A stretch of DNA of 64,000 bases, from the NCBI GenBank assembly GCA_965204725.1, contig OZ242005.1, positions 800,001 through 864,000 of the forward strand. Direction: 5' to 3'. Each line of letters starts with the position of its first letter. Position 1 is the first letter of the stretch. The position numbers and the translations under genes were made by a program. The notes under the pieces were generated by a model. The model searched no databases and was not told the DNA's origin. It was given only the letters and a program-made list of their open reading frames with translations. The stretch is from Candidatus Latescibacterota bacterium. Its GTDB lineage: Bacteria; Latescibacterota; UBA2968; UBA8231. This document shows, in pieces, positions 1 through 64,000 of the stretch.

Positions 1-2485
1 CCATCTCGCGCATCTGTGCGATCAGGGCAGTCTCCAATTCCGCCGCCTCGTCAAAGCGCTTCTGCGAGTTGCGCGCAACTCCCGCGTGGACAAAGGCGGT
101 CAGGGCCGTATCGTTGCTGGCGATGCCCAGCCGCTCCAAGTCGAACAGGGCACCACGCACCCTCTCGGCACTCAGGCCGGATACGCCCATTAGCTCGTCA
201 GTGGAGATGCCCTCGTCCGGGTCGGCATCGATCAGGGTCTCGGCGATTCTGAGCAGCCGTTGCCGATAGTCGTCGGTCCCGGCCGCCTTGGCCAATCGCC
301 TGCGTACTTCCCGCACCGAATCTACCCGCAGAGACGAAGGAAACACCTGCACTTGGTTCTCCTCCCGGGTCAGCAGTACCGCCTCCTCAAGCCAAGAGAC
401 GGCCGTGCGCACCCGGGTGTCGTCCGTGGCGGAGTCCCGCCCGAAGACCTTTTCCTCGTCCTCGCCGAGGATCTCGCCGGCCGTGGCTACGACCTCGCCA
501 CTCAGACGCTTTTTCCGATCCAAGTTGCGCAACGCTTTCAGGACGCCGCGGATTTCCCGCTGGGTGAGCCGCGAATATGCCGACAGGCGAAACTGCCTCT
601 CCACATCGTCCGGCGCATAGAGCAGCACGCAACGCGCCATCTGTCGGTCGCGGCCGGCGCGGCCGGCCTCCTGTATGTAGTTCTCCAGCGATCCTGGGAT
701 GTCGGCGTGGATCACCAGCCGCACGTCCGGCTTGTCGATGCCCATGCCGAAGGCATTGGTAGCCGCGATCACGCGCAATTCGCCGCCGATGAAACGCTGC
801 TGCACATCCTTCTTGGTCTCCGGCGACAGCCCGGCGTGGAAGTAATCCGCCGCGATCTCCTTGTTCTGCAGGAACTCCGCCACCTTTTCGGTCTGCCGTT
901 GCGTCGCACAATAGACAATGGCACCGCCGGGCGCATCCGGCGGCAGGCCATCCATTAGGATCTGATGGATATGCGCGAATTTCTCGCCGCCGGTCGTCGG
1001 CACCACTGTAAACTCCAGATTGGTGCGCCGGGCACCGCCGTTGAAGACCTTTAGACCTATATCAAGTTCGTCCCGAAAATGCTGCTTGATGTCCTCGACT
1101 ACGTCGGGTTTGGCGGTCGCAGTCAGGCACAGCACCGGCGGGACCGGGTCCGGTTTCGCCTTTTCGCGGATGAAGCGTCCCACGTAGCGATAATCCGGCC
1201 GGAAGTCGTGCCCCCACTTCGAGAGGCAATGGGCCTCGTCCAGCACCCAAGCCCCGATCTCGCGTTGATCGAGCACGCGGCGCAGGGAACGGTTGCGGAG
1301 TTGCTCTGGCGAGATGATGAGAATGCCGGCGTCGCCCAAACGCACCCGATCTAGCGCATCGGCCCGCTCAGGCATGGACAGCAACCCATTGATGGCCACG
1401 CACGATTCGATGCCATGGGCCTCCAGCCCCGCCACCTGATCCGCCATGAGCGCGACCAAGGGCGAAATCACCACCGCGAGCGCGCCGGTTTTGTCGTAGC
1501 GGGACAGGGCCGGAATCTGGTAGCAGAGCGACTTGCCAGTGCCGGTGGGCAGAATTGCCAAAACGTGCTCCCCGGCCATTGCCGCCTCAACGATGGACTG
1601 CTGCATAGGCTGTTGTTTGTCCTCGTCCTTCGGCTCCGGCCGGAAGTCGTCAAAGCCGAACCACCGTTTGAGCTCCTTGTTCGCGTCGTGTCGCTCCCCG
1701 CACCAAGCGCAGTCCACCTCGCCGCAGGGCCTATCCCGTAGTCGGCGAATCAACCTACCGGCTTCTGGAAATTGATGTCGAACCCACGGCGGCATCACGG
1801 AATTGCCGCCGGCAACCGACAGCCAAGCCAGCGCGAAAGCGAGCGGCCAGCCGCTTTGGGCGGCATTCTTTTGCACATCCCGACCGCAATTCTGACAGGC
1901 GATGTCCGCAAGTTGCTCGCGGATTGCCGCATTGGCCTCTGCGTCGCTTGGCCGGGGCGCATCCCTTATGGAAGCGAAAACAGCGTCGAACCCCGCGCTG
2001 TCGGGTCCCGTCCCGGTCAGCCAATGCCACGCGGCGAGCAAGCCACGCGACGCCTCGCGTAACGCCGATTGCTGATTGTCAAAGACTTCTAGCGCGAGCC
2101 GAGCGTCGAGTTCCGGGTCGTTCAATTGCCCGCGTTTGAGCGGTCCATCCTGATAGTGCTTGACGAGGTGGTGATAGGGATTGCGAGGAAAGGCCAACGG
2201 ATTGAGCCGTAGCGTATCCACCGTCGGCCGCTTCAACAGTCGGAGATCGGGCTTGACCGCCTTCATAAAGGGTAAATCGAAAGCGATCAGGTTGTGGCCG
2301 AGCAGAAAGTCCGCGCCCGTAGCAAACTTGTCGAGTTCCGCCAACGCGGCCGCTAAGTCGCCGCCTTGGAAGACCAGCGGTTGATCAATGTCTCGGCGCA
2401 CCGCGGCAAAGGCACGGATGCGGTGATCCTGCTTGCCGACTTCGAGGTCGAGCGAGAGGCAGCGCGACGAAAGGCTTGGATCCAT
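1..2485 (-). CDS. RecQ-family helicase with N-terminal DEDD-like exonuclease domain (3' end runs off the window)
   Basis: Translated by hand from ATG 2485 (absent from the ORF track because it has no stop in the window): SLDLEV and GHNLIAFDL exonuclease-like motifs, then LPTGTGKSLCYQ, SPLVALMADQV, DEAHCLSKWGHDFRPDY, ATNAFGMGIDKPDVR, QEAGRAGRD. Confidence 0.9.
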   Translation of the reverse strand, partial: MDPSLSSRCLSLDLEVGKQDHRIRAFAAVRRDIDQPLVFQGGDLAAALAELDKFATGADFLLGHNLIAFDLPFMKAVKPDLRLLKRPTVDTLRLNPLAFPRNPYHHLVKHYQDGPLKRGQLNDPELDARLALEVFDNQQSALREASRGLLAAWHWLTGTGPDSAGFDAVFASIRDAPRPSDAEANAAIREQLADIACQNCGRDVQKNAAQSGWPLAFALAWLSVAGGNSVMPPWVRHQFPEAGRLIRRLRDRPCGEVDCAWCGERHDANKELKRWFGFDDFRPEPKDEDKQQPMQQSIVEAAMAGEHVLAILPTGTGKSLCYQIPALSRYDKTGALAVVISPLVALMADQVAGLEAHGIESCVAINGLLSMPERADALDRVRLGDAGILIISPEQLRNRSLRRVLDQREIGAWVLDEAHCLSKWGHDFRPDYRYVGRFIREKAKPDPVPPVLCLTATAKPDVVEDIKQHFRDELDIGLKVFNGGARRTNLEFTVVPTTGGEKFAHIHQILMDGLPPDAPGGAIVYCATQRQTEKVAEFLQNKEIAADYFHAGLSPETKKDVQQRFIGGELRVIAATNAFGMGIDKPDVRLVIHADIPGSLENYIQEAGRAGRDRQMARCVLLYAPDDVERQFRLSAYSRLTQREIRGVLKALRNLDRKKRLSGEVVATAGEILGEDEEKVFGRDSATDDTRVRTAVSWLEEAVLLTREENQVQVFPSSLRVDSVREVRRRLAKAAGTDDYRQRLLRIAETLIDADPDEGISTDELMGVSGLSAERVRGALFDLERLGIASNDTALTAFVHAGVARNSQKRFDEAAELETALIAQMREM

Positions 2486-2607
2486 AATGATATATAGAAG
2501 GCGGTGGACATTCCCTATCTTCGCGGGTTAAAATTAGGACAAATAAAGGCACTCTCAAGAGTCAACCTAATGAACGCTAGGTAGCAAGCGATCTATATCT
2601 ATCCCTT

Positions 2608-3537
2608 ATGCAGCCCATTTCTTCTCCGTCCCCGCCCCTCTTTCCCGGGTTTACCGAATCCCGCCTAGCCCTCGCCGACCAAGTCGAAATGGCGTATATC
2701 GACAATGGCTGCGCTAGTGCCCATCCCCCTTTGGTGCTGCTGCACGGCGTCTTTGACAACAAGGCCACGTGGTTCCGCTTGGCCCGCCGCTTGCCCGGCC
2801 GTCGCATTATCGCCCCCGACTTGATCGGCCACGGGCGCAGTAGCAAGCCGAGTTTTGCCGCCCACCCAGCACACGAGCGCTACTCGCCCGACATGCAGGC
2901 CGGCTACCTCGCGGCCTTTATCGCCGCCCTCGGCTTGGATGACGCAATCCTCTTGGGCAATTCGCTCGGCGGCGGCTTGGCCCTGCGCTCGTACCTCAAC
3001 TTTCCCGCCCTCGCGGCCAAAGTGCGCGGACTCGTGCTCATCGCCGCGGCCGGCTATCCGCACGAACTCCCCCTGCACGTCCGCACCCTCGGGAGCTATC
3101 CGGGCAAGCTGTTGAGCCACGCGCCAATCCACTCCTTGGCCCGCACATCCGGCCTGTTGCGCTTGGCTGTTTGGCGCACCTTCCGGCGCTGCTTCCACGA
3201 CCGCAGCAAAATCCCCCCCGAACTCGCAACGGTCGCTCGCACCGCACTGGCGACGCCCAACGCCGCGTATGCCTACCACTACTCAGCGCGGAACCTCATT
3301 CCTCCCGACGTAGCAACGTTCCACCAGTGCTTTGGCGACATCGCCTGCCCGACCTTGGTCTTGTGGGGCCGACAGGACCGCATCCTACCCGTGCGCTCGG
3401 CCCAGTGCTTCGCCGACGACCTGCCCTGCACCGATCTACACATCTTCCCCAACTGCGGCCACGCACCCCACCTCGAATACCCCGACGAGACGGCCGCCTG
3501 CATAGAGCGATGGTTGCAAAAGCACGCGGTTCTCTAG
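2608..3537 (+). CDS. Alpha/beta-fold hydrolase
   Basis: LLHG, DLIGHGRS, GNSLGG nucleophile elbow, WGRQD acid, CGHAPHLE catalytic His. Confidence 0.9.
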   Translation: MQPISSPSPPLFPGFTESRLALADQVEMAYIDNGCASAHPPLVLLHGVFDNKATWFRLARRLPGRRIIAPDLIGHGRSSKPSFAAHPAHERYSPDMQAGYLAAFIAALGLDDAILLGNSLGGGLALRSYLNFPALAAKVRGLVLIAAAGYPHELPLHVRTLGSYPGKLLSHAPIHSLARTSGLLRLAVWRTFRRCFHDRSKIPPELATVARTALATPNAAYAYHYSARNLIPPDVATFHQCFGDIACPTLVLWGRQDRILPVRSAQCFADDLPCTDLHIFPNCGHAPHLEYPDETAACIERWLQKHAVL

Positions 3538-3618
3538 CTATTCCCGTAAACATATCTGCAACTATTATCCAGCACCGGCGTCTAAGCTACAGAAAACCTT
3601 TTGATTAGGAGAGACTCC

Positions 3619-3846
3619 ATGCCACTGTATCGCCACGCAGAAGCCTCAGGCGCCCCAGACGAGATCATCGTGATCGAGGATCGGGGCATGCTCGGGCGCG
3701 ACCACCCCAGTTTTGAGTTTATCGACCCGCATACCGTCAAGGCCCATCCCCTCATTATCGAAGCCCTAATCGCAGATTCCGAGCGTTTGTGGACGCTTGG
3801 AGAAATACTCGCCGACCTAGAGGAGCACCCCGCAGTGAGTCCCTGA
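3619..3846 (+). CDS. Small hypothetical protein
   Basis: AGGAG upstream of ATG 3619; 75 aa acidic product; no recognised motif. Confidence 0.5.
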   Translation: MPLYRHAEASGAPDEIIVIEDRGMLGRDHPSFEFIDPHTVKAHPLIIEALIADSERLWTLGEILADLEEHPAVSP

Positions 3847-3995
3847 GCAACGACAAAAAACACCTGTTATACATCCCCCGTCCTCTTCCTCCCCGGCAAA
3901 ACCCAGTTCATCCCCTAGGCGAGCAGCGCCGCTACACTGAATTCTACGCGACCGACAGTTCGCGCCTTGATCTCTTTACGGGATAGCGACAGCGG

Positions 3996-5387
3996 TCAGT
4001 CGTAATCCGGCCCGCCGACCGGCCCCAGCAGCGTGCGATTCTCTGCGGGCGTCTGCATCGCGTCGAGAAAGTCCGCTAGGGCGTGCTGCATCCGCCGGGC
4101 TACCTCTCCATGCCCACCGATCACGTTCTGCTGCTGCTGGGGGTCGGTCTGCATATCGTATAGCTCGGGGGCACCGCCGTGCTCGCCATACGCCAAGTAG
4201 GTCCAGCGCTCGTCGGTCACCGTCGGCCCGCCGTTGCGGATAAAGGTCGAGCTGAAGGCGTACTGCCGCGGCCACGCGGCCGAGCCGGTCAGCAGCGGCA
4301 CCAGCGAGTGCCCATGCATGGCTAGGTCGCTCTTTTCCACGCCCGCTAAAGCCATCAGCGTCGGCAGCAAATCCACCGATTGCGTCAATGCGCTCACTCG
4401 CTGTCCGCCCGCGACCTCGGGGGCCGCAATCATCAGGGGGATGTGGCTAATCTCTTCGTACAGGGGCCAGACGCGGTCGTCCTCGGGGTGGATGTTGGAC
4501 TTGCCCGTGCGGTTGTGTTCGCCGACGAACATGCCGTGATCCGAGGTAAAGACCACCGCGCTGTTGTCGAATAGCCCGAGCTCCTCAACTTTGTCCAACA
4601 CGTAGCCGATCCACTTGTTGACCAAGTAAATCTCAGCCGCGTAGTGGGCTTGGAGGTTGGCCAGCTCCTCTTGGGTATAGGCCGTCGCCGGGCCGTAGTT
4701 CGGGTGGATCATCGGCGGGCCATCGTACCCCGATGCGTCGTAGCGGCCCACGAGGTGTTCCGGCGGGTCCCACGGCTCGTGCGCGTCGAAGAAATCCACC
4801 CACAGCAGGAAGGGCTCGCCGCCGCGATTTTCCTCCAGCCAGCGGCTCGCCATCTGTGCCGTGCGGACGCAGAAGCGATCTTCTTCCCAAGCCCAGTCGC
4901 GGTTGGTCCACGCATGTAGGGTCGCCAAATTGCCAAAGCGCGTCTTCGCCAGATGGGGATCAACCCGCGTCTTGGCCCCGGCCACCTCCATGCGCGGCGG
5001 CAGATCGCCCTTCAACAGCGGCTTGTCTCCCTCCTGCCCCCGAATCCAATACGCCCCGTCAAACCCCCGATCAAAGTGGTGGACGCCCTTCATCAGATGC
5101 GGCGTGTCGCAGATGAGTTGGCTCTGGTAGCCGGCCGCGCCGAAAATCGTGCTCAGCACCGGGATGCCGGCGGCGAGGGGTTGCCAGCCGTGGAAGGGAA
5201 AGCTGTAGCGGCCGGTAAAGAGGTCGGTGCGGTTGGGGATGGTCGGAAAGCTCGACAAATAGTGCCGGTCGAAGCACACCGCCCGCTCGGCAAAGCGGTC
5301 GAGTGCTGCGGTGCCGATCCACGCATTGCCGTTGCACCCCAGATAGTCGTAGCGAAAGGTATCGCTAACCAAGACGATGATGTTCAT
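3996..5387 (-). CDS. Sulfatase-like alkaline-phosphatase-superfamily hydrolase
   Basis: NIIVLVSDTFRYD, SFPTIPNRTDLFTGRY, DAHEPWDPP, FTSDHG, LYEEISHIPL, ELYD motifs. Confidence 0.9.
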   Translation of the reverse strand: MNIIVLVSDTFRYDYLGCNGNAWIGTAALDRFAERAVCFDRHYLSSFPTIPNRTDLFTGRYSFPFHGWQPLAAGIPVLSTIFGAAGYQSQLICDTPHLMKGVHHFDRGFDGAYWIRGQEGDKPLLKGDLPPRMEVAGAKTRVDPHLAKTRFGNLATLHAWTNRDWAWEEDRFCVRTAQMASRWLEENRGGEPFLLWVDFFDAHEPWDPPEHLVGRYDASGYDGPPMIHPNYGPATAYTQEELANLQAHYAAEIYLVNKWIGYVLDKVEELGLFDNSAVVFTSDHGMFVGEHNRTGKSNIHPEDDRVWPLYEEISHIPLMIAAPEVAGGQRVSALTQSVDLLPTLMALAGVEKSDLAMHGHSLVPLLTGSAAWPRQYAFSSTFIRNGGPTVTDERWTYLAYGEHGGAPELYDMQTDPQQQQNVIGGHGEVARRMQHALADFLDAMQTPAENRTLLGPVGGPDYD

Positions 5388-5471
5388 GGGAAATCTGCTC
5401 CTTGTATTTTTACAGCGTTCTTAAAGAGTGGCTCAAAGTATCTTGGGAACGAGGGCGTCTCGCCCTTGAAT

Positions 5472-6497
5472 CTACTCTCGTCTAATTTCATACTTGGCAT
5501 TTTCTGAAGCTATCAAAATGGATTTTTCGCCCCAAGATAGATTGAGCTCTAAAGGAAGCCTGTTGTCAATTACTTCTATTGCATGTATCGGTGGTCGTAT
5601 GTACTTCTTCACATAAACCGATAGAATTTGCCCTGCGTTACGCTCTATGTGTTCCCATGCTTCTTCCCCAGCCATAGCAATACCATTCGCGTTTATAAAT
5701 GCTTCGGCTAATTCCGTAAGACGAGGCGATGGAGTTGGATCCAACACGAGAAGGACAGGGGTAAATCCTGCCACTCGGCATTCTCGCGGAAAAGATAATT
5801 CCTCAGAAAAACGGCCCTGACCGCTTGCCGCAATGGTAACTCTGAGTTTGAATTCGTATGCCAAGTTTCCCTCTGCTAAAAAACAATCAATTTGACGGCC
5901 GTTTTTAGTTGAATTTCCGTTCTCATCTAAGCGTTTTACTGGTGAATTTCGCGCTCCAATAGGTTCTCCTCCTAAACAGCTCGCGAGAATAGGTTCAAAT
6001 AGATATCCCGTTTCTTGTGCAGATCGATTATCAATATCGTATATCCACTTTCTCCAAGTCATCCAGCTAAACAAAAGTTCAAGGTCACATAATCCAAATT
6101 CCAAGAGACTCCGAGGGCCAATCTGATCGGCTTGTGCAAGGGGCTGTGTCTCCAGAATTCGCTGGTACTTCACCCGTCGTCTATGGAGGGCGCATAGATT
6201 CTGAATATAGAGAGCAAAGTCGGGATGTTTCCCAACCGCATTGTCGAGTGCATGTAACAGCACCTTTGGGTTGGCATGAGGTATTTCACTTGTGGAAAAC
6301 CACGTTATAGGAATTTGGTAGTAGTCATTGGGAATTTCTATGTCGGATAACCCGAACTCAGCGAGAGGCCAGTTGAGATCTCGCATACTGATTGACAAAA
6401 GAACGTATAGTTCAGAGTCGGATATAATTACCTGTGCATCTCCCGTTCCGTGGATTTTGCACTTGCTCAGTAGGTGTCGAATTGAAGTAGTAGTCAT
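5472..6497 (-). CDS. Type II restriction endonuclease, ApaLI-like
   Basis: DNRSAQETGYLFEPILA and GRQIDC...AYEFKLRVTIAASGQGRFSEELSF match my recollection of R.ApaLI; low GC; adjacent to a C5 methylase. Confidence 0.85.
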   Translation of the reverse strand: MTTTSIRHLLSKCKIHGTGDAQVIISDSELYVLLSISMRDLNWPLAEFGLSDIEIPNDYYQIPITWFSTSEIPHANPKVLLHALDNAVGKHPDFALYIQNLCALHRRRVKYQRILETQPLAQADQIGPRSLLEFGLCDLELLFSWMTWRKWIYDIDNRSAQETGYLFEPILASCLGGEPIGARNSPVKRLDENGNSTKNGRQIDCFLAEGNLAYEFKLRVTIAASGQGRFSEELSFPRECRVAGFTPVLLVLDPTPSPRLTELAEAFINANGIAMAGEEAWEHIERNAGQILSVYVKKYIRPPIHAIEVIDNRLPLELNLSWGEKSILIASENAKYEIRRE

Positions 6498-6503
6498 AAA
6501 ACC

Positions 6504-7778
6504 TTACCCAAATAAGGTATCATTCCTTTTTAGCCGCTCTAGCAATCGCGCCGTCTTTCTGAGTACTGGACTCATTGCCGACGCCTTGGTCAAAGTGAAC
6601 CCTATCAGTGTTCCGTCTCCCATTTTTTCATTTGGCAAAAATCCATAACTTTTGATGTGTTCAGCAAAAATCTGTGCGAGTTTTGGCGGAATCGCATTGC
6701 CAATGTGCCGTATCTTATCAGACGCATTTCCCAAAAAGACAAACGAGTCTGGAAAAGTTTGGATTCTAGCGCACTCTCTAATAGTCAATGGCCGATCTTC
6801 AATGGGATGGATAAACTCTCGGCAAGCAGCCCCGGTAATCGTTAGACACGGCTCATCAAAGTGTAGTCTTTTCAGACCAGAAGGAGCACCTCCCCTTTTA
6901 TCTGAGGGCGTTCCATCCATTACCCGCCTATAGGCTCTTCTCCTAAAAGAACTGTGCTGCAACTCTGCGGGAAGATCCTTCATGGTTTGGCCTGGTTTTA
7001 AGGCGCGAATGCGCTCTGCTTGTGTATCATGAAGTAATGGACTAAAGTGATCTTCTATCTCACTAGTTCCATTCCGTATTTCACCTGCGGCAGAACTATA
7101 TCTCACCGCTTGATCCTTATTGGCAGACGGTTCGGGTAAATCGCCTATTGCATGCCTGAGCGTCAAGTTTGATTTTCTAAAAATAGCTCCATGAATATGC
7201 AGCACGGGCTGAGGCAAACCAAAATCGAGCCCCAAGCGATTGCCGATTACCAAAACGCGCTTTCTTCTCTGTGGAACTCCGTATTCGTGGGCATAGATTT
7301 TATCGACGCGTACCCGGTAGCCCAATTCGATAAATGCTTTGGTCGCTTCATATATGTACTCTCCACTTTTCGCCGTTAAAAGCCCTTCTACATTTTCCAT
7401 AATAAACCACTTTGGACCCATTATTTTTAGGGATTTAACATAGCTTTTTAATAAGCTATTCCTTGGGTCGTCCCAAAATTTGGCTCCAGCCGTGCTAAAG
7501 CCCTGACAAGGCGGCCCGCCAATTAAAACATCCAGCTCCCCTGCTTTAATTTTTAGTTTGTCGAGCAACGCACCAAAGTCAAACTCTCGCACATCACCTC
7601 GGGCGCAAATAGTATCTAGAAAGTTAGCTCTATAGGTCTTAACCGCCGCTAGGTCGCTGTCTAGGGCATACAGGATTTGATAACCAGCTTTCTTGAATCC
7701 CAATGAGCAACCACCTGCTCCGGCGAAAAGACTAAGCGCATTCGGCATCGTTGCTATCCTTTGCTGGGGGGCGTCCAT
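6504..7778 (-). CDS. DNA (cytosine-5) methyltransferase, M.ApaLI-like
   Basis: LFAGAGG, GGPPCQGFS, MENVEGL, YGVPQRRKR, RIQTFPD, IGNAIPP; start is 7778 or 7748. Confidence 0.95.
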   Translation of the reverse strand: MDAPQQRIATMPNALSLFAGAGGCSLGFKKAGYQILYALDSDLAAVKTYRANFLDTICARGDVREFDFGALLDKLKIKAGELDVLIGGPPCQGFSTAGAKFWDDPRNSLLKSYVKSLKIMGPKWFIMENVEGLLTAKSGEYIYEATKAFIELGYRVRVDKIYAHEYGVPQRRKRVLVIGNRLGLDFGLPQPVLHIHGAIFRKSNLTLRHAIGDLPEPSANKDQAVRYSSAAGEIRNGTSEIEDHFSPLLHDTQAERIRALKPGQTMKDLPAELQHSSFRRRAYRRVMDGTPSDKRGGAPSGLKRLHFDEPCLTITGAACREFIHPIEDRPLTIRECARIQTFPDSFVFLGNASDKIRHIGNAIPPKLAQIFAEHIKSYGFLPNEKMGDGTLIGFTLTKASAMSPVLRKTARLLERLKRNDTLFG

Positions 7779-7796
7779 GAAGCTCCTGAGCACTCC

Positions 7797-8696
7797 TCAT
7801 CGCGCCAACGCCCGGCGCAACGCCCCTTCCAATTCGGGATACGCGAACTCAAAACCAGCCTCCAACAACCGCGTCGGCCGCACCCGCTGGCTGGCCAGCA
7901 ACCCCTCCTCGGCCAACTCGCCCAAAAGCAACTTGGCTACCAACGCCGGCAGCGGCAACCACGTCGGCCGGCGCAACACGCGCCCCAACGTCCGCGTCAA
8001 CTCGGCGTTGGTCACCGGCTGCGGTGCCGTCAGGTTCACCGGCCCGCGCAAGGCGTCATTTTCCACGGCGTATATCAGCGCTGCCACCGCGTCCTCCAAG
8101 CCAATCCAGCTAACGTACTGCCGACCGTCGCCGACCTTGCCCCCCATCCCCAAGCGGAAGGGCAACAGCATCTTGGCCAAGGCCCCGCCCTCGCGGCTGA
8201 TTACCACGCCTAAGCGAGCGTGGACGACGCGGATGCCGGCCTCGGATGCCACCGCACTCGCCCCTTCCCACGCCGTGCCCAACTCGGCCAAAAACCCTGC
8301 GCCCGGGCCGCTCTCTTCGTCGAGCACCTCGTCGCCCCGATTCCCGTAAATGCCAATGGCCGACGCGCTAATCAGCACCGGCGGGGGCGCGTCCAACTCG
8401 GCCAAGCGTGCAGCGAGCAGCTCGGTGGTCTGCACTCGACTCTGTCGCAACTCGTCCTTGACGCGGGCCGTCCACCGCCGCGCTGCAATGTTCGCCCCCC
8501 CCAAATGCACCACCGCTTCCATCCCCTGTAGAGCCGCTTGCTCCAACTCGCCGGCAGCTGGGTCCCAGCGCACCGCTCCGCATACCGCCGGTCCCCGCAC
8601 CAAGCGCACCACCTCGTGTCCGTCGCGCTCCAAGCGGCGACAGAGCGCCGTACCAATCAAGCCGCTGCTGCCAGCTATCAGTACCTTCACTCGCAA
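7797..8696 (-). CDS. TIGR01777-family NAD-dependent epimerase/oxidoreductase
   Basis: GSSGLIG, SASAIGIYG, GDGRQYVSWI, GPVNLTAP, ASQRVRP...GFEFAYP. Confidence 0.9.
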   Translation of the reverse strand: MRVKVLIAGSSGLIGTALCRRLERDGHEVVRLVRGPAVCGAVRWDPAAGELEQAALQGMEAVVHLGGANIAARRWTARVKDELRQSRVQTTELLAARLAELDAPPPVLISASAIGIYGNRGDEVLDEESGPGAGFLAELGTAWEGASAVASEAGIRVVHARLGVVISREGGALAKMLLPFRLGMGGKVGDGRQYVSWIGLEDAVAALIYAVENDALRGPVNLTAPQPVTNAELTRTLGRVLRRPTWLPLPALVAKLLLGELAEEGLLASQRVRPTRLLEAGFEFAYPELEGALRRALAR

Positions 8697-9799
8697 TCTC
8701 CTTTCTCATCTAATTGCGGCAACACCGCGTGCAGCACCCTCGCAAAGGCTTGCCGCTCGGCGGCTGGCCCCACAGTCAGACGAATGCAGCGGTTGAGCGG
8801 GGCCACGCCCGGCATCCGCACGAAGACCCCGTGCTGCAAAAGCACCTGCATCAGGCCGCTCGCCCGCGAGCCACTGCCCACGTCGAGGGCCACGAAATTG
8901 GTCGCCGAGGGGACCGTTTTCAGGCCCAAGGCCATTGCTAGCTGGGCGTACTCCCGCCGGCCTTCCTCGACTTGCCGCACCACTTGCCGCACGAACTCGT
9001 CGTCGGCCAGCGAAGCCAGCGCCCCGGCTTGGGCGATGCGGTTGACGCCAAAGTGGTTGCGAACCTTGTCGAGCGCGGCCACCACGCGGCGGTGCGCCAG
9101 CGCGTAGCCGATTCTGGCCCCGGCCATGCCGTGCGCCTTGGAAAACGTCCGCAGCCGCACCACTTGGGCTTGCTCCATATCCAGCGGCAGGTGCGCGGGT
9201 GCGGGCGCGAAGTCGCTGTACGCCTCGTCGAGCAGGAGCACACAGCCCGGCGGCAACTCCGCGATGCACTCCCGCAACTCGTCGGCCCGCTGATAGGTGC
9301 CCATGGGGTTGTCCGGGTTGGCCACGTAAAGCAGCTTGGGGCGCACTTGCCGCGCCTTGGCCAACAGGGCCGGCAAATCCTCCCGATCGGCGCGATAGGG
9401 CACCTTGTGCAATATGGCCCCGTGCCCCTCGACGTGGTAGTTGAACGTGGGATAGGCCCCCAGCGAGGTCACTACCGAGTCGCCCGGCGCGACAAACAGG
9501 CGCACCAAAAGCCCCAAGAGCTCGTCAATGCCCGCCCCCAAGGCGACTTCTTCCCGCGCCACCTCGTGCCGCAACGCCAGCGCCGAACGCAGCTCGTACC
9601 CCTCTGGGTCGTTGTACCAATGCACTTGATCCACCGCCGCCACCATGGCCTGCCGCGCCCGCGGCGAGATCCCGAAATTACTCTCATTGGCTCCAACCCG
9701 CAGGGCGAGCGGCTGCCCCTGCTGCCTTTCGAGGGCCTCGGGCGGCACAAAGGGGACGGTCGGCGGCAGGGCGCGGACGATGCGCGTGAACGGCAGCAC
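8687..9799 (-). CDS. PLP-dependent aminotransferase, HisC-like
   Basis: GANES, NPDNPMG, LDEAY, RTFSKAHGMAGARIGY (PLP lysine), IRLTVG. Confidence 0.9.
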   Translation of the reverse strand: MLPFTRIVRALPPTVPFVPPEALERQQGQPLALRVGANESNFGISPRARQAMVAAVDQVHWYNDPEGYELRSALALRHEVAREEVALGAGIDELLGLLVRLFVAPGDSVVTSLGAYPTFNYHVEGHGAILHKVPYRADREDLPALLAKARQVRPKLLYVANPDNPMGTYQRADELRECIAELPPGCVLLLDEAYSDFAPAPAHLPLDMEQAQVVRLRTFSKAHGMAGARIGYALAHRRVVAALDKVRNHFGVNRIAQAGALASLADDEFVRQVVRQVEEGRREYAQLAMALGLKTVPSATNFVALDVGSGSRASGLMQVLLQHGVFVRMPGVAPLNRCIRLTVGPAAERQAFARVLHAVLPQLDEKGDCE

Positions 9800-9802
9800 G
9801 GG

Positions 9803-10630
9803 TTAAGACCACACGTAGATTTCCTCGTCGTCTTCGGCATAGCCAATGAAGACGGCGAGCACCGCACGCGGATTGTCCCCCTGCACCGCTGGGACCTCGT
9901 GGATGCAGCGCGTATTGAAGAAATACAAATCGCCCGGCTCGAGCGCGACCTCGCAGTGCTCCACGCCGTGCGCGGCCGCATAGTCGTGAAAACGGCCGGC
10001 GGCAATATACGGCTGTATCGCTTCGGTCCACAGGCAGCGGTGCAACACGGCTTGCACCCCAAGCCCCGCAGAATCCGCGTTTTGCACGCACAACACGCCG
10101 GCAAATTGGTGGGTAAAGCGCGACACCTCAAAGTTGAATCGCTTTTCGCGCAGGACCACGTGGTCGATGTGCGGTTGATAGGCGTGGCTCTCGTAGTGGA
10201 TGCGAAAGATGGCCGGGCCGTACAAGCGCCCGTCGCGCTCGCACGCCGTCTTAACCGCCTTGTTGGGTGCCAACGCCTGCAAGTGGCGGTAAAGCAGTTG
10301 CACTGGGTCGCGTAAGCCCGCGAAAAGGGTGGCAAAAAGCGCGTGCGTCTCCTCCGCATGAGCCAAGAACGCCTCTGGGTCGGCGCCCATGTTGCCGAGG
10401 CTGGTGCCAATGTCAACGCGCGTGCGCTCGTCGCCTTGGGCGCGCAGCAACCCGCGCTCGCCAAAGCGCTCCATCAGCCGCTGGCAATCGGCTGGTGGGT
10501 AGCTTTGGGGCAGCAAGATCGCCGGTATATCCGCCCGGGCCAAGGCGCGGAGCGGGTCGGCGCACTCGTCCGGGCCGACGGGCCGCCAAGATGAACTCGC
10601 GGCGTTTTCTTGGTACGTCGTTCTCTGCAA
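9803..10630 (-). CDS. Putative Fe(II)/2-oxoglutarate dioxygenase
   Basis: PHIDH (HxD), LEPGDLYFFN, IHEV distal His and downstream Arg. Confidence 0.7.
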   Translation of the reverse strand: MQRTTYQENAASSSWRPVGPDECADPLRALARADIPAILLPQSYPPADCQRLMERFGERGLLRAQGDERTRVDIGTSLGNMGADPEAFLAHAEETHALFATLFAGLRDPVQLLYRHLQALAPNKAVKTACERDGRLYGPAIFRIHYESHAYQPHIDHVVLREKRFNFEVSRFTHQFAGVLCVQNADSAGLGVQAVLHRCLWTEAIQPYIAAGRFHDYAAAHGVEHCEVALEPGDLYFFNTRCIHEVPAVQGDNPRAVLAVFIGYAEDDEEIYVWS

Positions 10631-10719
10631 ATCGAAAACCTCACTATAGATAGCGTTACGCGGAAAAATTCAACAAAGCCTTCCTTCAGCATGTATGTCG
10701 GCATCTACGCGATGCGTTT

Positions 10720-13545
10720 TCACAGACTCGCGAATATCGACAAAAACGCCAATCCCGCCGCTCGCGTCTCGCGCTCTCGCCCGACCACCTCCAATGAGCG
10801 TCGGTCAAAGCGCAACCCGATCTGAGTCGTCAATGCGTAGCCCAAGTACTCTCGCTGATTGCTCAACTGCGCCGCCCACACCATGCCGCGAAAATCCCCG
10901 GTCAGCACGTTGTCCGCGAGGGCCTTTTCGTCCCGCAGCAACTCGAAGAACAACCGCTGCTCAAACCCCAATTCAAGCTCTGAATTTCGCATCGCGGGGA
11001 AGCGGACCAACAGCGACCCGATCCCGTCCCAAGACCGGCTCCGACGCTCGGCCAAGGAAAAGGGCGATTGGCTGAGGAACTCGCTTTTGAAGCGGGGCGA
11101 GATCGCGACTGCGCCCCACGCGAAAACGCCGTCGATCTTGTCGACCAATCCCACAAAACCAGAGGTCTCGCGGCCATCGCGGCCCGAGCCAGCGCGCTGG
11201 TGCCACCAGTCCCAGCGGAAGCGGTGCTTCGTCGTCCAGCGTCGCGGATGGGCGTACTCCCATTCGGCGTAAAACGCATTGATCCAAGTGTCCTCGGCCG
11301 CCAGCAAATCGGGCACGGCGATGTGCTGGCCGCTCGTCTGCCCGGCCGCTCCAAATTCGAGCGTCGGCACGATCCACTGGGACAACGGATCGGGAATGGT
11401 GTCTGCGGCCTTCTTGAGCATGTCGAAAACCCGCACCCGGCCGCGCCCGGACCAATCCCGTTCAAAGGTGACAAGCCCATACGCGGTGTGGTTTTTGCGG
11501 TCGGCTTGGCGCAGGTCTTGGCGCAGGTAGCCGGCCGCAAGGCGGACTTGGGGATGGACCTCTACGCTAATATAGGCGTTGTAGCCCCAGTGGTCCTTCT
11601 TGTAGGGATAGTCGGGCAAATCGTCGTTTTCAAAACGCTCGGCCACGCCGTTGTTGTTGAGGTCCATGCCAAAGAGGAACGCCGGCCGGTCCGAGTGATG
11701 GCGCAGAAACGGCTCTTCGTAGTCGGGGAAGAAATTTCTGTTCTGGTTAAAATCAGAGATGAAATCGCCGTTTTCGTCGTACCCGGGAAAGACGGCCGGA
11801 TCGGGTACGCCGTCTGAGCGCACCTGAAAGTTGCCCAGCGCGGTCGATTGCGGCGGCACTAACCCGCCTTGGAAAAACCGCTTCTGGTCCGGGTGGCGGT
11901 CCTGATCGTCGTTGTCATCGACAAAGTCGTAGAGCCGGTCGGTGGCTTCGGGCGAATAGTCAACCAAGCCGCGGCTATCGACGGGCTTGAAACTGGTGGC
12001 GTAGGCGTCGTCCATGCCAAAGCCTTCGAGGGAGAAGCGCCACGGGGGGGCGTACCGCACGAGATTGAACAGCCAACCCACGGCGTGGGCGTCGCCTTGA
12101 ATGCCGGAAAACGAGCGATGCGAGGTGCGCGTCGTCGAAGGGAACTGGCGGTACTGGGTGCTGACGTTGAACTCGCCGTACCAGTCGAAGCCCCACCAGT
12201 CGCGCACCTCGGCCGTAATACCGGCGACCTGCAAGGCGGTCGGCAGGCCGTAGTCAAATACGACCTCGCGCGGATTGAGCTGGTTTTTGACGTTGCCAGC
12301 GGCCCGCGTCACCACCAGAAACTCCGGGATGCCAAGGCGGTTGTTCTGCCGGTCCGAGGCCACTTCGATCCGGTAGTCGTTGGCTAAAACCAAGCGGAAG
12401 CGCACGTTTTTGACGCGGGTGATGGCGTCGTCGGCCTCGTCCAGCCCCAGCCCCAATCGGCGCTGCAAGGCCAAGCGCAAGGTGCCCTCTTCGCTTTCGC
12501 CCTCTTCGGCCGCCAACGCATATTGCAGCACAATGCGCTCGGTTCCCTCGGCCCGCAAGAACCCACCGCGTTCCTCCCCACCCTCTATCACCGGCCCAAA
12601 GCCAATGCTGCTGCCGGTGAACGTGGTGTCCTTAAAGACCATCCGCTCCCCGCCTTCCACTGGCACCGGCCGCCGGAGGGCGGTGGTGATCTCCACCTCG
12701 GCGCTGAACAACACCGGCCCGCCCACGCCGTCGGCGGGCGAATCGTCGGACAGCCGCACGATCAGCTTGTTGAGCCGCCGGCCCAACTGCCCGGTCGTCA
12801 GCACTCCTTTGAGGGGATTGCCGGCAAAGCTCTCGCGGTTGCCGGCCCCATTGTGGGCGTTGACCAACGTCAGGCCCAAGGTCGCGTGGGCACCCCAATC
12901 GGCCTCTAGGCGACCGGCGACCAAGCTGGTGAAGTTGTCCTGCGCGGCAGTCGGAATATCCGGGTCGATCTCCACGATGGGTAGGCTCGGGCGCGCAAAC
13001 AAGCCGGTGAAGCGAAAACGCCGCCCGGCCAAGCTGGTCACCACGCCATTGAAGCCGACCTTGCGAAAGGTCATCGGCGTCAGGGTGGCGAAGATCTCGT
13101 CGCCGATCATCAGCGAGTAGTTGTAGTCGCCGCTGGCATCCGAAGAGATGATCAGCCGGTTGAACCAAGTGGCGTACCGCCGCTCTTTGGTCAGCTCGCT
13201 GCTGGCGACCGTGCGCGCCTGCGTCTGTCGCCAGTCGTACACCAGCCAGCCGCGCGAGACCAGCTTGCCGTAGGTATCGTAGAAATGCGAACCCTCCTGA
13301 TTGCGGTCAATGTAACGCCGGTACGGCTCGGTGGCATAGTTGGTGTAACGCCACTGGCGGCGGCCGTACTCGTCGAACAATTCCTGCGGCATGTACCAGC
13401 GCATGACCGTGGGGTCCAAAGCACCCATCAGCACACTCGGCCCTTGGGCCTCGAAGCGGACTTCGCCCCGTTCCGGCCGCCCGGTCTGCGCTCCGCCCGA
13501 CACGGCCAGTGCCAAGACCAACGCTATGTTAGCTACCCAACGCAC
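10720..13545 (-). CDS. Large secreted/outer-membrane hypothetical protein (paralog B)
   Basis: Signal peptide, acidic DDNDDQDR motifs, amphipathic beta-like C-terminus; clear paralog of 15134..17911. Confidence 0.85.
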   Translation of the reverse strand: MRWVANIALVLALAVSGGAQTGRPERGEVRFEAQGPSVLMGALDPTVMRWYMPQELFDEYGRRQWRYTNYATEPYRRYIDRNQEGSHFYDTYGKLVSRGWLVYDWRQTQARTVASSELTKERRYATWFNRLIISSDASGDYNYSLMIGDEIFATLTPMTFRKVGFNGVVTSLAGRRFRFTGLFARPSLPIVEIDPDIPTAAQDNFTSLVAGRLEADWGAHATLGLTLVNAHNGAGNRESFAGNPLKGVLTTGQLGRRLNKLIVRLSDDSPADGVGGPVLFSAEVEITTALRRPVPVEGGERMVFKDTTFTGSSIGFGPVIEGGEERGGFLRAEGTERIVLQYALAAEEGESEEGTLRLALQRRLGLGLDEADDAITRVKNVRFRLVLANDYRIEVASDRQNNRLGIPEFLVVTRAAGNVKNQLNPREVVFDYGLPTALQVAGITAEVRDWWGFDWYGEFNVSTQYRQFPSTTRTSHRSFSGIQGDAHAVGWLFNLVRYAPPWRFSLEGFGMDDAYATSFKPVDSRGLVDYSPEATDRLYDFVDDNDDQDRHPDQKRFFQGGLVPPQSTALGNFQVRSDGVPDPAVFPGYDENGDFISDFNQNRNFFPDYEEPFLRHHSDRPAFLFGMDLNNNGVAERFENDDLPDYPYKKDHWGYNAYISVEVHPQVRLAAGYLRQDLRQADRKNHTAYGLVTFERDWSGRGRVRVFDMLKKAADTIPDPLSQWIVPTLEFGAAGQTSGQHIAVPDLLAAEDTWINAFYAEWEYAHPRRWTTKHRFRWDWWHQRAGSGRDGRETSGFVGLVDKIDGVFAWGAVAISPRFKSEFLSQSPFSLAERRSRSWDGIGSLLVRFPAMRNSELELGFEQRLFFELLRDEKALADNVLTGDFRGMVWAAQLSNQREYLGYALTTQIGLRFDRRSLEVVGRERETRAAGLAFLSIFASL

Positions 13546-13548
13546 GGT

Positions 13549-15150
13549 TCACAGCTTTTCCAAGCTGCCTTCGACAATTTCTACCGGGTACTTATTCCGC
13601 AAATGGCGCACGAACCGCACGTACTCCCTTTTCGACTTGTCGATCCGCACATAAGCCCGAGCGCGGCGCTGGGACTCGGCGTTGTACGGAATCGGCTCGC
13701 GGGTGCGCTCCAGCACCTTAAAGACCGAATAGCCTCGCTCGGTCTTCAACGGCCCGCCCACCTCGCCGACTGCGACCTCCCGCACGGCCGCCGACAGCAC
13801 GGGAAACAGCCCTTGGGTGTAGGCGTTGATTTGCATCTGGCCGTCGTGGTGCAAGCTGCCTTCGCGCTGGGTGTGGTGCTGGGCCAACGCGGCCGCATCG
13901 CCCCCGGCGCGCAACTCGTCGGCCAACCGCTGGGCCAGCGAATCCGACGCCACCAAAACCTCGACGATGGTCGCGGTTTCGGGCCGGGTAAACTTTTCGG
14001 GATGCGCGTCGTAAAACGCCCGCGCCTCTTCTGCGCTGACGCGCACATGCTGATCGACCTCCCGGCGGCGCAACGCGCTGAGCAGCAGCTCCTCGCGCTT
14101 AAACGCCACGGTCTCTTTGAAACGCGCATCCTCGGCCAAGCCGGCCGCCTCAATCTCGGCCGTCGCGAACAAGTCGGGCAGCACCCGGTCGTGCAAAAAC
14201 TCGGCCACGTGTGCGCTGTCGGTCGCCTGTAAGCTCCGGCCGGTGAGCCGCTCGTAGGCCGCCAAAAAACCGCCGATGGTGAGTTCGCCGCCCCGATACG
14301 CACACAGGACTTGGGCTTGGTCCGCCATGACCCCGCGCTCGACGAGCTGCTCAATCGCGGCCGGACGCGGCGCGGGCGCGTAGGCTTGCCCGAGCGAATC
14401 GCGGAGCGACTGCAACCGCTCTTGGCGCTTTTGCACCGTCAGCTCTTCGACGATGACCTGCTCCGACGCGCTCAGGGGCGCTGGAATCTCGTCGAGGACT
14501 TTGTAGATCACGTAATAATCCTCATGGCCGAAAACCTCGCGCACCGGCGCGGAAACGCCCCCGATCGCCAACCCGAGGACCTGTTCGACCGTCTCCGCCG
14601 ACATCTGGTCGCGGGTCTGGTAAATGCCGGTGTCGCCGCCCCGCACCGCGGTCTTCGAGTGAACCGAGTGTGCGCGAGCCAGCTCGTGGAAATCGGCACC
14701 GGCCGCGAGCCGGTCGGTAATCGCCCGGGCCTCCGCCAAGCTCGCGACCATGATGCCGCCCAAGCGCAGGGCGCGGTGCCGGCCACTCTCGCGGTAGTGC
14801 CGCTCTATTTCTGCGGGGGTCATTGCGATCTGGGCGACGATCGCGTGCTCCATGTACAGTGCCATCAGCCGAGCGCGTTTGAAGCGGGCCAGCTCGCCTT
14901 TGAACCAACCGTCTTCCGCCATATTGGCCGCGTCCGCTGCGCGCAGGAGCAGCTTTTTGTCGATCAGGCTTTCGAGCACTTGGCGCGGCCCTTCCTGTTT
15001 CATCCCCGCGGGAATCCGCGCGTCGAAATCCCGGAACTCGGCCGCGGTAATCGGCTCGCCATCCACTCGGGCCAGCACCCGCTCCTCGGGCGATTGGGCG
15101 CAGCCGAGGGCTGCGAGCACCAGCAAACCGGCCTCACTCCAGACCGGCAA
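13549..15150 (-). CDS. Parvulin/PpiC-type peptidyl-prolyl isomerase, probable lipoprotein (SurA/PrsA-like)
   Basis: LLVLAALGC lipobox; VLARVDGEPIT; GADFHELARAHS...RGGDTG; second domain ending GPLKTERGYSVFKV; start (TTG 15150) uncertain. Confidence 0.85.
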   Translation of the reverse strand: MPVWSEAGLLVLAALGCAQSPEERVLARVDGEPITAAEFRDFDARIPAGMKQEGPRQVLESLIDKKLLLRAADAANMAEDGWFKGELARFKRARLMALYMEHAIVAQIAMTPAEIERHYRESGRHRALRLGGIMVASLAEARAITDRLAAGADFHELARAHSVHSKTAVRGGDTGIYQTRDQMSAETVEQVLGLAIGGVSAPVREVFGHEDYYVIYKVLDEIPAPLSASEQVIVEELTVQKRQERLQSLRDSLGQAYAPAPRPAAIEQLVERGVMADQAQVLCAYRGGELTIGGFLAAYERLTGRSLQATDSAHVAEFLHDRVLPDLFATAEIEAAGLAEDARFKETVAFKREELLLSALRRREVDQHVRVSAEEARAFYDAHPEKFTRPETATIVEVLVASDSLAQRLADELRAGGDAAALAQHHTQREGSLHHDGQMQINAYTQGLFPVLSAAVREVAVGEVGGPLKTERGYSVFKVLERTREPIPYNAESQRRARAYVRIDKSKREYVRFVRHLRNKYPVEIVEGSLEKL

Positions 15151-17911
15151 ACACCGTGATAAAGGTCGTCGTCTCATTCTGGCTCTTGTCGTCGGTTGTG
15201 AAAACGCCCGGCCGGTCGCTCGCTTCAATCACCCGCTCGCGCAGGATGCGGCCCAAGCGCAGGCCCGCTTGCGTGGTCAGCCGGTATCCTTGGTAATCGG
15301 AGGTAGTCGAGAGCTGGACCGCGAGGTGGGTCTCGCGCGAGTCCCCGGTCTCCTGCAAAAGCCCGGCCGCCCGCAGCGCGTCCTCGTCCTGCACCCGGTC
15401 GCTGAACCATAGCTGCTCCACGCCCGCTTCCAAGACGGTGCGCCGCATGACCGGCAAGCGGGCGATCAACTGGGCGGTCAGCGTCCATTCCTCGCGCCGC
15501 TCCTCGTCGGCCACAAAGGGAGTTTGCCGCAAAAACTCGCTCTTGCACCGCGGCTGCAAGTCAATGCGGCCCAAGCCATAGACGTAGTCCACCTTGTTGA
15601 TCAGCCCCAAGAAACTCGCGCTGCTTGCCAGCGGGCGACCGATGTTGTCGCGCGGCTCTGGGGCGTTTTGGTGGAAGTGTTCCCACTTGAGCTTGTTGAC
15701 CACGTTCAGCCCTTTGATGCCCTGATAGTCGAACTGCGCGTACGCGGTGTTGACCCAAGTGTCTTGCGCCGCCAAGAGGTCGCGCACCACCGGCTGGATC
15801 GGCGCGCCGACAAAGGGGGTTGGCTCGCGCCGAGCGTCGGGAATGGTGTCCTTGGCCTGCTTGAGCATGTCAAAGATCCGCAAGCGTCCCAAGCCGGCGT
15901 AGTCCCGATCGAGCGTGAACATCGCGTAATTGGTTTTGTTGACCGCGTCGGTCGCCGGTGCTCGCTCATCCGTGCGCCCAATGGTCAGCCGCACCTCCGG
16001 CGCGAGGTGGAGGCCGGCAAAGAAATTGTAGCCCCGCCGGTCTGGCTTGTACGGGTAATCGGGCCAATCGTCGTCTTCAAAGCGGTCTATCCAACGGTTG
16101 TTGTTCAAGTCAATGCCAAAGAGGAACTCCGGGCGATCGACGTTGTAGCGCAAAAACGGCTCGTCGTAGTCCGGGACGATATTGGCGGCGGTGGCGTTGT
16201 CGTTTTGGTTGAAGTCGGAGATGAAATCGTTGTTTTGGTCCCAGCCGGGAAAAATGGCTCGGTCGTTGGTCGAGCCAAAGCGGATCCAGTCGGGGAAGCG
16301 GTCTTGATCGTCGTTGTCATCGACGAACTCGTACCAGTGCCGCTGGGTATTGTCGTATTGCACGTCGCCCGTGGTGCTGACCAAGAAGGCCGTCGTCGAA
16401 TAGGCTGCGTCAATAGCGTAGGCTTCGCCGTAGAGGAAGTAGGGGAACGCACTGCGCGAGACATGGAAGTACCAAGCGTCGGCGCGCTCGGCCGAGATCG
16501 CGTGTTCTTCGCCCTCGTTGAACAGCGCGGCATTGGGAAACTGGAAATAGCGCTGGTTGCGGTCCCACTCGCCGTACAAGTCGAAGCCGAGGACCCCCGT
16601 GCCCTCAATGGTAAAGCCGCCGACTAGGTTGGCCGTCGGCAGCCCGTAGGAAAACTCAATCCGCTGCAAGTTCGTGATGTCCGCGACATTGCCCTCGGCC
16701 CGCCGCACCGCAATCAAGGCCGGTTGCGCCGCGTCGAGTACCTCGGCGGTCAACGGCGCGGGCGGGACGGCCCGCAAGCCCGTCTGGCGGTCGGACCACA
16801 TCTCGACCTTGAAGTCGTTGGCCAGCACGTAGCTGAAATCCACCCCGACGATGGTCGTCGGGTCTGGCCCGACATACCCCGGATCGTTGAAGTCGTAGTT
16901 GACGATGATGCGCTCCGGGCCGTCCGCGGCCAAAAAGCCCGGCCGCCGGAACCCGCCAAAGACGATCGGCCACTGCGAGCCGGGCCGGACCACCTCCTGC
17001 AAGGTGGCAACCGTCTCGCGGCCGGTGTCGAAGTCGCGGCTAGTAATCCGCACGTCGTGGCTGAAAAGGGCCGCCCCCCCTTCGTTGTCCTCGGGCGAGT
17101 CGTCGCTCAAAATCACCGCAATCGCCGTCAGCGGGGCCGTGCTCTGCCCAGCGGTCAGGCTGCCCGCGACCAAGTCGCCGTTGAACATGTCGAGCAGCGT
17201 ATTGCCGTTGCTGGCGTCTATGACTTGAGCGCCCAGCTCGACGAAATCCCCTAGCTGAAAGGTCGCCCGGCCGCCGAACAACGAGGTGATGTTGGTCTGG
17301 GTCACCGGCTCGGTAATCCCGCCCGAAAGCTGGGTGGAGCCGCGGATCGGCTCGCTGATGCGCGAGGCGAGGATCGTCGCTTGGTACTTGTCCGCGGCAA
17401 AATCCACTTGCACTCCGTTGAAGTCCGGCTTGGAAAAGGTCATCGGCGTCAGGGTCGTGCGAATCCGGTCGCCGACCGTAATCGCGTAGTGGTACTGCCC
17501 CTGCGAGTCGCCGCTGATGGTCACCGCGTTGAACCAGCGGTTGAAGCGCGTACTCTGAAAAATCCCACTGCCCAAAGGCTGCGGCTGGAATTGCCGCCAG
17601 TCGTAGATGAGCCAACCGCGCGTGGTGAAATTGCCGTACACGTCGTAGAAGTAGTCGCCCTCGCGGGTGGTGTTGACGTAGCGCTGGTAGGGGGTGCGGG
17701 CGTAGTTGGAGTACTCCCACTGCCGCCAGCCGTAGTCGAAGAAGAGCTCTTGCGGCACGTACCACTTCTTAACCGCCGGGTCAAGCGCCCCAAAGAGCAC
17801 GCCCGGGCCGGTAGGCTCAAAGCGGACGGCCCCGCCGCGCTGGACGTAGGCTTGGCCCCAAGCCGGAATGCCGGCGATCAGCACCAGCCAGACGGCGAAC
17901 CATTTCCCCAT
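15134..17911 (-). CDS. Large secreted/outer-membrane hypothetical protein (paralog A)
   Basis: MGKWFAVWLVLIAGIPAWG signal peptide from ATG 17911; shares many motifs with 10720..13545. Confidence 0.85.
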   Translation of the reverse strand: MGKWFAVWLVLIAGIPAWGQAYVQRGGAVRFEPTGPGVLFGALDPAVKKWYVPQELFFDYGWRQWEYSNYARTPYQRYVNTTREGDYFYDVYGNFTTRGWLIYDWRQFQPQPLGSGIFQSTRFNRWFNAVTISGDSQGQYHYAITVGDRIRTTLTPMTFSKPDFNGVQVDFAADKYQATILASRISEPIRGSTQLSGGITEPVTQTNITSLFGGRATFQLGDFVELGAQVIDASNGNTLLDMFNGDLVAGSLTAGQSTAPLTAIAVILSDDSPEDNEGGAALFSHDVRITSRDFDTGRETVATLQEVVRPGSQWPIVFGGFRRPGFLAADGPERIIVNYDFNDPGYVGPDPTTIVGVDFSYVLANDFKVEMWSDRQTGLRAVPPAPLTAEVLDAAQPALIAVRRAEGNVADITNLQRIEFSYGLPTANLVGGFTIEGTGVLGFDLYGEWDRNQRYFQFPNAALFNEGEEHAISAERADAWYFHVSRSAFPYFLYGEAYAIDAAYSTTAFLVSTTGDVQYDNTQRHWYEFVDDNDDQDRFPDWIRFGSTNDRAIFPGWDQNNDFISDFNQNDNATAANIVPDYDEPFLRYNVDRPEFLFGIDLNNNRWIDRFEDDDWPDYPYKPDRRGYNFFAGLHLAPEVRLTIGRTDERAPATDAVNKTNYAMFTLDRDYAGLGRLRIFDMLKQAKDTIPDARREPTPFVGAPIQPVVRDLLAAQDTWVNTAYAQFDYQGIKGLNVVNKLKWEHFHQNAPEPRDNIGRPLASSASFLGLINKVDYVYGLGRIDLQPRCKSEFLRQTPFVADEERREEWTLTAQLIARLPVMRRTVLEAGVEQLWFSDRVQDEDALRAAGLLQETGDSRETHLAVQLSTTSDYQGYRLTTQAGLRLGRILRERVIEASDRPGVFTTDDKSQNETTTFITVFAGLE

Positions 17912-17916
17912 AGCGT

Positions 17917-20178
17917 TCAATAAACCACGCCCACGCCCGCGACCACTCGGGCGCGGCCGGTCTTGGCGTCGAGCGCGACGCTGAACACGTAGTGCCCCGG
18001 CGGCACCAACTCGCCCGCGTCGTCGCGCCCATCCCAAGGCCGCGCAAAGCGCCCGCTCTCCGCCAGCGCGTCGGCCAGAGTCCGCACCGGCCGGCCGGCC
18101 AAGTCGAAAATCGCCACCCGCAGCCGCGTGGGGCGGCCCACATTGGTCAAATCGTATTGCAGGTCTGCCCGGTCGTTGACGCCGTCCCCATTGGGCGTAA
18201 AGACCGGCGGCTGGGCGCGCACATTGATCAGCAACTCGCCCGAGATGGGCACTTGCACCGACAGGTTGCCGGCAAAGGGCGTCCCGAGGGCCTGCGCGTC
18301 GAGATCGCCCTCCCCTAAATCGGCCGCATTGCCGGGGACTACGCGCTGCCCCAACGGGCCGGCGGTGGTGTTAAACACTTGGCCGCTAAACATGGTGCCG
18401 AAGCGCAGGACCGCGCTGGCAAAATGTACGCGCAATTCCGTGCCGTCCGCGCCTACGACCGGGAATTCGAGGGTCAAGGCATCGTCGGCCACCGCTACGA
18501 CCGCAAAATCGCCGCGCACCACCGGCAACTCGTCGAGCACCGCGCCGCTGAAATCGGCGACCAACTCGTCGCCTTCCGGCGGCCGGATCTGCACCGTGCC
18601 GACTCGCTCCACTTTGAGCGGCGTGGCGATCCGCAGGCGATTAAAGCCCCGATCTCGGCCGGGGCGGAACTTGCTCCGCACTGCGTAGGTGAACTCCGTC
18701 TCCTCTCCTACGGCCGCGCTGCGGGGGCCGATCTCGGCGATCAATGCCTCGGCCAGCGGCGATGGCAGCACGTCAAAGGAAAGGCCCCCAACGCCCGTGG
18801 CCGCCTCAAAGTCGTCGCTGAAGAACTCGATCATAAACTGGAAATAACGCCGCGGTCCGGGCGAGACGACCGGCCCGCCCGCGCCCTCGCTGCCCAAAGC
18901 GGTCGGGAGGACGATGCTGCTCGGGGGATAGGGCGGCGACCACGCGCTCCAGTTGCTCACATCGTTGCGAATGGTCGCCCGTGCGCCGCGCGGGAGCTTT
19001 TTGTAATCGGCCTCAGTCAACGTCACCTGCGCCCGCTCCTCCGGCGAGAGCGCGTTAAAGGCTTGCACGGCGTCGCGCAAATCCACTTCCTCGTTGTCGA
19101 GGACCGCCTCGACCAGCGCTTGCAGCGCCTCGTCTTCAATGTCTGGGGCGAATTTCCACGGCACCCCCACCTCGCGCGCACTCAGGCCGCTGCTGATTCC
19201 AGTGCCGCTGCTGACCCCGGCCCCATCGGCCTGCAACCCGACATTGCCCCCGCCCACGCGGAAGATCGACTCCCCGGGCCGCACCTTGTTGAACTCCACC
19301 GGCTCGGGATCAACGCCCGTGCGCGTGCGCACCGCAATCCGCGACAGCGGCGGGTCGCCGACCTGCTCCTGCACCCAGCGCAGTTGGCCCAACAGCGCCA
19401 GATCGCCAAAGTCGAAGATGTTGGAGATATAGACGGCCTCGGGCACAAAGCCCGTGCCAAAGACTTGGAACTCGGCGAGGTCAAACCCGAGGGCCGTCAG
19501 GGATTTGAGCCGCACAAAGCGCACGTATTGCGGCGGGATGCGCACATCGACGACCGCCTCTTCGTTCTGGCCTTTTAGCACCACACTCGTGCGGATGGGC
19601 ACTCCCTCGCGCTGGGTGTCTGGCGTACCGTCGTTGATGAAAATCTCAAAGCTGCGCATGAAGTCGTTCTGGAAGGGGAAATTCGGGGCGGGGAATTCGG
19701 GCGCGGCGTTGCGCGGAAAAAAGCGGAAGCGATTGACGCCAAAGCGCGCCCCCAAGTCGAGGTCAATGATCAGCCCCAACACTTGGGCACTCTTGGCGCC
19801 GGCACTCAAGCGCAGGTCGAGTCCGCTTTGGCCGTCGTCGTCGATGAGCTTGGCGAGCTCGCCGCGCACGTTGAGGTTGTTGGGCGACGTGATCGAGCCG
19901 CCGCGCGCCTCGGTGTTAGCACCGAGGGCGATGTTGAGTGTGGTATCGGCCCGCTGGGGAAAAATCCAGTTGGCAAAATCAGGAGGTGCAAAGTCGATGA
20001 CGCCGCCGGGCGCGTTGGTGTTCTCAACGCTTTGGGCCCCGCGAATAACCTTGGCTTGGATCGCGCCGCCCCCACTGCGCCAGCCCAGCCCGCTCGCGCC
20101 GACGACGATGGTATCGGCCGCAACGGGCAGGCCGCTAAAGACGGCGATGAGTACGGCGCGCAGGAGGGAATATCGCAT
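17917..20178 (-). CDS. Secreted protein with discoidin-like region and C-terminal FlgD-Ig / gliding-motility-CTD-like domain
   Basis: Signal peptide; IDLDLGARFGVNRFRFFPR; C-terminal FTPNGDGVND, IFDLAGRPVRTL, WDGRDDAGELVPPGHY. Confidence 0.85.
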   Translation of the reverse strand: MRYSLLRAVLIAVFSGLPVAADTIVVGASGLGWRSGGGAIQAKVIRGAQSVENTNAPGGVIDFAPPDFANWIFPQRADTTLNIALGANTEARGGSITSPNNLNVRGELAKLIDDDGQSGLDLRLSAGAKSAQVLGLIIDLDLGARFGVNRFRFFPRNAAPEFPAPNFPFQNDFMRSFEIFINDGTPDTQREGVPIRTSVVLKGQNEEAVVDVRIPPQYVRFVRLKSLTALGFDLAEFQVFGTGFVPEAVYISNIFDFGDLALLGQLRWVQEQVGDPPLSRIAVRTRTGVDPEPVEFNKVRPGESIFRVGGGNVGLQADGAGVSSGTGISSGLSAREVGVPWKFAPDIEDEALQALVEAVLDNEEVDLRDAVQAFNALSPEERAQVTLTEADYKKLPRGARATIRNDVSNWSAWSPPYPPSSIVLPTALGSEGAGGPVVSPGPRRYFQFMIEFFSDDFEAATGVGGLSFDVLPSPLAEALIAEIGPRSAAVGEETEFTYAVRSKFRPGRDRGFNRLRIATPLKVERVGTVQIRPPEGDELVADFSGAVLDELPVVRGDFAVVAVADDALTLEFPVVGADGTELRVHFASAVLRFGTMFSGQVFNTTAGPLGQRVVPGNAADLGEGDLDAQALGTPFAGNLSVQVPISGELLINVRAQPPVFTPNGDGVNDRADLQYDLTNVGRPTRLRVAIFDLAGRPVRTLADALAESGRFARPWDGRDDAGELVPPGHYVFSVALDAKTGRARVVAGVGVVY

Positions 20179-20327
20179 GGGTGTTTGTTACGCTTTTCCG
20201 CCGGACTTGTCAAGAATTCGCCGCGCCGGCCGCAAGGGGCATTGCCAAAAAGTTGCAGCCGGGTACTCTTAGAATCGTTCTTAACACTCCTGTTGCTTTT
20301 GGCTCGTCTTGCCTGACGACGCGAGGG

Positions 20328-20504
20328 GTCATTCTCGCGAAAGAACGTCACCCCGTGCCCCGACACGGGGCGGGAATCCAGAGTCGAGGAATCTGAGCTG
20401 GTCCGACGACAGGGCCGTCCTTCCCGCGAAAGCGGGAATCCAGAGGCACAGGCAAGTCGGCTATCCTGAGCGAGTACGTCATTCCCGCGCACGCGGGAAT
20501 CCAG
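20328..20504 (+). repeat. Cluster of three CGTC/GTCA-tagged REP-like palindromes
   Basis: GTC(A/C)TTCCCGCG...GCGGGAATCCAG at 20417-20443 and 20478-20504; longer variant with an inner hairpin at 20328-20381. Confidence 0.85.
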
Positions 20505-20611
20505 AAAAGGACCCAGCCGAATCAGAAACGGAAACCCTGATTTTCAGACAGCTTCTTATGGCCTCCTTTCGCATTATATTGACGACCCTATTTTGCAACT
20601 CAACAGCCCGT

Positions 20612-22147
20612 ATGCTACCAAAACCCTTATTTGTCGCCGCACTCTTGTTCGGGACCGCCTTGAGTGCCCAAACGCCCGCGGCCGATACCACCATCGCCGG
20701 CCAAACCCTGCCTCTGCTCCCGATTGAGACGCTAATCGCCCAACTGCAACGCCCGGCCAACGCCATCGTTTATCGGCAGGTCGCCTTTCGCGGACCCCTG
20801 TTCGCGCCGACCTCCGGGCTAGACACCCTGCGGGTCCCCCTTGACTTTGAGGACGTGTACTTTCTCGACGAAGTGTCTTTCAGCCAAGTCGCGTTTCTCG
20901 CCCCGGTGCGTTTTGAACGCACCCACTTCGCCGGAGGCCTCTCCTGTGCCCAAGCGCGTTTTGCCGCCGCCTTCGCCCTCCGCGCCAGTCATATAGCCAA
21001 GCACGCGACCTTCCAAAAAACCCACTTTCTCGGCGGGGCCGCCCTAACGGCGAGCCGCTTCGCCAGCATCGCTTCCTTTGTCGGCGCACACTTTGCCGGC
21101 CAGCACACCCACTTCGCCCAGACCCAATTCGACCACGCCGCCTATTTCGAGCAGGCCGCCTTTGCCGCGCCCGCCACCTTCACGGACGCGGCCTTTGCCG
21201 CAATCGCCGCCTTTAAGGAGACCACGTGGGCGCGGCCTCTATCCTTCGCCGGGGTCCGCTTTGCCGACCGGGTACTGTTTTGGGACGCGCACTTTGCTGA
21301 AGAAGCGTCCTTCGACCGCGGGCGGGCCGACGGGGAGGTCGCCTTTGACCGGGCGCTGTTTGGTGGCCGAGCTTCCTTTGCCGACTTCACCTTCGCTCGC
21401 ACGGCGCGCTTTCGCGGTACGACCTTTGGCCAAGCCCAGTTCGATGGAGCGTACTTCCGCGAGGCCGCCGACTTCAGCGAGAGCGAGGGCCGCGTCCTCC
21501 GCCTCGGCGCCTTCTTCAACCGCTCCCTCGACCTGAGCCGCGCCGCCTTCGCCCAGATCGACCTGCGGCCGACCGGCGCGGACTCGACCTTTGCCGCGAA
21601 CAGCCGCTTCTACTTGCACCAGCCGCGCTTCGGCCGCATCCAAGTGCGCTGGTCCCAGCTAGCCGGCCATCTCGCCGCGGCTGACTCAACCCATGCCGCC
21701 TCCCTCGACCCAACCTACGCCGCGCTGTGCCACCAATTCCTAGCCCAAGGCTTGGGCAGCGACGCCGCAGCCTGCCATGCCGAGCGCATGGACCACCAGC
21801 GCCTTGGACGCGCCTATGACGAGCCGGTGCGCTGGGGCCTAGAGCTGTGGCGGCTGAGTTCGGGGTACGGCACGGCCCCCGGGCGCATACTCGCCTCCAT
21901 GCTCGCCATCGTCCTCCTCTTCGGCTTGGCTTACCGCGCCGCTTCTGGCGGCCTGCGCTCCGCCACCGGCGCGGGCCGCCCCACCCTCGCCGACTGCATC
22001 GTCTTTAGCCTCTGCACCTTCATCCACCTCAACTCCCGATCTTGGGACGCGACGGGCAAGCTCAAAGCCCTCGCGGTCGTCGAGGCCCTACTAGGCTGGG
22101 TCGCCTTCGGCCTGCTGATCGCCATAGCGTTGGCCCATCTGCTGTGA
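20612..22147 (+). CDS. Pentapeptide-repeat protein with C-terminal two-TM ion-channel-like domain
   Basis: Signal peptide; many FxxAxFxxxAxF repeats; SSGYGTAPGR followed by TM-pore-TM ending VEALLGWVAFGLLI. Confidence 0.8.
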   Translation: MLPKPLFVAALLFGTALSAQTPAADTTIAGQTLPLLPIETLIAQLQRPANAIVYRQVAFRGPLFAPTSGLDTLRVPLDFEDVYFLDEVSFSQVAFLAPVRFERTHFAGGLSCAQARFAAAFALRASHIAKHATFQKTHFLGGAALTASRFASIASFVGAHFAGQHTHFAQTQFDHAAYFEQAAFAAPATFTDAAFAAIAAFKETTWARPLSFAGVRFADRVLFWDAHFAEEASFDRGRADGEVAFDRALFGGRASFADFTFARTARFRGTTFGQAQFDGAYFREAADFSESEGRVLRLGAFFNRSLDLSRAAFAQIDLRPTGADSTFAANSRFYLHQPRFGRIQVRWSQLAGHLAAADSTHAASLDPTYAALCHQFLAQGLGSDAAACHAERMDHQRLGRAYDEPVRWGLELWRLSSGYGTAPGRILASMLAIVLLFGLAYRAASGGLRSATGAGRPTLADCIVFSLCTFIHLNSRSWDATGKLKALAVVEALLGWVAFGLLIAIALAHLL

Positions 22148-22160
22148 CGATCGAGACGTC

Positions 22161-22352
22161 CTACTCCGAGCGGTCTGCCACCAGCACTCCGCCGATAGCC
22201 CAGTCCTCGCGCTCGCATTCTTCAAGCACGACCGTCGTGCCCTCGCGGGGCGCGTTGCAGGTATCGACCATGGCTTGGGTTAGGGCTTCAACTAAGGCCC
22301 GCTTCTGCTCGGCGGAACGCCCCGCGAGCATCTTCACGTTGATAAACGGCAT
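22161..22352 (-). CDS. 4-oxalocrotonate tautomerase family protein
   Basis: MPFINVKMLAGRSAEQKRALV...DWAIGG; Pro-1 nucleophile; 63 aa; GGAG upstream. Confidence 0.9.
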   Translation of the reverse strand: MPFINVKMLAGRSAEQKRALVEALTQAMVDTCNAPREGTTVVLEECEREDWAIGGVLVADRSE

Positions 22353-22422
22353 CGTCCATTCTCCTGTTTGGTGGTTGGTGGGAATTTGCAAAAAAATAAC
22401 CGCGGTCGCCCGGTCTGCCTCC

Positions 22423-24027
22423 GTGGCCTTCGCCAGCACCCTCTGCGCTTGCGCCCCCCAAGACCCCCCAGCACCGCCCGTGCATTTCACCGACGCGGGG
22501 GACGCCGCGGGCATCGACTTTGTCCACTTCAACGGCTTTTCCGGCCAATACTACTACGTCGAAACCTTCGGCTCCGGTGCCGCCTTCCTCGACTACGATG
22601 GCGACGGCCGCCTCGACCTTTATCTCGCCAATGGCACCTACCTGACCGGTCCGCGGCCGGCCCAGCCGCCGGTCAACCGGCTCTACCGCAACGCGGGCGC
22701 GGGCACCTTTGCCGATGTCACCGCCCAGAGCGGCAGTGCCGACCCCGGCTACGGCTTCGGCGTCGCTGCCGCCGACTACGACGCCGATGGCGACCCGGAC
22801 CTCTTCGTCGCTAACTACGGCCCCAACGCCCTCTACCGCAACGACCAAGGCACCTTTGCCAAAGCAGCGGCCGGCCTAGCCGATCCGCGCTGGGGCTCCA
22901 GCGCCGCTTTCCTCGACTACGACCGCGATGGCGATCTCGACCTCTTCGTCGCCAACTACGTGCGCTACGCCCTCGACGACGCCACCGTCTGCCAGCAGGG
23001 GGCCGTGCGGGCGTACTGCCAGCCGAGCGCGTACGACCCCACCGGCGACCTCCTTTACCGCAACGACGGCGACACCTTTGCCGATGTCACCGCGGCGACC
23101 GGCATTGCCCTCAAGGGCAAAGGGCTGGGCGTCGCGCTGGCCGACTACGACCGCGATGGCGATACCGACATCTACGTGGCCAACGACGGCACCATGAACT
23201 TCCTCTACGCCAACCAGCACAGCACCTTCGCCGAGGTCGGCTTGATTGCCGGCACCCGCTACAACGAGCACGGGCACGCCGACGCCGGCATGGGCGTCGA
23301 TTTTGGCGACTACGACCGCGACGGCGATGCCGACCTTTTCGTCACCAACTTCGCCTTTGAGACCAACGCCCTCTACCGCAACGATGGCCAAGGCCAATTC
23401 GCCGTTGCCACCCAGCGCCTCGGGCTGGCCGATCCCTCGTACCGACCCCTCGGCTTTGGCACCAAGTTTTTCGACTACGACCACGACGGCGACCTCGACC
23501 TCTTCGCGGCCAACGGCCACGTCATTGACCGCATTGCGGAAGTGGATTCGAGCCAGACCTATCGGCAACCCAACCAGATGTTCCGCAACGACGCCGGCCG
23601 CCGCTTTGTCGATGTCTCGGCTGCCTTGGGGCCAGACTTCCAACGAGCCAACGCCGGCCGCGCCACAGCAGTCGCCGACTACGACGACGACGGCGACCTC
23701 GACCTCCTCGTGACCACGGTTGCAGCCCGACCACGGCTGCTGCGCAACGACGGCGGCAATGCCCGCCACTACTTGCAAATTCTGCTGGTGGGCAAGCAGC
23801 ACCCCGACGCCCTCGGGACGCGGGTGGAGGTCACGGCCGGCGGCCGACGTCAAGTGCAGGAGCGCCAATCGGGCGGCAGCTATCTGGCCAGCCACGACCC
23901 GCGCCTGCACTTCGGGCTGGGCGCAGCCACGAGCGCCCAAGTGGAAATCCACTGGCCGGACGGGACGCATCAGACCCTCACCGAGGTCGCCGCCAACCAA
24001 GTGCTCAGGGTAGTACAACCGCGTTGA
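22423..24027 (+). CDS. CRTAC1-family protein (FG-GAP repeats + ASPIC/UnbV)
   Basis: Repeated DYDxDGDxDLxVAN; GGSYLASHDPRLHFGLG; IHWPDG; start uncertain. Confidence 0.9.
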   Translation: MAFASTLCACAPQDPPAPPVHFTDAGDAAGIDFVHFNGFSGQYYYVETFGSGAAFLDYDGDGRLDLYLANGTYLTGPRPAQPPVNRLYRNAGAGTFADVTAQSGSADPGYGFGVAAADYDADGDPDLFVANYGPNALYRNDQGTFAKAAAGLADPRWGSSAAFLDYDRDGDLDLFVANYVRYALDDATVCQQGAVRAYCQPSAYDPTGDLLYRNDGDTFADVTAATGIALKGKGLGVALADYDRDGDTDIYVANDGTMNFLYANQHSTFAEVGLIAGTRYNEHGHADAGMGVDFGDYDRDGDADLFVTNFAFETNALYRNDGQGQFAVATQRLGLADPSYRPLGFGTKFFDYDHDGDLDLFAANGHVIDRIAEVDSSQTYRQPNQMFRNDAGRRFVDVSAALGPDFQRANAGRATAVADYDDDGDLDLLVTTVAARPRLLRNDGGNARHYLQILLVGKQHPDALGTRVEVTAGGRRQVQERQSGGSYLASHDPRLHFGLGAATSAQVEIHWPDGTHQTLTEVAANQVLRVVQPR

Positions 24028-24092
24028 GGTTGACTTTTGACGACGCTGCGATAAAGTACATCTAGATATTTAGATAGGCGTGATAAAATTTA

Positions 24093-24326
24093 ATGCCAAG
24101 AAAAATACGCGAGCTCCTCGCCGACCTAGAACGCGCCGGTTTTGTTTACTGGTCAGACGAAGACGAGTGCTTCATTGGCCATGCTCAAATTGCCGGTGGG
24201 AACTGTTGTCACGGAGATACGCCGGAGGAAGTCAGGCGGCAGTTGGAAGTCGTCATGGAACTTTGCCTTGAGATTGAAAACCAAGATCGCGAAACCTCTG
24301 AGGCAGCAACGACCCGGCCTCATTGA
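24093..24326 (+). pseudogene. HicA N-terminus fused in frame to a HicB-like antitoxin
   Basis: MPRKIRELLADLERAGFV resembles HicA starts; YWSDEDECFIG...CHGDTPEEV resembles HicB; low GC. Confidence 0.65.
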
Positions 24327-26146
24327 AGCGCGGCTCCAGCTCGGTTGAACAAGCTCCCGTACAGACGCTGCAACCGCGCCCGGGCGGAGGGCACGTTATC
24401 GACCGCTCGTTGGAGGACGTGCGCCGCCCGTACCCGATCGCCCAACTGCCCGTAAAGGCGGATCATCTCCACATAGGCCGGTAGCAGCTTGGGATTGGCC
24501 GCGAGCGCGGCCTCGTAGCAGCGAAAGGCCCCGGCGAGGTCGCGCTGCACGATCCGCACGTGGGCTAGGTTGAGCCACGGCTCGGCCTGCTTGGGAACCT
24601 CGCGGGTCAGCCGGGCGAAAATTTCCTCCGCGCCCGGCAAATCCCCCAACGCCCCCTTGACCCCCCCCAGATTTAACCACGCCTGCCAGTATTGGGGATC
24701 CTTAGCTACAGAGCGCTCAAACGCGGCCAGTGCCCGCTGGTTGTCGCCAGCGGCGGCATGCGCGTTGCCTAGATTGTAGTGGATCGCCGCATCCCCCTCC
24801 ATGTCCATGGGAGTTAGGTGGCTGTTGGCCGCCAACCCAAAAGCCGAACAGACCACCAAGCCCAGCCCCAAGCTGCGCCAACAACCCGCCCGCCCCCACG
24901 CCCAAAGCGTCCACAGGCCGTACGCGGCAAAGACCATGAGCACCGGCAGCACGGGCACCCGGTAGCGCGCCGCGACAAAAAACGCGATCACCCCCAGACC
25001 ATAGCTCAGCACGTAGAGCAGCGGCCACGTCGGCCCTACCCGCCGCACACTCAGCAGCATCCCCCACAGCGCGAGCGGGGCCACCACGCCAAAGGGGAAG
25101 GCAAGGCCCGCTTTCCACAACGTCGCCGACAGCACCTTTGAGTAGGTGCGCCAGAAGTAAATCGGCTGGTTGCGCCCCCGCTCGTCGCCGTGCCAAAACG
25201 CCCCTAACTTGTACCCCATCAACCCCAACCACGCCGTTGGATCCCCGCGGATGTAGGACCAAGCCCGCTCGGCAAAATAAGCCGACTTCGCCGAGGGCCG
25301 CTCAATCCCCGCCCGCGCCGGTTGAGTAACCAAATCGTCCCACTCCCATCCCGGGCGAATGGCCACGGTGGCGGCATAGTCGGGATTGTTGCCGATGTAC
25401 AGGTTGATTCCCGCGTTGTAGGAAATCCCCACCCCGTCGCCGCCGATGGCCCAGTTGCGCCAAGCCACCGGTGCGATAGCCAAGACCGCCCCCAGCACAA
25501 ACGCGCCAGCCCAGCCCCAGCCCTTTCGACCGGGCGCGACCCACAGCAGGACGACGGGCACGGCGACCGCAAAGGCCAGCACCGTCGGCACGGCCAGCGC
25601 CCCGACGCCAAAGGCCGCCCCGGCCGCCAAAAAGCCCCAACGGCTCGGGCGACGCCAGACGCGCAAAAGCACCACTAAGGCCAGCAGATTGACGAAGGTC
25701 GCCAAACCGGCCGGCAACAACTCGCCGTCAAAAAAGATCAGCGGCCCGCACAACGCCGCACCAATCCCAGCCAGCAATCCCACGGCCGGATTGAACAAGG
25801 CGCGCCCGATCCACCAACTCATCGCGCAGACCAGCGCCCCGAGCAGGGCCTGCCCAAAGCGCACGGCATAAAAAAAGGACTCGGCAAAGAGGACCTGCAC
25901 CGCCCCGAGGAAGTACGGGTAGAGCGGCGGCTGCCAAAACGGCCCCTCGCCGACGCCCAACCAATTGCCCGCCGCCAAGCGCTGGGCGTGGTGGGTATAG
26001 GTCTTGGCATCCACCGCCGGATGGACAAAAAGCGGACTCGCCTCCAACTCGAAGATGTAGGCAACCCGCACGGCGAGGGCGAGGGCAAAGACGAGGCCCC
26101 CGAGGCATGGCGGGGGGAGGTTTGCTACTCTGCGTCCGTGCAGCAT
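24320..26146 (-). CDS. GT-C (PMT/ArnT-like) membrane glycosyltransferase with C-terminal TPRs
   Basis: VDAKTY, PFWQPPLYPYFLG, many TM helices, GINLYIGNNP, ARYRVP; TPRs HYNLGNA, AWLNLG. Confidence 0.85.
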   Translation of the reverse strand: MLHGRRVANLPPPCLGGLVFALALAVRVAYIFELEASPLFVHPAVDAKTYTHHAQRLAAGNWLGVGEGPFWQPPLYPYFLGAVQVLFAESFFYAVRFGQALLGALVCAMSWWIGRALFNPAVGLLAGIGAALCGPLIFFDGELLPAGLATFVNLLALVVLLRVWRRPSRWGFLAAGAAFGVGALAVPTVLAFAVAVPVVLLWVAPGRKGWGWAGAFVLGAVLAIAPVAWRNWAIGGDGVGISYNAGINLYIGNNPDYAATVAIRPGWEWDDLVTQPARAGIERPSAKSAYFAERAWSYIRGDPTAWLGLMGYKLGAFWHGDERGRNQPIYFWRTYSKVLSATLWKAGLAFPFGVVAPLALWGMLLSVRRVGPTWPLLYVLSYGLGVIAFFVAARYRVPVLPVLMVFAAYGLWTLWAWGRAGCWRSLGLGLVVCSAFGLAANSHLTPMDMEGDAAIHYNLGNAHAAAGDNQRALAAFERSVAKDPQYWQAWLNLGGVKGALGDLPGAEEIFARLTREVPKQAEPWLNLAHVRIVQRDLAGAFRCYEAALAANPKLLPAYVEMIRLYGQLGDRVRAAHVLQRAVDNVPSARARLQRLYGSLFNRAGAALQ

Positions 26147-26212
26147 TGCCTGTACGCCCTTATTATAAAGAACCCAATTCACCCTCTCGCGCCCTCAATT
26201 CCCAATTCCACT

Positions 26213-28132
26213 ATGCCCCGTCCCCCGGCAACCTCTTTCCTCGGCACCTGCTTCTCCTTCGTCCTCGTCTTAGTCTTTACCGTCTGCATGACCTTTACTA
26301 GTGTGCGGACCTACATTCTCTACGGTAACTACACCGGGCTGACCGACCACTTCAACACCATCGGCGTCATCTTCCTGATCTTCTGGCTGGTGGTCGTCGC
26401 CCTCGCGCTGCGCCTGCTCCACCCGCTCTTGCGGCTCTCGCCTGCCAATTTCGCCTTGGTCTATGCCGCGCTCATGGTCGCCGTGGTCCTGCCCTCCATG
26501 GGCTTTGGTGGCTACTTCATCCCCTTAATCGCCGGCGTTTTTTACTACGCGACCCCAGAAAACAATTGGTCTGACCTGCTCTGGCCGCACATTCCCCACT
26601 GGGCTGTCCCGCGCGACCTCGAAGCGATCCGCCAGCTCTTTGAAGGCACGGATGCCACCGCCCCCGTGCCTTGGGCCTTGTGGGCCGGGCCGCTGTGGTG
26701 GTGGGGCCTGTTCATGCTGGCCTTCTTCTTGGTCAGCATCTCGCTGATCAGCCTCGTCCACCACCAGTGGTCGCGCCGCGAGCGCTTGGTGTATCCCCTC
26801 GCGGCCGTCCCCAACATGCTCCTCGAGAGCTTGGAAAACCCCGCCGCGTCCATTCTCAAGCGCAAGCTGTTGTGGCTGGGCTTTTTCATCGCTTGGGTGC
26901 TGCCAACCGTCAACATGCTCGACCAAGTATTAGACCTCGAGATCATTCACGGCTTTGGCATCCCTAGCGGTCGCATCGAGCTCCGGCAATTTGGGCTTAG
27001 TTACGGGCTCAACACCGACCTGCTCGTCGTGGGCTTGAGCTATTTGGTCGGCCTCAACGTGCTGTTCAGCGTCTGGTTTTTTCACCTGATCATCGCGGCC
27101 GAAGGCGCGTTGCTCAACTGGCTGGGCATTGCCCTCGCGCTGCCGGCCCAGCCCCACGCTCCCCCCAACGTGCTGCTGGCCCATCAGCAGATCGGCTCAC
27201 TGGCGTGCATCGTCGGGATTTCGCTGTGGATGTCGCGCCACTTTCTGCGGCGTCAGTGGCGGCTGATCATCGGCGGTGCCCCAGACCGCGACAGCCCGAT
27301 TGCGCCGCGCACGGCCGCTTTGCTCGGGCTGGCTGGGCTGACGTACATGAGCGGCTTCCTCTGGGCCAGCGGCCTGAGCTTGGCTTGGAGCTTGGCCTTC
27401 CTGCTGGTCGCTCTGGTGATTTTCTTTGGCATTGCCCGGCTGTTGGCCCAGACCGGGATTGGCCGCCTGCGCGCCCCGGTCTCGGTGCCGCCGATTTTGA
27501 CCAATGTTTTGGGGACCACCCCTTTTGGGGCCCAAGGGCTGAACGCGATGGGGTTGAGCATGGTCTGGACGGCCGATTTACAGCTCTTTTTGATGGGCAC
27601 CCTCGCCCACGCCTTCAAGGTCTGCGAGCCAGCCCGGCTCAACATCAGCGGCCGCAAGCTGGTGTTTTTCTTGTCCGCCGCTATGATCGTCGGCCTCATA
27701 ACCACCATGGTCTGCTATATATGGCTGGGCTATCGCCACGGGTTGATCCACGGCTATCGCTGGTACTTCGTCATGTCGCCGCAATACCATTGGTCTTGGG
27801 TCGCCAATTCGATCAACAACCCCAACCCCGCCGAGCCGCTAGTGGCCGTATTCATCGCCTTGGGCGCGGGCCTCGCCGGGCTGCTCTCGCTGGCCCAGTA
27901 CCGCTTTGCCGGCTGGCCCTTGCATCCGGTGGGGCTAGGCATCGCCCTGACCAACACGGTCTCTATCGACTGGTTCGGGATTTTCTTGGCTTGGCTGATC
28001 AAGTTCCTAGCATTGCGCTACGGCGGCATCCGGCTCTACCGCACCCTACTGCCCTTTTTTATCGGCCTGATCTTGGGCACCTGCGTCGGCATTGGCGGGG
28101 CCGCGCTGGTCTATGCGTTTTACTATTATTGA
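26213..28132 (+). CDS. DUF6785/DUF6784-like polytopic membrane protein (putative transporter)
   Basis: YYATPENNWSDLLWPHIP, QWSRRERLVYPL, WPLHPVG, WLIKFLALRYGG, PFFIGLILG; paralog of 30071..32014. Confidence 0.8.
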   Translation: MPRPPATSFLGTCFSFVLVLVFTVCMTFTSVRTYILYGNYTGLTDHFNTIGVIFLIFWLVVVALALRLLHPLLRLSPANFALVYAALMVAVVLPSMGFGGYFIPLIAGVFYYATPENNWSDLLWPHIPHWAVPRDLEAIRQLFEGTDATAPVPWALWAGPLWWWGLFMLAFFLVSISLISLVHHQWSRRERLVYPLAAVPNMLLESLENPAASILKRKLLWLGFFIAWVLPTVNMLDQVLDLEIIHGFGIPSGRIELRQFGLSYGLNTDLLVVGLSYLVGLNVLFSVWFFHLIIAAEGALLNWLGIALALPAQPHAPPNVLLAHQQIGSLACIVGISLWMSRHFLRRQWRLIIGGAPDRDSPIAPRTAALLGLAGLTYMSGFLWASGLSLAWSLAFLLVALVIFFGIARLLAQTGIGRLRAPVSVPPILTNVLGTTPFGAQGLNAMGLSMVWTADLQLFLMGTLAHAFKVCEPARLNISGRKLVFFLSAAMIVGLITTMVCYIWLGYRHGLIHGYRWYFVMSPQYHWSWVANSINNPNPAEPLVAVFIALGAGLAGLLSLAQYRFAGWPLHPVGLGIALTNTVSIDWFGIFLAWLIKFLALRYGGIRLYRTLLPFFIGLILGTCVGIGGAALVYAFYYY

Positions 28133-28150
28133 AACACCACACTGCACACC

Positions 28151-28954
28151 CTAATCGGAATCGGAATCGGAATCGGCCCCCACTTGGTCGAGGCGCACCA
28201 TCTCCTCGTCCCCTAGCCGCCAGTCGAACAAATCGAGATTGTCGCGCAAGTGGGCCGTTGAGCTGGCTTTGGGGATGACGATCATCCCCTTTTGCAAAAG
28301 CCACTTCAAGGCCACTTGGGCCGCGCTCTTGCCGTGGCTGGCGGCCACCTGTTTTAGGGCCTCGTCCTGCGCCAACTCTCCCTGCGCCAGCGGGCGGTGC
28401 GCCGTCAGCACCACATTGTGGGCGTGGCAATAACGCCGCAGCTTCTCGCGGTTGTGGCGCAGGTGGTATTCGACCTGATTGGTGCATATCGGCAAGCCGA
28501 CCGCGGTCCGGGCCCGATCGGTCTGCTCAATGCTGAAATTGCTGATGCCAATGCTCTTGGCCTGACCGGCCTCGTGGATTTTTTCAAAAGCGGCTAAGGT
28601 GCGCTCCACCGGTACGCCCTGACCGGGATGGTGGATGAGCAGGAGATCGACGTATTCGGTCTGTAGGTCGTGCAGAATCTCCTCCATCTGCTCTAGGGCC
28701 TCCTCGTACTCCAAGTGCGAATGCCAGATCTTAGACGTGATGAAGAGGCGGTCGCGGTCGGCCCCGACTTCCTTGAGGGCTTGGCCAATGGCGTCCTGAT
28801 TCCGGTATATCCAAGCCGAGTCCAAGTGCGTATAGCCCAGTTCGAGGGCCTCTTTTATTACGGCTTGGCACTCTTGGCCGCGCAATGTCCAAGTGCCCAA
28901 GCCCAACTGCGGAATGGCGTGGCCCGAGGCCAAGATGAGGTCTGGTGTGCTCAT
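28151..28954 (-). CDS. Aldo/keto reductase (2,5-DKG-reductase-like)
   Basis: LGLGTW, LDSAWIY, ITSKIW, DLLLIHHP, IGISNF, NQVEYH, IPKAS. Confidence 0.95.
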   Translation of the reverse strand: MSTPDLILASGHAIPQLGLGTWTLRGQECQAVIKEALELGYTHLDSAWIYRNQDAIGQALKEVGADRDRLFITSKIWHSHLEYEEALEQMEEILHDLQTEYVDLLLIHHPGQGVPVERTLAAFEKIHEAGQAKSIGISNFSIEQTDRARTAVGLPICTNQVEYHLRHNREKLRRYCHAHNVVLTAHRPLAQGELAQDEALKQVAASHGKSAAQVALKWLLQKGMIVIPKASSTAHLRDNLDLFDWRLGDEEMVRLDQVGADSDSDSD

Positions 28955-29027
28955 GTCGCTTGCTCCTTGTAGAGGTAAAGGACGGTGCTCATTCTAACGG
29001 ACCGTGCGGAAACCAGCCCCGTTGCCA

Positions 29028-30059
29028 TCACGTCGGCGTCGGTGCCTCCGCGGCGATCAGCCCCTCCTGTTTGAGCTCAGCCCAGCAGTCGGCTGGGATT
29101 GCGTGTTCTAGGCAGGCTACATTGGCGGCCACTTCCGCGACGGACCGCGCCCCGGGAATGACGGTTGCCACCGCCGGATGCCCAAAGGGAAATTGCAGCG
29201 CGGCGGCCGGCAAGGGCACCTCGTGCCGAGCGCAAACCGCCTCCATGCGGCGCACCTTTGCCAACACCTCTTCCGGCGCGGGCGCGTAGTTGTAATACGC
29301 GCCTTCCACCGCTCCAGTCGCCAAAATCCCCGAGTTGTACGGCCCGCCAATGACGATTCGCACGCCCTTTTCCGCGCACAGCGGCAACAGCTCGCGCAGC
29401 GATTCCTGCTCCAGCAGCGTGTAGCGGCCGGCCAGCAAAAAGGCGTCGAAATCGCCGGCGCGGGCAAAGTCGGCCAGCATCTGCCATTGGTTCATGCCGA
29501 GGCCGATGGCCTTGACGACCTGCTGTTGGCGCAGCTCGTTGAGCGCGGGATAGGTCTCGGCCATGACTTGGTCGAAGTACCCCCGCTCGCCCGGCGTCCA
29601 ATCCGGCTCGATGCTTTTTGCTTGGTCCGGGTCGTGGATCAGCACCATGTCGAGGCGGTCCGTTTTGAGCCGCGCCAAACTCCCCTCAATCGAGCGCAGC
29701 ACCGCGTCGTGCGAAAAGTCGAAATAGCTGGTCATCGCCGGCGCATCTACGAAGAGATCGACATAGTCGTCGCCGGGCTTTCGCTCCCTTAGCACATAGC
29801 CCACTTTCGAGGACAGGACCACCTCGTCGCGGTCGTAGCGCGCCAGCCCCGGCCCCAAGCGCGTCTCGCTCAGCCCGTAGCCGTACAGCGGCGCGGTGTC
29901 AAAATAGCGCACCCCGGCCGCAAAGGCCGCGTCTAGCACCGCCAGCCCCTCCTGCTCGCTCAGTGCCGAGTACAGGTTGCCAAAGGCCGTCCCCCCCAGC
30001 CCCAAGCGCGTCACCGTTAGGCCGTGCGGCCCAATTTTTTCTCGGTCGCCTGCTCTCAT
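29028..30059 (-). CDS. Aldo/keto reductase (D-threo-aldose/L-fucose dehydrogenase-like)
   Basis: GNLY, FDTAPLYGYGLSE, SSKVG, IHDPD, LLAGRYTLLEQ, YNSGILA; AAGGAG RBS. Confidence 0.9.
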   Translation of the reverse strand: MRAGDREKIGPHGLTVTRLGLGGTAFGNLYSALSEQEGLAVLDAAFAAGVRYFDTAPLYGYGLSETRLGPGLARYDRDEVVLSSKVGYVLRERKPGDDYVDLFVDAPAMTSYFDFSHDAVLRSIEGSLARLKTDRLDMVLIHDPDQAKSIEPDWTPGERGYFDQVMAETYPALNELRQQQVVKAIGLGMNQWQMLADFARAGDFDAFLLAGRYTLLEQESLRELLPLCAEKGVRIVIGGPYNSGILATGAVEGAYYNYAPAPEEVLAKVRRMEAVCARHEVPLPAAALQFPFGHPAVATVIPGARSVAEVAANVACLEHAIPADCWAELKQEGLIAAEAPTPT

Positions 30060-30070
30060 TGGTTTCTCCT

Positions 30071-32014
30071 TCAAAAAATCGGAATTCGATTGCCGGTCTC
30101 TCCGGTGACATAGTCGAAGAGCACCCAGAACCCCGAGACAAAAATGTGCCCCAAAATCAACCCTAAAAACAGAGGCCGCAACTGCCTATAAAGAGTCGCG
30201 CCGCCGTATTTGAGCACGAGGGCCTTGAGGACCCAGCCGATGAAAATGCTGAACCACGTCCATATAATCGTCAGGGTCGCGCCGATGGGAAAGCCGAGGT
30301 AATGCACCGGCCACCACAGGAAGTGGTGCCGGGCGTACATCAACAGCCCCATGATTCCCGCGCCGATTCCCGCAAACAGAAAGCGCGGCCCGATCTCGTC
30401 GAAGTCGCCCAAGGGATGCCTCGGGTTGGCGATCTTATAGGCCGAGTCGCCGTGGACTATTTCGCCGAAGCGGTTGTAGAACCACCAGTCCAAGTTGATG
30501 CCCCCGTACTGGTATCCCATCCACACCACCATCCATATTGACCCGGCCAAGCCGACCCCAATCGAGAGCATCAAGGCCCAAAACAGCGGCCGGCCCCGCA
30601 CTCGGCCCACATCGGCCAGCTTGAGACCATTGATCGCCGAGGCCATGACCATTGTCCGCAGATCGCCCGCCCAGCTAAAGGTCATTCCCAAGCTCACCAA
30701 CCCCGACGGACCAATCGCCTCAGTGCCCACCGCGTCGATCACAAACGGCTGTGCCGTCATCTGCGCCCGCGCAAAACCCAACCCGCCCTCGGCGACGATC
30801 CGCGTCAGCCCGTAGAAGATGCAAAAGGCCACGAAGAGAAAAAACAGCGCCACCCACCACGGCACGCCCGATAGGATCAGCCAGCCGGTGGCGTACGCGC
30901 TGGCCAAGACCAAGACGACGAGCGCCGCCCGATACGAGAGGATCTCCTGCGAATCGTCCAGCCCCCCCTCGTCGTACAGGGCCTTGCGCCAGACCTGCCG
31001 CAAATAGCTGCGGCTGTTCCACAGCCCGTAGAGCACCAGCACCAGCATGGCCCCCATCCCCTCGTAGGACACCGACATCGATCCTTCCATAAACAGGTCG
31101 CGGCGGCCGGGCAGGGAATAGCCGAGGACGTTCTCGGCCGTGATTTGCGCTTTGGTCAGCAAGTGGAAGAGCCAGATGCTCAACCCCACGTCCAAGCTCA
31201 AAAAGTACGCCAACCCCAGTGCCGCAAAGTTCACATTGGTCGTCAGCCCCAGCGCGTTGTTAAACAGCGAGATGCTGTGGCGCAACTGCACCGCCGGGAT
31301 AAAGGGGAAATAGTGGTTTAAGGCGTTGGTGCTGTGCAGCGCAAAGGGCAGCGCGAACCCGATCCACAAAAGCGGCCTTTTGAGCAGCGGACCGACGATG
31401 GAGCCGCGCTGGCCTTCCTCGGTTAGGTCAATGGGAAGCTGCAACAGCGGAAAGGTCAAGCGGTCGTAGTCAACCCACTGGCGGCGGACAATCGACGCGA
31501 TGGCGATCATCATCAAGTAGATCGCCAGAATGAACGAGACCCAAGCCGCAAGCGGCACCAGCCAAGGTTCCCAAGGGATGGGCTGCCCCTTGGGCAGGCC
31601 CTCAAAGAAGTACTTGATCGCGTCTGGATCCTGCGGCACCATCCACGTGCGGACATAAGGGTGCAGCAGCTCGGACCAGTTGTTTTCCGGAGTGGCGTAG
31701 TAGTAGATATTGGGCAACATGGCGATCAAATTGCCCGTAAAACCCCAAGTAGGGATGGCCGAGCCTATGATCATCATCGCGTAGATGATGATCAGCTCGG
31801 AGCGATTAAAGCCCCAAGAACGGCGAAGCAGTTTGAGTGCGGGATTGACAAAAGCCACGACCGCGAAAAACAGGAAAACCGCCCCGGCCGTGATGTAATC
31901 GGAGGACATGCCCGCGGTGGCCATCGCCAGCCGCGCATACGCGAAAAACACGTTGATCGCCAGCGACAGCAAGGCCCCAAAAGCGAGCGAGCGATAGGTG
32001 AAATTGCCGGGCAT
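30071..32014 (-). CDS. DUF6785/DUF6784-like polytopic membrane protein (putative transporter)
   Basis: YYATPENNWSELLHPY, QWVDYDRLTFPL, WWPVHYLG, LKYGG, PLFLGLILG. Confidence 0.8.
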   Translation of the reverse strand: MPGNFTYRSLAFGALLSLAINVFFAYARLAMATAGMSSDYITAGAVFLFFAVVAFVNPALKLLRRSWGFNRSELIIIYAMMIIGSAIPTWGFTGNLIAMLPNIYYYATPENNWSELLHPYVRTWMVPQDPDAIKYFFEGLPKGQPIPWEPWLVPLAAWVSFILAIYLMMIAIASIVRRQWVDYDRLTFPLLQLPIDLTEEGQRGSIVGPLLKRPLLWIGFALPFALHSTNALNHYFPFIPAVQLRHSISLFNNALGLTTNVNFAALGLAYFLSLDVGLSIWLFHLLTKAQITAENVLGYSLPGRRDLFMEGSMSVSYEGMGAMLVLVLYGLWNSRSYLRQVWRKALYDEGGLDDSQEILSYRAALVVLVLASAYATGWLILSGVPWWVALFFLFVAFCIFYGLTRIVAEGGLGFARAQMTAQPFVIDAVGTEAIGPSGLVSLGMTFSWAGDLRTMVMASAINGLKLADVGRVRGRPLFWALMLSIGVGLAGSIWMVVWMGYQYGGINLDWWFYNRFGEIVHGDSAYKIANPRHPLGDFDEIGPRFLFAGIGAGIMGLLMYARHHFLWWPVHYLGFPIGATLTIIWTWFSIFIGWVLKALVLKYGGATLYRQLRPLFLGLILGHIFVSGFWVLFDYVTGETGNRIPIF

Positions 32015-32123
32015 TAGAGCATCTTAGGACATTGTGTATCTCGGCGCAAATTGCGGCAATTTGTCGCCGGCCCAGCCGCAGCCTATACTTAGCGACCCCC
32101 CATTCACCTCAAAGGATACCCTA

Positions 32124-33174
32124 ATGGCAGCACTCAAAGTCGGCATCATTGGCCTCGGCGGCATCGCCCGCTCCCACTGCGATTCAATCGCCCAGCTCGA
32201 CCAAGTAGAAGTCGTAGCGGTCGCCGATTTGTTCGCGGAGAAGCGACGCCAGTTCATGGACCAGTACCACATCCCCAAGGGCTATTCCACCCACCACGAC
32301 CTCTTGCAGGATGCCGACGTCGACGCGGTCGCCATCGTGCTTGGGCACCAGTTGCACCACCAACTCACCATCGACGCCTGCCGCGCCGGCAAGCACGTGC
32401 TCGTCGAAAAGCCCATGGCCAAGCCTAGCGCAGTGCGACGCCATGGTCGCCGCGGCGGCCGAAAACGATGTCAAGCTGATGATCGGGCTGTCGCAGCACT
32501 TTTACAGCACGAGCCTCAAGGCCAAGGAAATCCTCGACTCCGGCCAACTCGGCCCGGTGATTACAGCGGTTAGCTACATGTCGAAAAATTGGAATTTCGC
32601 CGGCCGCCGGCCCCAATACCGCAGCCGCTTCCACGGCGGCGGCATGTGGCTGACCAACGGGGTCCACGTCGTCGATCGGCTCACGTGGGTGATGGCTTCG
32701 CAAGCCGCGTCGGTCTCGGCCGCCATTGGCACCCGCGCTCACTACCAAGCCGGCGACGATTCAGCCACGGCCTTCATCCGCTACAAGAACGGCCTCGCCG
32801 GCACGGCCGTGGCCGTGGGCTACGCCAACGGGGCGCCGAATTTTGAATGCCAAGTGATTTGCGCCAACGGCTCCATGCGCTTCAGCCAGCACGGCGAGCA
32901 GTACGTCAAAATAGGTCGCGGCGATACGTGGGAAGACGTCCCGTTTGCGGACGCGCCGACCGAGATGTACCACGAGTGGAAGAGCTTTGCCGAGGCCATC
33001 GCGCTCAACATTGAGCCGCCGACCCACGGCCAATACGGGCGGCACATCATGGAAATTCTCTTCGCGGCCGAAGCCTCGTCCCTCTCCGGCCGCGAGGTCG
33101 AAATCGGCGGCGGCCCGCATTGGCAGGCCCAGACTTCCGGCGCGCCCGTAACCGGCCAGCACGGTTGGATTTAG
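32124..33174 (+). pseudogene. Gfo/Idh/MocA oxidoreductase, frameshifted at about 32421
   Basis: VGIIGLGGIA...GKHVLVEKPMA in one frame continues as SLAQCDAM...GGGMWLTNGVHVVD in another. Confidence 0.85.
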
Positions 33175-33346
33175 TAGAGAGGTTAGTATCCATTGATGGG
33201 TATTATTGGACACAGTTTGCGCCGAGCCCCGAGCCGCTTTTATCAGACCATCGGCGCTGGCATGGATATTGCAGTAGGTAGTATGTACAAAAAGCAGTAT
33301 GTATGTGGTTATTTGTCCCACCCTCGCCTAACTTAGGAGCCCGACC

Positions 33347-33856
33347 ATGAGCGAAAGCACCGATCCGCAAACCCGTGTGATCCCCACCCCCGAAGAAATG
33401 CCTTGGAGCATTAGCTATCTGCACAACGACATTCAAGCCCTGCGTACCCAAACGCATGACGACATTCAAGCTCTACGCGACCAATCGCACGACGACATTC
33501 AAGCTCTACGCGACCAAACACACGACGATATTCAAGCTCTACGCGACCAAACACACGACGATATTCAAGCTCTACGCGACCAAACGCATGACGACATTCA
33601 AGCCCTGCATACCGAAATAGGAGTCGTCCACAAGCGCATTGACGAGACCAACCGCTTGTTGAATGACGGTCTCAAAGAGACCAACCGCGTATTAGGTGCC
33701 CGCATCGACGAGACCAACAAGCGCATTGACGAGACCAACCGCGTACTGAGCGAGCAGATTCGCGCCATCCACAAGCGCATGGACACCTATTTCCTGTGGA
33801 TGATGGGCACGTTGGTCGCCATCACCGGCGTCCTCATCGCCGTCATCAAGCTCTGA
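33347..33856 (+). CDS. Coiled-coil repeat protein with C-terminal membrane anchor
   Basis: AGGAG RBS; HDDIQALRDQT about 6 times; DETN repeats; C-terminal TM FLWMMGTLVAITGVLIAVIKL. Confidence 0.85.
   Translation: MSESTDPQTRVIPTPEEMPWSISYLHNDIQALRTQTHDDIQALRDQSHDDIQALRDQTHDDIQALRDQTHDDIQALRDQTHDDIQALHTEIGVVHKRIDETNRLLNDGLKETNRVLGARIDETNKRIDETNRVLSEQIRAIHKRMDTYFLWMMGTLVAITGVLIAVIKL
33422..33613 (+). repeat. 33-bp coding tandem repeat (about 5.8 copies)
   Basis: Unit CACGACGA(C/T)ATTCAAGCTCTACGCGACCAAAC(A/G) starting at 33422, 33455, 33488, 33521, 33554, 33587. Confidence 0.95.
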
Positions 33857-33868
33857 GCGCGACCGCGG

Positions 33869-33895
33869 CCTATCCACGCTCCAGCGGCGTCATAT
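33869..33895 (+). repeat. 27-bp direct repeat, displaced copy of the AKR 3' end
   Basis: CCTATCCACGCTCCAGCGGCGTCATAT vs CCTACCCACGCTCCAGCGGCGTCATAT at 34817-34843 (1 mismatch). Confidence 0.9.
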
Positions 33896-33917
33896 AGCAA
33901 TCCTACACCCTTCAAGA

Positions 33918-33971
33918 CTGGATTCCCGCCCCGTGTCGGGGCACGGGGTGACGTCCATTCGTGGGAATGAC
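33918..33971 (-). repeat. CGTC/GTCA REP-like element with nested hairpin
   Basis: Reverse complement matches 20328-20381, including an identical inner CGTCACCCCGTGCCCCGACACGGGG. Confidence 0.9.
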
Positions 33972-34018
33972 TCCTCCCCACCCAAGCTGACCGCGCTCGC
34001 CTGCATCGGCTAACTGAG

Positions 34019-34420
34019 TCATAGCCCTTGACGTATTTCGAGGCCATCGTCGGGGAAACGCTCGTCCATAGAATACATGGCTGACGCTCCATCTGTCCGG
34101 GCGGCTGCCCACAGCATAGCATCTGCAAAAGACACCCTTCCCGACGGGCGGCACATTATCAGCCCTTCCAACACAAGGCTTTTGTTCAAAGCGTAGGTCG
34201 AAAGGTTTGCCCTTTTAACCAAAGCTATAATGAGATCAACCACTTTTGAACGGGGCATCTGGTAAACCGACGAGAGGACAAAGGCGGTTTCGGCCAATAC
34301 GCCCTCAGTAACTTTGAGATCATCCGCGTTCTCAATAATTTGGGTTGCCTTCTCGCACATATCAGGCGGGTCGCCGGTCAAATATCGCACGATTACGCTG
34401 GTATCGAGAAATCCGCTCAC
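34019..34420 (-). CDS. vapC: PIN-domain toxin (VapC-like)
   Basis: FLDTSVIVRYL, VLAETAFVL, SFADAM, YSMD; GTG start overlaps the antitoxin stop. Confidence 0.9.
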   Translation of the reverse strand: MSGFLDTSVIVRYLTGDPPDMCEKATQIIENADDLKVTEGVLAETAFVLSSVYQMPRSKVVDLIIALVKRANLSTYALNKSLVLEGLIMCRPSGRVSFADAMLWAAARTDGASAMYSMDERFPDDGLEIRQGL

Positions 34421-34701
34421 TATTCTCGCTCCCGAAGGTTCATTTTCTCTTCTGCTCTTTGCTTCCAAGCAGCTTCCCGCGCCTCATCCCATTCCTTACC
34501 TAACGCGATGCTTTTCTTAATGTACTGGGCAGCACTGCCTGCCAAGGACTTGCCATGCTCCGGCGGCAGGCAGTGGATTTCCACATGGTCATCTACTAAG
34601 AATTGATAGGCCAGCCAGCTAGGGTCTATACCTAGCTTTGCGCGGAGCTCTTCTGCGATGACGATTTCGCCTTTGTGTCCAACTTTACCTTTTATAGTCA
34701 T
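34420..34701 (-). CDS. AbrB/MazE/SpoVT-family antitoxin
   Basis: KVGHKGEIVIAEELRAKLGI; directly upstream of the PIN toxin. Confidence 0.85.
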   Translation of the reverse strand: MTIKGKVGHKGEIVIAEELRAKLGIDPSWLAYQFLVDDHVEIHCLPPEHGKSLAGSAAQYIKKSIALGKEWDEAREAAWKQRAEEKMNLRERE

Positions 34702-34792
34702 GTTTTACCTGCTTGAAAAACAGAATATATGTTCAGTTATTTCCAGTCAGTAGCTTAATGCAGTACCTACAGTATCCGAACAGGAAACGCAA

Positions 34793-34821
34793 GTAGGGGC
34801 GACCAGTCGCGGGTCCCCTAC
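34793..34821. repeat. GTAG-tagged REP-like hairpin overlapping the AKR stop codon
   Basis: GTAGGGG-CGACCAGTCGCGGGT-CCCCTAC inverted repeat. Confidence 0.55.
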
Positions 34822-35684
34822 CCACGCTCCAGCGGCGTCATATCTCCGGCCTGCGCCACTTCCGCGAGTTCGGCCACGCTCGCCGCGCCGCTGGCTATGG
34901 TCGAGACCCGCTCGTCGGCCAAGACCCAGCGAAATGCGCTCTGCGGCAAGGTGGATTCCTCTTGCTCCAGCCGAGCGATCGTCGCCCAAGCTCGCCGCCG
35001 CTCTTCCGCACACTCAAACCGCCGCTCCACCGCCGCTTGCTGTCCCGCGCCCGCCACGTACAGCCCCCCAGCCAGCACTGTCGCCAGCACCACCCCCATA
35101 TCGCTTTGCGCGGCGGCTGGCAAAACCTCGGCCGCAGCCAACGACACACAGGGGTGGTAGTCATGGTAGCACAGCACCGCGTCGAACTCGCCGGTCGCGG
35201 CCAATCGCGCCAACAGGGGGATGGCCCGGCCCGTCACGCCGATAAAATCGCACAGCCCCTGTTTTTGCGCGGCGCGCAAGCCCTCCAAGGTCCCGCCCTT
35301 TTCTATGATTCGTTCCCAACCCGCTAGGTTTACCTCGTGGATCTGCGCCACCGTGAGCTTAGATCGGCCCAGCAACGCCAAGCTGCGCTCCAAGCTCTGC
35401 ACGACCGAATCGCGCCGGTAGTCAAAGCCTTCCGGCTTAAACCCGACTTTGGTCGCCAAGTACAAGGGGCGTCGCTCCCCGGCCAGAGCCTTGCCCAGCA
35501 GCGCTTCGCTCGCCCCGTAGAGCGGGGCCGTGTCGATGTAATTGCAACCCAAATCCAGAGCGCACCGCACAATCGCCCGGGCGTTTTCCTCGGCGCGCTC
35601 CGGGTCTTTACCCCCCAAGTAGGCCCCACCCAAGCTGACCGCGCTCACCTGTAATTGGGTGCGTCCAAATCGCCGATAGTGCAT
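34818..35684 (-). CDS. Aldo/keto reductase
   Basis: MHYRRFGRTQLQVSAVSLGG, YIDTAPLYGASE, ATKVG, QIHE; AAGGAG RBS before 35684. Confidence 0.9.
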   Translation of the reverse strand: MHYRRFGRTQLQVSAVSLGGAYLGGKDPERAEENARAIVRCALDLGCNYIDTAPLYGASEALLGKALAGERRPLYLATKVGFKPEGFDYRRDSVVQSLERSLALLGRSKLTVAQIHEVNLAGWERIIEKGGTLEGLRAAQKQGLCDFIGVTGRAIPLLARLAATGEFDAVLCYHDYHPCVSLAAAEVLPAAAQSDMGVVLATVLAGGLYVAGAGQQAAVERRFECAEERRRAWATIARLEQEESTLPQSAFRWVLADERVSTIASGAASVAELAEVAQAGDMTPLERG

Positions 35685-35700
35685 GTGCTTCTCCTTGTGA

Positions 35701-36948
35701 TCAAAGCCGTTGGCAAATGACGATGTTTTCCTCTTGCATTGTGGCAGCCGTCTTACCCATAACATTGGAAGGACTGTTCTTTTTGGGCATGCGCTTATTG
35801 GGTATATTCCTAACGATGGTTTCCCGATGAGAAAATCTATGCCGAGCGAAGGCAAAAACAATAAACTCATCCGTCGGCAGGATAACATCTTTGACCCTGC
35901 GGTTACCAACCACATAGCAAACCTTCGCATGTTTTGCAAGTAGTGGCGCGATACAATTTATACTATGCTCCAAGTCGATGTAAAATGCCTCGACCTGGGC
36001 CGCACGTTTTTCATCCATAGCACGGATTTTTCCAATAGCCTCCGAAACCGGTGACGTACGCAATCTGCTTTCTTTTTTTTTGCCGCCCATTGATATGCGG
36101 TCAATTTTGCGCGAATTATTCAGGCCGATCCAATCGGCTGACAAACGCGAAAATTGTCCATACGCAACTGTTGTTTGCGAGTCGCCATACGGAGGAGATG
36201 TGATAACTAAATCGAATCCGCCCAGCGGTTGTTTTTCAGGCAACTCGCTGTTTGCGGTATTCTTACCTGAGACAAAGACCTTGACATTTTTTCTTTTATT
36301 TAAATAACTTTCAAAACCCTGCCGATTTCGGCTTATCTTGCTCTGCAAAATGCCGAGAACATCAGGCTTAAAAATTTTCATTTTCTGAGCCGGTATTCTG
36401 TTCAACTTGAACTCACTATTTTTTGTATAGGAACATTCTCGAACTGTTTCTGAAAATGCGACCCAAAAGAAATTGCGGATCGCCTCATCCTCTATGGCGT
36501 AAATGTATGCACGGAGAAAAGACAGGTACATTGTAACATCTTTGGAGAACCAATAGTCCAGATTTAGAACATCGGCAGCCGGTGTGTACGGTATATGATT
36601 AGAGAATCCAATTTGAAAAATAGTGTTGTCTAAATCCTGCAAATGAAAATCAAGCGTTCGTAGGGAAATCGAAGAGGTCTTGGCCATTGCGACCAGCCTC
36701 ACGAGGGGATTAATGTCACATCCGACGCTGTTCATTCCAAACATGGAGGCTTCTACCAAGGATGTACCAGTACCGCAATAGGGGTCGAATAACCACCCAC
36801 CTACACAGCCATACCGATCTAAGAGCTTTCTTGCAATCTGGGGAATCATCATCGCGGGATAATTGTGGAAACAATGAGTGTATTTCTTGGTATCTTCTTT
36901 TCTAAAATCCCAGGTTATATCTTTGTGTTTGTGATTGATCACCGTCAT
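35701..36948 (-). CDS. N4-cytosine DNA methyltransferase, M.MvaI-like
   Basis: HNYPAMMIPQIAR, DPYCGTGT (motif I), TSPPYGDSQTTVAYGQFSRLS (motif IV SPPY); low GC. Confidence 0.9.
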   Translation of the reverse strand: MTVINHKHKDITWDFRKEDTKKYTHCFHNYPAMMIPQIARKLLDRYGCVGGWLFDPYCGTGTSLVEASMFGMNSVGCDINPLVRLVAMAKTSSISLRTLDFHLQDLDNTIFQIGFSNHIPYTPAADVLNLDYWFSKDVTMYLSFLRAYIYAIEDEAIRNFFWVAFSETVRECSYTKNSEFKLNRIPAQKMKIFKPDVLGILQSKISRNRQGFESYLNKRKNVKVFVSGKNTANSELPEKQPLGGFDLVITSPPYGDSQTTVAYGQFSRLSADWIGLNNSRKIDRISMGGKKKESRLRTSPVSEAIGKIRAMDEKRAAQVEAFYIDLEHSINCIAPLLAKHAKVCYVVGNRRVKDVILPTDEFIVFAFARHRFSHRETIVRNIPNKRMPKKNSPSNVMGKTAATMQEENIVICQRL

Positions 36949-37334
36949 ATTATTTTATCCCTCCTGCCAAAGCATAAGTTTAAAAATTTCTCCTCAATTC
37001 TAAAACCCGTTCCGTGATTTCTTACCACATTATTATTTCGTAGATGCATTCTCAAATCAACGACAACTATATCTTTCCTGATTAAATCTAAAAAATTATC
37101 CTCATCCGGATCAGTCAAAAGATCGGCTTCATTAAACCAAAATTCCTCCTTTTCGTCTGAATTGACACGGGTATCTGCGTAAACAATAACTAAAGAGGGC
37201 ATCTTCTTTTTGAAAGTATCAATCAAGCCTTCTCCAGGCCAGTGAGCAATAAGCGTCTTATCCACATGATAAAGCCGAACCATTTCTTCCTCAACTTTTA
37301 GAAAAAGTCCTTGATTATTTGGCGTACCGAGTGG
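36945..37334 (-). pseudogene. C-terminal fragment of an MvaI/BcnI-family restriction endonuclease
   Basis: TPNNQGLFL...KEEFWF...DLRMHL...RNHGTGFRI; in-frame stop just upstream of 37334, N-terminal half absent. Confidence 0.8.
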
Positions 37335-37427
37335 TTAGCCCAACCCCTGCGGCCATGATCACCAGTTCGTCAATGGTGAACTAGCTGATTCGGCCGTTGC
37401 CGAGCTCACTCTTTGGTAGAATCGTCC

Positions 37428-39158
37428 CTACCCCGCCACCGGCTTTAACCCCAGCAGCACCAACAGCCACGTGTTGTGCCAATAGGCGCTGTTGATGTAG
37501 GGGTTTTCCGCCGACGGCCAGTTTGTCCAATAGGTCTGATTGTGCGGGATGCGGTGGTACCACTGCACGATGGGGATGGAAGGTAGCTCGGCCAGCCAGA
37601 TTTCCATGGCCTCGCGGAAGAGCGTTTGCAGCGCGGGGTCGTCGGGCGCGGTTTGCCCCATCTGATCGACCAGCGCGTCAAAGGCCGGATTCGACCAGCG
37701 CCAAAACCGCTCGGAGTGCGTGCCGGTGGGCTGGACGAAGCGGCTGTGGTAGAGCCGCAGCGTGAAGTACGGATCGCGGACGCTCGCGCCATTGCCCATC
37801 AAGAACGCCCGCGCCGCGCCCTGCGCCATGCGCGAAAACGCATCGGGCGTCATGCGGAAGTCCGCGTCGAAACCCGCCCGTTCCAACTGCGCCACTAAGA
37901 CCGGCGCCAAGTCGGTAAAAATATCGAAAATGTCGATGACAATTTTGAGCCGCTCGCCCTCTTTAGCCCAGAACCCCGCGGCGTCCTTTTCCCACCCCTT
38001 GCGCTCCATAATCGCCGCGGCCTTGGCCGGGTCGTGGACGCCGATCTCGTACTTTTCCACTAAGTCTTGAATCGGGTCGGTGTATTGGCGGATGGGCGGG
38101 AAGTCCGGCAGCGGCAGATGCGATTTGGTCCCGGCCCCCTGCCAGCCAATGGCCACCAACTGGTCGCGATCAATGGCGTAGTTGATGGCGCGGCGAATCT
38201 CCGGGTCGTCAAACGGCGGCTCCAAATTGTTGAACCCCAAGCACACCGGCCACCAGTCGAGATACCCGTGCGGCAGTGTGCGCCCGGTCCAAGTAGAGAC
38301 CTGGGGATTGGCGTCGAGGGCCGACTGGATGTTCGGCGGCCGGATGTCGAGGCTGGTGTCCATGGCGTTGGAGATCAAGTTCTGCACCCGCTTGGTCTCC
38401 TCCATGTGCGTCAGGTAGATGATGCGCTCTACGGCCGGGGGCTGGCGAAAACCCGTCTTTTGCGCCCACCAGCCCGGGCGCAAATCCCACACCCGCTGGG
38501 CGGGTACGGAAATGAAAATCTCGTAGGGGCCGCTGGCCACGGGCCAGCCTTTTTCCACGTCGAAGTTGTTGAACGTCTTCGGGTCTTGGCCCTCCCAAAT
38601 GTGCTTGGGTACAATGGGGATGCCGTTGTCGAAATTGTTGGTGAAGTAGCTAAAGACAAAGCGCGGATTGGGTCTGGTAAGCGCGATTTTGGCCGTGTGG
38701 GCGTCAGTGGCCACCGCGCTTTGCACCCACGTCTGCATGTCCGTAGAAAAAGACAAGTGGGGCGCGTTATCCTTGAGCATGTTGATCGTAAAGACCAAGT
38801 CATGCGCCGTCCACGACTGCCCATCGCTCCACTCGGCTCCCTCGCGGATGTGGATGACGACCTCGGTGTAGTCGTCGTTGTACTCGTGCCCGGTGGCGAG
38901 CCAAGGGATGATGTTGTCGGCTTGCGAGGCGTAGGCGTTGTAGAAGTACAGGGGCTCATACTGGAAGTTCCAACCCGTCTTGGAGACGCCGGTCAGCAAA
39001 AACGGGTTAAAGGAGTTGTAATCCTTAATCTGTCCGCTGCAATCCTGCAAGCTCGAACAATCCATGATCAAGGTCCGGCTTCGCGGCACGTTTTTGTGCC
39101 CCCCATCGCCACAACCGACTAACAACACCCCTACGAAGCACAAGAACAGACCCTGCAT
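37428..39158 (-). CDS. ABC transporter substrate-binding lipoprotein (family 5, peptide/nickel type)
   Basis: LLVGC lipobox, YEPL, PWLAT, WSDGQSWTAHD, PFDDPEIRRAINYAIDR. Confidence 0.95.
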   Translation of the reverse strand: MQGLFLCFVGVLLVGCGDGGHKNVPRSRTLIMDCSSLQDCSGQIKDYNSFNPFLLTGVSKTGWNFQYEPLYFYNAYASQADNIIPWLATGHEYNDDYTEVVIHIREGAEWSDGQSWTAHDLVFTINMLKDNAPHLSFSTDMQTWVQSAVATDAHTAKIALTRPNPRFVFSYFTNNFDNGIPIVPKHIWEGQDPKTFNNFDVEKGWPVASGPYEIFISVPAQRVWDLRPGWWAQKTGFRQPPAVERIIYLTHMEETKRVQNLISNAMDTSLDIRPPNIQSALDANPQVSTWTGRTLPHGYLDWWPVCLGFNNLEPPFDDPEIRRAINYAIDRDQLVAIGWQGAGTKSHLPLPDFPPIRQYTDPIQDLVEKYEIGVHDPAKAAAIMERKGWEKDAAGFWAKEGERLKIVIDIFDIFTDLAPVLVAQLERAGFDADFRMTPDAFSRMAQGAARAFLMGNGASVRDPYFTLRLYHSRFVQPTGTHSERFWRWSNPAFDALVDQMGQTAPDDPALQTLFREAMEIWLAELPSIPIVQWYHRIPHNQTYWTNWPSAENPYINSAYWHNTWLLVLLGLKPVAG

Positions 39159-39173
39159 GGCACTCCTGTGAAA

Positions 39174-40220
39174 TTATTTTTTCCCGTCGGCCGCAGCCGA
39201 GAACACTTCGTTTAGATCGCCGCTTTCTAGCACCGGCGACTCAGCGTGGAGAAAACAAGCCACCGCCCGCTCGGCCTCCGGCCGGTAAAACGGCGGCGCG
39301 GCCCCACATTGGTCCATGGCTTGGGGGCAGCGCAGTACGTAGCGGCAACCGGCCGCCGACTCCTCGGCCTCTATGTCTTCGACTTCCTTTTCTTCCACGG
39401 CCTCGTCGATCCACTCGTGCCCGGGCTCGGGCGCTGGAATTGAGTGAATTAGCTCGCGCGTGTAGGGATGCTGCGGGTCCTTGATCACCTTCTCGGTATG
39501 GCCGGCCTCGGCCACGGCCCCGTGGAACAGGACGACGATGTTCTCGCTGACTTGGTACGCGGTCGTTAGGTCGTGGGTGATGTAGATAAAGGAGATGCCG
39601 AAATCTCGATGCAGCGTGTGCAGGGTAGAAAGAATGGTCGCGCGGAGCGAGGCGTCCACCATGGATACTGGCTCGTCGGCGATGATCAGCTTGGGCTTTA
39701 ACAAGAGGGCGCGCGCAATGGTGATGCGCTGGCGCTGCCCACCCGAAAGCTGGTGGGGGTAGCGACCCAACGTTTCCTCGGGCCGCAGCCCGACCTCACG
39801 CAGGGCCGTGCGTATCTGGCCGTAGGCCTCGTACTTGGACTCGGCCAACCCGAACTTCCGCACCGGCGTCGTCAGGATGTGATCGATCTTGTAGAAGGGA
39901 TTGTACACCTCAAAGGGGTCTTGAAATATCGCCTGTACGTCCTTGCGAAATTGCCGCTGCTCCTCCTTTTGCAGGTCGAGTACGTTGCGACCTTGGTAGA
40001 GCACCTCGCCCGCGCTGGGAGAAAGCACCCCGAGCAACATGCGGGCGATCGTGGTCTTGCCGCTGCCCGACTCGCCGGCAATGGTGGTAAAGGAGGGCCT
40101 ATCTGCGTCAATCGACAGGGAAAAGTCGCCGACGGCTATGGTCTCGGTACTCGCGCCGAAACGCGGGCCACCGCTGCGAAAGACCTTGCGCAGGTGGCGG
40201 GCCTCAAGAAGCGGGGGCAT
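39174..40220 (-). CDS. Oligopeptide-type ABC ATP-binding protein (OppF-like)
   Basis: GESGSGKTT, YPHQLSGGQRQR, IADEPVSMVD, ITHDL, PQHPYT. Confidence 0.95.
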   Translation of the reverse strand: MPPLLEARHLRKVFRSGGPRFGASTETIAVGDFSLSIDADRPSFTTIAGESGSGKTTIARMLLGVLSPSAGEVLYQGRNVLDLQKEEQRQFRKDVQAIFQDPFEVYNPFYKIDHILTTPVRKFGLAESKYEAYGQIRTALREVGLRPEETLGRYPHQLSGGQRQRITIARALLLKPKLIIADEPVSMVDASLRATILSTLHTLHRDFGISFIYITHDLTTAYQVSENIVVLFHGAVAEAGHTEKVIKDPQHPYTRELIHSIPAPEPGHEWIDEAVEEKEVEDIEAEESAAGCRYVLRCPQAMDQCGAAPPFYRPEAERAVACFLHAESPVLESGDLNEVFSAAADGKK

Positions 40221-41208
40221 CTGCGTTCTCCTCGTATAGCAAACACGACGCCAAGTGGTCGGGGGCGACCGCTTGCAGGACGGGCGCGCGCTGACTGCAC
40301 TCGGGCATGGCCTGGGGGCAGCGCGGATGGAAGAGGCAACCCGATGGCGGGTCCAACAACGACAGCGCGACTCCGGGAATGCCCTTGAACTCGCCCTTGG
40401 TCTCAAAAGAGGGAATGCTCGAAATCAAAAGCTGGGTATAGGGGTGTTGCGGGTTGTGAAAAATCTCCTCAACCTGGCCTACCTCAACCAGCTTGCCGCC
40501 GTACATGATGCCCAAGCGCTCGGCGAACTGCGCCATCAGGCCCATGTCGTGGCCCACCAAGAGCACGGTGGCATTGAGCTGGTGCTGGAGCTGGCGCAAG
40601 GTCTGCATGATTTGCCGCTGCACGACCACGTCGAGGGCCGAGGTCGGCTCGTCGGCCAAGATGAGCTGGGGATCGAGCGAGATGGCCTGGGCAATGCAAA
40701 CCCGCTGCTTCATGCCGCCGCTCAATTCGTGGGGGTAGAGACGGGCCACTTCCGGCTTCAGCCCGACCTTGGCCAACAGCTCGACCACGCGCTCCAACTG
40801 CGCGGCTTTGGGCGGCGGCGGATCGGTCGCATGCTCGCGCATCGTCAGCATCAGTTGCTGCCCGATCCGCATCACCGGGTTGAGCGAGTTCATCGCGCCT
40901 TGCGGCACCATGGCGACCCGCTTGAGCCGCGCCTGCCGCACTTGCTCGCCATTGAGTTGGGTCAGGTCCGTGCCGTCGTCTAAGGTCGCGCTGCCGCCGG
41001 CGATAAGGCCCGGCGTCTTGATCATCCGCAACAGGGCCAAAATCAACGTGGTCTTGCCGCTGCCGGATTCGCCGACTAGGCCAAAACGCTCGCCTTTGTA
41101 CAGGGTCAGATCGACCTCGTTCACCGCTCGGGCGATGCCGCGCCGGGTCTCGAAGTGGACCTCCAAGCCGCGAATGGCCAGCAGGACCTCTTTGTCGGCC
41201 AGGCTCAT
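40204..41208 (-). CDS. Oligopeptide-type ABC ATP-binding protein (OppD-like)
   Basis: GESGSGKTT, YPHELSGGMKQR, ADEPTSALD, GCLFHPRC; real start MSLADKE at 41208. Confidence 0.95.
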   Translation of the reverse strand: MSLADKEVLLAIRGLEVHFETRRGIARAVNEVDLTLYKGERFGLVGESGSGKTTLILALLRMIKTPGLIAGGSATLDDGTDLTQLNGEQVRQARLKRVAMVPQGAMNSLNPVMRIGQQLMLTMREHATDPPPPKAAQLERVVELLAKVGLKPEVARLYPHELSGGMKQRVCIAQAISLDPQLILADEPTSALDVVVQRQIMQTLRQLQHQLNATVLLVGHDMGLMAQFAERLGIMYGGKLVEVGQVEEIFHNPQHPYTQLLISSIPSFETKGEFKGIPGVALSLLDPPSGCLFHPRCPQAMPECSQRAPVLQAVAPDHLASCLLYEENADAPAS

Positions 41209-42062
41209 ACGGCCTTGCGCTGTTTGGGATTGGCCAGCTCGTCTAAACCAGCCGCGGTCATCAACAAGCCGACGAAGATCACGCCGATAAAGAGGATTGG
41301 AATGGCCCACCACCACCACATGCCGCGGATGAGCGCGCTGAACGTGATGGCCCAATAAATGGTCATGCCGACCGTTGGATCGTTTTGCGGCCCCAGCCCG
41401 AGGGCCTCTAGGCCGATCGACGAGAGAATGGCCCAGTTGACGGCATTGGTGAAATTGGCCGCGAGGTACGGCAGCAGATTGGGAAAGAGCTCCTTCCAGA
41501 TGATCTCGGCATTGCTCATGCCGTTGAGCTGAGCCATCTGCACGTACGCTCGCTCGCGCATGGTCAAGACCTGCGAGCGAATGGTGCGCGTGGGCCACAT
41601 CCACGCCAGTGACGCCACCACCAAGGCCATGATGTTGACGCTTATTTCCTCGCGGATCGTCGAAGCGATGGAGACCAGCACCACGAGGCCGGGCACCGTG
41701 AGCAGCGTATCCACGAGGCCGCGGATGACCACGTCGACTTTGCCGCCCATATAGCCGCTCGTAAAGCCGAGGAAAATGCCCAACCCGAGCCCCACCGTGC
41801 CGGCCAACAGACCTATCCGCATAGTCAGCGGCACCCCCACCACCATCACGGCGAGGAGGTCGCGACCGGAGTCGTCGGTGCCAAAGGGATGCTCCAGCGA
41901 GGGCGCTTGTCGCGGTCGCGTGGCCAGCGGCTGGGCCTGCGAGGTATCGACGAAGATCGGCCCAAAGACCCCGAATAACACCACCAACAGGATCATGCAC
42001 AGGCCGGCCGCAAGCATCGGGCTTTCGCGCAAGTAATAGAGAATTTGGTCGAAGCGGTTCAT
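41205..42062 (-). CDS. ABC permease (OppC-like)
   Basis: HPFGTDDSGRD, ERAYVQMAQLNG loop, LPYL, LGLG. Confidence 0.95.
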   Translation of the reverse strand: MNRFDQILYYLRESPMLAAGLCMILLVVLFGVFGPIFVDTSQAQPLATRPRQAPSLEHPFGTDDSGRDLLAVMVVGVPLTMRIGLLAGTVGLGLGIFLGFTSGYMGGKVDVVIRGLVDTLLTVPGLVVLVSIASTIREEISVNIMALVVASLAWMWPTRTIRSQVLTMRERAYVQMAQLNGMSNAEIIWKELFPNLLPYLAANFTNAVNWAILSSIGLEALGLGPQNDPTVGMTIYWAITFSALIRGMWWWWAIPILFIGVIFVGLLMTAAGLDELANPKQRKAV

Positions 42063-42071
42063 GGCTAATGG

Positions 42072-43082
42072 CTAGTGGGATCGGCTGTGGGAAATCCGCG
42101 GGTCGAGCAGCGGATAGAAAAAATCCATCAGCAGAGTCACCAAGCCGATGGACAGGATGAGAATTAGGACCACGCCGTTGATGACCGTATAATCCGAGGC
42201 TTGGATGGCCTGAAAGAGCACCGTGCCGATCCCCGGATAGGCGAAAATCACCTCGACGATGACTTGGCCAGCGACCACGTTGGCCAGCGAAAGCCCCAGC
42301 GCGGTAAGTTGCGGCAGCAGGGCGTTGCGCAGGCCGAAGCGGAAGAAGATCGTGCGGTTGCGCAGGCCATTGGCCTCGGCGAGCGTGATGTAATCCTCGC
42401 CCGAGGTCGAGACCATCATCCCCCGCATCCCCAGTGCCCAGAAGCCGACCTGCTGCAATACGATGGCCAGCGCCGGCAGAATCGAATGGTGCAATAAGTC
42501 GAGGACAAAGGGGAGGTTGAAGATCGCCAACATGCCGGGCGAGTACCCGCCCGAAAGCGGAAAGAGGTTTAGCTTGAGGCCCAATATGTAAATCACGATC
42601 AGCCCCAGCAGGTACGGAGGAATCGCCGACAAAGTCATCATGGGAACCGCCAAGTTGCGCGTAAAGCGCGGCGCCGTCGGCCAAGCCGACAAAGCCCCCA
42701 TGAGCGTCCCCAAGGCAAACCCGAGCAGCACCGAAATGATCATCAGCCCAATGGTCCAAGGCATGGCATTGCCGATGATCTGCCCGACGCGGGCCGGATA
42801 GTTGGCGAGCGAATAGCCCAAGTCGAGCGTAAAGGTGTCGCCGAGAAAGTTGAAGTATTGGACGTAGAGCGGCTTGTCGAGGCCGAACTTGGCCTGATAG
42901 GCCCTCACCATGGCCTCAATACCATCTTGGCGCAAACCACCGCTGGCCGCTAGCTGGCCGAGCTTCTCGCGGATGGGGTCGCGGCCCGTACCCAGCCGCG
43001 GCACAAAGAAGTTCACGCTCGCCGCGGCCCCTACTACGATCAGGAAAAGGGCAACCCTTTTGACGATAAAATTCCAAGACAT
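42072..43082 (-). CDS. ABC permease (OppB-like)
   Basis: FGLDKPLYVQY, DLGYS, EDYITLAEANG, LRNALLPQ, EVIFAYPGIG, YPLLDPRI. Confidence 0.95.
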   Translation of the reverse strand: MSWNFIVKRVALFLIVVGAAASVNFFVPRLGTGRDPIREKLGQLAASGGLRQDGIEAMVRAYQAKFGLDKPLYVQYFNFLGDTFTLDLGYSLANYPARVGQIIGNAMPWTIGLMIISVLLGFALGTLMGALSAWPTAPRFTRNLAVPMMTLSAIPPYLLGLIVIYILGLKLNLFPLSGGYSPGMLAIFNLPFVLDLLHHSILPALAIVLQQVGFWALGMRGMMVSTSGEDYITLAEANGLRNRTIFFRFGLRNALLPQLTALGLSLANVVAGQVIVEVIFAYPGIGTVLFQAIQASDYTVINGVVLILILSIGLVTLLMDFFYPLLDPRISHSRSH

Positions 43083-43144
43083 GAGCAGTTGAGGTGAATT
43101 TTGATTTTGAAAAGTATTTAACCTAGCAAATAAAAATCACTTCG

Positions 43145-44758
43145 TCAATTGCCTCCCCCCTTTACCACCACCACCTCATCCACCGGCAAATCCTCCAGCC
43201 GCCGCACCGCGCCATCGGGCCACACCACTTCCAAGTGCTCCACGCGCTCGGCGCGGCCCACGCCAAAGTGGAGACGCACATCGCTGTGGCCCAAATAGCT
43301 CGCCGCTCCACCGACCTGTCGCACCTGCGTCCGCCCGCCCGCCACCAGCCGCACCCAAGTGCCGACGACTTCCGGTTCGACTTGCACTACGAGATAGCGA
43401 CCAGCGGGCGTCTCATTGCGCAAGAGCGTTGGGCTGTCGTCGATATTGGTCGTGAACAGATCGACATCGCCGTCTTGGTCGTAGTCGCCGCTGATGGTCG
43501 CCCGGCTCGACTTTTGCACCTGTAGCCCGGGGCCGGCCTCTGCCACCGCATAGAAGACGCCCGCTCCCTCGTTGGCGAAAAGCTGGTTGCGCTGGGCGTA
43601 GGTGCCCCCGGCACGGGTGCGGTCCACTTGGGGATAGATGTGACCGTTGGCTACGAACAGGTCCAAGTCGCCGTCGAGGTCCATGTCGAAAAAGCGCGTA
43701 CCCCAACCGAGGTAGCCCACCGTAGGGGCGGCCAAGCCGCGCTCGCTCGTGGCGTCGATAAAGACTCCGCCGCCCGAGTTCAAGTAGAGCGTGTTGGTCT
43801 CGCCGTAGAAGTTGGTCACATACAGGTCTAAGTCGCCGTCGCCGTCGCAATCGCCCGCATCCACCCCCATGCTCGCCTCGGCCTCGCCATCGCCGTTGAA
43901 CGCCACGCCGGCCGCCAAGGCTACGTCGCTCAAGCGCCCGCCGTCGTTGCGGAACAGCACATTGGGCGTCTCGTCGTTGGCCACGAACAGGTCTAAGTCG
44001 CCGTCGAGGTCCAAGTCGGCGGGCACCACGCCCAAGCCGTAGTGGAAATTGGCCGCGGCCACGCCGGACGCGGTCGTGACATCGGCAAATCGGCCGCCGT
44101 CGTTGCGGTAGAGCCGGTCCCGCCCGCCTTCCATGCCCTGCGGCCCGCAAAAGACCCGCAGCCCGCCCAAATAGACGCACAGGTCTGCCAATTCCGGGTC
44201 TTGCAGCACCGGCTCGATGTCGAAGACTACGTAATTGGCCACGTACAGGTCGAGGTCGCCGTCTTGGTCGTAGTCGAAGAACGCCGCGCTCGTGCTGAAG
44301 CCATCACCGGCAACCCCAGCCTGCGCGGTGACCGCGGCAAAGGCCCCGTCGCCGCGATTGCGATAGAGCGCGTTGGCCCCGTAGTTGGTCACATAGAGAT
44401 CGCGCTGCCCGTCGCTGTCGTAATCCCCCACAGCCACCCCCATGCTCCAACTGGAATCTTCGACGCTGGCGACCCGCGCCACAAAGGCCCCGCCATCGTT
44501 GCGGTAGAGCACATTGCCCGGCCCCATGCCATAGTTGGCGTAGGTCGAGCCATTGACCACATAGAGGTCGAGGTCGCCATCTTGATCGCAGTCGAAAAAC
44601 GCCGCGCCACTGCCGGTGGATTCGAGGATGAAGCGCTTGTGCGGGCCGCCGCTGATGGTGGGATGGTCCAAACCGGCTTCCCGCGTCGCATCCACAAAGA
44701 AGGGCTCGGCCCGGGCGCTGACGCCGACGAACAGGAGGGCAAAAATTAGCGCGCACAT
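43145..44758 (-). CDS. CRTAC1-family protein (FG-GAP + ASPIC/UnbV)
   Basis: Signal peptide; DxDxDGDLDLYV repeats; SYLGHSDVRLHFGVG; VWPDG. Confidence 0.9.
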   Translation of the reverse strand: MCALIFALLFVGVSARAEPFFVDATREAGLDHPTISGGPHKRFILESTGSGAAFFDCDQDGDLDLYVVNGSTYANYGMGPGNVLYRNDGGAFVARVASVEDSSWSMGVAVGDYDSDGQRDLYVTNYGANALYRNRGDGAFAAVTAQAGVAGDGFSTSAAFFDYDQDGDLDLYVANYVVFDIEPVLQDPELADLCVYLGGLRVFCGPQGMEGGRDRLYRNDGGRFADVTTASGVAAANFHYGLGVVPADLDLDGDLDLFVANDETPNVLFRNDGGRLSDVALAAGVAFNGDGEAEASMGVDAGDCDGDGDLDLYVTNFYGETNTLYLNSGGGVFIDATSERGLAAPTVGYLGWGTRFFDMDLDGDLDLFVANGHIYPQVDRTRAGGTYAQRNQLFANEGAGVFYAVAEAGPGLQVQKSSRATISGDYDQDGDVDLFTTNIDDSPTLLRNETPAGRYLVVQVEPEVVGTWVRLVAGGRTQVRQVGGAASYLGHSDVRLHFGVGRAERVEHLEVVWPDGAVRRLEDLPVDEVVVVKGGGN

Positions 44759-45421
44759 TTAGCGGGCGCAGCGGAAGCCTATGGTATTGCCCTTGATGTA
44801 CGAATGCGAGTCCTTGGTGTTGGTCCGCTTGTTGCACTGGGTCAAGGTGGGGCCGTTGATCCACGATCCCCCGCGCAGAAACTGCATTTTCTCGCCACCT
44901 TGCGTCCACTCCCACACATTGCCGCCCATATCCAAGAGTCCAAAGGGGCTCGCTCCCTTCGGAAAGGACCCCACCGGCGCGGTCCGCCCGTACCCGTCCT
45001 TGTCGCCGAAGATATTGGCGCGTCCCTCTGCAAAGTCCGCTCCCCACGGGTACTTGCGCGCTTCGGCCCCCGCGCAGGCGAACTGCCATTCCTCCTCGGT
45101 CGGCAGACGCTTGCCCGCCCACTCGCAATAGGCCACAGCCCCGTACCACGACACCTCAATGACCGGATGCCGCGCAAATCCCTCTTTGACCTTATACGCG
45201 CCTTCCTGCTCCACGAGTGCCGTATATCGGCTCCCCAGTTCCACCCAGTATATGCCTTCCACTTTGGCGTTGCCCTTTGCGGTCAAAAACGCGGCGTACT
45301 CCTCGTTGGTCACTTCGTACTTATCTAGGTAAAACCTGTGCTTCTCCCCCTCGATCGCGACCATCTCCCCGTCTGCGGCCGCAACGGCCACCCACAACGC
45401 GATTCCGCAAAGCACCCGCAT
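44759..45421 (-). CDS. FGE-sulfatase (SUMF1)-domain protein, secreted
   Basis: KYEVTN, HPVIEVSW, KRLPTEEEW, DMGGNVWEW, RGGSW, GFRCA. Confidence 0.9.
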   Translation of the reverse strand: MRVLCGIALWVAVAAADGEMVAIEGEKHRFYLDKYEVTNEEYAAFLTAKGNAKVEGIYWVELGSRYTALVEQEGAYKVKEGFARHPVIEVSWYGAVAYCEWAGKRLPTEEEWQFACAGAEARKYPWGADFAEGRANIFGDKDGYGRTAPVGSFPKGASPFGLLDMGGNVWEWTQGGEKMQFLRGGSWINGPTLTQCNKRTNTKDSHSYIKGNTIGFRCAR

Positions 45422-46290
45422 CACTTCTGCTCCGGTCCATCGAGCGCGTATTCCCACACCATTTTGGCAAACCCGTCCTCGGCCAAACTCGGTCCAATCC
45501 GCACGTCCTCCCCGGCCACGGCCGCCTGTACCTCGGCCTTGGCATTCCCCAGTAACACCCCCGTCCCGGCCGCGCGCAACATGGGCAAGTCGTTGTCCGC
45601 GTCCCCGATCGCCAAGGCGCGCTCGGCGCACCCGCCCACCCGCTCGGCCAGCGTCCGCAAGGCCACGCCCTTATCCACGCCCCGGCGCATAAACTCCACC
45701 CGATCGGGCAGCGCCCACGCCGCATAAATCTGATCGCCGCACAACGCCTCAATGTCGGCGATGTGCTGCGCCCGTCGCTTGGGTTCGACCTCCAGCATGA
45801 GCTTGGGCGGTGCGCCCAACTCGCCGCGCTGGCAGCGCACGTATAAATCCATGTCGAGCACCATGCCCGGCCCGCCGAGCGCTTCGAGGTGGTCGATGGG
45901 CCGGACGTGTCGGTACTCTTCGGCGATTCCAGCGACCGTGCGTTCAAATAGGCAGTAGATCAGGTTTAGCCCCTCGGCGCGGCCGTATTCGACTATCTGG
46001 GCAAAGGACGCCTCGTCCAGCCGCTCCTCGCGCAACACCGCGCGCTTTGCCCCCTCGCCCGGCCCGAGTATCACCGAGCCGTTGTAGCCGGCCATGTAGA
46101 GTGCCCGCGCCAAGGCGGGATGGGCCGCAAAACAGTGTTCGGTGCGGAGCATGCTGCGGCCGCTGATGCTCGCTACGGGGATGCCGCGCCCAATCAATTC
46201 CTCGATAGCTGCCGCGGCCGAAGCCGCCAACCGCCCTTCTGAGTCGAGCACCGTGCCATCGAGGTCAAAAGCTACTAGGTCGATCATCAT
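45421..46290 (-). CDS. Cof-type HAD hydrolase
   Basis: FDLDGTV, SGR, YNGS, GVDKG, IGDADNDLPML; GGAGG RBS. Confidence 0.9.
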   Translation of the reverse strand: MMIDLVAFDLDGTVLDSEGRLAASAAAAIEELIGRGIPVASISGRSMLRTEHCFAAHPALARALYMAGYNGSVILGPGEGAKRAVLREERLDEASFAQIVEYGRAEGLNLIYCLFERTVAGIAEEYRHVRPIDHLEALGGPGMVLDMDLYVRCQRGELGAPPKLMLEVEPKRRAQHIADIEALCGDQIYAAWALPDRVEFMRRGVDKGVALRTLAERVGGCAERALAIGDADNDLPMLRAAGTGVLLGNAKAEVQAAVAGEDVRIGPSLAEDGFAKMVWEYALDGPEQK

Positions 46291-47645
46291 TCCTCCTGTT
46301 GCAAAATTTGCCGGCGCGAGCGCACATGCGCCAACCGCTGTGCCTCGCGCTCGTCGCCCTCGGCCAAAGCAGCGTACGTACGCCACTCGGCCCGCGCCCG
46401 CTCGGGATCTAATTTTTCTAAGGTCGAGGCGAGATGGAAACGCCACAGTGCCCGCTCCGGTTCGAGCCGGACGGCCTCTTCGCCAGCCTGCACGGCCGCG
46501 GCGAGCAAGCCCAACTGCCGATAGACGTCGCCTAGCGACGCAAAAAGCTCGGCGTGGTGTGGATGCGCGACCGTGGCTTGTTTGAACACCTGCACGGCCG
46601 TGCGCAGCCGCCGCTGATGCACGTACAAACCGCCCAACTTCAGGGCCGCGTCCCCTTCCGCGCCGCCCAACGCAATCGCCGCCTTAAACGCCTCTTCGGC
46701 CGCGGCGAGCGCGCCCGTGCGGCTGTGGACGATGCCGATACTCACTTGGACCGCCGCATCCCCGGGCTGTCGATTCGCCAGTTCGCCAAACGCGGCGAGT
46801 GCCGAGTCTAGCCGCCCGGCCGCGCTGTGGATCAAGCCGAGATAGCGATAGACCGGGTGCAAATCGGGATCGGCGGCCCGCGCCCGTTCAAACTGCGCCA
46901 AGGCACCGACGCCGTCCCCCTCCTCCCACAGCAGCCGCCCCAGCTCGTAGTGCAAGACAGCTTCCTCGCTGTCCCCGGCCAAACCTTCGACGAGCGTGGC
47001 GCGGGCGCGTTCCCATTGACCCGCCTCTCTGTAGAGCGCGGCGAGATCGGCCCGGATCCCCGTGTCTTTGGGCGCGGCATCGAGCACCTGCTGCATCAGC
47101 GTCCGCGCCTGTTCGGCCTGCCCCAACCGCACCTCTACGCGCGCTAGGTGGTAGCGCACCTCGGCCTGCTCGGGCGCAAGCTGTAGGGATGCGCGATAGG
47201 CCGCCTGCGCCGCGTGGAGGTTTTCCCGCAAGTGCCCTAGCGCCTGATAGGCGTGGCCCAGCCGTGCGTAAATCTGCGCCGACTGCTCGCCCCGGCGCAC
47301 CGCGTCCTGATAGGCGCGTAACGCCCCGCTATAGCGGCCTTGCGCGGCGAGGCTAAACCCCAGTTCGGCGTAGGCCCGCCCGTCGTCGGGGTGTGCTTCC
47401 ACGAGGCTGCGGTAGAGCGTTGTCGCGTCTTCGTACGCACCGCGCGCCACGTAGAGCGCGGCCAAGAGTGCCGGATCGAGTGCCTGCGCCCGCTCGGCGA
47501 GCCGCTCGGCCTGTGCCAATTCGGCCGGACTCAAGCTCCGCAGCGGCCTACCGCCGATCAGCTCCTGCGCTTGGCGCTGCGCGGTTGGCGCGTCCGGCGC
47601 GGTCGCGCACCCGGCCAACAAAAGCGCCGCGGTCAGCCCCTTCAC
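46287..47645 (-). CDS. TPR-repeat lipoprotein
   Basis: LLLAGC lipobox; many TPR units (AYAELG, YHLA, HYELG, YRYLG). Confidence 0.85.
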   Translation of the reverse strand: MKGLTAALLLAGCATAPDAPTAQRQAQELIGGRPLRSLSPAELAQAERLAERAQALDPALLAALYVARGAYEDATTLYRSLVEAHPDDGRAYAELGFSLAAQGRYSGALRAYQDAVRRGEQSAQIYARLGHAYQALGHLRENLHAAQAAYRASLQLAPEQAEVRYHLARVEVRLGQAEQARTLMQQVLDAAPKDTGIRADLAALYREAGQWERARATLVEGLAGDSEEAVLHYELGRLLWEEGDGVGALAQFERARAADPDLHPVYRYLGLIHSAAGRLDSALAAFGELANRQPGDAAVQVSIGIVHSRTGALAAAEEAFKAAIALGGAEGDAALKLGGLYVHQRRLRTAVQVFKQATVAHPHHAELFASLGDVYRQLGLLAAAVQAGEEAVRLEPERALWRFHLASTLEKLDPERARAEWRTYAALAEGDEREAQRLAHVRSRRQILQQEE

Positions 47646-49708
47646 TGGGTCTCCCCCTCCCTGAGCAACAAGTGCTGGTCGGCCTCAACATCCCGGTACA
47701 CATCAACCTGCCCGCTGGGCCACGCCACCTCAATGCGGTCGGCCTGCACCCGTTGCCCCAAACCAAATTCCAACTCCAAGCTGTTGCTGTTGCCAAAGCT
47801 GTAGCCAGACGCCACTTCGGCAAACTGCATTAGATCGCCGGCATGCACCCAGACCTTGGCGCCAATCCCGTCGCGATTGCTCTCGACGCCTTCCAGCGCT
47901 AGGACCAAGTAGCGATTGCCAAAGCCTTCGCTGCGATAGAACGCGTTGGGCCACTGGTCGCCGGGTTGAGCTCCGCCCACGGGCGCGTACAGGTCGAGGT
48001 CGCCATCGCGGTCGTAATCGGCAAAGGTCACGCCGTGCGATTTGCCCAAGTGCCCCAGCCCGGCGGCTTGGGTCGCATCGGCAAAGGTGCCGTCGGCTTG
48101 ATTGCGGAAAAGCACATCCGGCTCGCGCCGACCCATCTGCGGCCCGCCGTTGCCGAGGTAAATGTCTATATAGCCGTCGTTATCCACATCGCCGGGAACG
48201 CCGCTCATCGTGCCCAGCGCGCGCTCCAGTCCGGCGGCTTGGGTCACATCGGCGAAGGTGCCGTCGCCCCGATTGCGGAAAAGCACCGGCCGGTCACGTT
48301 GGCTCGTCGATTTGCCGGCGACGCGGTCGGCCAGCACTACCGAGTACTGGCTCCAGTTGCCCACGAAAATGTCCAGTGCCCCGTCGTTGTCGTAGTCGAG
48401 GACAAACGTTATAAAGCCGTCGATGTACTCGGCCCCTACGCCGGCCGCGGCCGTCTGATCGGCAAAGGTGCCGTCGCCCTGATTGCGGAAAAGCACATTC
48501 GGCTCGGTGAAATTGCACGCGTACAGATCGGGCCAACCGTCGCCGTCAAAGTCGCCCCACGCTGCGCTCAACGTCTGCCCCTTATGAGCCACCCCGGCGG
48601 CTTGGGCCACATCGGCAAAGGTGCCGTCGCCCCGGTTGCGGTAGAGCACATTGGTTGAGTCCCCGGTCGCGCCCGTGCCATTGGCTACGTAGAGGTCGAG
48701 GACGCCGTCGCGGTTGAAGTCGCTCCACGCCGCGCAAAAGCTCGACCCCGGATCGCCCGTGCCCGACGCTTGGGTCACATCGGCAAAGACGCCCCGGCCG
48801 TCGTTTTGGAACAGCGCGTTCACACCGCCGCCAAACCACCCGTCGCGCGTCACGTACAAATCGGCGTCACCGTCGTTGTCGTAATCGGCCGTCTGCACCC
48901 CAATTCCGCCCTCGGGCAGCACCAACCCGGCAGCCTGCGTCCGCTCGGCAAAGCGCGCGCCATCGTTGCGAAAGTACGCCAAGGCGGGATGGCCGATGAC
49001 GACCAAGTCGAGGTCGCCGTCCTCGTCGTAGTCGGCCCACGCGCTGGCGCGGCCCCCGTCGAACTTATCGACCCCCGCTTCGGCCCCGATTTCGCTAAAC
49101 CGCCCGCCGATTGCTTCCTGCGGCACGGCATCGGCAAAGGCCCCGGTTGCCGGCCGCCCTAATACCTCCTGCAACCACTTCCGATGCCAGCGCAACTCCA
49201 ACGGCTCGGGATGCAACGCCACGGCCTGCTGCAAAATCGAGTCAGCGCGCACATAGTCCTGCTGCCACAGCGCGGCAATCGCCGCCCAGTAGAGCGACTC
49301 GTACCCTTGGGGATCGGCGGCCAGTGCCCGCTGCAAATACCCTTCCGCGGCTGCGAACCGCCCCTCTTCGAGCGCCTCTTTCCCCCGCCCCAAAAACGTC
49401 TCCACTACCAAAGACCGCGCGGCCGTCAATTCAGGGTCTAGTGCCGCGGCCCGTTCTAGCAGCCCCACGCCTTCTTCGATCCGCCCCTGCACGAGCCGCA
49501 CCCTCCCGAGCTGCCAGTAGCCCTCGGCCGCCTCGGGCTCCAGCCGGACGCACTGAGCAAAGGCCCGCTCGGCCGCCCTGAGCCGATAGCGCTCCAACAA
49601 GTCCAAGCCCCGGTAGTACGATTCGCGGAACGCCGCGGAGCGGCCGGCCGGTTCTCGGCAGCCGCTCAGGGCGACGATGGCAAGGGTGGCAATCAGAACG
49701 ACGCGCAT
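47642..49708 (-). CDS. TPR + FG-GAP/CRTAC1 lipoprotein
   Basis: ALSGC lipobox, N-terminal TPRs, repeated LFRNxGDGTFADVT, SNRDGIGA, LEFGLG, WPSG. Confidence 0.9.
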   Translation of the reverse strand: MRVVLIATLAIVALSGCREPAGRSAAFRESYYRGLDLLERYRLRAAERAFAQCVRLEPEAAEGYWQLGRVRLVQGRIEEGVGLLERAAALDPELTAARSLVVETFLGRGKEALEEGRFAAAEGYLQRALAADPQGYESLYWAAIAALWQQDYVRADSILQQAVALHPEPLELRWHRKWLQEVLGRPATGAFADAVPQEAIGGRFSEIGAEAGVDKFDGGRASAWADYDEDGDLDLVVIGHPALAYFRNDGARFAERTQAAGLVLPEGGIGVQTADYDNDGDADLYVTRDGWFGGGVNALFQNDGRGVFADVTQASGTGDPGSSFCAAWSDFNRDGVLDLYVANGTGATGDSTNVLYRNRGDGTFADVAQAAGVAHKGQTLSAAWGDFDGDGWPDLYACNFTEPNVLFRNQGDGTFADQTAAAGVGAEYIDGFITFVLDYDNDGALDIFVGNWSQYSVVLADRVAGKSTSQRDRPVLFRNRGDGTFADVTQAAGLERALGTMSGVPGDVDNDGYIDIYLGNGGPQMGRREPDVLFRNQADGTFADATQAAGLGHLGKSHGVTFADYDRDGDLDLYAPVGGAQPGDQWPNAFYRSEGFGNRYLVLALEGVESNRDGIGAKVWVHAGDLMQFAEVASGYSFGNSNSLELEFGLGQRVQADRIEVAWPSGQVDVYRDVEADQHLLLREGETQ

Positions 49709-49804
49709 AGCAAAAACAACATCCGCTGTCTTTTGCCTGCTGTCAATTTCTAGTACGTTGTTGCGTTCCGTTTGCCATTCCCTCACCCATAAAGGAGCAC
49801 CACA

Positions 49805-50917
49805 ATGAGATGGACCCTCTTCCTCGCGACCTTCCTCTGGACGGCTTTGCCTAGCCCGGCCGCAGACCGCCCCCGCCTCGTACTCGATGGCCAAGCAGCC
49901 GTGTTAGTCGTCGATTTAGGCGGTGGCTCCATTGCCGATTTCCACCTCAAAAGCAACCCGCTCAACCCCCTGCAATGGGACTCTTGGTCCTTCGGCGACA
50001 CCCCGGACCAAGCACCGCCCATCGAGCCGCGCTCCATGGGGCACTTCCTCTGCCTCGACCGCTGGGGGCCGGCCACCCAAGCCGAGCAGGCCCACGGCAT
50101 GGGCTGGCACGGCGAGGCCACGCGCGTCTGGTGGACCCAAGATGCGGACATCCGCGCCGAGGACGGCTTTCTCCTAGCCGACCTGTCGGCCGAGTTGCCC
50201 CTAGCGGGCCTTGAGGTCGCACGCTCGATCCGCATGAGTCAGGAGCAGGCCGTCTTTGCGGTCGCCGAGGCCGTTACCAACACGCGCCATTTGGGCCGCG
50301 TGTACAACATCGTCCAGCACCCGACCATTGGCCCGCCCTTTTTGGACGAGAGCACCCGCGTTGACGCCAACGGCACGCGCGGCTTCATGCAGGAAACGCC
50401 CATGCCGACGCCAGAGGACCCGGAGGTGCGCTGGCCCTACGCCCGCAAAAAGGACGGCACCGAGGTCGATATGCGCCATTTGACGGATGACGCCGCCCCG
50501 GCCGTGGTGTCCTATATCGTCGAAGAGGAATACGGCTGGACCACGGCCATCAACGCCGGCCAAGGGCTGCTGATTGGCTATATATGGCCGATGGCGGATT
50601 ATCCGTGGTTCGACGCTTGGCGGCACGTCCGCGACGGCAAGCCCTTTGCTCGCGGCTTGGAGTTTGGCACCACGGGCCTCCACCAGCCCGGGCCGGTACT
50701 CGTCCAAAAGGGCCACATCTTTGGCCGGCAAATTTTGCGCTTCATCGATGCCGACGAGACCCAAGTTTTCACCTACGCCAACTTCCTCATGCCGATTCCC
50801 CCAGACTTCGCCGGCGTCGCTGATGTCGAATACGCCGCCGGGCAACTCGTGGTGCGCGAGGACGGCGGTCAGGGTCGAGAACTGACGATGGAAGTGGGGG
50901 CGCTTTTTGCGTGGTGA
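49805..50917 (+). CDS. Secreted hypothetical protein, possibly galactose-mutarotase-like fold
   Basis: AAGGAG RBS, signal peptide, GHFLCLDRWG...WHGEA, QHPTIG, ARGLEFG. Confidence 0.7.
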   Translation: MRWTLFLATFLWTALPSPAADRPRLVLDGQAAVLVVDLGGGSIADFHLKSNPLNPLQWDSWSFGDTPDQAPPIEPRSMGHFLCLDRWGPATQAEQAHGMGWHGEATRVWWTQDADIRAEDGFLLADLSAELPLAGLEVARSIRMSQEQAVFAVAEAVTNTRHLGRVYNIVQHPTIGPPFLDESTRVDANGTRGFMQETPMPTPEDPEVRWPYARKKDGTEVDMRHLTDDAAPAVVSYIVEEEYGWTTAINAGQGLLIGYIWPMADYPWFDAWRHVRDGKPFARGLEFGTTGLHQPGPVLVQKGHIFGRQILRFIDADETQVFTYANFLMPIPPDFAGVADVEYAAGQLVVREDGGQGRELTMEVGALFAW

Positions 50918-50949
50918 CCGTGCGCGCCAACGGCCCGGATTGCGTGGAG

Positions 50950-52149
50950 GCGGGCCCTTTTTACCTGCGTCGCACCAAGGAGGCGATGGTGTACTTCCCG
51001 GAGCCTCAGACGGACGGAACGTGGACTGCGAATCCGGTCTTCACCAAGCGCATCCCGCGCACCGCGAATTTCGCCATAGATGGCTCAGAGCTCGCGCTCT
51101 ACCAAAAGGTCACGCGGTTTGTGAAACAGCAGAGTGCGCGCGCTGCGGCCCAAGACGACGACCTGCGGGCTCGGGCGGTCGGTTTCCTGATGTCCCTGTA
51201 CCAGCGACGCCTTGCCTCTAGTGCCTACGCTATGCGGCGGTCGCTCGAAAACCGGGCAAGGCGTCTGGAGGATGGCCTCAAACGCGCTCAAGCACTCGTG
51301 CGGACCGCGCCCGACCTAGACGACTTGGAGGAATTGGAAGATCCCGAGCGCGAGCGTCTAGAGAAAGCACTAGAGGCCGTCACACTGGCCGACAACGCCG
51401 AACAGACCCGCCAAGAGATCGGCCAACTGCTCCAACTCGCTCAAGAGGCCAAGGGCATCGAAGCCTCGGGCCGCGAGACCAAACTCGGACACCTCCGCTC
51501 CATCATGCAGAAGGAGGGGTTCTTTGACCGGCCCGATCAGCGTCGGCTGCTTTTCACCGAGTTCAAGGACACCCTCGACCACCTGATGGAGCACTTGCAA
51601 GCCTGGGGCTTCCGCGTCGGCTGTATCCACGGCGGCATGAAGTCCGGCTCGCGCGACGAACCGGGGAGCCGGCTCTACACCGAACAGCAGTTCCGCGACG
51701 GCACGATCCAAGTCTTGGTCGCCACCGAGGCCGCCGGTGAAGGCATCAACCTTCAGTGCTGCCACATCCTCTTCAATTACGACATCCCTTGGAACCCCAA
51801 CCGGCTCGAACAGCGCATGGGCCGCATCCACCGCTACGGCCAGCGGCGCGATTGCCTAATTTTCAACTTCGTGGCCACCAACACCATTGAGGGGCGGGTG
51901 ATTCGCGAGCGGTTGTTCACTGTGGAGTTGGCAGACGACGGCGATCCCGTTCTGTGCGAGCCGGATGTCCTCGGCAATTTTAGCCCTACGGCTGGTCCGG
52001 GCGATCTACCGCCGGTAGCCGTGCGGTTCCCGTGGCACGAGGTCACCCAAGTCGCTCACTACTATCTGAGCGTTGACGCGATCAAGCAGCCGGTGGAAAT
52101 TCGGGAAGGCCAAAAGACCTCCGAAAAATGGAAAACACGCGATGAATGA
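50950..52149 (+). pseudogene. SNF2-family helicase remnant (Helicase-C part plus C-terminal tail, with deletions)
   Basis: LRRTKE, QRRLASS, LLFTEFKDT, ATEAAGEGINLQ, YDIPWNPNRLEQRMGRIHRYGQ; no Walker A/DEAH N-domain; abrupt sequence jumps after NTIEGRV and PPVA. Confidence 0.85.
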
Positions 52150-52150
52150 G
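52019..52150 (+). repeat. 132-bp direct repeat copy 1 (helicase 3' end)
   Basis: Matches 53703-53834 with 4 mismatches. Confidence 0.95.
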
Positions 52151-52164
52151 TTCTGAGGCGGACC

Positions 52165-53397
52165 ATGAACAAAACCGATTTGATCGAACTAATCCGCAAC
52201 GGCGAGGACTCAACCCTAGAGTTCAAGCGCGACGACATCCATAACTACGATCTAGCCAAGGAACTGGTAGCGTTCCTCAATCTCGAAGGCGGCACCGTCC
52301 TACTCGGGGTTGAGGACGATGGGCAGATTTCGGGAACATCCCGCGAGCGTCTTGAGGAGTGGGTTGCCGAACTCTGCCGCGTCAAAATTGAGCCACCGGT
52401 CGTGCCGCTGCTTTCATGGGCGAGAGAGGCCGAGCTGGGTCGGGATGTTCTCGCCATTGGCGTCACGCATGGTCCCGACAAGCCTTATGCCTGCATTCAC
52501 AAAGGCCACAAAACGTACTACATCCGCGTCAGCAACACCTCGCGGGAAGCGAGCCGCGAGGAACTTGAGAGAATGTACCAAGCGTCCGGTCGTTTGCGTT
52601 ACGGCCTAAAGCCGGCTCCAGGTGCCAGCTTCGAGGCATTCGATCGTGGCCGGCTGCGCGATTACCTGACCCGCGTTCTCAACGCGCCGGTCCCGGCTAA
52701 GGACGATCTAGACGGTTGGGGGACGCTATTGCGAAACATCAAGTTGATGACGGTGTCCGCAGGCCAGTTTGTCGCGACCATTGATGGCTTGCTTCTCTTC
52801 GGACTAACGCCGAATCGGTACGTGCCGCAATCGGGCATTCGAGCTGTTTGCTACGTGGGCCGGGAGCCGGATTATGCAACCCGTGCGGATGAGGATCTCA
52901 AAGGTCCTATGGTTCCGCTGTGCGATCCCGATAATGGAGAGTTTGTCAAGCTGGGGCTGGTAGATAAGGCGTGGGATTTCGTGCGGCGCAATACGACGCC
53001 TTCCGCCCATTTGGAAGGGGCGCGGCGGATTGACCGCTGGGAATTTCCCGAAGAAGCGGTGCGCGAGGCCGTGGTCAATGCCCTAGTACACCGCGATTAC
53101 AGCATCGCGGGAACGGACATCATGCTGGCCATATTCTCCGATCGCCTCGAAGTGGTCAGCCCGGGCCGCTTGCCCAACACGGTGACGCCGGCCGGGATGC
53201 GATTGGGGCAGCGCTACGCCCGCAATCAGACGCTAGTCAACGTGATGCGCGACTACGGCTATGTGGATGCTCGTGGCATGGGCGTACGGAATAAGATCAT
53301 TCCCGGCATGTTGGCCCACAACGGCACCGAGCCGGACTTGATTGAGGAAGAGAACCGCTTCATCGTGCGCCTGTGGAAGGAGCGTAGCACAGTGTAA
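52165..53397 (+). CDS. AlbA_2 (Schlafen-like) + HATPase_c_4/RecG-C-like protein, copy 1
   Basis: GEDSTLEFK, AFLNLEGG..LLGVEDDG, EAVVNALVHRDY, DRLEVVSPGRLP, RGMGV. Confidence 0.9.
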   Translation: MNKTDLIELIRNGEDSTLEFKRDDIHNYDLAKELVAFLNLEGGTVLLGVEDDGQISGTSRERLEEWVAELCRVKIEPPVVPLLSWAREAELGRDVLAIGVTHGPDKPYACIHKGHKTYYIRVSNTSREASREELERMYQASGRLRYGLKPAPGASFEAFDRGRLRDYLTRVLNAPVPAKDDLDGWGTLLRNIKLMTVSAGQFVATIDGLLLFGLTPNRYVPQSGIRAVCYVGREPDYATRADEDLKGPMVPLCDPDNGEFVKLGLVDKAWDFVRRNTTPSAHLEGARRIDRWEFPEEAVREAVVNALVHRDYSIAGTDIMLAIFSDRLEVVSPGRLPNTVTPAGMRLGQRYARNQTLVNVMRDYGYVDARGMGVRNKIIPGMLAHNGTEPDLIEEENRFIVRLWKERSTV

Positions 53398-53702
53398 TGG
53401 TAAGGCGACAAACGACAGGGCTCGGCCTTTCGACGATTTCATCCGCTACGAACCGCTACGCGAAGTCAATATCCCTCGTCAGATGGGAGTTCCCCATCCC
53501 GAAAGTCAACCGCTTCAGCTTTATAAGTTTCTGATGACGCTTTCAAGACAGCTAGATCAGGGAAGATGCACGATGTGTCTAGGTTGCTCAGATTACGCCG
53601 ATACTTTTCGTGTGGTGCGCGTCGAGAAAATAGAGGTATTCTTGCGGTTCATTGTGACCCACTGCGCCAGCGCGCCAGTGCTTCAGGAGCCTATCGAAAA
53701 TC

Positions 53703-53834
53703 CCGTGCGGTTCCCGTGGCACGAGGTCACCCAAGTCGCCCACTACTATCTGAGCGTTGACGCGCTCAAGCAGCCGGTGGAAATTCGGGAAGGTCAAAAG
53801 ACCTCCGAAAAATGGAAAACACGCGATAAATGAG
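53703..53834 (+). repeat. 132-bp direct repeat copy 2 (second helicase tail)
   Basis: Helicase-tail-like reading IVTHCASAPVLQEPIENPVRFPWHEV extends back to about 53651. Confidence 0.95.
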
Positions 53835-53843
53835 AGGACCAAA

Positions 53844-56543
53844 ATGGAGACCATATCGAGTGTGAGGGCTAAAGACTCCATCGCCTTGCCAGCGGGTGCT
53901 GTATTTCATCGGTGCGCCCTCCAAGTAAACCCACACAGCTACGGCGGAACCTTCCGAGGGCAGCAAACCAGCGGCGATGCCCGCGAGCACGCGAAAGCCA
54001 TTGTCGAGCAGGCGGTCGAAATCGGCGTCTCCGTGCTCGCCATCACCGATCACAACGACGCGAGCGGAGTCGCCGCCTTCCAAGAAGCCGCCCAACATAC
54101 CAACGTCACGATATTCCCCGGTTTCGAGCTTTCTTCGTATGAAGGCATTCACATCCTGTGCATCTATCCGCCGGATACTAGCCAGAATCGTTTGAATCGG
54201 TTTCTCGGCAAGTTCGAAATTCAAGAAACCGGCTCTTCGGCGAATCTGTCGAGCGAGTCGTTCGACGAGGTGCTCGCAATGGTCCAGAAGCAGGGCGGAG
54301 TCGCCATCGCCGCGCACGTGACAAACGCCAAAGGGCTTTTCAAAGTGCTCAAAGGCCAAGCTCGGATCAACGCATGGTGTGCTAAAGACCTGCTCGCGAT
54401 CCAGATCCCCGGGCCTGTCGCCGCCCTGCCCTCCGAGGTACGCCCAATTATCCAGAACGAGAATCCAGACTATCGGCGAAACCACCCCGCAGATAAAAAT
54501 CTAGCCGTAGCTGCGATCAACGCGAAGGATGTCGTTAAGCCGAGCGATCTGAAAGACCCTTCGGCTACATGCTGGATCAAGATGTCCGAGATCACGATTG
54601 AGGGGCTACGGCAGGCTTTTCTCGATCCCGGGTCGAGAATTCGACTGGCCAGCGACTCCCCGCCCGACGAACATGCCGAACTCGTTTCGCTGACTTGGGA
54701 AGGTGGCTTTCTGGATGGTGCATCCATTCGCTTCAATCCGAACATGAATGTCTTAGTCGGCGGGCGCGGCACCGGCAAATCAACCATCATCGAGAGCCTG
54801 CGCTACGCGCTCGGATTGGAGCCTATCGGCGAGGAGGCAGACAAGGCCCACAAAGGAATCGTGCGCCAAGTGCTTCGCAACGGGACGAAAGTTTCGCTTA
54901 TCGTGTGCTGCAACCGCCCGACGCCACGCGAGTACCGCATTGAGCGGACCGTTCCAAACCCGCCCGTGGTGCGCGATGAATGCGGCAAGCTATCGAACCT
55001 GCTTCCAAAAGAGGTGCTCCCTCGCGTCGAGGTGTACGGGCAGCACGAAATCTCCGAACTCACCAAGAGTCCCGAAAAGCTCACGCGCCTTCTCGACCGC
55101 TTCGTCGAGCGAGACCATTCCTCGGCCCAGCGCAAGGCCGATCTCCGTCGAGAACTCGAGAAGACGCGGCGGTCCATAGTAGAGGTATGCGCCGAGCTCC
55201 AGCAGATCGAGGATCGTCTAGCCGCCCTGCCAAGACTTGAGGAGACCCTGCAACGCTTTCAGGAAGCAGGTCTTGAAGATCGCCTGCGCGAACAGAGCTT
55301 GCTCGTGCGCGAGGAGCGAGTGCTCAATTCGATGCCCAAGCGCCTACAGAATTTCCGCGAATGCCTCGATCTTCTCCGCCAAGAGCTCCCGATCGATCGG
55401 GTGTTCTTGTCTGAAAGGGCACTCCAAGATCTGCCGGGTAAGAAAATTCTTGCGAGCGGCAATGACATATTGGAAAGCCTGAGCACGGATCTCGATAAAT
55501 TGGCGGGTCAATTTGCAGAAGCACTAAAGCAAGCAGATGAAGGGATCGCCGAAATCCGCTCTCGCTGGAACGAGCGCCAGAAAAAGGTTCAAGCCGCCTA
55601 TGAGAAAATTCTGCGCGAGCTTCAGAAATCGGCAATAGACGGGCAAGAGTTCATTCGTCTTAGGCACGAAATCGAGAACCTTCGCCCGCTCGGGGAACGC
55701 AAGTCCTTATTGAAACGGTTAGAAAAAGAACTCCTCGAACGACGGCGCACACTGCTTGCCGAATGGGAAGAGATCAAAGCGGAGGAGTTCAGGAATTTGG
55801 ACAGAGCCGCGCAAGAAGTCAGCAAGGAGCTGCTCTCTCGCGTCCAAGTGGAGGTCGCCGCCGCAGGTGACCGCGAGCCGCTGCTCCGGTTGCTCCGCGA
55901 CGAGATCGGTGGCCGTCTCTCCGAGGCATTAGCCATCCTCGCCCAAGAGGAGGACTTCTCTCTGCCGCAATTCGTCGATAGCTGTCGGACGGGCGCGGAT
56001 GCCGTTCACCGAGCCTACAAAATTCCACCAGCCCAAGCGCAGCGGCTTGCCGAGGCGTCGGCCGAAACTTTGATGCTCGTTGAAGAGCTGGAACTTTCCC
56101 CCGCGACCACAATCCAGCTCAACACGGCTCCTTCCGACAAACCGCCGTCATGGCAAGCACTCGAAGCACTCTCAACGGGCCAAAAAGCGACCGCTGTGTT
56201 GCTGCTCCTCCTGCTAGAGTCCGATGCTCCGCTCATCGTCGATCAGCCCGAGGACGACCTCGACAACCGATTCATCACCGAAGGGGTGGTTCCCAAAATG
56301 CGCGAGGAGAAATGCCGGCGCCAATTCGTTTTCTCGACCCACAACGCCAACATCTTGGTGCTTGGGGACGCCGAACTGATCGTTGGCCTCACTGCCACTG
56401 GAGGTGGAGACGAGGGGAATGCCTACATTGATCCCAAACATATAGGATCCATTGATGCACACCCGGTGCGGGAAATGGTTGAGGAGATTCTCGAAGGTGG
56501 CAAGGATGCTTTTGAGCGTCGTCGCCGGAAATACGGATTCTGA
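53844..56543 (+). CDS. PHP-domain + SMC/AAA ATPase (Ppl/TrlF-like)
   Basis: AITDHN, PGFELSS, AAHV PHP motifs; GGRGTGKST Walker A; long coiled coil; LSTGQK signature; IVDQPEDDLDN; STHNAN. Confidence 0.9.
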   Translation: METISSVRAKDSIALPAGAVFHRCALQVNPHSYGGTFRGQQTSGDAREHAKAIVEQAVEIGVSVLAITDHNDASGVAAFQEAAQHTNVTIFPGFELSSYEGIHILCIYPPDTSQNRLNRFLGKFEIQETGSSANLSSESFDEVLAMVQKQGGVAIAAHVTNAKGLFKVLKGQARINAWCAKDLLAIQIPGPVAALPSEVRPIIQNENPDYRRNHPADKNLAVAAINAKDVVKPSDLKDPSATCWIKMSEITIEGLRQAFLDPGSRIRLASDSPPDEHAELVSLTWEGGFLDGASIRFNPNMNVLVGGRGTGKSTIIESLRYALGLEPIGEEADKAHKGIVRQVLRNGTKVSLIVCCNRPTPREYRIERTVPNPPVVRDECGKLSNLLPKEVLPRVEVYGQHEISELTKSPEKLTRLLDRFVERDHSSAQRKADLRRELEKTRRSIVEVCAELQQIEDRLAALPRLEETLQRFQEAGLEDRLREQSLLVREERVLNSMPKRLQNFRECLDLLRQELPIDRVFLSERALQDLPGKKILASGNDILESLSTDLDKLAGQFAEALKQADEGIAEIRSRWNERQKKVQAAYEKILRELQKSAIDGQEFIRLRHEIENLRPLGERKSLLKRLEKELLERRRTLLAEWEEIKAEEFRNLDRAAQEVSKELLSRVQVEVAAAGDREPLLRLLRDEIGGRLSEALAILAQEEDFSLPQFVDSCRTGADAVHRAYKIPPAQAQRLAEASAETLMLVEELELSPATTIQLNTAPSDKPPSWQALEALSTGQKATAVLLLLLLESDAPLIVDQPEDDLDNRFITEGVVPKMREEKCRRQFVFSTHNANILVLGDAELIVGLTATGGGDEGNAYIDPKHIGSIDAHPVREMVEEILEGGKDAFERRRRKYGF

Positions 56544-56551
56544 GGTGAACC

Positions 56552-57787
56552 ATGAACAAAACTGATTTGATCGAACTAATCCGCAACGGTGAGAGTTCCG
56601 GCGTGGAGTTCAAGCGCTCTGACGTTCTCCCCGAGCGACTCGCCACTGAAATCGCCGCCCTACTCAACCTAGAAGGTGGTCACATTCTCCTCGGCGTCGA
56701 GGACGATGGATCGGTTTCTGGTCTCACCCGCGAGCCGAGCGAAGTCGAAGAATGGGTGATGGAAACTGCGCGTACCCACATCCTTCCGGCGACGATCCCC
56801 TACTGGGAGACCGTGGACTGGGGAGAGGGGAAAACCGTCGGCATAGTATCGCTTCCTAGCGATGCGCCGGATAAGCCGTACAAGGCTAAACGTGGCAAAG
56901 CTTGGGGGACGTTCGTGCGTGTTGGTAGTACTTCACGAGAGGCAAGTCGCGATGAAGAAGGACGCCTCTACCAGTCAGCCCATATCATGCGCTATGACAT
57001 CAAGCCCGTACTTGAGACGGGACTGGAGGAACTCGATCTGGACCGAATCGGGAACTACTTTCGTGTCATCCAGAAGCGCGATGTGCCAACGGCGCAGAAT
57101 ACCGAGGAATGGCGTCGAGTTCTTGTGAGTATTGATCTTCTTGCGGAAGCGGCGGGAACGACTGTCGGAACAGTCGCGGGCTTGCTCCTCTTTGGCAAGA
57201 ACCCGAACCGCCGGCTGCCACAATCGGGCATTACGGCGGTGGCGTTCCCAGAAGATGAAAAGGAGTACAATACTGTAGATGAAGAACTGATTCGAGGTCC
57301 TCTAGTTTCGATGTTATCGGCAAAAAAAAGAGTTGTGGATAAGGGGGTCATTGACCGAGCGGTAGATTTCGTGGCCCGCAACATGGGCTCTGTCGCGTGG
57401 CTCGATGGTGGAAGGAGACGCCGCAAGAAGTCGCTTCCACGGGCCGCGATTCGTGAGACCATCGTGAATGCAGTTTCACACCGCGATTATACGCTCACCG
57501 GCACAGACATCGAAGTCTCCTTATATCGCGATCGCCTAGAAGTAATCTCGCCTGGGCGTCTTCCTAATGGAGTGACGATAGAGAAGATGAAGGAAGGTTT
57601 ACGGGCCGCCAGAAATGAACTGCTAAAAGAAATCCTTCGAGATTACGGCTATGTCGATCATTTCGGCATGGGTGTACGCAATCGGATTATTAGGGCTATG
57701 CGCGACCACAACGGCACCGAGCCGGACCTGATTGAGGAAGAGAACCGCTTCATCGTGCGCCTGTGGAAGGAGCCGAAACCATCGTGA
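56552..57787 (+). CDS. AlbA_2 (Schlafen-like) + HATPase_c_4/RecG-C-like protein, copy 2
   Basis: GESSGVEFK, LNLEGG..LLGVEDDG, ETIVNAVSHRDY, DRLEVISPGRLP, FGMGV. Confidence 0.9.
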   Translation: MNKTDLIELIRNGESSGVEFKRSDVLPERLATEIAALLNLEGGHILLGVEDDGSVSGLTREPSEVEEWVMETARTHILPATIPYWETVDWGEGKTVGIVSLPSDAPDKPYKAKRGKAWGTFVRVGSTSREASRDEEGRLYQSAHIMRYDIKPVLETGLEELDLDRIGNYFRVIQKRDVPTAQNTEEWRRVLVSIDLLAEAAGTTVGTVAGLLLFGKNPNRRLPQSGITAVAFPEDEKEYNTVDEELIRGPLVSMLSAKKRVVDKGVIDRAVDFVARNMGSVAWLDGGRRRRKKSLPRAAIRETIVNAVSHRDYTLTGTDIEVSLYRDRLEVISPGRLPNGVTIEKMKEGLRAARNELLKEILRDYGYVDHFGMGVRNRIIRAMRDHNGTEPDLIEEENRFIVRLWKEPKPS

Positions 57788-57823
57788 TCGTCCGCACTTG
57801 CAAATGCTAATGGGATTAAAGAG

Positions 57824-58138
57824 ATGCTCGAACAAGCGATTTTGGACGACATTATTCGCCGCATTGTAGAGGTGGCTCAACCGGAAAAGATCATTCTCTT
57901 TGGGTCGGCCGCACGGGGCGACCTAGGACCGAACAGCGACGTGGACTTGCTCATCATAAAGGAGGGAGCGGACGCACTTGAACTCATGGGCGATATATAT
58001 ATGAATCTCGATGGCGTCGGTGCAGCCGTCGATGCTATCGTCGTCACGCCCGACGATGTAGAGCGGTATAAGGACACCCACGCGCTGGTGATAAAGCCCG
58101 CTCTACAGGAAGGAAAGGTGGTATATGAAGCCGCCTGA
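57824..58138 (+). CDS. Minimal nucleotidyltransferase (MNT) antitoxin
   Basis: ILFGSAARGD...SDVDLLII; overlaps the HEPN start. Confidence 0.9.
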   Translation: MLEQAILDDIIRRIVEVAQPEKIILFGSAARGDLGPNSDVDLLIIKEGADALELMGDIYMNLDGVGAAVDAIVVTPDDVERYKDTHALVIKPALQEGKVVYEAA

Positions 58139-58514
58139 ACGCTTCCCTCCCGAGGACCCGCGGGAGTGGATGAATCGCGCCAGAAGCAATCTGGTTCGGG
58201 CAAAAGACCGCACTCCCGGTGCCTATCTCGAAGACTTGTGCTTTGATGCACAGCAAGCCGCTGAGAAAGCGATTAAGGCGGTGATGCTCAAGCGCGGCAT
58301 CACCTTTCCCTACGTGCATGATTTAGCCCGATTGCTTTCCCTGCTCAAGGAAGCAGGCGAAACGATCCCGGACGCTGTCGGACAGGCCAGAAAGCTCACT
58401 CGATTTGCCACAGTCACTCGCTACCCTATAGCCCAAGCCGTCACCGAACAGCATTATCTGGAGGCACTAGCCATCGCCGAAGCTGTCGTCCGCTGGGCCG
58501 AGGAACTCATATAG
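58125..58514 (+). CDS. HEPN-domain protein
   Basis: CFDAQQAAEKAIKA, HDLARL, TRYP; coupled to MNT. Confidence 0.9.
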   Translation: MKPPERFPPEDPREWMNRARSNLVRAKDRTPGAYLEDLCFDAQQAAEKAIKAVMLKRGITFPYVHDLARLLSLLKEAGETIPDAVGQARKLTRFATVTRYPIAQAVTEQHYLEALAIAEAVVRWAEELI

Positions 58515-58612
58515 CGAATTCTCCAGACAGTGTCTAGAGAATCTTCGCTGGGCAGCGTCGCCGCGCACTTTCCACTTCCTTGGTCTGTGCAAATGCTAAT
58601 GGGATTGAAGAT

Positions 58613-58990
58613 ATGCTCAAACAAGCGATTCTGGACGACATTATTCGCCGCATTGTGGACGTCGCCCAACCGGAGAAGATCATACTCTTCGGATCGGCTG
58701 CTCGCGGCGACATGAACCGCCATAGCGATGTCGATCTGCTCATTATAAAAGAATGCGCGAACCCGCTTGAACTCATGGGGCAGATTTATCAGAACCTGCA
58801 CAGGGTTGGCGCAGCAGTTGACGCCATCGTCGTCACGCCCCAGTCGGTCGAGCGCTACAAGGACACCCACGCATTGGTCATCAAACCAGCCCTACGCGAG
58901 GGAAAAGTGGTGTATGAAGCCGCCAGCGAAAATTGGCAACTCAAACGCGATGGCACTGAACGTGGCATCGTCGAAATCACGGGGGAATGA
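58613..58990 (+). CDS. Second MNT, with an unrelated C-terminal extension
   Basis: ILFGSAARGD...SDVDLLII; after VVYEAA continues SENWQLKRDGTERGIVEITGE. Confidence 0.8.
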   Translation: MLKQAILDDIIRRIVDVAQPEKIILFGSAARGDMNRHSDVDLLIIKECANPLELMGQIYQNLHRVGAAVDAIVVTPQSVERYKDTHALVIKPALREGKVVYEAASENWQLKRDGTERGIVEITGE

Positions 58991-58992
58991 TC

Positions 58993-59196
58993 ATGATTGC
59001 AAACGATCGCGAACTCGACGTCACCCTCGGACGAATCGCGCATTTTCAGCGTCAAATAGCCCATCTACGCAATATGGAAACTCATCCTGAAAATTACCGC
59101 GGCTCCGTGTCGGGATTTCTCGCTGAGGTCGACCGAATGCAGTTGGAGGTCCGTGAATATCTCAGCATGCATCCGGCCGAACTGGAGCGCGGGTGA
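58993..59196 (+). CDS. Small helical hypothetical protein, putative TA partner
   Basis: MIANDRELDVTLGRI...LAEVDRMQLEVREYL; coupled to the upstream stop. Confidence 0.7.
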   Translation: MIANDRELDVTLGRIAHFQRQIAHLRNMETHPENYRGSVSGFLAEVDRMQLEVREYLSMHPAELERG

Positions 59197-59271
59197 GCAC
59201 TTGATGACGCCGAACCGACAGCTCAGCCGTGCCAGCACTATCCTGCCTCGGCAGGAACGGAAAGAGAATTC

Positions 59272-61847
59272 ATGATCCCCCGCGAATGCAAACGTCTAGC
59301 TGAAGTTGATTTTCCCATTGCTGAGGTTTCTAAGCATGCGGCGCGGGAGAAGTCGATTCGGCATGGGCATCCGAGTACGTTGCACTTGTGGTGGGCGCGG
59401 CGGCCGTTGGCCTCGTCGCGGGCGGTGTTGCTGGCGTTGCTGCTGCCAGACCCGTGCGACGCGCACTGCCCGGAGGGCTTTAAGCAGCAAGCGCGGAACA
59501 TTCTGCGCGAGGTGCGGCAACCACCGGCGAATGATGCGGGACTGCGGCAGGGGTTGCTGGCGTTCATCGCCAACTTTGCCAACTGGAAGAATGCGGCGGA
59601 TCGCACCCATCTCAACGTGAGCCGGGCGCTGGTGCAAGCGGCGCATGGCGAGGAGCCGCCGCTCGTGGTCGATCCGTTTGCCGGCGGCGGGTCGATTCCG
59701 CTGGAGGCGTTGCGGCTGGGGTGCGAGGCGTTTGCCAGCGATCTAAATCCGGTGGCGTGTCTGATTCTCAAGGTGATGCTGGAGGATATTCCGCGGCACG
59801 GGCCGGGGCTGGCCGAGGAGTTGCGTCGGGTCGGCGGCGAAATTAAGCGGCAGGCCGAGCGGGAGTTGGCCGATCTATATCCCAAGGACGCGGACGGGGC
59901 CACGCCGATTGCCTATTTGTGGGCGCGCACGGTGCGTTGCGAAGCGCCCAACTGCGGCGCGGAGATTCCCCTGATGCGTTCGTTTTGGTTGTGCAAGAAG
60001 GCCAAGCGCAAGCGGGCGTTGCGGCATCGAGTGGAGCGTGGCGAGGGGGCGGCACCGAGCGTCGAGTTTGAGGTGGTTGAGCCGCAGGCGGATAGAGAGG
60101 TGCGCGGCGGCACGGTGGCGCGAGCGCGGGCTACGTGTTTGTGTTGCGGCGTGGTGCTGCCGCCGGAGCGGGTGCGGGCGCAGCTTGCGGCTCAACGGGG
60201 CGGCGCGGATGTGGTTTTTGACGCGGAGGGACAGCGGACGGGTGGGGCGCGGATGACGGCGGTGGTGACGTTGCGGCCCGGCGAGACGGGGCGGCATTAT
60301 CGGCTGCCGACGGACGCGGATTATGCGGCGGTGCGAAAGGCGCAGGAGCGGGTGGCGCAGGTTCTGGAGGAATGGGAACGAGGCGGGCGGCAGGGGCTTT
60401 GCCCGGTGCCGGATGAGCCGTTGCCGCCGATCGGGACGCTGGGCTTTCGTGTGCAGCGATATGGCATGATGCAGTGGGGGGATTTATTTACGGCGCGGCA
60501 GAAGGTGGCGTTGGTGGCGTTGGGAAAGTTGACGAAGAATTCATCAAGCGAGCAGCATATTATTCTCTTTCTTGCGTTGGCAATTTCGCGTTTTATGGAT
60601 GATTTCTCATCGCTTGTGCGTTGGATGGATAGAGAGACGCCTGCCGCAACATACACCCTACAGGCACTGCCTATAAAATGGGATTTTTGTGAGATTGACC
60701 CGTTCGACAAGGCGTCATGGAGTCTGACAAGTTCGATAGATTGGGTAGCAGCTCCGTCGTCTTTGCCCACAAAACGACGGAAGGATGGGAAGCGTTGCTC
60801 TCCGGCATGATTCGCGGCGGCTGGACGATTACCGGCTCTTGGCCGATCGCTACAGAGAGGCCAAGTCGCCCACGCGCCCGCGATTCCGCCGCCCTCGCCA
60901 CCAGCGTCCACCTCATTTGCCGCCCCCGCCCCGAAGACGCCCCCATCGGCGATTGGGCCGATGTCCTGCGCGAACTGCCAACCCGCGTCGCCGAGTGGAT
61001 CGACCGCTTGCAAGCCGAAGGCATCCGCGGTGCCGATCTGGTCTTCGCCTGCATCGGCCCGGCCCTCGAAATTTTCAGCCGCTACCGCGCCGTCGAAACC
61101 GCCGAAGGCGACATAATCGGCCTGCCCGATTATCTGGAGAAAGTCTGGGAGGTCGTCGGCCGCGCCGCCCTGCAACAAGTGCTCGGCACGGCCGAGGCGC
61201 AAACGCACGGCGCATTGGAAGCGGACGCCCGCCTGACCGCCCTCTTCCTGTGGACGCTCCAGAGCACAACCCCTGTTGCAGAGAATCAGGAACAAGACGA
61301 CGAGGCCGACGAAGAAGCCGTCGCCAAAGCCGCGGCCACGGGATTCGCGCTCCCCTTCGACGTCGTGCGCCGCTTCGCCCAGCCCATGGGCATTGACCTC
61401 GCCGCCCAAACCGACCGCATCATCGGCCAAGAAAAGGGCGTCGTCCGCCTCCTACCCGTAGCCGAGCGCGCCAAAAAGCTCTTCGGCGAAGACGGCGCGG
61501 CCGCCGCGGCCACTTACCTCGAAAGCGGAGCCAACGCGCAACAGACGCTATTCCCCGCCTATCAGGAAGGCGCACCCACCCTCGTCTGGGAGCCTCCACC
61601 GCGCTACGATGAATCCCCCGACGCCCCCCTTTCCGCCACTCTCGGCGACACCACCCTCGACCGCGTCCACACCGCCATGCTACTCCAATCCAGCGGCCAC
61701 GCCACCGCCCTGCGGACGCTAATCAGCGCCGAGCAAGATCGCGGCCCCGACTTCCTCCGCCTTGCCAACGCCCTATCCGCCCTCTACCCTCAAGGCTCCC
61801 CCGAAAAACGCCTCCTCGACGCCATGCTGCTGGCGGTGCCGAGGTGA
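59272..61847 (+). pseudogene. DUF1156 adenine DNA methylase with Zn ribbon, internal deletion/frameshift at about 60750
   Basis: LHLWWARRPL, DPFAGGGSIPLEA, DLNPVA, ARTVRC..PNCG; second frame VVFAHKTTEGWE, GSWPI, GADL; no DPPY motif in either part. Confidence 0.85.
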
Positions 61848-61989
61848 CGCGCTATTCAGAGATCAGGCGTACAACGGAGATTTGCCATAGGAGGTTGACG
61901 CAAAGTAAGAATTCTGGTTGAGTACTCTAAAAATCGAATCATACAAGGAGGCAACATGAATAGAATTCCAGAAAGGAGAGGTCCACTCC

Positions 61990-62883
61990 ATGGCCGATGA
62001 CATCACCGCACAGCCGGTCCCACAAAAGAATCCAGATACGAGCGATTCAATCGCGGTCGAGTGGCTTAATTCCAAGCTCGCTGAAATTGAGAAGCATACC
62101 TGTATGGATGCGCTGACAATTTTCGGTCCGATTATGGAGTCAGTCGATCACCGCGTTAGGTTGGCGATCGAAAGGGTCCCGAAACGCCGCGAAGGTTCGC
62201 TCGTGATCATTGATACAACTGGTGGCATTGTCGAGGTCGCCGAACGCATTGTTACCACGCTCAGGCATTACTACAAAGAGGTGAAGTTTCTCATTCCCGA
62301 TAAGGCGATGTCGGCGGGGACGGTGCTCGTGATGTCTGGGGACGCAATTTTGATGGATTACTTTTCTTGTTTGGGGCCGGTTGATCCCCAGTTATATATA
62401 GAAGACAAACCAATCCCAATATCGGTTCTTTCTTATCTTGAGCAATACGAACGCTTCGTCAAAAAAGCCGAAGAAGGCACCCTGACAAGTGAGGACTTGG
62501 TGCTACTTCAGAAACTTGATGCTGCTGATTTGCGTCAATACGAACTGGCAGCCGAGCTATCAGTTCGACTCATTCAACATTGGCTTGTAAAGTACAAATT
62601 CAAGGATTGGTCAACACACAGTTCTACAGGGAAAACAGTTACCCAAGAAGAAAAGGAGAAGCGTGCGGAAGAAATTGCCCAAGCACTTAACGATCAAGAA
62701 AGATGGGGCACTCATGGACGTGGAATTAACCGAGATGTTCTTGCTGAATTGAAGCTCAAAATTGATGACTTGGAAGCCGATCCTACGTTGAGCAACTTGA
62801 TCAAGGAATACTTCTGGTTTTTCGGGGATCTTGCATTCAAGGAAGAAGCAAATAGTCTAGTCCATAACCGTTATTTCCCCTAA
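61990..62883 (+). CDS. SDH-family ClpP-fold serine protease
   Basis: DTTGG, IPDKAMSAGT, LGPVDPQ, THGRGI; low GC. Confidence 0.85.
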   Translation: MADDITAQPVPQKNPDTSDSIAVEWLNSKLAEIEKHTCMDALTIFGPIMESVDHRVRLAIERVPKRREGSLVIIDTTGGIVEVAERIVTTLRHYYKEVKFLIPDKAMSAGTVLVMSGDAILMDYFSCLGPVDPQLYIEDKPIPISVLSYLEQYERFVKKAEEGTLTSEDLVLLQKLDAADLRQYELAAELSVRLIQHWLVKYKFKDWSTHSSTGKTVTQEEKEKRAEEIAQALNDQERWGTHGRGINRDVLAELKLKIDDLEADPTLSNLIKEYFWFFGDLAFKEEANSLVHNRYFP

Positions 62884-63807
62884 GAAGCCTTTTTAAAACT
62901 CCTTTTTTGCTTGGATTTGACGTAGGCGTACTCACCGCACCCCTTCAGGTTTCGCCTAAGAACCCTGAACGAAAGGTCTCCGATGAGTACGCCATATCAA
63001 TATCCGACCGACCTAACAGACGCGCAATGGCAGCGGCTGTCTCCCTTCTTGCCCTCGCGTCGTTGGCGTCGTGGGGGTCCGGGTCGTCCGCCCCGGACTC
63101 TACGTTTGGTGCTCAATGGGATCCTCTATCGGGCTAAAACCGGCTGTCCGTGGCCGATGCTGCCGCCGACGTTTGGGCCGTGGCAAACAGTGTATGGATA
63201 CTTCAATCGCTGGCGGCGAGACGGGCACTGGCCCCGGATACTGGACGCCTTGACCCGCCAACAGCGCACCCAACAAGGCCGCCGGCCAACCCCGTCGGCC
63301 GGCGGCATCGACGCCCAGAGTGTTAAGACCGCAACCCAAGGCCGAGCCATCGGCTACGACGCCGGGAAACGGGTCAAAGGACGCAAACGCCACCTGTTAG
63401 TCGATAGCCAAGGATCGATCCTGCAATGTAAGGTCACCGCCGCCGATGTCTCCGACGCCGACGGCCTAAAGGCCCTGTTGAGGGACTATTTCTCCGCCGG
63501 CGTCCAACGGCTGAGAAGAGTATGGGTCGATGCCGGTTACCGAGGGGAGGCGCTCAACGCATGGGTCGCCAACTTAAAACAAACCTATAAAATCCGATTG
63601 GACGTCCGTGAAAAACCACGTCCAGGCTTTACCCTACTCAAGCGCCGATGGGTCGTCGAACGAACCTTTGCTTGGTTGGGTAACTATCGTATCCACGCCA
63701 AAGACTATGAAACCTTAACCGACAATAGCCAAGCCTTTATACATATCGTTATGATCCATCTGTTGCTCAAGCGAAAAAACAAAGAAAAAGAGTTTTAAAA
63801 AGGCTTC
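62884..63807 (+). mobile_element. IS5-family element (IS1031-like), 924 bp
   Basis: Perfect 18-bp inverted repeats GAAGCCTTTTTAAAACTC (62884-62901, 63790-63807) flanked by a TAA duplication (62881-83, 63808-10). Confidence 0.95.
62983..63798 (+). CDS. IS5-family DDE transposase
   Basis: YPTDLTDAQW, TGCPW..LP, IDAQSVK, GYDAGKRVKGRKRH, VDAGY, RWVVERTFAWL. Confidence 0.95.
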   Translation: MSTPYQYPTDLTDAQWQRLSPFLPSRRWRRGGPGRPPRTLRLVLNGILYRAKTGCPWPMLPPTFGPWQTVYGYFNRWRRDGHWPRILDALTRQQRTQQGRRPTPSAGGIDAQSVKTATQGRAIGYDAGKRVKGRKRHLLVDSQGSILQCKVTAADVSDADGLKALLRDYFSAGVQRLRRVWVDAGYRGEALNAWVANLKQTYKIRLDVREKPRPGFTLLKRRWVVERTFAWLGNYRIHAKDYETLTDNSQAFIHIVMIHLLLKRKNKEKEF

Positions 63808-63821
63808 TAAAAGGAGGCCCC

Positions 63822-64000
63822 ATGCCAAGAAAAGACCTACTTATGCCCATGCCCACCGAAGAGCAGATCGCAAAGAACCCGGCGGTTGATCCTAAGATCG
63901 TCAAAGAGGCACAGCAAATGCGCCGAGAGCTCGAAGAATTGGGAGTGTGGGAGGATAGCGGCAGTCGGGTGAGTAATCCCTTTGAAACCAAGCCGACCTC
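63822..64000 (+). CDS. Small hypothetical protein (runs off the window)
   Basis: AAGGAGG RBS, then MPRKDLLMPMPTEEQIAKNPAVDPKIVKEAQQMRRELEELGV, open to the window end. Confidence 0.65.
   Translation, partial: MPRKDLLMPMPTEEQIAKNPAVDPKIVKEAQQMRRELEELGVWEDSGSRVSNPFETKPT

What the first reader, a model, noticed from the sequence alone, without database searches (positions are those of the whole stretch)
1..64000. Window-wide loss of CCWGG with excess of its C-to-T products
Seen: I found only about 15 CCAGG/CCTGG by eye, several inside low-GC islands or the IS. Roughly 200 would be expected from base composition. CCAAG/CTTGG are very common, and the normally rare CTA codon recurs in CCTAG context (2664, 22875, 32424, 50173). 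Knowledge: these are the products of deamination of C(5mC)WGG, which Vsr normally repairs. Inference: long-term Dcm-type methylation without very-short-patch repair has rewritten codon usage. The alternative is site avoidance driven by the MvaI-like system at 35.7-37.3 kb, whose N4mC would not itself give C-to-T changes.
Basis: partly seen in the sequence, partly recalled or inferred. Interest (0 to 1): 0.7.

Follow-up and report, generated by a model that had tools for sequence, protein, structure and literature searches.

The report
Near-extinction of CCWGG by restriction avoidance
This uncultured bacterium has purged almost every CCWGG site, and some twenty other palindromes, from its genome, most likely because of restriction enzymes circulating in its lineage and not because methylated cytosines decayed to thymine.

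Summary
The window has 14 CCWGG sites against 214 (base composition) or 122 (Markov-3) expected. The whole 5.43-Mb genome has 1166 against 17889 or 10608, which makes CCWGG by far the most depleted pentamer.

The proposed cause, Dcm-type 5mC deamination without Vsr, is mostly not supported.
- At orthologous positions, 319 of 331 CCWGG sites of a relative are lost, through changes at all five positions including many transversions.
- In the frame where both C-to-T routes change the protein, sites are still lost, by synonymous W-to-S changes.
- Matched controls show no pooled excess of C-to-T products (60 of 124 vs 669 of 1448).
- This genome has no Dcm-like methylase.
- Overall codon usage is not shifted towards TTG or CTA.

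CCAAG/CTTGG is abundant because CAG-to-CAA and CTG-to-TTG are the main synonymous escapes. CTAGG/CCTAG is not in excess.

CCWGG is one of 20 of 64 palindromic hexamer-class sites with O/E below 0.3, and A/T-only palindromes are among them. EcoRII-type or MvaI-type systems, or their remnants, occur in 10 of 31 genus genomes. The window's MvaI-family nuclease is a dead remnant beside an intact methylase.

Verdict: an extreme but ordinary case of restriction-site avoidance. A modest C-to-T bias in one reading frame is left unexplained.

The parts
1..64000 (.). Window-wide depletion of CCWGG. The 14 sites are at 693, 6991, 35994, 36910, 37234, 38300, 40311, 40473, 40686, 41199, 51602, 52618, 57551 and 63622.
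   Evidence: 14 observed against 214 (zero order) or 122 (Markov-3). The same depletion holds genome-wide.
35701..36948 (-). Intact 415-aa N4/N6-family DNA methyltransferase. It is the methylase partner of an MvaI/BcnI-family restriction system and is now effectively an orphan. It lies in a low-GC island.
   Evidence: PF01555, PF01170. Orthologues at 83-87% identity lie about 8-12 kb from the window-syntenic block in G005, G032 and G034, consistent with the same locus; the shared aldo-keto reductase neighbour was seen only in G005. GC is 0.478 for 36001-38000. The CCWGG target and N4 chemistry are inferred from the partner nuclease family and from recalled knowledge of M.MvaI. They were not tested.
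36945..37322 (-). 5'-truncated remnant of an MvaI/BcnI-family restriction endonuclease. The ATG ORF at 36945-37283 is 112 aa, and the open frame reaches 37322. It covers only residues 116-240 of the 240-aa orthologue and lacks the PD...E-X-K catalytic motif.
   Evidence: profile 133-227 of 227. (profile 105-227, open frame 129 aa). (83% identity to residues 116-240 of the G005 enzyme). (catalytic PDF..IEIK motif aligned with R.MvaI at residues about 57-66 of the full-length enzyme). (only about 100 bp remain between the remnant and the stop of the neighbouring SBP gene).
6504..7793 (-). C5 cytosine DNA methyltransferase of unknown specificity in a low-GC island. It contains one of the 14 CCWGG sites (6991).
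   Evidence: PF00145, E 1.6e-68. 29% identity to E. coli Dcm over the catalytic half only. GC is 0.481 for 6001-8000.
5472..6497 (-). 341-aa ORF with no Pfam match directly downstream of the C5 methylase. It may be the cognate nuclease (inferred from position only).
   Evidence: no family. Adjacency.
40311..41199 (.). Local cluster of four surviving CCWGG sites in normal-GC DNA, inside oligopeptide ABC-transporter genes.
   Evidence: Bin 840001 is among the 19 genome bins with 4 or more sites, against 2.6 expected. Gene identity.
62983..63798 (+). IS4/IS5-family transposase gene carrying one CCAGG (63622).
   Evidence: DUF4096, DDE_Tnp_1..

Best explanation
The loss of CCWGG is restriction-site avoidance. 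Natural selection removed the site itself from long-resident DNA, under pressure from CCWGG-directed Type II restriction-modification systems that have come and gone in this lineage.

Two such systems circulate in the genus:
- An MvaI/BcnI-family nuclease with an N4/N6-family methylase. This window keeps its intact methylase and a dead nuclease remnant.
- An EcoRII-type nuclease with a Dcm-like 5mC methylase. It is present in the sister genome.

Any mutation that destroys a site without harming the protein was fixed. So the replacements follow reading frame and general codon preference:
- CAG to CAA.
- CTG to CTC or TTG.
- CCW to CCS.
- NCC to NCT or NCG.
- A change of the preceding third codon position.

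This explains why CCAAG/CTTGG is abundant while CTAGG/CCTAG is not. CCWGG is only one of about twenty palindromes purged in the same way.

Shown: the depletion, its lineage distribution, the replacement spectrum, the gene content, and the weaker depletion of low-GC DNA.

Inferred: that restriction was the selective agent, which system acted when, and the sequence specificity and methylation chemistry of the enzymes.
For: (1) Size and specificity. CCWGG O/E is 0.11 (Markov-3) and the next pentamer is at 0.67.

(2) Orthologous sites.
- Of 331 CCWGG sites of G009 aligned to this genome, 12 are kept. Other SSWSS pentamers are 39-61% conserved.
- Of 683 sites of the undepleted outer clade, 7 are kept.

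(3) The replacements use all positions. Among 240 single-step replacements:
- CCAAG 61, CCSGG 52, CGAGG 32, GCAGG 19, CCACG 18, CAAGG 13, CCAGC 12, CTAGG 8.
- TCAGG, CCAGA, ACAGG, CCAGT and CCATG 5 each.

(4) Frame [CCW][GGN], where both inner C-to-T routes are non-synonymous.
- 52 of 55 sites are lost, 35 by synonymous W-to-S.
- The class is retained in 6 of 63 cases against 190 of 692 controls, p = 0.0014.

(5) Matched controls.
- Leu escapes of deamination type vs other: 18:26 against control 410:347 (recent step), and 127:55 against 520:278 (deep step, p = 0.26).
- Pooled recent step: 60 of 124 against 669 of 1448, p = 0.64.

(6) Leu codons in the C_G context (CTC 315, TTG 286, CTA 77, TTA 53, CTT 30, CTG 6) match the genome's general Leu usage once CTG is removed.

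(7) Palindromes in general.
- 20 of 64 palindromic hexamers have O/E below 0.3, against 1 of 2016 non-palindromic pairs. That one is GTAGAC/GTCTAC, part of GTMKAC.
- TTTAAA (0.09) and AATATT (0.23) contain no cytosine.
- The outer clade lacks this pattern.

(8) Cognate systems.
- MvaI-family remnant plus intact methylase here.
- Intact pairs in G005 and G032, and remnants in G034 and G004.
- A complete EcoRII-N/EcoRII-C nuclease plus a methylase 48% identical to E. coli Dcm in G038, with the methylase also in G030, G033, G012 and G026.
- None of the 7 least depleted genomes carries either.

(9) Low-GC bins, presumed recent imports, have a CCWGG/GGWCC ratio of 0.25-0.60 against 0.10 in core DNA.

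(10) Published framework: avoidance grows with the residence time of orthodox Type II systems and survives their loss (PMC4687349, abstract and section 19 read).
Against: - The nuclease in this genome is dead, and no other CCWGG nuclease was found. EcoRII-C gave no match, though that search had no positive control. No current agent is therefore shown.
- Genomes with the intact MvaI-type pair are no more depleted (G005 0.52, G032 0.43) than main-clade genomes without any such system (about 0.31-0.55).
- Enzyme specificities rest on homology only. The nuclease matches R.MvaI at E 2.8e-17 and R.BcnI at E 5.7e-13. Public sources name the methylase only as 'DNA methyltransferase'.
- In frame [NCC][TGG], T is favoured at the inner C beyond the control: 25:12 against 74:113, OR 3.2, p = 0.002, and 48:37 against 75:135, OR 2.3, p = 0.0017.
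- CCAAG rose 3.2-fold between the outer and main clades while the other NCAAN pentamers changed 0.83-1.5-fold. The frame argument explains this, but it is also what a C-to-T push would give.
- Comparisons are pairwise and unpolarised. Reading frames were inferred from alignments, not from gene calls. 91 of 338 G009 sites had no assignable frame, and 8 more fell at gaps or short blocks.
- No methylation data exist.
Confidence: 0.75

Rival explanations
1. Hybrid. Selection against the site did the removing, but 5mC deamination supplied a substantial share of the mutations. This would have happened in periods when a Dcm/EcoRII-type methylase was resident in ancestors that had no Vsr.
For: - Vsr is absent from all 31 genus genomes.
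- An EcoRII-type pair with a Dcm-like methylase sits in the sister genome G038, and the methylase is in four more congeners.
- T is in excess at the inner C in frame [NCC][TGG], in both the recent and the deep comparison (OR 3.2 and 2.3, p about 0.002).
- CAA is in excess among changed Gln codons in the deep step (97:56 against 261:303, OR 2.0).
- The 3.2-fold rise of CCAAG is flank-specific.
Against: - There is no enrichment among Leu escapes, where transition and transversion routes compete directly (OR 0.59 and 1.23).
- The recent-step Gln OR is 1.05.
- CTAGG is not enriched: 2.2% of outer-clade sites.
- This genome has no Dcm-type methylase and shows no scar of one at the syntenic hotspot.
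- The T excess in one frame can arise from ordinary transition bias. When C is forbidden, the return path from T is closed.
- The 'other' class in the Gln test is non-synonymous, so the test is biased towards CAA.
Confidence: 0.15
2. The decay is purely mutational: Dcm-type 5mC at CCWGG deaminates to T, nothing repairs it, and the site erodes as CpG does in vertebrates, without selection on the site.
For: - No Vsr.
- CCAAG/CTTGG is the most frequent replacement: 61 of 240 single steps in the recent comparison, and 217 of 683 sites in the deep one.
Against: - 171 of 240 single-step replacements are not inner C-to-T.
- Sites where C-to-T is non-synonymous are lost as thoroughly as the rest, by W-to-S.
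- The two expected products are very unequal: 61 against 8, and 217 against 15.
- No Dcm-like methylase is present.
- Undepleted congeners also lack Vsr.
- About twenty other palindromes, A/T-only ones among them, are depleted alongside.
Confidence: 0.04
3. Second-order selection. The motif is avoided to lower the load of harmful mutations at 5mC hotspots. A preprint proposed this for Vibrio cholerae RCCGGY.
For: - The preprint 10.1101/070839 (passages read) reports about 30% under-representation of RCCGGY without Vsr, and more under-representation in genomes lacking Vsr.
- This model would explain loss by synonymous W-to-S in frame [CCW][GGN].
Against: - It needs a resident 5mC methylase for CCWGG, and none was found here.
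- The selection coefficient would be of the order of a mutation rate (inference).
- The depletion here is about tenfold, not 30%.
- It does not explain the avoided A/T-only palindromes.
Confidence: 0.03
4. A translational or dicodon bias unrelated to DNA-level recognition, such as avoidance of particular codon pairs.
For: Most sites lie in coding DNA, and the replacements are mostly synonymous.
Against: - All three reading frames and both orientations are depleted to a similar degree.
- The pattern is palindrome-specific: 20 of 64 against 1 of 2016.
- It changes between close relatives.
Confidence: 0.02

Closest known systems
Restriction-site (palindrome) avoidance in host genomes, including 'traces of lost R-M systems' (Rusinov et al. 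2015, PMC4687349, abstract and section 19 read; Gelfand and Koonin 1997 and Rocha et al. 2001 recalled, not read)
   Same: - A short palindrome is strongly under-represented after Markov correction.
- Cognate orthodox Type II systems are present in the genome or in close relatives.
- Avoidance persists after the nuclease is lost.
- Relatives share overlapping but not identical sets of avoided sites.
   Different: - The degree is extreme for a 5-bp site: O/E 0.065-0.11.
- The genus shows a graded series, from about 3.0 down to 0.087 on one index.
- Two chemically different system types appear to aim at the same site.
- The lineage consists of uncultured Candidatus Latescibacterota MAGs. Two text searches found no report of palindrome avoidance for this phylum.
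E. coli Dcm-Vsr: 5mC at CCWGG with very-short-patch repair (as described in passages of preprint 10.1101/070839; Bhagwat and McClelland 1992 is cited there and was not read)
   Same: The target sequence is the same. A Dcm-like methylase 48-51% identical to E. coli Dcm exists in some congeners.
   Different: - In E. coli the site is over-represented by about 26%, which is attributed to Vsr over-correction.
- Here it is about tenfold under-represented.
- Vsr is absent from all 31 genomes.
- This genome lacks the Dcm-like enzyme.
MvaI (CCWGG) and BcnI (CCSGG) monomeric restriction endonucleases, PDB 2oa9 and 2odh
   Same: The full-length orthologue in G005 (240 aa) matches R.MvaI (E 2.8e-17) and R.BcnI (E 5.7e-13), and the PD...E-X-K motif is aligned. 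The window ORF matches Pfam MvaI_BcnI.
   Different: - Identity is low, so the central-base specificity (W or S) is not established.
- The window copy keeps only the C-terminal half and cannot be active.
- CCSGG is not depleted (Markov-3 O/E 1.12). This fits a W-specific enzyme but proves nothing.
Vibrio cholerae VchM (RCCGGY) under-representation without Vsr (preprint 10.1101/070839, passages read)
   Same: A 5mC target motif is under-represented in a genome that lacks Vsr.
   Different: The effect there is about 30% and is tied to a resident orphan 5mC methylase. Here it is about tenfold, with no such methylase in the genome.

Membership tests
Restriction-site avoidance driven by orthodox Type II R-M systems | The site is strongly under-represented after correction for shorter words | tested here: met
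   Markov-3 O/E is 0.11 genome-wide and the next pentamer is at 0.67. The window has 14 against 122.
Restriction-site avoidance driven by orthodox Type II R-M systems | A cognate separate nuclease and methylase are encoded in the genome or in close relatives | tested here: inconclusive
   MvaI/BcnI-family and EcoRII-type systems or remnants occur in 10 of 31 genus genomes. Their CCWGG specificity is inferred from homology and was not assayed. The copy in this genome is a dead nuclease plus an intact methylase.
Restriction-site avoidance driven by orthodox Type II R-M systems | Sites are removed by any tolerated substitution, not by one mutational path | tested here: met
   Replacements occur at all five positions. 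Synonymous W-to-S is used where C-to-T is non-synonymous. The escape codons mirror general codon usage.
Restriction-site avoidance driven by orthodox Type II R-M systems | Recently acquired DNA is less depleted than long-resident DNA | tested here: met
   The CCWGG/GGWCC ratio is 0.25-0.60 in bins with GC below 0.55 and about 0.10 in bins with GC of 0.58 or more.
5mC deamination decay of a methylase target (Dcm without Vsr) | A resident C5 methyltransferase specific for CCWGG | tested here: not met
   - 11 PF00145 matches in the genome, none close to E. coli Dcm; the best is 31.6% identical.
- That best match is M.HhaI-like over its full length.
- The G038 Dcm-like enzyme has no counterpart here at E 1e-80, and its best tblastn match is 35% identical.
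- Specificities of the other C5 enzymes are unknown.
5mC deamination decay of a methylase target (Dcm without Vsr) | Absence of very-short-patch repair (Vsr) | tested here: met
   PF03852 gives no match in this genome, and tblastn with E. coli Vsr gives a best E of 0.5. 0 of 31 genus genomes match, the undepleted ones included. The genome is rated 94% complete.
5mC deamination decay of a methylase target (Dcm without Vsr) | CTWGG and CCWAG are specifically enriched over other one-step variants | tested here: not met
   - CTAGG/CCTAG is not enriched.
- CCAAG/CTTGG is enriched, but in matched codon contexts the pooled share of C-to-T products is 60 of 124 against 669 of 1448.
- Only frame [NCC][TGG] shows an excess.
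5mC deamination decay of a methylase target (Dcm without Vsr) | Sites where C-to-T would be non-synonymous persist | tested here: not met
   Frame [CCW][GGN]: 52 of 55 sites are lost. 6 of 63 are retained against 190 of 692 controls.
MvaI/BcnI restriction endonuclease family (Pfam PF15515), for ORF 36945-37322(-) | Match to the family profile | tested here: met
   E 2.4e-14, but only profile positions 133-227 or 105-227 of 227.
MvaI/BcnI restriction endonuclease family (Pfam PF15515), for ORF 36945-37322(-) | Catalytic PD...(D/E)-X-K motif present | tested here: not met
   The motif lies at about residues 57-66 of the full-length orthologue. The window copy begins at residue 116.
EcoRII-type R-M (in sister genome G038, not in the window) | A nuclease with EcoRII-N and EcoRII-C domains next to a Dcm-like C5 methylase | tested here: met
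   L118: a 461-aa ORF with PF09217 (E 4.6e-54) and PF09019 (E 1.8e-62), beside a 410-aa PF00145 methylase 48% identical to E. coli Dcm. It is absent from this genome.

The most novel reading that the evidence does not exclude
Two chemically different restriction systems aimed at the same five bases alternate at defence hotspots in this Vsr-less genus. One is EcoRII-type with 5mC protection. The other is MvaI-type, presumably with N4mC protection.

From recalled knowledge, MvaI-type enzymes cut Dcm-methylated DNA. Each takeover would then leave the chromosome unprotected for a time. This 'competition for one recognition sequence' would explain why the site was driven almost to extinction in the G000/G038 branch and not merely to the twofold level seen elsewhere in the genus. 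Deamination during 5mC phases would add the C-to-T bias seen in one reading frame.
Probability: 0.2. Interest if true: 0.55.

Novelty: new member of a known kind. Interest (0 to 1): 0.35.

Why it matters
It gives a clean way to tell a mutational cause of motif loss from a selective one, a question usually left at the level of k-mer counts. The test uses frame-resolved replacement spectra with matched controls.

The genus is a natural series. The outer clade has normal CCWGG and no palindrome avoidance. Most of the main clade is depleted about twofold on the same index. Two genomes are depleted about tenfold. Intact, decayed and absent restriction systems sit at known loci across this series. 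That could be used to measure how fast avoidance builds up and decays after a restriction system is gained or lost.

There is also a practical caution. Abundant 'deamination products' next to a depleted methylase target are not evidence of deamination, because synonymous escape routes generate the same words.

Tried and rejected
- **Pattern search.** CCWGG was too short for the tool. I used GCCWGGC with the tool's reversed-pattern control instead. That index is inflated where GGWCC is itself depleted, as in G009.
- **Rfam.** The scan of the window found nothing.
- **Timing of the loss.** The three-way comparison G009/G038/G000 overlapped over only 27 kb and 27 sites. All 27 are lost in both genomes, 16 to the same state and 11 to different states, against a control of 380:233. 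That is too few to say whether the loss predates the G000/G038 split.
- **Scar of the EcoRII-type system.** I looked for one in this genome. The syntenic hotspot holds a different low-GC cassette with an AAA_21/AAA_15 ATPase and no EcoRII-like sequence. Past presence can be neither shown nor excluded.
- **Specificity of this genome's C5 methylases.** Five neighbouring low-GC ORFs have no Pfam family, one has an HNH domain, and one has a weak ParB_N match. Only C5_1 could be typed, as HhaI-like.
- **Name of the window methylase.** The public-source search returned only generic names.
- **'Codon usage was rewritten'.** Rejected. TTG is 0.237 here against 0.249 in G009, and CTA is 0.074 against 0.092. 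Only 97 of 358 CAG-to-CAA and 99 of 459 CTG-to-TTG differences from the outer clade lie in the CCWGG context.
- In the printout the labels for frames [NCC][WGG] and [NNC][CWG][GNN] were swapped. I recognised this from the codon changes. Searches use explicit codon definitions.
- **Supplementary files.** Those of the two papers were not opened. They may hold per-site avoidance tables that include CCWGG.

Full report
**Observation**

The window (G000 contig 1, 800001-864000) has GC 0.61 and 14 CCWGG sites. Expected counts are 214 from base composition, 155 under Markov-1, 166 under Markov-2 and 122 under Markov-3.

Six of the 14 sites lie in low-GC or mobile DNA:
- one in a C5-methylase island;
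- three inside the MvaI-type R-M genes;
- one in a defence island;
- one in an IS4/5-family transposase gene.

The depletion is genome-wide. There are 1166 sites in 5.43 Mb against 17889 (zero order) or 10608 (Markov-3). This is the lowest O/E of all pentamers, 0.11, and the next lowest is 0.67. The 51.7-kb second contig is also depleted (20 sites).

CCAAG/CTTGG is indeed very common (genome O/E 2.37 at zero order, 1.26 at Markov-3). The other predicted deamination product, CTAGG/CCTAG, is not (0.46 and 1.12). Under Markov-3 several non-deamination neighbours are equally or more enriched. The four cited CTA codons are in frame. CTA is barely enriched in the C_CTA_G context, with 106 observed against 91.7 expected.

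**Context: a general purge of palindromes**

CCWGG is not alone. Of 64 palindromic hexamers, 20 have Markov-4 O/E below 0.3 and 28 are below 0.5. Among 2016 non-palindromic pairs the figures are 1 and 4, and the single pair below 0.3 (GTAGAC/GTCTAC) completes the degenerate palindrome GTMKAC.

The list includes TTTAAA (0.09) and AATATT (0.23). These contain no cytosine, so cytosine deamination cannot have produced them.

The genome has 11 matches to the C5-methylase family, all in DNA of GC 0.43-0.56. It also has about ten matches to the N4/N6 methylase query.

**Relatives**

Titles of related public records name Candidatus Latescibacterota MAGs, and some name Gemmatimonadota.

I compared GCCWGGC with its reversed control in 31 genomes of the genus:

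| Genome(s) | Ratio |
|---|---|
| G000 (this genome) | 0.087 (77 vs 888), the lowest |
| G038 | 0.136 |
| 22 other genomes | 0.31-0.55 |
| G037 | 0.65 |
| G009 | 1.21 |
| G023, G024, G031, G029, G021 | 1.8-3.0 |

By DNA identity to the window, G038 is the nearest relative (89-94%). Most genomes, G009 included, lie at about 82-90%. The five high-ratio genomes lie at 74-77%.

Sequence samples confirm the gradient. CCWGG zero-order O/E is 1.29 and 1.46 in G021 and G031, 0.39 in G009, 0.10 in G038 and 0.07 here. The hexamer avoidance is likewise absent from the outer clade. For example, GTGCAC is 0.84 and 0.69 there, against 0.26, 0.08 and 0.01 in G009, G038 and G000.

**Direct test at orthologous positions**

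I aligned 400 kb of G009 and 400 kb of G038 to this genome.
- HSPs shorter than 500 bp, below 75% identity, or overlapping a better HSP by more than 10% were dropped.
- That left 277 kb at 84.8% identity for G009 and 266 kb at 90.4% for G038.

Of 331 ungapped aligned G009 CCWGG sites, 12 are still CCWGG here. The other SSWSS pentamers are 39-61% conserved.

The 240 single-step replacements were:

| Replacement | Count |
|---|---|
| CCAAG | 61 |
| CCGGG | 42 |
| CGAGG | 32 |
| GCAGG | 19 |
| CCACG | 18 |
| CAAGG | 13 |
| CCAGC | 12 |
| CCCGG | 10 |
| CTAGG | 8 |
| TCAGG, CCAGA, ACAGG, CCAGT, CCATG | 5 each |

Inner C-to-T therefore accounts for 69 of 240. Its two strand-symmetric products are very unequal, at 61 against 8.

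**Frame-resolved test**

Reading frames were inferred from the alignments. Of 338 G009 sites, 91 had no assignable frame, 7 lay at gaps and 1 in a short block. In that printout two frame labels were swapped; later calls use explicit codons.

*Frame [CCW][GGN].* Here both inner C-to-T changes alter the protein.
- 52 of 55 sites were lost, 35 of them by synonymous W-to-S.
- With explicit codons the class is retained in 6 of 63 cases, against 190 of 692 controls (p = 0.0014).
- A purely mutational C-to-T process would have left these sites in place.

*Frame [NNC][CTG][GNN].*
- Deamination-type escapes (TTG, CTA, TTA) against others (CTC, CTT) are 18:26.
- The same codon outside the CCWGG context gives 410:347 (OR 0.59).

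*Frame [NNC][CAG][GNN].* CAA against other changes is 18:27, with control 203:319 (OR 1.05).

*Frame [NCC][TGG].* Only this frame shows an excess. T against G/A is 25:12, with control 74:113 (OR 3.2, p = 0.002).

*Pooled.* The three tests give 60 of 124 against 669 of 1448 (p = 0.64).

**The deeper comparison**

The outer clade has no CCAAG excess (zero-order O/E 0.66 and 0.80).

Between the outer and main clades, frequencies per 10,000 pentamer positions changed as follows:
- CCAAG rose from 7.8 to 24.8, a 3.18-fold rise. The other fifteen NCAAN pentamers changed 0.83-1.5-fold.
- CCAGG fell from 21.6 to 3.0.

I aligned 163 kb of G021 and G031 at 74% identity, dropping HSPs under 300 bp.
- Of 683 outer-clade sites, 7 are kept.
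- 217 are CCAAG/CTTGG.
- 15 are CTAGG/CCTAG.

The frame analysis explains the preponderance of CCAAG.
- 429 of 597 framed sites lie in [NNC][CWG][GNN], where CAG-to-CAA is the only synonymous change within the codon and CTG-to-TTG is one of the main ones.
- Leu escapes of deamination type against other are 127:55, with control 520:278 (OR 1.23, p = 0.26).
- CAA against other changed codons is 97:56, with control 261:303 (OR 2.0). The 'other' class there is non-synonymous, so this test is biased.
- [NCC][TGG] again shows a T excess, 48:37 against 75:135 (OR 2.3, p = 0.0017).

In this genome the Leu codons that occupy the C_G context are CTC 315, TTG 286, CTA 77, TTA 53, CTT 30 and CTG 6. That is close to the genome's overall Leu usage once CTG is removed.

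**Codon usage**

- TTG is 0.237 of Leu codons here and 0.249 in the far less depleted G009. CTA is 0.074 against 0.092.
- The main clade does use more CAA (0.434 against 0.257), TTG and CTA than the outer clade.
- Only 97 of 358 CAG-to-CAA and 99 of 459 CTG-to-TTG differences lie in the CCWGG context.
- Only 61 of 1484 aligned CCAAG/CTTGG sites and 9 of 222 CTAGG/CCTAG sites of this genome correspond to CCWGG in G009.

The general shift is unexplained.

**Enzymes**

*The window's MvaI-type pair.*
- The ORF at 35701-36948 (minus strand) is an intact 415-aa N4/N6-family methylase.
- The adjacent ORF matches the MvaI/BcnI nuclease family only over its C-terminal half.
- It corresponds to residues 116-240 of the intact 240-aa orthologue in G005.
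- That orthologue aligns with R.MvaI (E 2.8e-17) and R.BcnI (E 5.7e-13). The catalytic PD...E-X-K motif is at about residues 57-66, so the window copy is a dead remnant.

*The MvaI-type pair elsewhere in the genus.*
- It is intact in G005 and G032.
- It is reduced to a methylase plus a nuclease scrap in G034, and to a methylase fragment in G004.
- In G005, G032 and G034 it lies about 8-12 kb from the window-syntenic block, consistent with the same locus; only G005 was seen to share the aldo-keto reductase neighbour.
- G009 has an empty site there: 562 bp against 1741 bp.

*Dcm-like enzymes.*
- No C5 methylase of this genome resembles E. coli Dcm closely (best 31.6%). That best one is M.HhaI-like over its full length.
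- G038 carries a complete EcoRII-type pair. The nuclease has both EcoRII-N and EcoRII-C domains, and the methylase is 48% identical to Dcm.
- That methylase recurs in G030, G033, G012 and G026.
- The pair sits in a variable low-GC hotspot. At the same place this genome holds an AAA-ATPase cassette and no EcoRII-like sequence.

*Overall.*
- 10 of 31 genomes carry one or the other system or its remains.
- None of the seven least depleted genomes does.
- Within the main clade, carriers (median about 0.41) are no more depleted than non-carriers, apart from the two extremes.
- Kin are not independent, so this is descriptive only.
- Vsr is absent from all 31 genomes.

**Where the surviving sites are**

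- Relative to GGWCC, CCWGG stands at 0.25-0.60 in 2-kb bins with GC below 0.55, and at about 0.10 in bins with GC of 0.58 or more.
- Sites are slightly clustered: 19 bins hold 4 or more, against 2.6 expected.
- The survivors are young. Only 12 of 46 aligned sites are shared with G009, and 9 of 45 with G038.

**Explanation**

The data fit selection against the site itself. Any tolerated site-destroying change was fixed. The choice among changes followed reading frame and general codon preference. Imported DNA is not yet purged. Many other palindromes were treated alike.

This is the known phenomenon of restriction-site avoidance, including its persistence after the loss of the system (PMC4687349, abstract and section 19).

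- Shown: the pattern.
- Inferred: that restriction was the agent, and which system acted when. The enzyme specificities rest on homology and no methylation data exist.

A minor mutational contribution from 5mC deamination cannot be excluded. It would have come in ancestors that carried the EcoRII-type methylase. The T excess in frame [NCC][TGG] is the only signal for it. That excess can also arise from ordinary transition bias, because once C is forbidden the way back from T is closed.

**Comparison with the known, and verdict**

- In E. coli, Dcm with Vsr goes with over-representation of CCWGG by about 26%.
- In V. cholerae, VchM without Vsr goes with about 30% under-representation of its motif (passages of preprint 10.1101/070839).
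- The tenfold depletion here is of a different order and is not tied to a resident 5mC enzyme.

I file it as a new, extreme member of a known kind. Two text searches found no report of palindrome avoidance in this phylum. One search on CCWGG avoidance returned general works only (listing seen).

Noticed in passing
whole genome G000; samples of G009, G038, G021, G031: The clade containing this genome avoids about twenty hexamer palindromes (GTGCAC 0.01, GTMKAC, TTCGAA, CATATG, GTTAAC, CAGCTG, TTTAAA and others). The outer clade of the same genus shows almost none of this. The sets also differ between close relatives: CATATG is 0.70 in G009 and 0.06 here, and CTTAAG is 0.96 against 0.23.
   Followed up: partly
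aligned coding DNA, outer clade vs G000: There is a general shift of synonymous usage between the outer clade and the main clade that the CCWGG context does not explain. Gln CAA rises from 0.257 to 0.434, Leu TTG from 0.186 to 0.235, and CTA from 0.045 to 0.077. CTAG-containing words roughly double.
   Followed up: partly
window 53757-61847: A defence-type island in lower-GC DNA. It holds a 928-aa PHP plus AAA/SMC-like ATPase, a Schlafen/AlbA_2 protein with a HATPase_c_4 domain, and a DUF1156 protein.
   Followed up: no
G000:C1:5130800-5133200 (locus L143) and G038 locus L144: A variable hotspot flanked by short repeats. G038 holds an EcoRII-type R-M pair there, and this genome holds a low-GC cassette with a 540-aa AAA_21/AAA_15 ATPase.
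   Followed up: partly
window 35994, 36910, 37234: Three of the window's 14 CCWGG sites lie inside the MvaI-type methylase and nuclease-remnant genes themselves, in DNA of GC 0.41-0.48.
   Followed up: no
G000 loci L001, L003, L005, L006, L007; window 5472-7793: Most C5 methylase genes have an adjacent low-GC ORF of 210-373 aa with no Pfam family, or with an HNH domain in one case. These are probably uncharacterised restriction nucleases.
   Followed up: partly
window 25988-28132 and 30071-32014: Two paralogous large proteins with DUF6785 plus DUF6784, on opposite strands.
   Followed up: no
G025 and G027 (loci L091, L092): A second, distant MvaI/BcnI-family nuclease, 40% identical to the G005 enzyme. 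Its specificity may differ.
   Followed up: no
G000 contig C2 (51.7 kb): The small second contig is also strongly depleted in CCWGG: 20 sites, or 0.39 per kb, against 0.21 per kb on the chromosome. It has evidently shared the host's history.
   Followed up: no

Follow-up and report, generated by a model that had tools for sequence, protein, structure and literature searches.

Near-identical ends of two diverged TrlG genes as probable boundaries of homologous recombination beside a conserved TrlF in Candidatus Latescibacterota

Two neighbouring genes with near-identical ends and strongly diverged cores, both predicted to encode TrlG homologues, lie in the 64,000-nt stretch of a Latescibacterota genome analysed here (the window; the host genome was found in sponge metagenomes). 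We consider it likely that the near-identical ends are boundaries where homologous recombination joins old, diverged classes of TrlG beside a conserved TrlF. Synonymous divergence between the two genes is uneven, the ends (arms) go with the TrlF lineage and the cores with the TrlG class, gene segments give incongruent trees, alleles are mosaic, and the cassette holding the upstream copy (the A cassette) is present in some strains and absent from another. The features of the locus are as follows.

50911–52149, + strand: HmaA', a 412-aa remnant of an SNF2 helicase from an Hma (DUF499-type BREX-related) system (Pfam Helicase_C; PADLOC HmaA)
52019–52150, + strand: R1a, the terminal 132 nt of HmaA', repeated in direct orientation as R1b (97% identical to 53703–53834)
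52151–52206, + strand: 5' arm of copy A, a 14-nt relic of a TrlF stop/RBS region plus codons 1–14
52165–53397, + strand: TrlG-A, class A, without a TrlF of its own (Pfam SLFN_AlbA_2 14–129, HATPase_c_4 316–403)
53316–53383, + strand: 3' arm of copy A, with a widely conserved HNGTEPD block (53317–53337) and the putative minimal B-to-A conversion tract (53341–53382)
53398–53702, + strand: spacer after TrlG-A, no recognised gene (a 163-aa frame across it has no Pfam match)
53703–53834, + strand: R1b, an orphan HmaA 3' end immediately upstream of TrlF (97% identical to R1a)
53844–56543, + strand: TrlF, PHP phosphoesterase fused to an SMC/ABC-type ATPase, 899 aa (NCBIfam TrlF_fam_ATP; Pfam PHP, AAA_23, AAA_21)
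56538–56593, + strand: 5' arm of copy B, with the TrlF stop codon, RBS and TrlG-B codons 1–14
56552–57787, + strand: TrlG-B, class B, coupled to TrlF, starting 8 nt after the TrlF stop (Pfam domains)
57706–57773, + strand: 3' arm of copy B, carrying the donor-type version of the putative conversion tract
57824–58990, + strand: MNT-HEPN-MNT genes (57824–58138, 58125–58514 and 58580–58990; Pfam)
59272–61847, + strand: HmaB, DUF1156 methyltransferase in two overlapping frames (59272–60810 and 60717–61847; PADLOC HmaB, 235 and 80 bits; Pfam DUF1156)

Both TrlG reading frames are intact (410 aa for TrlG-A, 411 aa for TrlG-B). Their products are identical at 201 of 406 aligned residues (49.5%), and the genes have an overall nucleotide identity of 0.55. 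The initial annotation had described near-identical blocks at the two ends and an only moderately similar core, and this description is accurate, with 4 mismatches in the 56 nt of the 5' block and 1 mismatch in the 68 nt of the 3' block. Where the proteins share a degenerate amino acid, the codon is also the same at 11 of 13 positions in the 5' block and 20 of 21 in the 3' block, whereas the core gives 66 of 159 (Fisher p = 7e-8). A per-residue codon-usage expectation gives 5.3 for the 5' block (p = 0.001), 8.8 for the 3' block (0 of 200,000 simulations were as high) and 58.2 for the core (p = 0.11). The excess similarity of the end blocks at the codon level is not due to chance. At synonymous sites, the proportion of differences (pS) amounts to 0.24 and 0.075 for the two ends and to 0.75, a saturated value, for the core; synonymous divergence is therefore far from uniform along the gene. 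No further copies of either block were found across the 5.43-Mb genome.

By their domains, both genes encode prokaryotic Schlafen-HisKinase-HTH proteins of the TrlG type, with AlbA_2 and HATPase_c_4 domains. PF04326 (Schlafen/AlbA_2) matched TrlG-A at 66.9 and TrlG-B at 53.8 bits (cut-off 25.3), and PF13749 (HATPase_c_4) at 70.8 and 79.2 bits (cut-off 26), while no NCBIfam model matched either protein. The Ex4(E/D)xK motif takes the form E14-x4-E19-x-K21 in both copies; across 32 aligned sequences E14, E19 and K21 never vary, and neither do H386, N387, P391, R399 and R403. An AlphaFold2 model of TrlG-B (mean pLDDT 85.9) had 3lmm as its top whole-length match in Foldseek (E 3e-18); its N-terminal domain matched SAMD9/SLFN tRNase domains (E 7e-5 to 1e-3) and the rest matched the GHKL kinases PDK2, HK853 and CpxA (E 4e-3 to 1e-2). 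Both copies are under purifying selection (dN/dS 0.11–0.26; for TrlG-A, 0.26 against its relative in genome G019 and 0.155 against G027_1, a copy in genome G027).

TrlF matched NF045780 (TrlF_fam_ATP) at 531.7 bits, above the cut-off of 350, over model positions 2–944 of 944. In the fetched genome loci, all 23 of 23 full-length TrlF reading frames have a TrlG start within −10 to +60 nt after them, and of 61 TrlF genes from metagenomes whose downstream sequence reaches 1300 nt or more, 46 have a TrlG-like gene as their immediate next neighbour. TrlF and TrlG form a two-gene module, probably one of abortive-infection defence. Ppl (NCBIfam NF042955, PADLOC Ppl) resembles TrlF in that PHP is fused to an SMC/ABC-type ATPase, and it is listed as a single-gene system. 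TrlF differs from it in its constant TrlG neighbour (23/23) and in its score of 215.1 bits against the Ppl_antiphage model, well below the cut-off of 1000.

The same two-gene core is found in the TRL operon trlR-trlF-trlG of Photorhabdus laumondii. In the passages of PMC7554251 that concern it, TrlF is a large PHP protein annotated as 'histidinol phosphatase', TrlG has AlbA_2 at residues 14–128 plus HATPase_c_4 and is misannotated as RecG-like, and loss-of-function mutations in trlG relieve growth arrest, which fits a toxic effector. The window differs in having two trlG classes for one trlF, in its nesting within an apparent Hma island, and in that no trlR-like small regulator was seen ahead of TrlF, where the HmaA-tail remnant and the spacer with its 163-aa frame lie. 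The same passages report no allelic classes or recombining ends. The window's TrlG proteins also share the Slfn Ex4(E/D)xK, HisKinase-like and HTH parts with proteins covered by PMC13056530, whose passages give fusions of this kind as the commonest architectures (34.0% and 19.2% of 5,930 proteins), place 69.6% within 10 kb of a known defence gene, and report defence for DUF262 and Ig-like fusions but not for the HisKinase fusions tested. The words ATPase, operon, PHP and recombination are absent from this text.

TrlG falls into two deeply diverged classes, A and B (49% identical as protein), each present in two families of the taxonomic class and in metagenomes. TrlG-B shares 95% of its amino acids with the copy in G027 and 91% with that in G009, with 74% identity to counterparts in the second family (f2), and the class A counterparts of TrlG-A are 84% identical in G019 and 73–77% in f2. 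TrlF genes with nucleotide identities of 0.92 (window and G019; G019 and G027) or 0.91 (G044 and G037) nevertheless have cores of either class, A or B, whose identity is just 0.51–0.54, and this TrlF identity is even along the 900 codons (0.92 for window against G019, 0.91 for G044 against G037). Among 23 module pairs with TrlF at least 0.82 identical in amino acids, TrlG identity is 0.80–0.97 in 15 and 0.48–0.52 in 8. Class A requires 4 changes on the TrlF tree of 23 modules. With 65 modules, among which kin are non-independent, it requires 7 on the TrlF tree and one on the TrlG tree, in trees made with FastTree only and with the class A label defined from TrlG identity before it was counted on the TrlF tree. 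Different cores between the same ends, for which the initial annotation had proposed a search among relatives, were thus found. No TrlF residue tracked the TrlG class in both TrlF clades (of 5 and 60 fixed differences, none was shared), which fits free exchange and gives no sign of co-adaptation between TrlF and TrlG.

The arms cluster by TrlF lineage, whereas the cores cluster by class. Inside the window's TrlF clade, the 5' arms of classes A and B are 0.90–1.00 identical, compared with 0.60–0.67 (A) and 0.81 (B) for the same class across clades; for the cores, the values are 0.51–0.54 between A and B and 0.70–0.75 for the same class across clades. The 5' block begins 14 nt upstream of the ATG and, in copy B, includes the stop codon of TrlF, making this arm the tip of a 2.7-kb homology formed by TrlF. 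Ahead of copy A only the 14-nt relic remains, and 13 of its 14 positions agree with the sequence at the TrlF stop and in the intergenic region in G019. Within the clade of the window's TrlF, identity between the classes falls where the 5' arm ends, at about nt 40 of TrlG. In the second clade it returns near nt 1100, at the 3' arm, and the 3' arms of A and B are 0.86–0.91 identical there. In the window's TrlF clade outside this genome, the corresponding values are 0.82–0.86 and not above the within-class level, and the DNA downstream of the two classes differs (20–50% identity past the stop). The right crossover in this clade may lie within the MNT gene rather than in the 3' arm.

Recombination extends beyond the arms. 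Segment trees place breakpoints near codon columns 20, 120, 220 and 360–400. Columns 1–220 of TrlG-A group with G019 (100/99) and columns 221–360 with G027_1 (100/99), copy A being a recombinant in its own right. In a PHI-type test of the kind the initial annotation had suggested, 0 of 1000 permutations were as low in all three allele sets. The annotation's proposal that whole cores are swapped by homologous recombination through the arms is largely right about recombination, but whole-core exchange at the arms alone is too narrow a view given the mid-gene breakpoints and the recombinant copy A.

The 3' arm has a composite origin. Its tract 53341–53382 (42 nt) is identical to copy B, including the shared non-preferred codons ATT and GAA, and differs at 10 of 42 nt, four amino acids included, from G019 and from G027_1, the closest relatives of copy A. 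All 13 degenerate codons in the tract are the same in both copies, against 5.6 expected (p = 1e-5), and the last 4 codons of TrlG-A and the downstream DNA are G019-like again. In G027, where the tandem layout is the same, the two paralogues reach only 0.82 identity over the 3' arm. For these reasons the 68-nt 3' identity is not a standing feature of the pair. The patch in copy A is a recent, short conversion of 42–66 nt, probably from B to A and private to this lineage. The first 26 nt of the 3' arm, by comparison, occur exactly in 21 genome stretches, 12 of them labelled as other phyla or classes (Binatia, Spirochaetia, Armatimonadetes, Thermoanaerobaculia, Planctomycetales and others), where the genes that hold the block are 44–74% identical as protein to the window copies. 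This part reflects a conserved motif and GC-rich codon use. The 3' identity in the window is made up of a motif conserved across phyla and a conversion patch private to the lineage.

The module appears to be nested between the helicase and methylase genes of a decayed Hma (DUF499-type BREX-related) island. HmaA' matched PADLOC HmaA at 205 bits over model positions 320–637 of 1176 only, and it is without about 300 N-terminal residues and internal parts; its 412 aa compare with an intact HmaA reading frame of 1152 aa at the corresponding place in G009. HmaB is split over two frames in the window, and its two parts are 300–400 nt apart in relatives. No DUF499 ATPase (HmaC) is present in the window, and the only remnant is a PF04465 match in a 448-aa frame about 5.8 kb past its end; three other DUF499 loci in the same genome have frames of 1113–1153 aa. 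Passages of PMC12839542 describe 'backup effectors' of the Schlafen-HK-wHTH and HEPN/MNT kinds in at least 1017 taxa, inside BREX loci and DUF499-centred BREX-related (that is, Hma) loci, in the company of genes for a helicase, a DUF1156 methylase and a DUF499 ATPase. The window shares this kind of nesting, with a putative remnant past its end standing for the DUF499 ATPase. Those passages treat them as linked effectors, describe neither a TrlF partner nor class reassortment, and do not contain the word PHP. Hma is also described in PMC8565338, in passages without the words Schlafen, Ppl or embedded.

The A cassette is bounded by the 132-nt repeats R1a and R1b. This repeat pair is absent from the initial annotation. 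R1a adjoins the 5' block of copy A and begins, on its left, at the junction of the internal deletion in HmaA'; near R1b, homology to the HmaA of other genomes begins at 53654. The spacer is shared in pieces with G027 (92–95%) and G019 (87%). In a contig from metagenome run X5 (record 28, 6490 nt), position 52110 is joined to 53795, skipping 1684 nt, which is the R1a–R1b spacing. A related strain is thus without the A cassette, with the joint inside the HmaA-tail repeat. Conversely, a contig from run X1 (record 5, 1620 nt) spans 52113–53732 and leads out of R1a, across TrlG-A and the spacer, and on into R1b, as in the window, and the tandem layout also occurs in G027 and in runs X1 and X13. A recombinant between the two resident TrlG copies was not seen in the four runs compared, in contigs, which drop rare variants. 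Joints of 52239/52240 to 56866/56867 and of 53187 to 57698 were rejected as such recombinants: their sides are 21–27 letters long and out of register, as pieces of other alleles would be. A degenerate 42-nt pattern of the 5' arm matched 0 stretches in the metagenome contigs, a result that weighs neither for nor against exchange.

These observations can be arranged into one course of events. The left boundary of exchange would comprise TrlF, its stop/RBS region and TrlG codons 1–14, and the right boundary the last 25–35 codons of TrlG or genes further downstream. Flanks would be homogenised within a lineage, with cores too different to recombine. This genome holds both classes in tandem, class A having lost its own TrlF and being bounded by the HmaA-tail repeats, and a recent exchange between the resident copies would have left the 3' patch of 42–66 nt, from B to A. 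The direction and order of these events, and RecA-type recombination following DNA uptake as their route, are what we infer from the comparisons; phage pressure may maintain both classes, and TrlG-A presumably has the single TrlF as its partner. The two genes lie as direct repeats and no recombinase gene was found adjoining them, which points to ordinary homologous recombination and not to a dedicated switch.

Could the ends be alike from selection on protein (an N-terminal catalytic region and a C-terminal HNGTEPDLI...RLWKE motif), translation initiation and GC-rich codon choice, with no recombination at all? The RBS and start codon do lie inside the 5' arm, the five C-terminal residues H386 to R403 named above are invariant, and the 26-nt block recurs exactly across phyla. 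Yet selection of this kind leaves unexplained why the tract 53341–53382 matches copy B down to 13 of 13 degenerate codons and departs from copy A's own relatives, why the G027 pair reaches only 0.82 in the 3' arm, and why arms follow the TrlF lineage and not the class. The data already contradict it over the right-hand two thirds of the 3' arm, and we regard it as improbable for the ends as a whole. Slightly less improbable, though still unlikely, is a dedicated diversification device, in which the arms are kept as recombination sites, the TrlG cores serve as specificity cassettes (compare hsdS) and the tandem A+B is selected because it widens specificity. The same arms enclose different cores in two TrlF clades, class reassortment and the tandem layout (G027, X1, X13) both recur, and copy A is under purifying selection despite the loss of its TrlF. 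However, exchange between resident direct repeats deletes DNA and allows no reversible switching; no site-specific recombinase, reverse transcriptase or inverted repeat of the kind that marks a shufflon or phase-variable switch was found at the TrlG genes (two inverted pairs were found, both away from the arms); and breakpoints also fall inside the gene, with the 3' arm not kept identical in G027.

An assembly artefact, in which A-type and B-type strain haplotypes were stitched in tandem at shared repeats, deserves mention given that the genome is a MAG with 9.97% estimated contamination, the joins lie at repeats and a strain without the A cassette exists. We hold it to be very improbable, since the independently assembled G027 has the same order of TrlG, spacer, R1, TrlF and TrlG, the X1 contig reads through the whole A cassette, and the genome is in 2 contigs. 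Hardly credible is a recent tandem duplication whose middle diverged fast under positive selection, leaving residual identity at the ends. In its favour, the two genes lie side by side in the same orientation with near-equal lengths, but each core has close counterparts elsewhere (B, 95% in G027 and 74% in f2; A, 84% in G019 and 73–77% in f2), core pS is saturated, and within-class dN/dS is 0.11–0.15.

Recombination at the gene ends between old classes is thus the reading we prefer. A bolder extension of it, which we offer as speculative and rather doubtful, is that the TrlG cores are interchangeable specificity cassettes in an ancient balanced polymorphism older than the split of the TrlF clades, with both kept in each clade. 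The TrlF end and TrlG C-terminus would then be crossover zones, and tandem A+B behind one TrlF would resemble permanent heterozygosity at an immune locus.

In type I restriction-modification systems, conserved stretches of hsdS flank variable recognition modules, and recombination between copies yields new combinations; hsdS switches use inverted repeats, often with a site-specific recombinase, and reversibly swap DNA-recognition domains of known function. The window has direct repeats, no recombinase was seen, and the variable TrlG core has a putative role only. In CDI/Rhs loci, orphan toxin/immunity cassettes are preceded by a short copy of the 3' end of the upstream gene, which provides homology for replacement or deletion. 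The HmaA tail R1b is such a short 3'-end copy, but it comes from an unrelated neighbour gene, and what the cassette holds is an entire gene rather than a C-terminal tip. In the literature searched (Schlafen gene conversion in bacteria; defence-system allelic exchange), there was no report of TrlG classes or arms; the mechanism is an ordinary one that this literature does not report for the TrlF-TrlG pair.

TrlF-TrlG is a widespread, already named pair with a putative role in phage defence. This locus shows old, sharply different TrlG classes repeatedly re-paired with near-identical TrlF, and where the joins are. It provides a natural-population record, down to breakpoints, of a defence island rebuilt by plain homologous recombination at short gene-end repeats, with gain or loss of a cassette at a 132-nt repeat, copy-number change of a 789-nt unit and a conversion patch of 42–66 nt. 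The principle is familiar from restriction-modification and polymorphic-toxin loci, which makes this a new, well-resolved case and not a new mechanism. The joins give a handle for asking whether the TrlG core sets phage range or trigger behind one TrlF.

An Rfam search of 49500–64000 returned no family, and a scan for promoters and terminators gave fewer sites than shuffled sequence (1 against 2.9 and 3 against 8.9) and no operon boundaries. Mobile-element genes nearby are limited to one IS4/5 DDE transposase at 62983–63798, 5 kb from the TrlG genes. The MNT-HEPN-MNT genes contain a repeat of their own (D1; 300 nt, 789 nt apart, 78% identical). G027 has two MNT-HEPN units, and contigs from X5 and X13 step back by 789 nt, consistent with an extra copy of the 789-nt unit.

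The near-identical ends of the two TrlG genes (Schlafen-HisKinase-HTH proteins; copies A and B) are real. Both genes are intact and lie in the same orientation among the features listed here.

Features of the TrlF-TrlG locus, in window positions
50911-52149, HmaA', SNF2 helicase remnant, 412 aa, model positions 320-637 of 1176 matched
52019-52150, R1a, the final 132 nt of HmaA'
52151-52206, 5' arm of copy A
52165-53397, TrlG-A, same orientation as TrlG-B, intact, 410 aa
53316-53383, 3' arm of copy A
53703-53834, R1b, the direct repeat of R1a
53844-56543, TrlF, 899 aa, PHP and SMC/ABC-type ATPase
56538-56593, 5' arm of copy B
56552-57787, TrlG-B, same orientation as TrlG-A, intact, 411 aa
57706-57773, 3' arm of copy B
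59272-61847, HmaB, DUF1156 methylase, split into two overlapping frames

The proteins share 201/406 aligned residues (49.5%), and DNA identity over the whole gene is 0.55. Exactly as the initial annotation had stated, the 5' arms differ by 4 mismatches and the 3' arms by 1. At degenerate residues that the two proteins have in common, their codons also agree at 11/13 positions in the 5' block, 20/21 in the 3' block and 66/159 in the core (Fisher p = 7e-8). With expectations taken from the codon usage of the two genes themselves, the count of 11 in the 5' block compares with 5.3 expected (p = 0.001), 20 in the 3' block with 8.8 (0/200,000 simulations as high) and 66 in the core with 58.2 (p = 0.11). 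Synonymous divergence is non-uniform along the gene, as had been predicted, with a synonymous-difference proportion of 0.24 in the 5' block, 0.075 in the 3' block and 0.75 in the core. Neither chance nor amino-acid conservation alone accounts for the contrast between ends and core. No further copies of either block were found in the window's own genome (5.43 Mb, 2 contigs searched).

Pfam assigns SLFN_AlbA_2 (about 14-130) and HATPase_c_4 (about 316-404) to both copies. Both also carry E14-x4-E19-x-K21, with all three residues invariant in 32 aligned relatives, which fits the catalytic motif Ex4(E/D)xK given for prokaryotic Schlafens in the passages of PMC13056530 drawn on here. An AlphaFold2 model of TrlG-B (mean pLDDT 85.9) aligns with 3lmm over its full length (E 3e-18), and the predicted N-terminal domain resembles SAMD9/SLFN tRNase domains and the remainder GHKL kinases. 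The protein encoded at 53844-56543, whose stop lies 8 nt from the TrlG-B start, scores 531.7 bits against the TrlF equivalog of NCBIfam, above its cut-off of 350, and falls short of the Ppl model (215 bits vs a cut-off of 1000). According to the parts of PMC7554251 used here, the Photorhabdus laumondii operon is ordered trlR-trlF-trlG, its TrlG combines AlbA_2 at 14-128 with HATPase_c_4, and growth arrest at 36 degrees C is relieved by loss-of-function trlG mutations. TrlF-TrlG pairing is tight here too: TrlG starts within -10 to +60 nt of the TrlF end at 23/23 full-length TrlF ORFs of the genome loci, and a TrlG-like gene lies directly downstream of 46/61 metagenome TrlF genes that have at least 1300 nt downstream. 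With the window's proteins as queries, a partner went undetected at 15/61 of these (L098, L113, L116, L125, L126, L133, L136, L138, L141, L142, L147, L148, L149, L158 and L159), where it may be too diverged for detection or a different gene.

A TrlG-like gene (E <= 1e-60) is present in 18/31 genomes of the genus, and TrlF (E <= 1e-100) in 26/132 genomes of the class. TrlG cores fall into two diverged types, classes A and B. TrlF of the window and of two relatives' genomes, G027 and G019, is 0.92-0.94 identical in nucleotides across all 900 codons, and downstream of these near-identical genes stands class A in G019 and class B in the window and G027. Likewise in family f2, TrlF is 0.91 identical between G044 (class A) and G037 (class B). 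In 23 module pairs the TrlF proteins are at least 0.82 identical; TrlG identity is 0.80-0.97 in 15 of these and 0.48-0.52 in 8, with none intermediate.

The arms and cores of these genes have different affinities. Within the same TrlF clade, A and B genes are 0.90-1.00 identical in the 5' arm (codons 1-14; 1.00 for G079 vs G009), 0.51-0.54 in the core, and 0.82-0.86 (window's clade) or 0.86-0.91 (second clade) in the 3' arm. For the same class across clades, the corresponding values are 0.60-0.67 (A) and 0.81 (B) in the 5' arm, 0.70-0.75 in the core and 0.67-0.82 in the 3' arm. TrlF identity between clades is 0.71, and same-class core divergence across clades is in line with it. By these comparisons, the arms go with the locus and its TrlF lineage, and the cores with old classes. 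In breakpoint scans of the window's clade, identity falls on the left near nt 40 of TrlG. In the second clade it falls at about -20, recovers on the right at about nt 1100 and continues into a shared terminator. Class A forms one side of one branch on the TrlG tree; on the TrlF tree it changes 4 times with 23 modules and 7 times with 65 modules (FastTree), metagenome loci included. No TrlF residues track TrlG class in both clades. Within classes, TrlF and TrlG are under purifying selection (dN/dS 0.19-0.34 and 0.11-0.15, respectively; 0.26 and 0.155 for copy A vs its nearest relatives). At L047, a locus of G079 in family f4, TrlF and TrlG are 89% and 90% identical in amino acids to those of G019, of the window's genus, a likeness that points to recent transfer across families.

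We propose that the ends are the points where homologous recombination joins deeply diverged TrlG classes to a conserved TrlF-bearing locus. The initial annotation had suggested core swapping between conserved arms. Different cores do lie between the same ends in relatives and exchange is recurrent, but exchange also occurs inside the gene. A third TrlG allele type, present in G027_1, G023, G013, G002 and G007, is B-like in codon columns 21-120 (0.73-0.93 to copy B, within the B clade with 92/95 support), neither A nor B in columns 121-220, and close to copy A of the window (identity 0.87-0.97) in columns 221-400. Copy A itself clusters with G019 in columns 21-220 (100/99) and with G027_1 in columns 221-360 (100/99), G019 then falling outside. 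In a PHI-type test, 0/1000 permutations were as low as observed in each of three allele sets. Recombination in TrlG thus extends beyond the arms.

The arms are not a maintained device, and one of them is partly due to a motif and codon bias. The 5' arm is the end of a TrlF-linked block common to all alleles of the window's clade. The first 21-26 nt of the 3' arm code for HNGTEPDL(I) and have exact matches in 21 genome stretches. The titles of 12 of these name other phyla or classes, and the genes that hold the match there have 44-74% protein identity; this part reflects a conserved motif and GC-rich codon choice. The next stretch, 53341-53382 (42 nt), is identical in A and B, and 10/42 nt, including four residues, differ both from G019 and from G027_1; the final four codons of copy A, and the DNA that follows them, are G019-like again. 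We infer that a short gene-conversion event, covering between 42 and about 66 nt, left this patch. B was probably the donor and A the recipient, since the B-type genes of G027 and G009 have a similar tract. The two copies of G027, in the same tandem layout, are only 0.82 identical in the 3' arm, which argues that the patch arose recently and is confined to the window's lineage. In the window's own genome it adds to the identity of the ends. The earlier reading was correct in substance, yet too narrow and too purposeful.

The locus is ordered HmaA'-R1a, 5' arm, TrlG-A, 3' arm, a 305-nt spacer, R1b, TrlF, 5' arm, TrlG-B, 3' arm, MNT-HEPN-MNT and HmaB. R1a and R1b are 97% identical; R1a adjoins the 5' arm of copy A and R1b lies directly before TrlF. 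Copy A appears to have been preceded by TrlF formerly, since 13 of the 14 nt upstream of its ATG are those found at the TrlF stop and in the intergenic DNA of G019, whose counterpart of copy A retains its TrlF. A similar relic lies upstream of TrlG in G023, G013 and G002, all without TrlF. At L070 (record titled Planctomycetales; 6620-6718), the last 33 TrlF codons (76% identical) directly precede a full TrlG gene, probably another TrlF loss with the relic left as upstream of copy A. Orphan HmaB starts (first 31-84 codons, 84-98% identical in amino acids to the window's HmaB) occur between cassettes at L018, L019, L020, L026 and L036 (relatives G027, G023, G013, G010 and G014); they resemble the HmaA-tail repeat in that they seem to be traces left by exchange of cassettes at the ends of genes.

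Contigs of four public sequencing runs were compared over 50800-58600. A 6490-nt contig of run X5 joins 52110 to 53795, skipping 1684 nt, the exact R1a-R1b spacing, and 33 letters fit either side; it differs at 0/219 nt left of the joint and 173/4793 nt right of it. This related strain has HmaA'-R1-TrlF-TrlG-B without the A cassette. Record 5 of run X1 has R1a, TrlG-A, spacer and R1b laid out as in the window. No convincing arm-to-arm recombinant was found in contigs of the four runs, in which rare variants are invisible.

The TrlF-TrlG pair, the Schlafen-HisKinase-HTH architecture and its nesting in Hma/BREX-related loci are already described. For the class dimorphism of TrlG, its reassortment relative to TrlF and the breakpoint anatomy, no report was found in the literature searched, which did not extend to supplementary tables; those of PMC13056530 and PMC12839542 may list TrlF-linked Schlafens.

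The surroundings are a decayed Hma system (DUF499-type, BREX-related). In G009, an intact 1152-aa ORF takes the place of HmaA'. In the window's own genome the nearest DUF499 match, a remnant in a 448-aa frame, lies outside the window, about 5.8 kb from its end. In the sections of PMC12839542 drawn on here, Schlafen-HK-wHTH and HEPN/MNT genes are nested in such loci; MNT-HEPN-MNT genes sit between TrlG-B and HmaB in the window. The Hma host system is broken in this genome, and the TrlFG and MNT-HEPN genes inserted in it are all intact. One HEPN gene lies between two MNT genes, with a repeat (57799-58098 vs 58588-58887; 300 nt, 78%, 789 nt apart). Two MNT-HEPN units are present in G027. In X5 and X13, contigs step back by 789 nt, the MNT repeat spacing, as an additional copy of this unit would produce; these contigs and the two units of G027 argue that the MNT-HEPN unit differs in copy number. 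Public runs containing the stretch include sponge metagenomes. A low-GC patch (61900-63100; 0.46-0.48 vs about 0.63) contains the gene of a ClpP-like protease of SDH type (61990-62883), followed by an IS4/5 DDE transposase gene (62983-63798). Two large proteins with FG-GAP/ASPIC-UnbV repeats, one of which also has TPRs, are encoded immediately upstream of the island at 43145-44758 and 47642-49894 (- strand).
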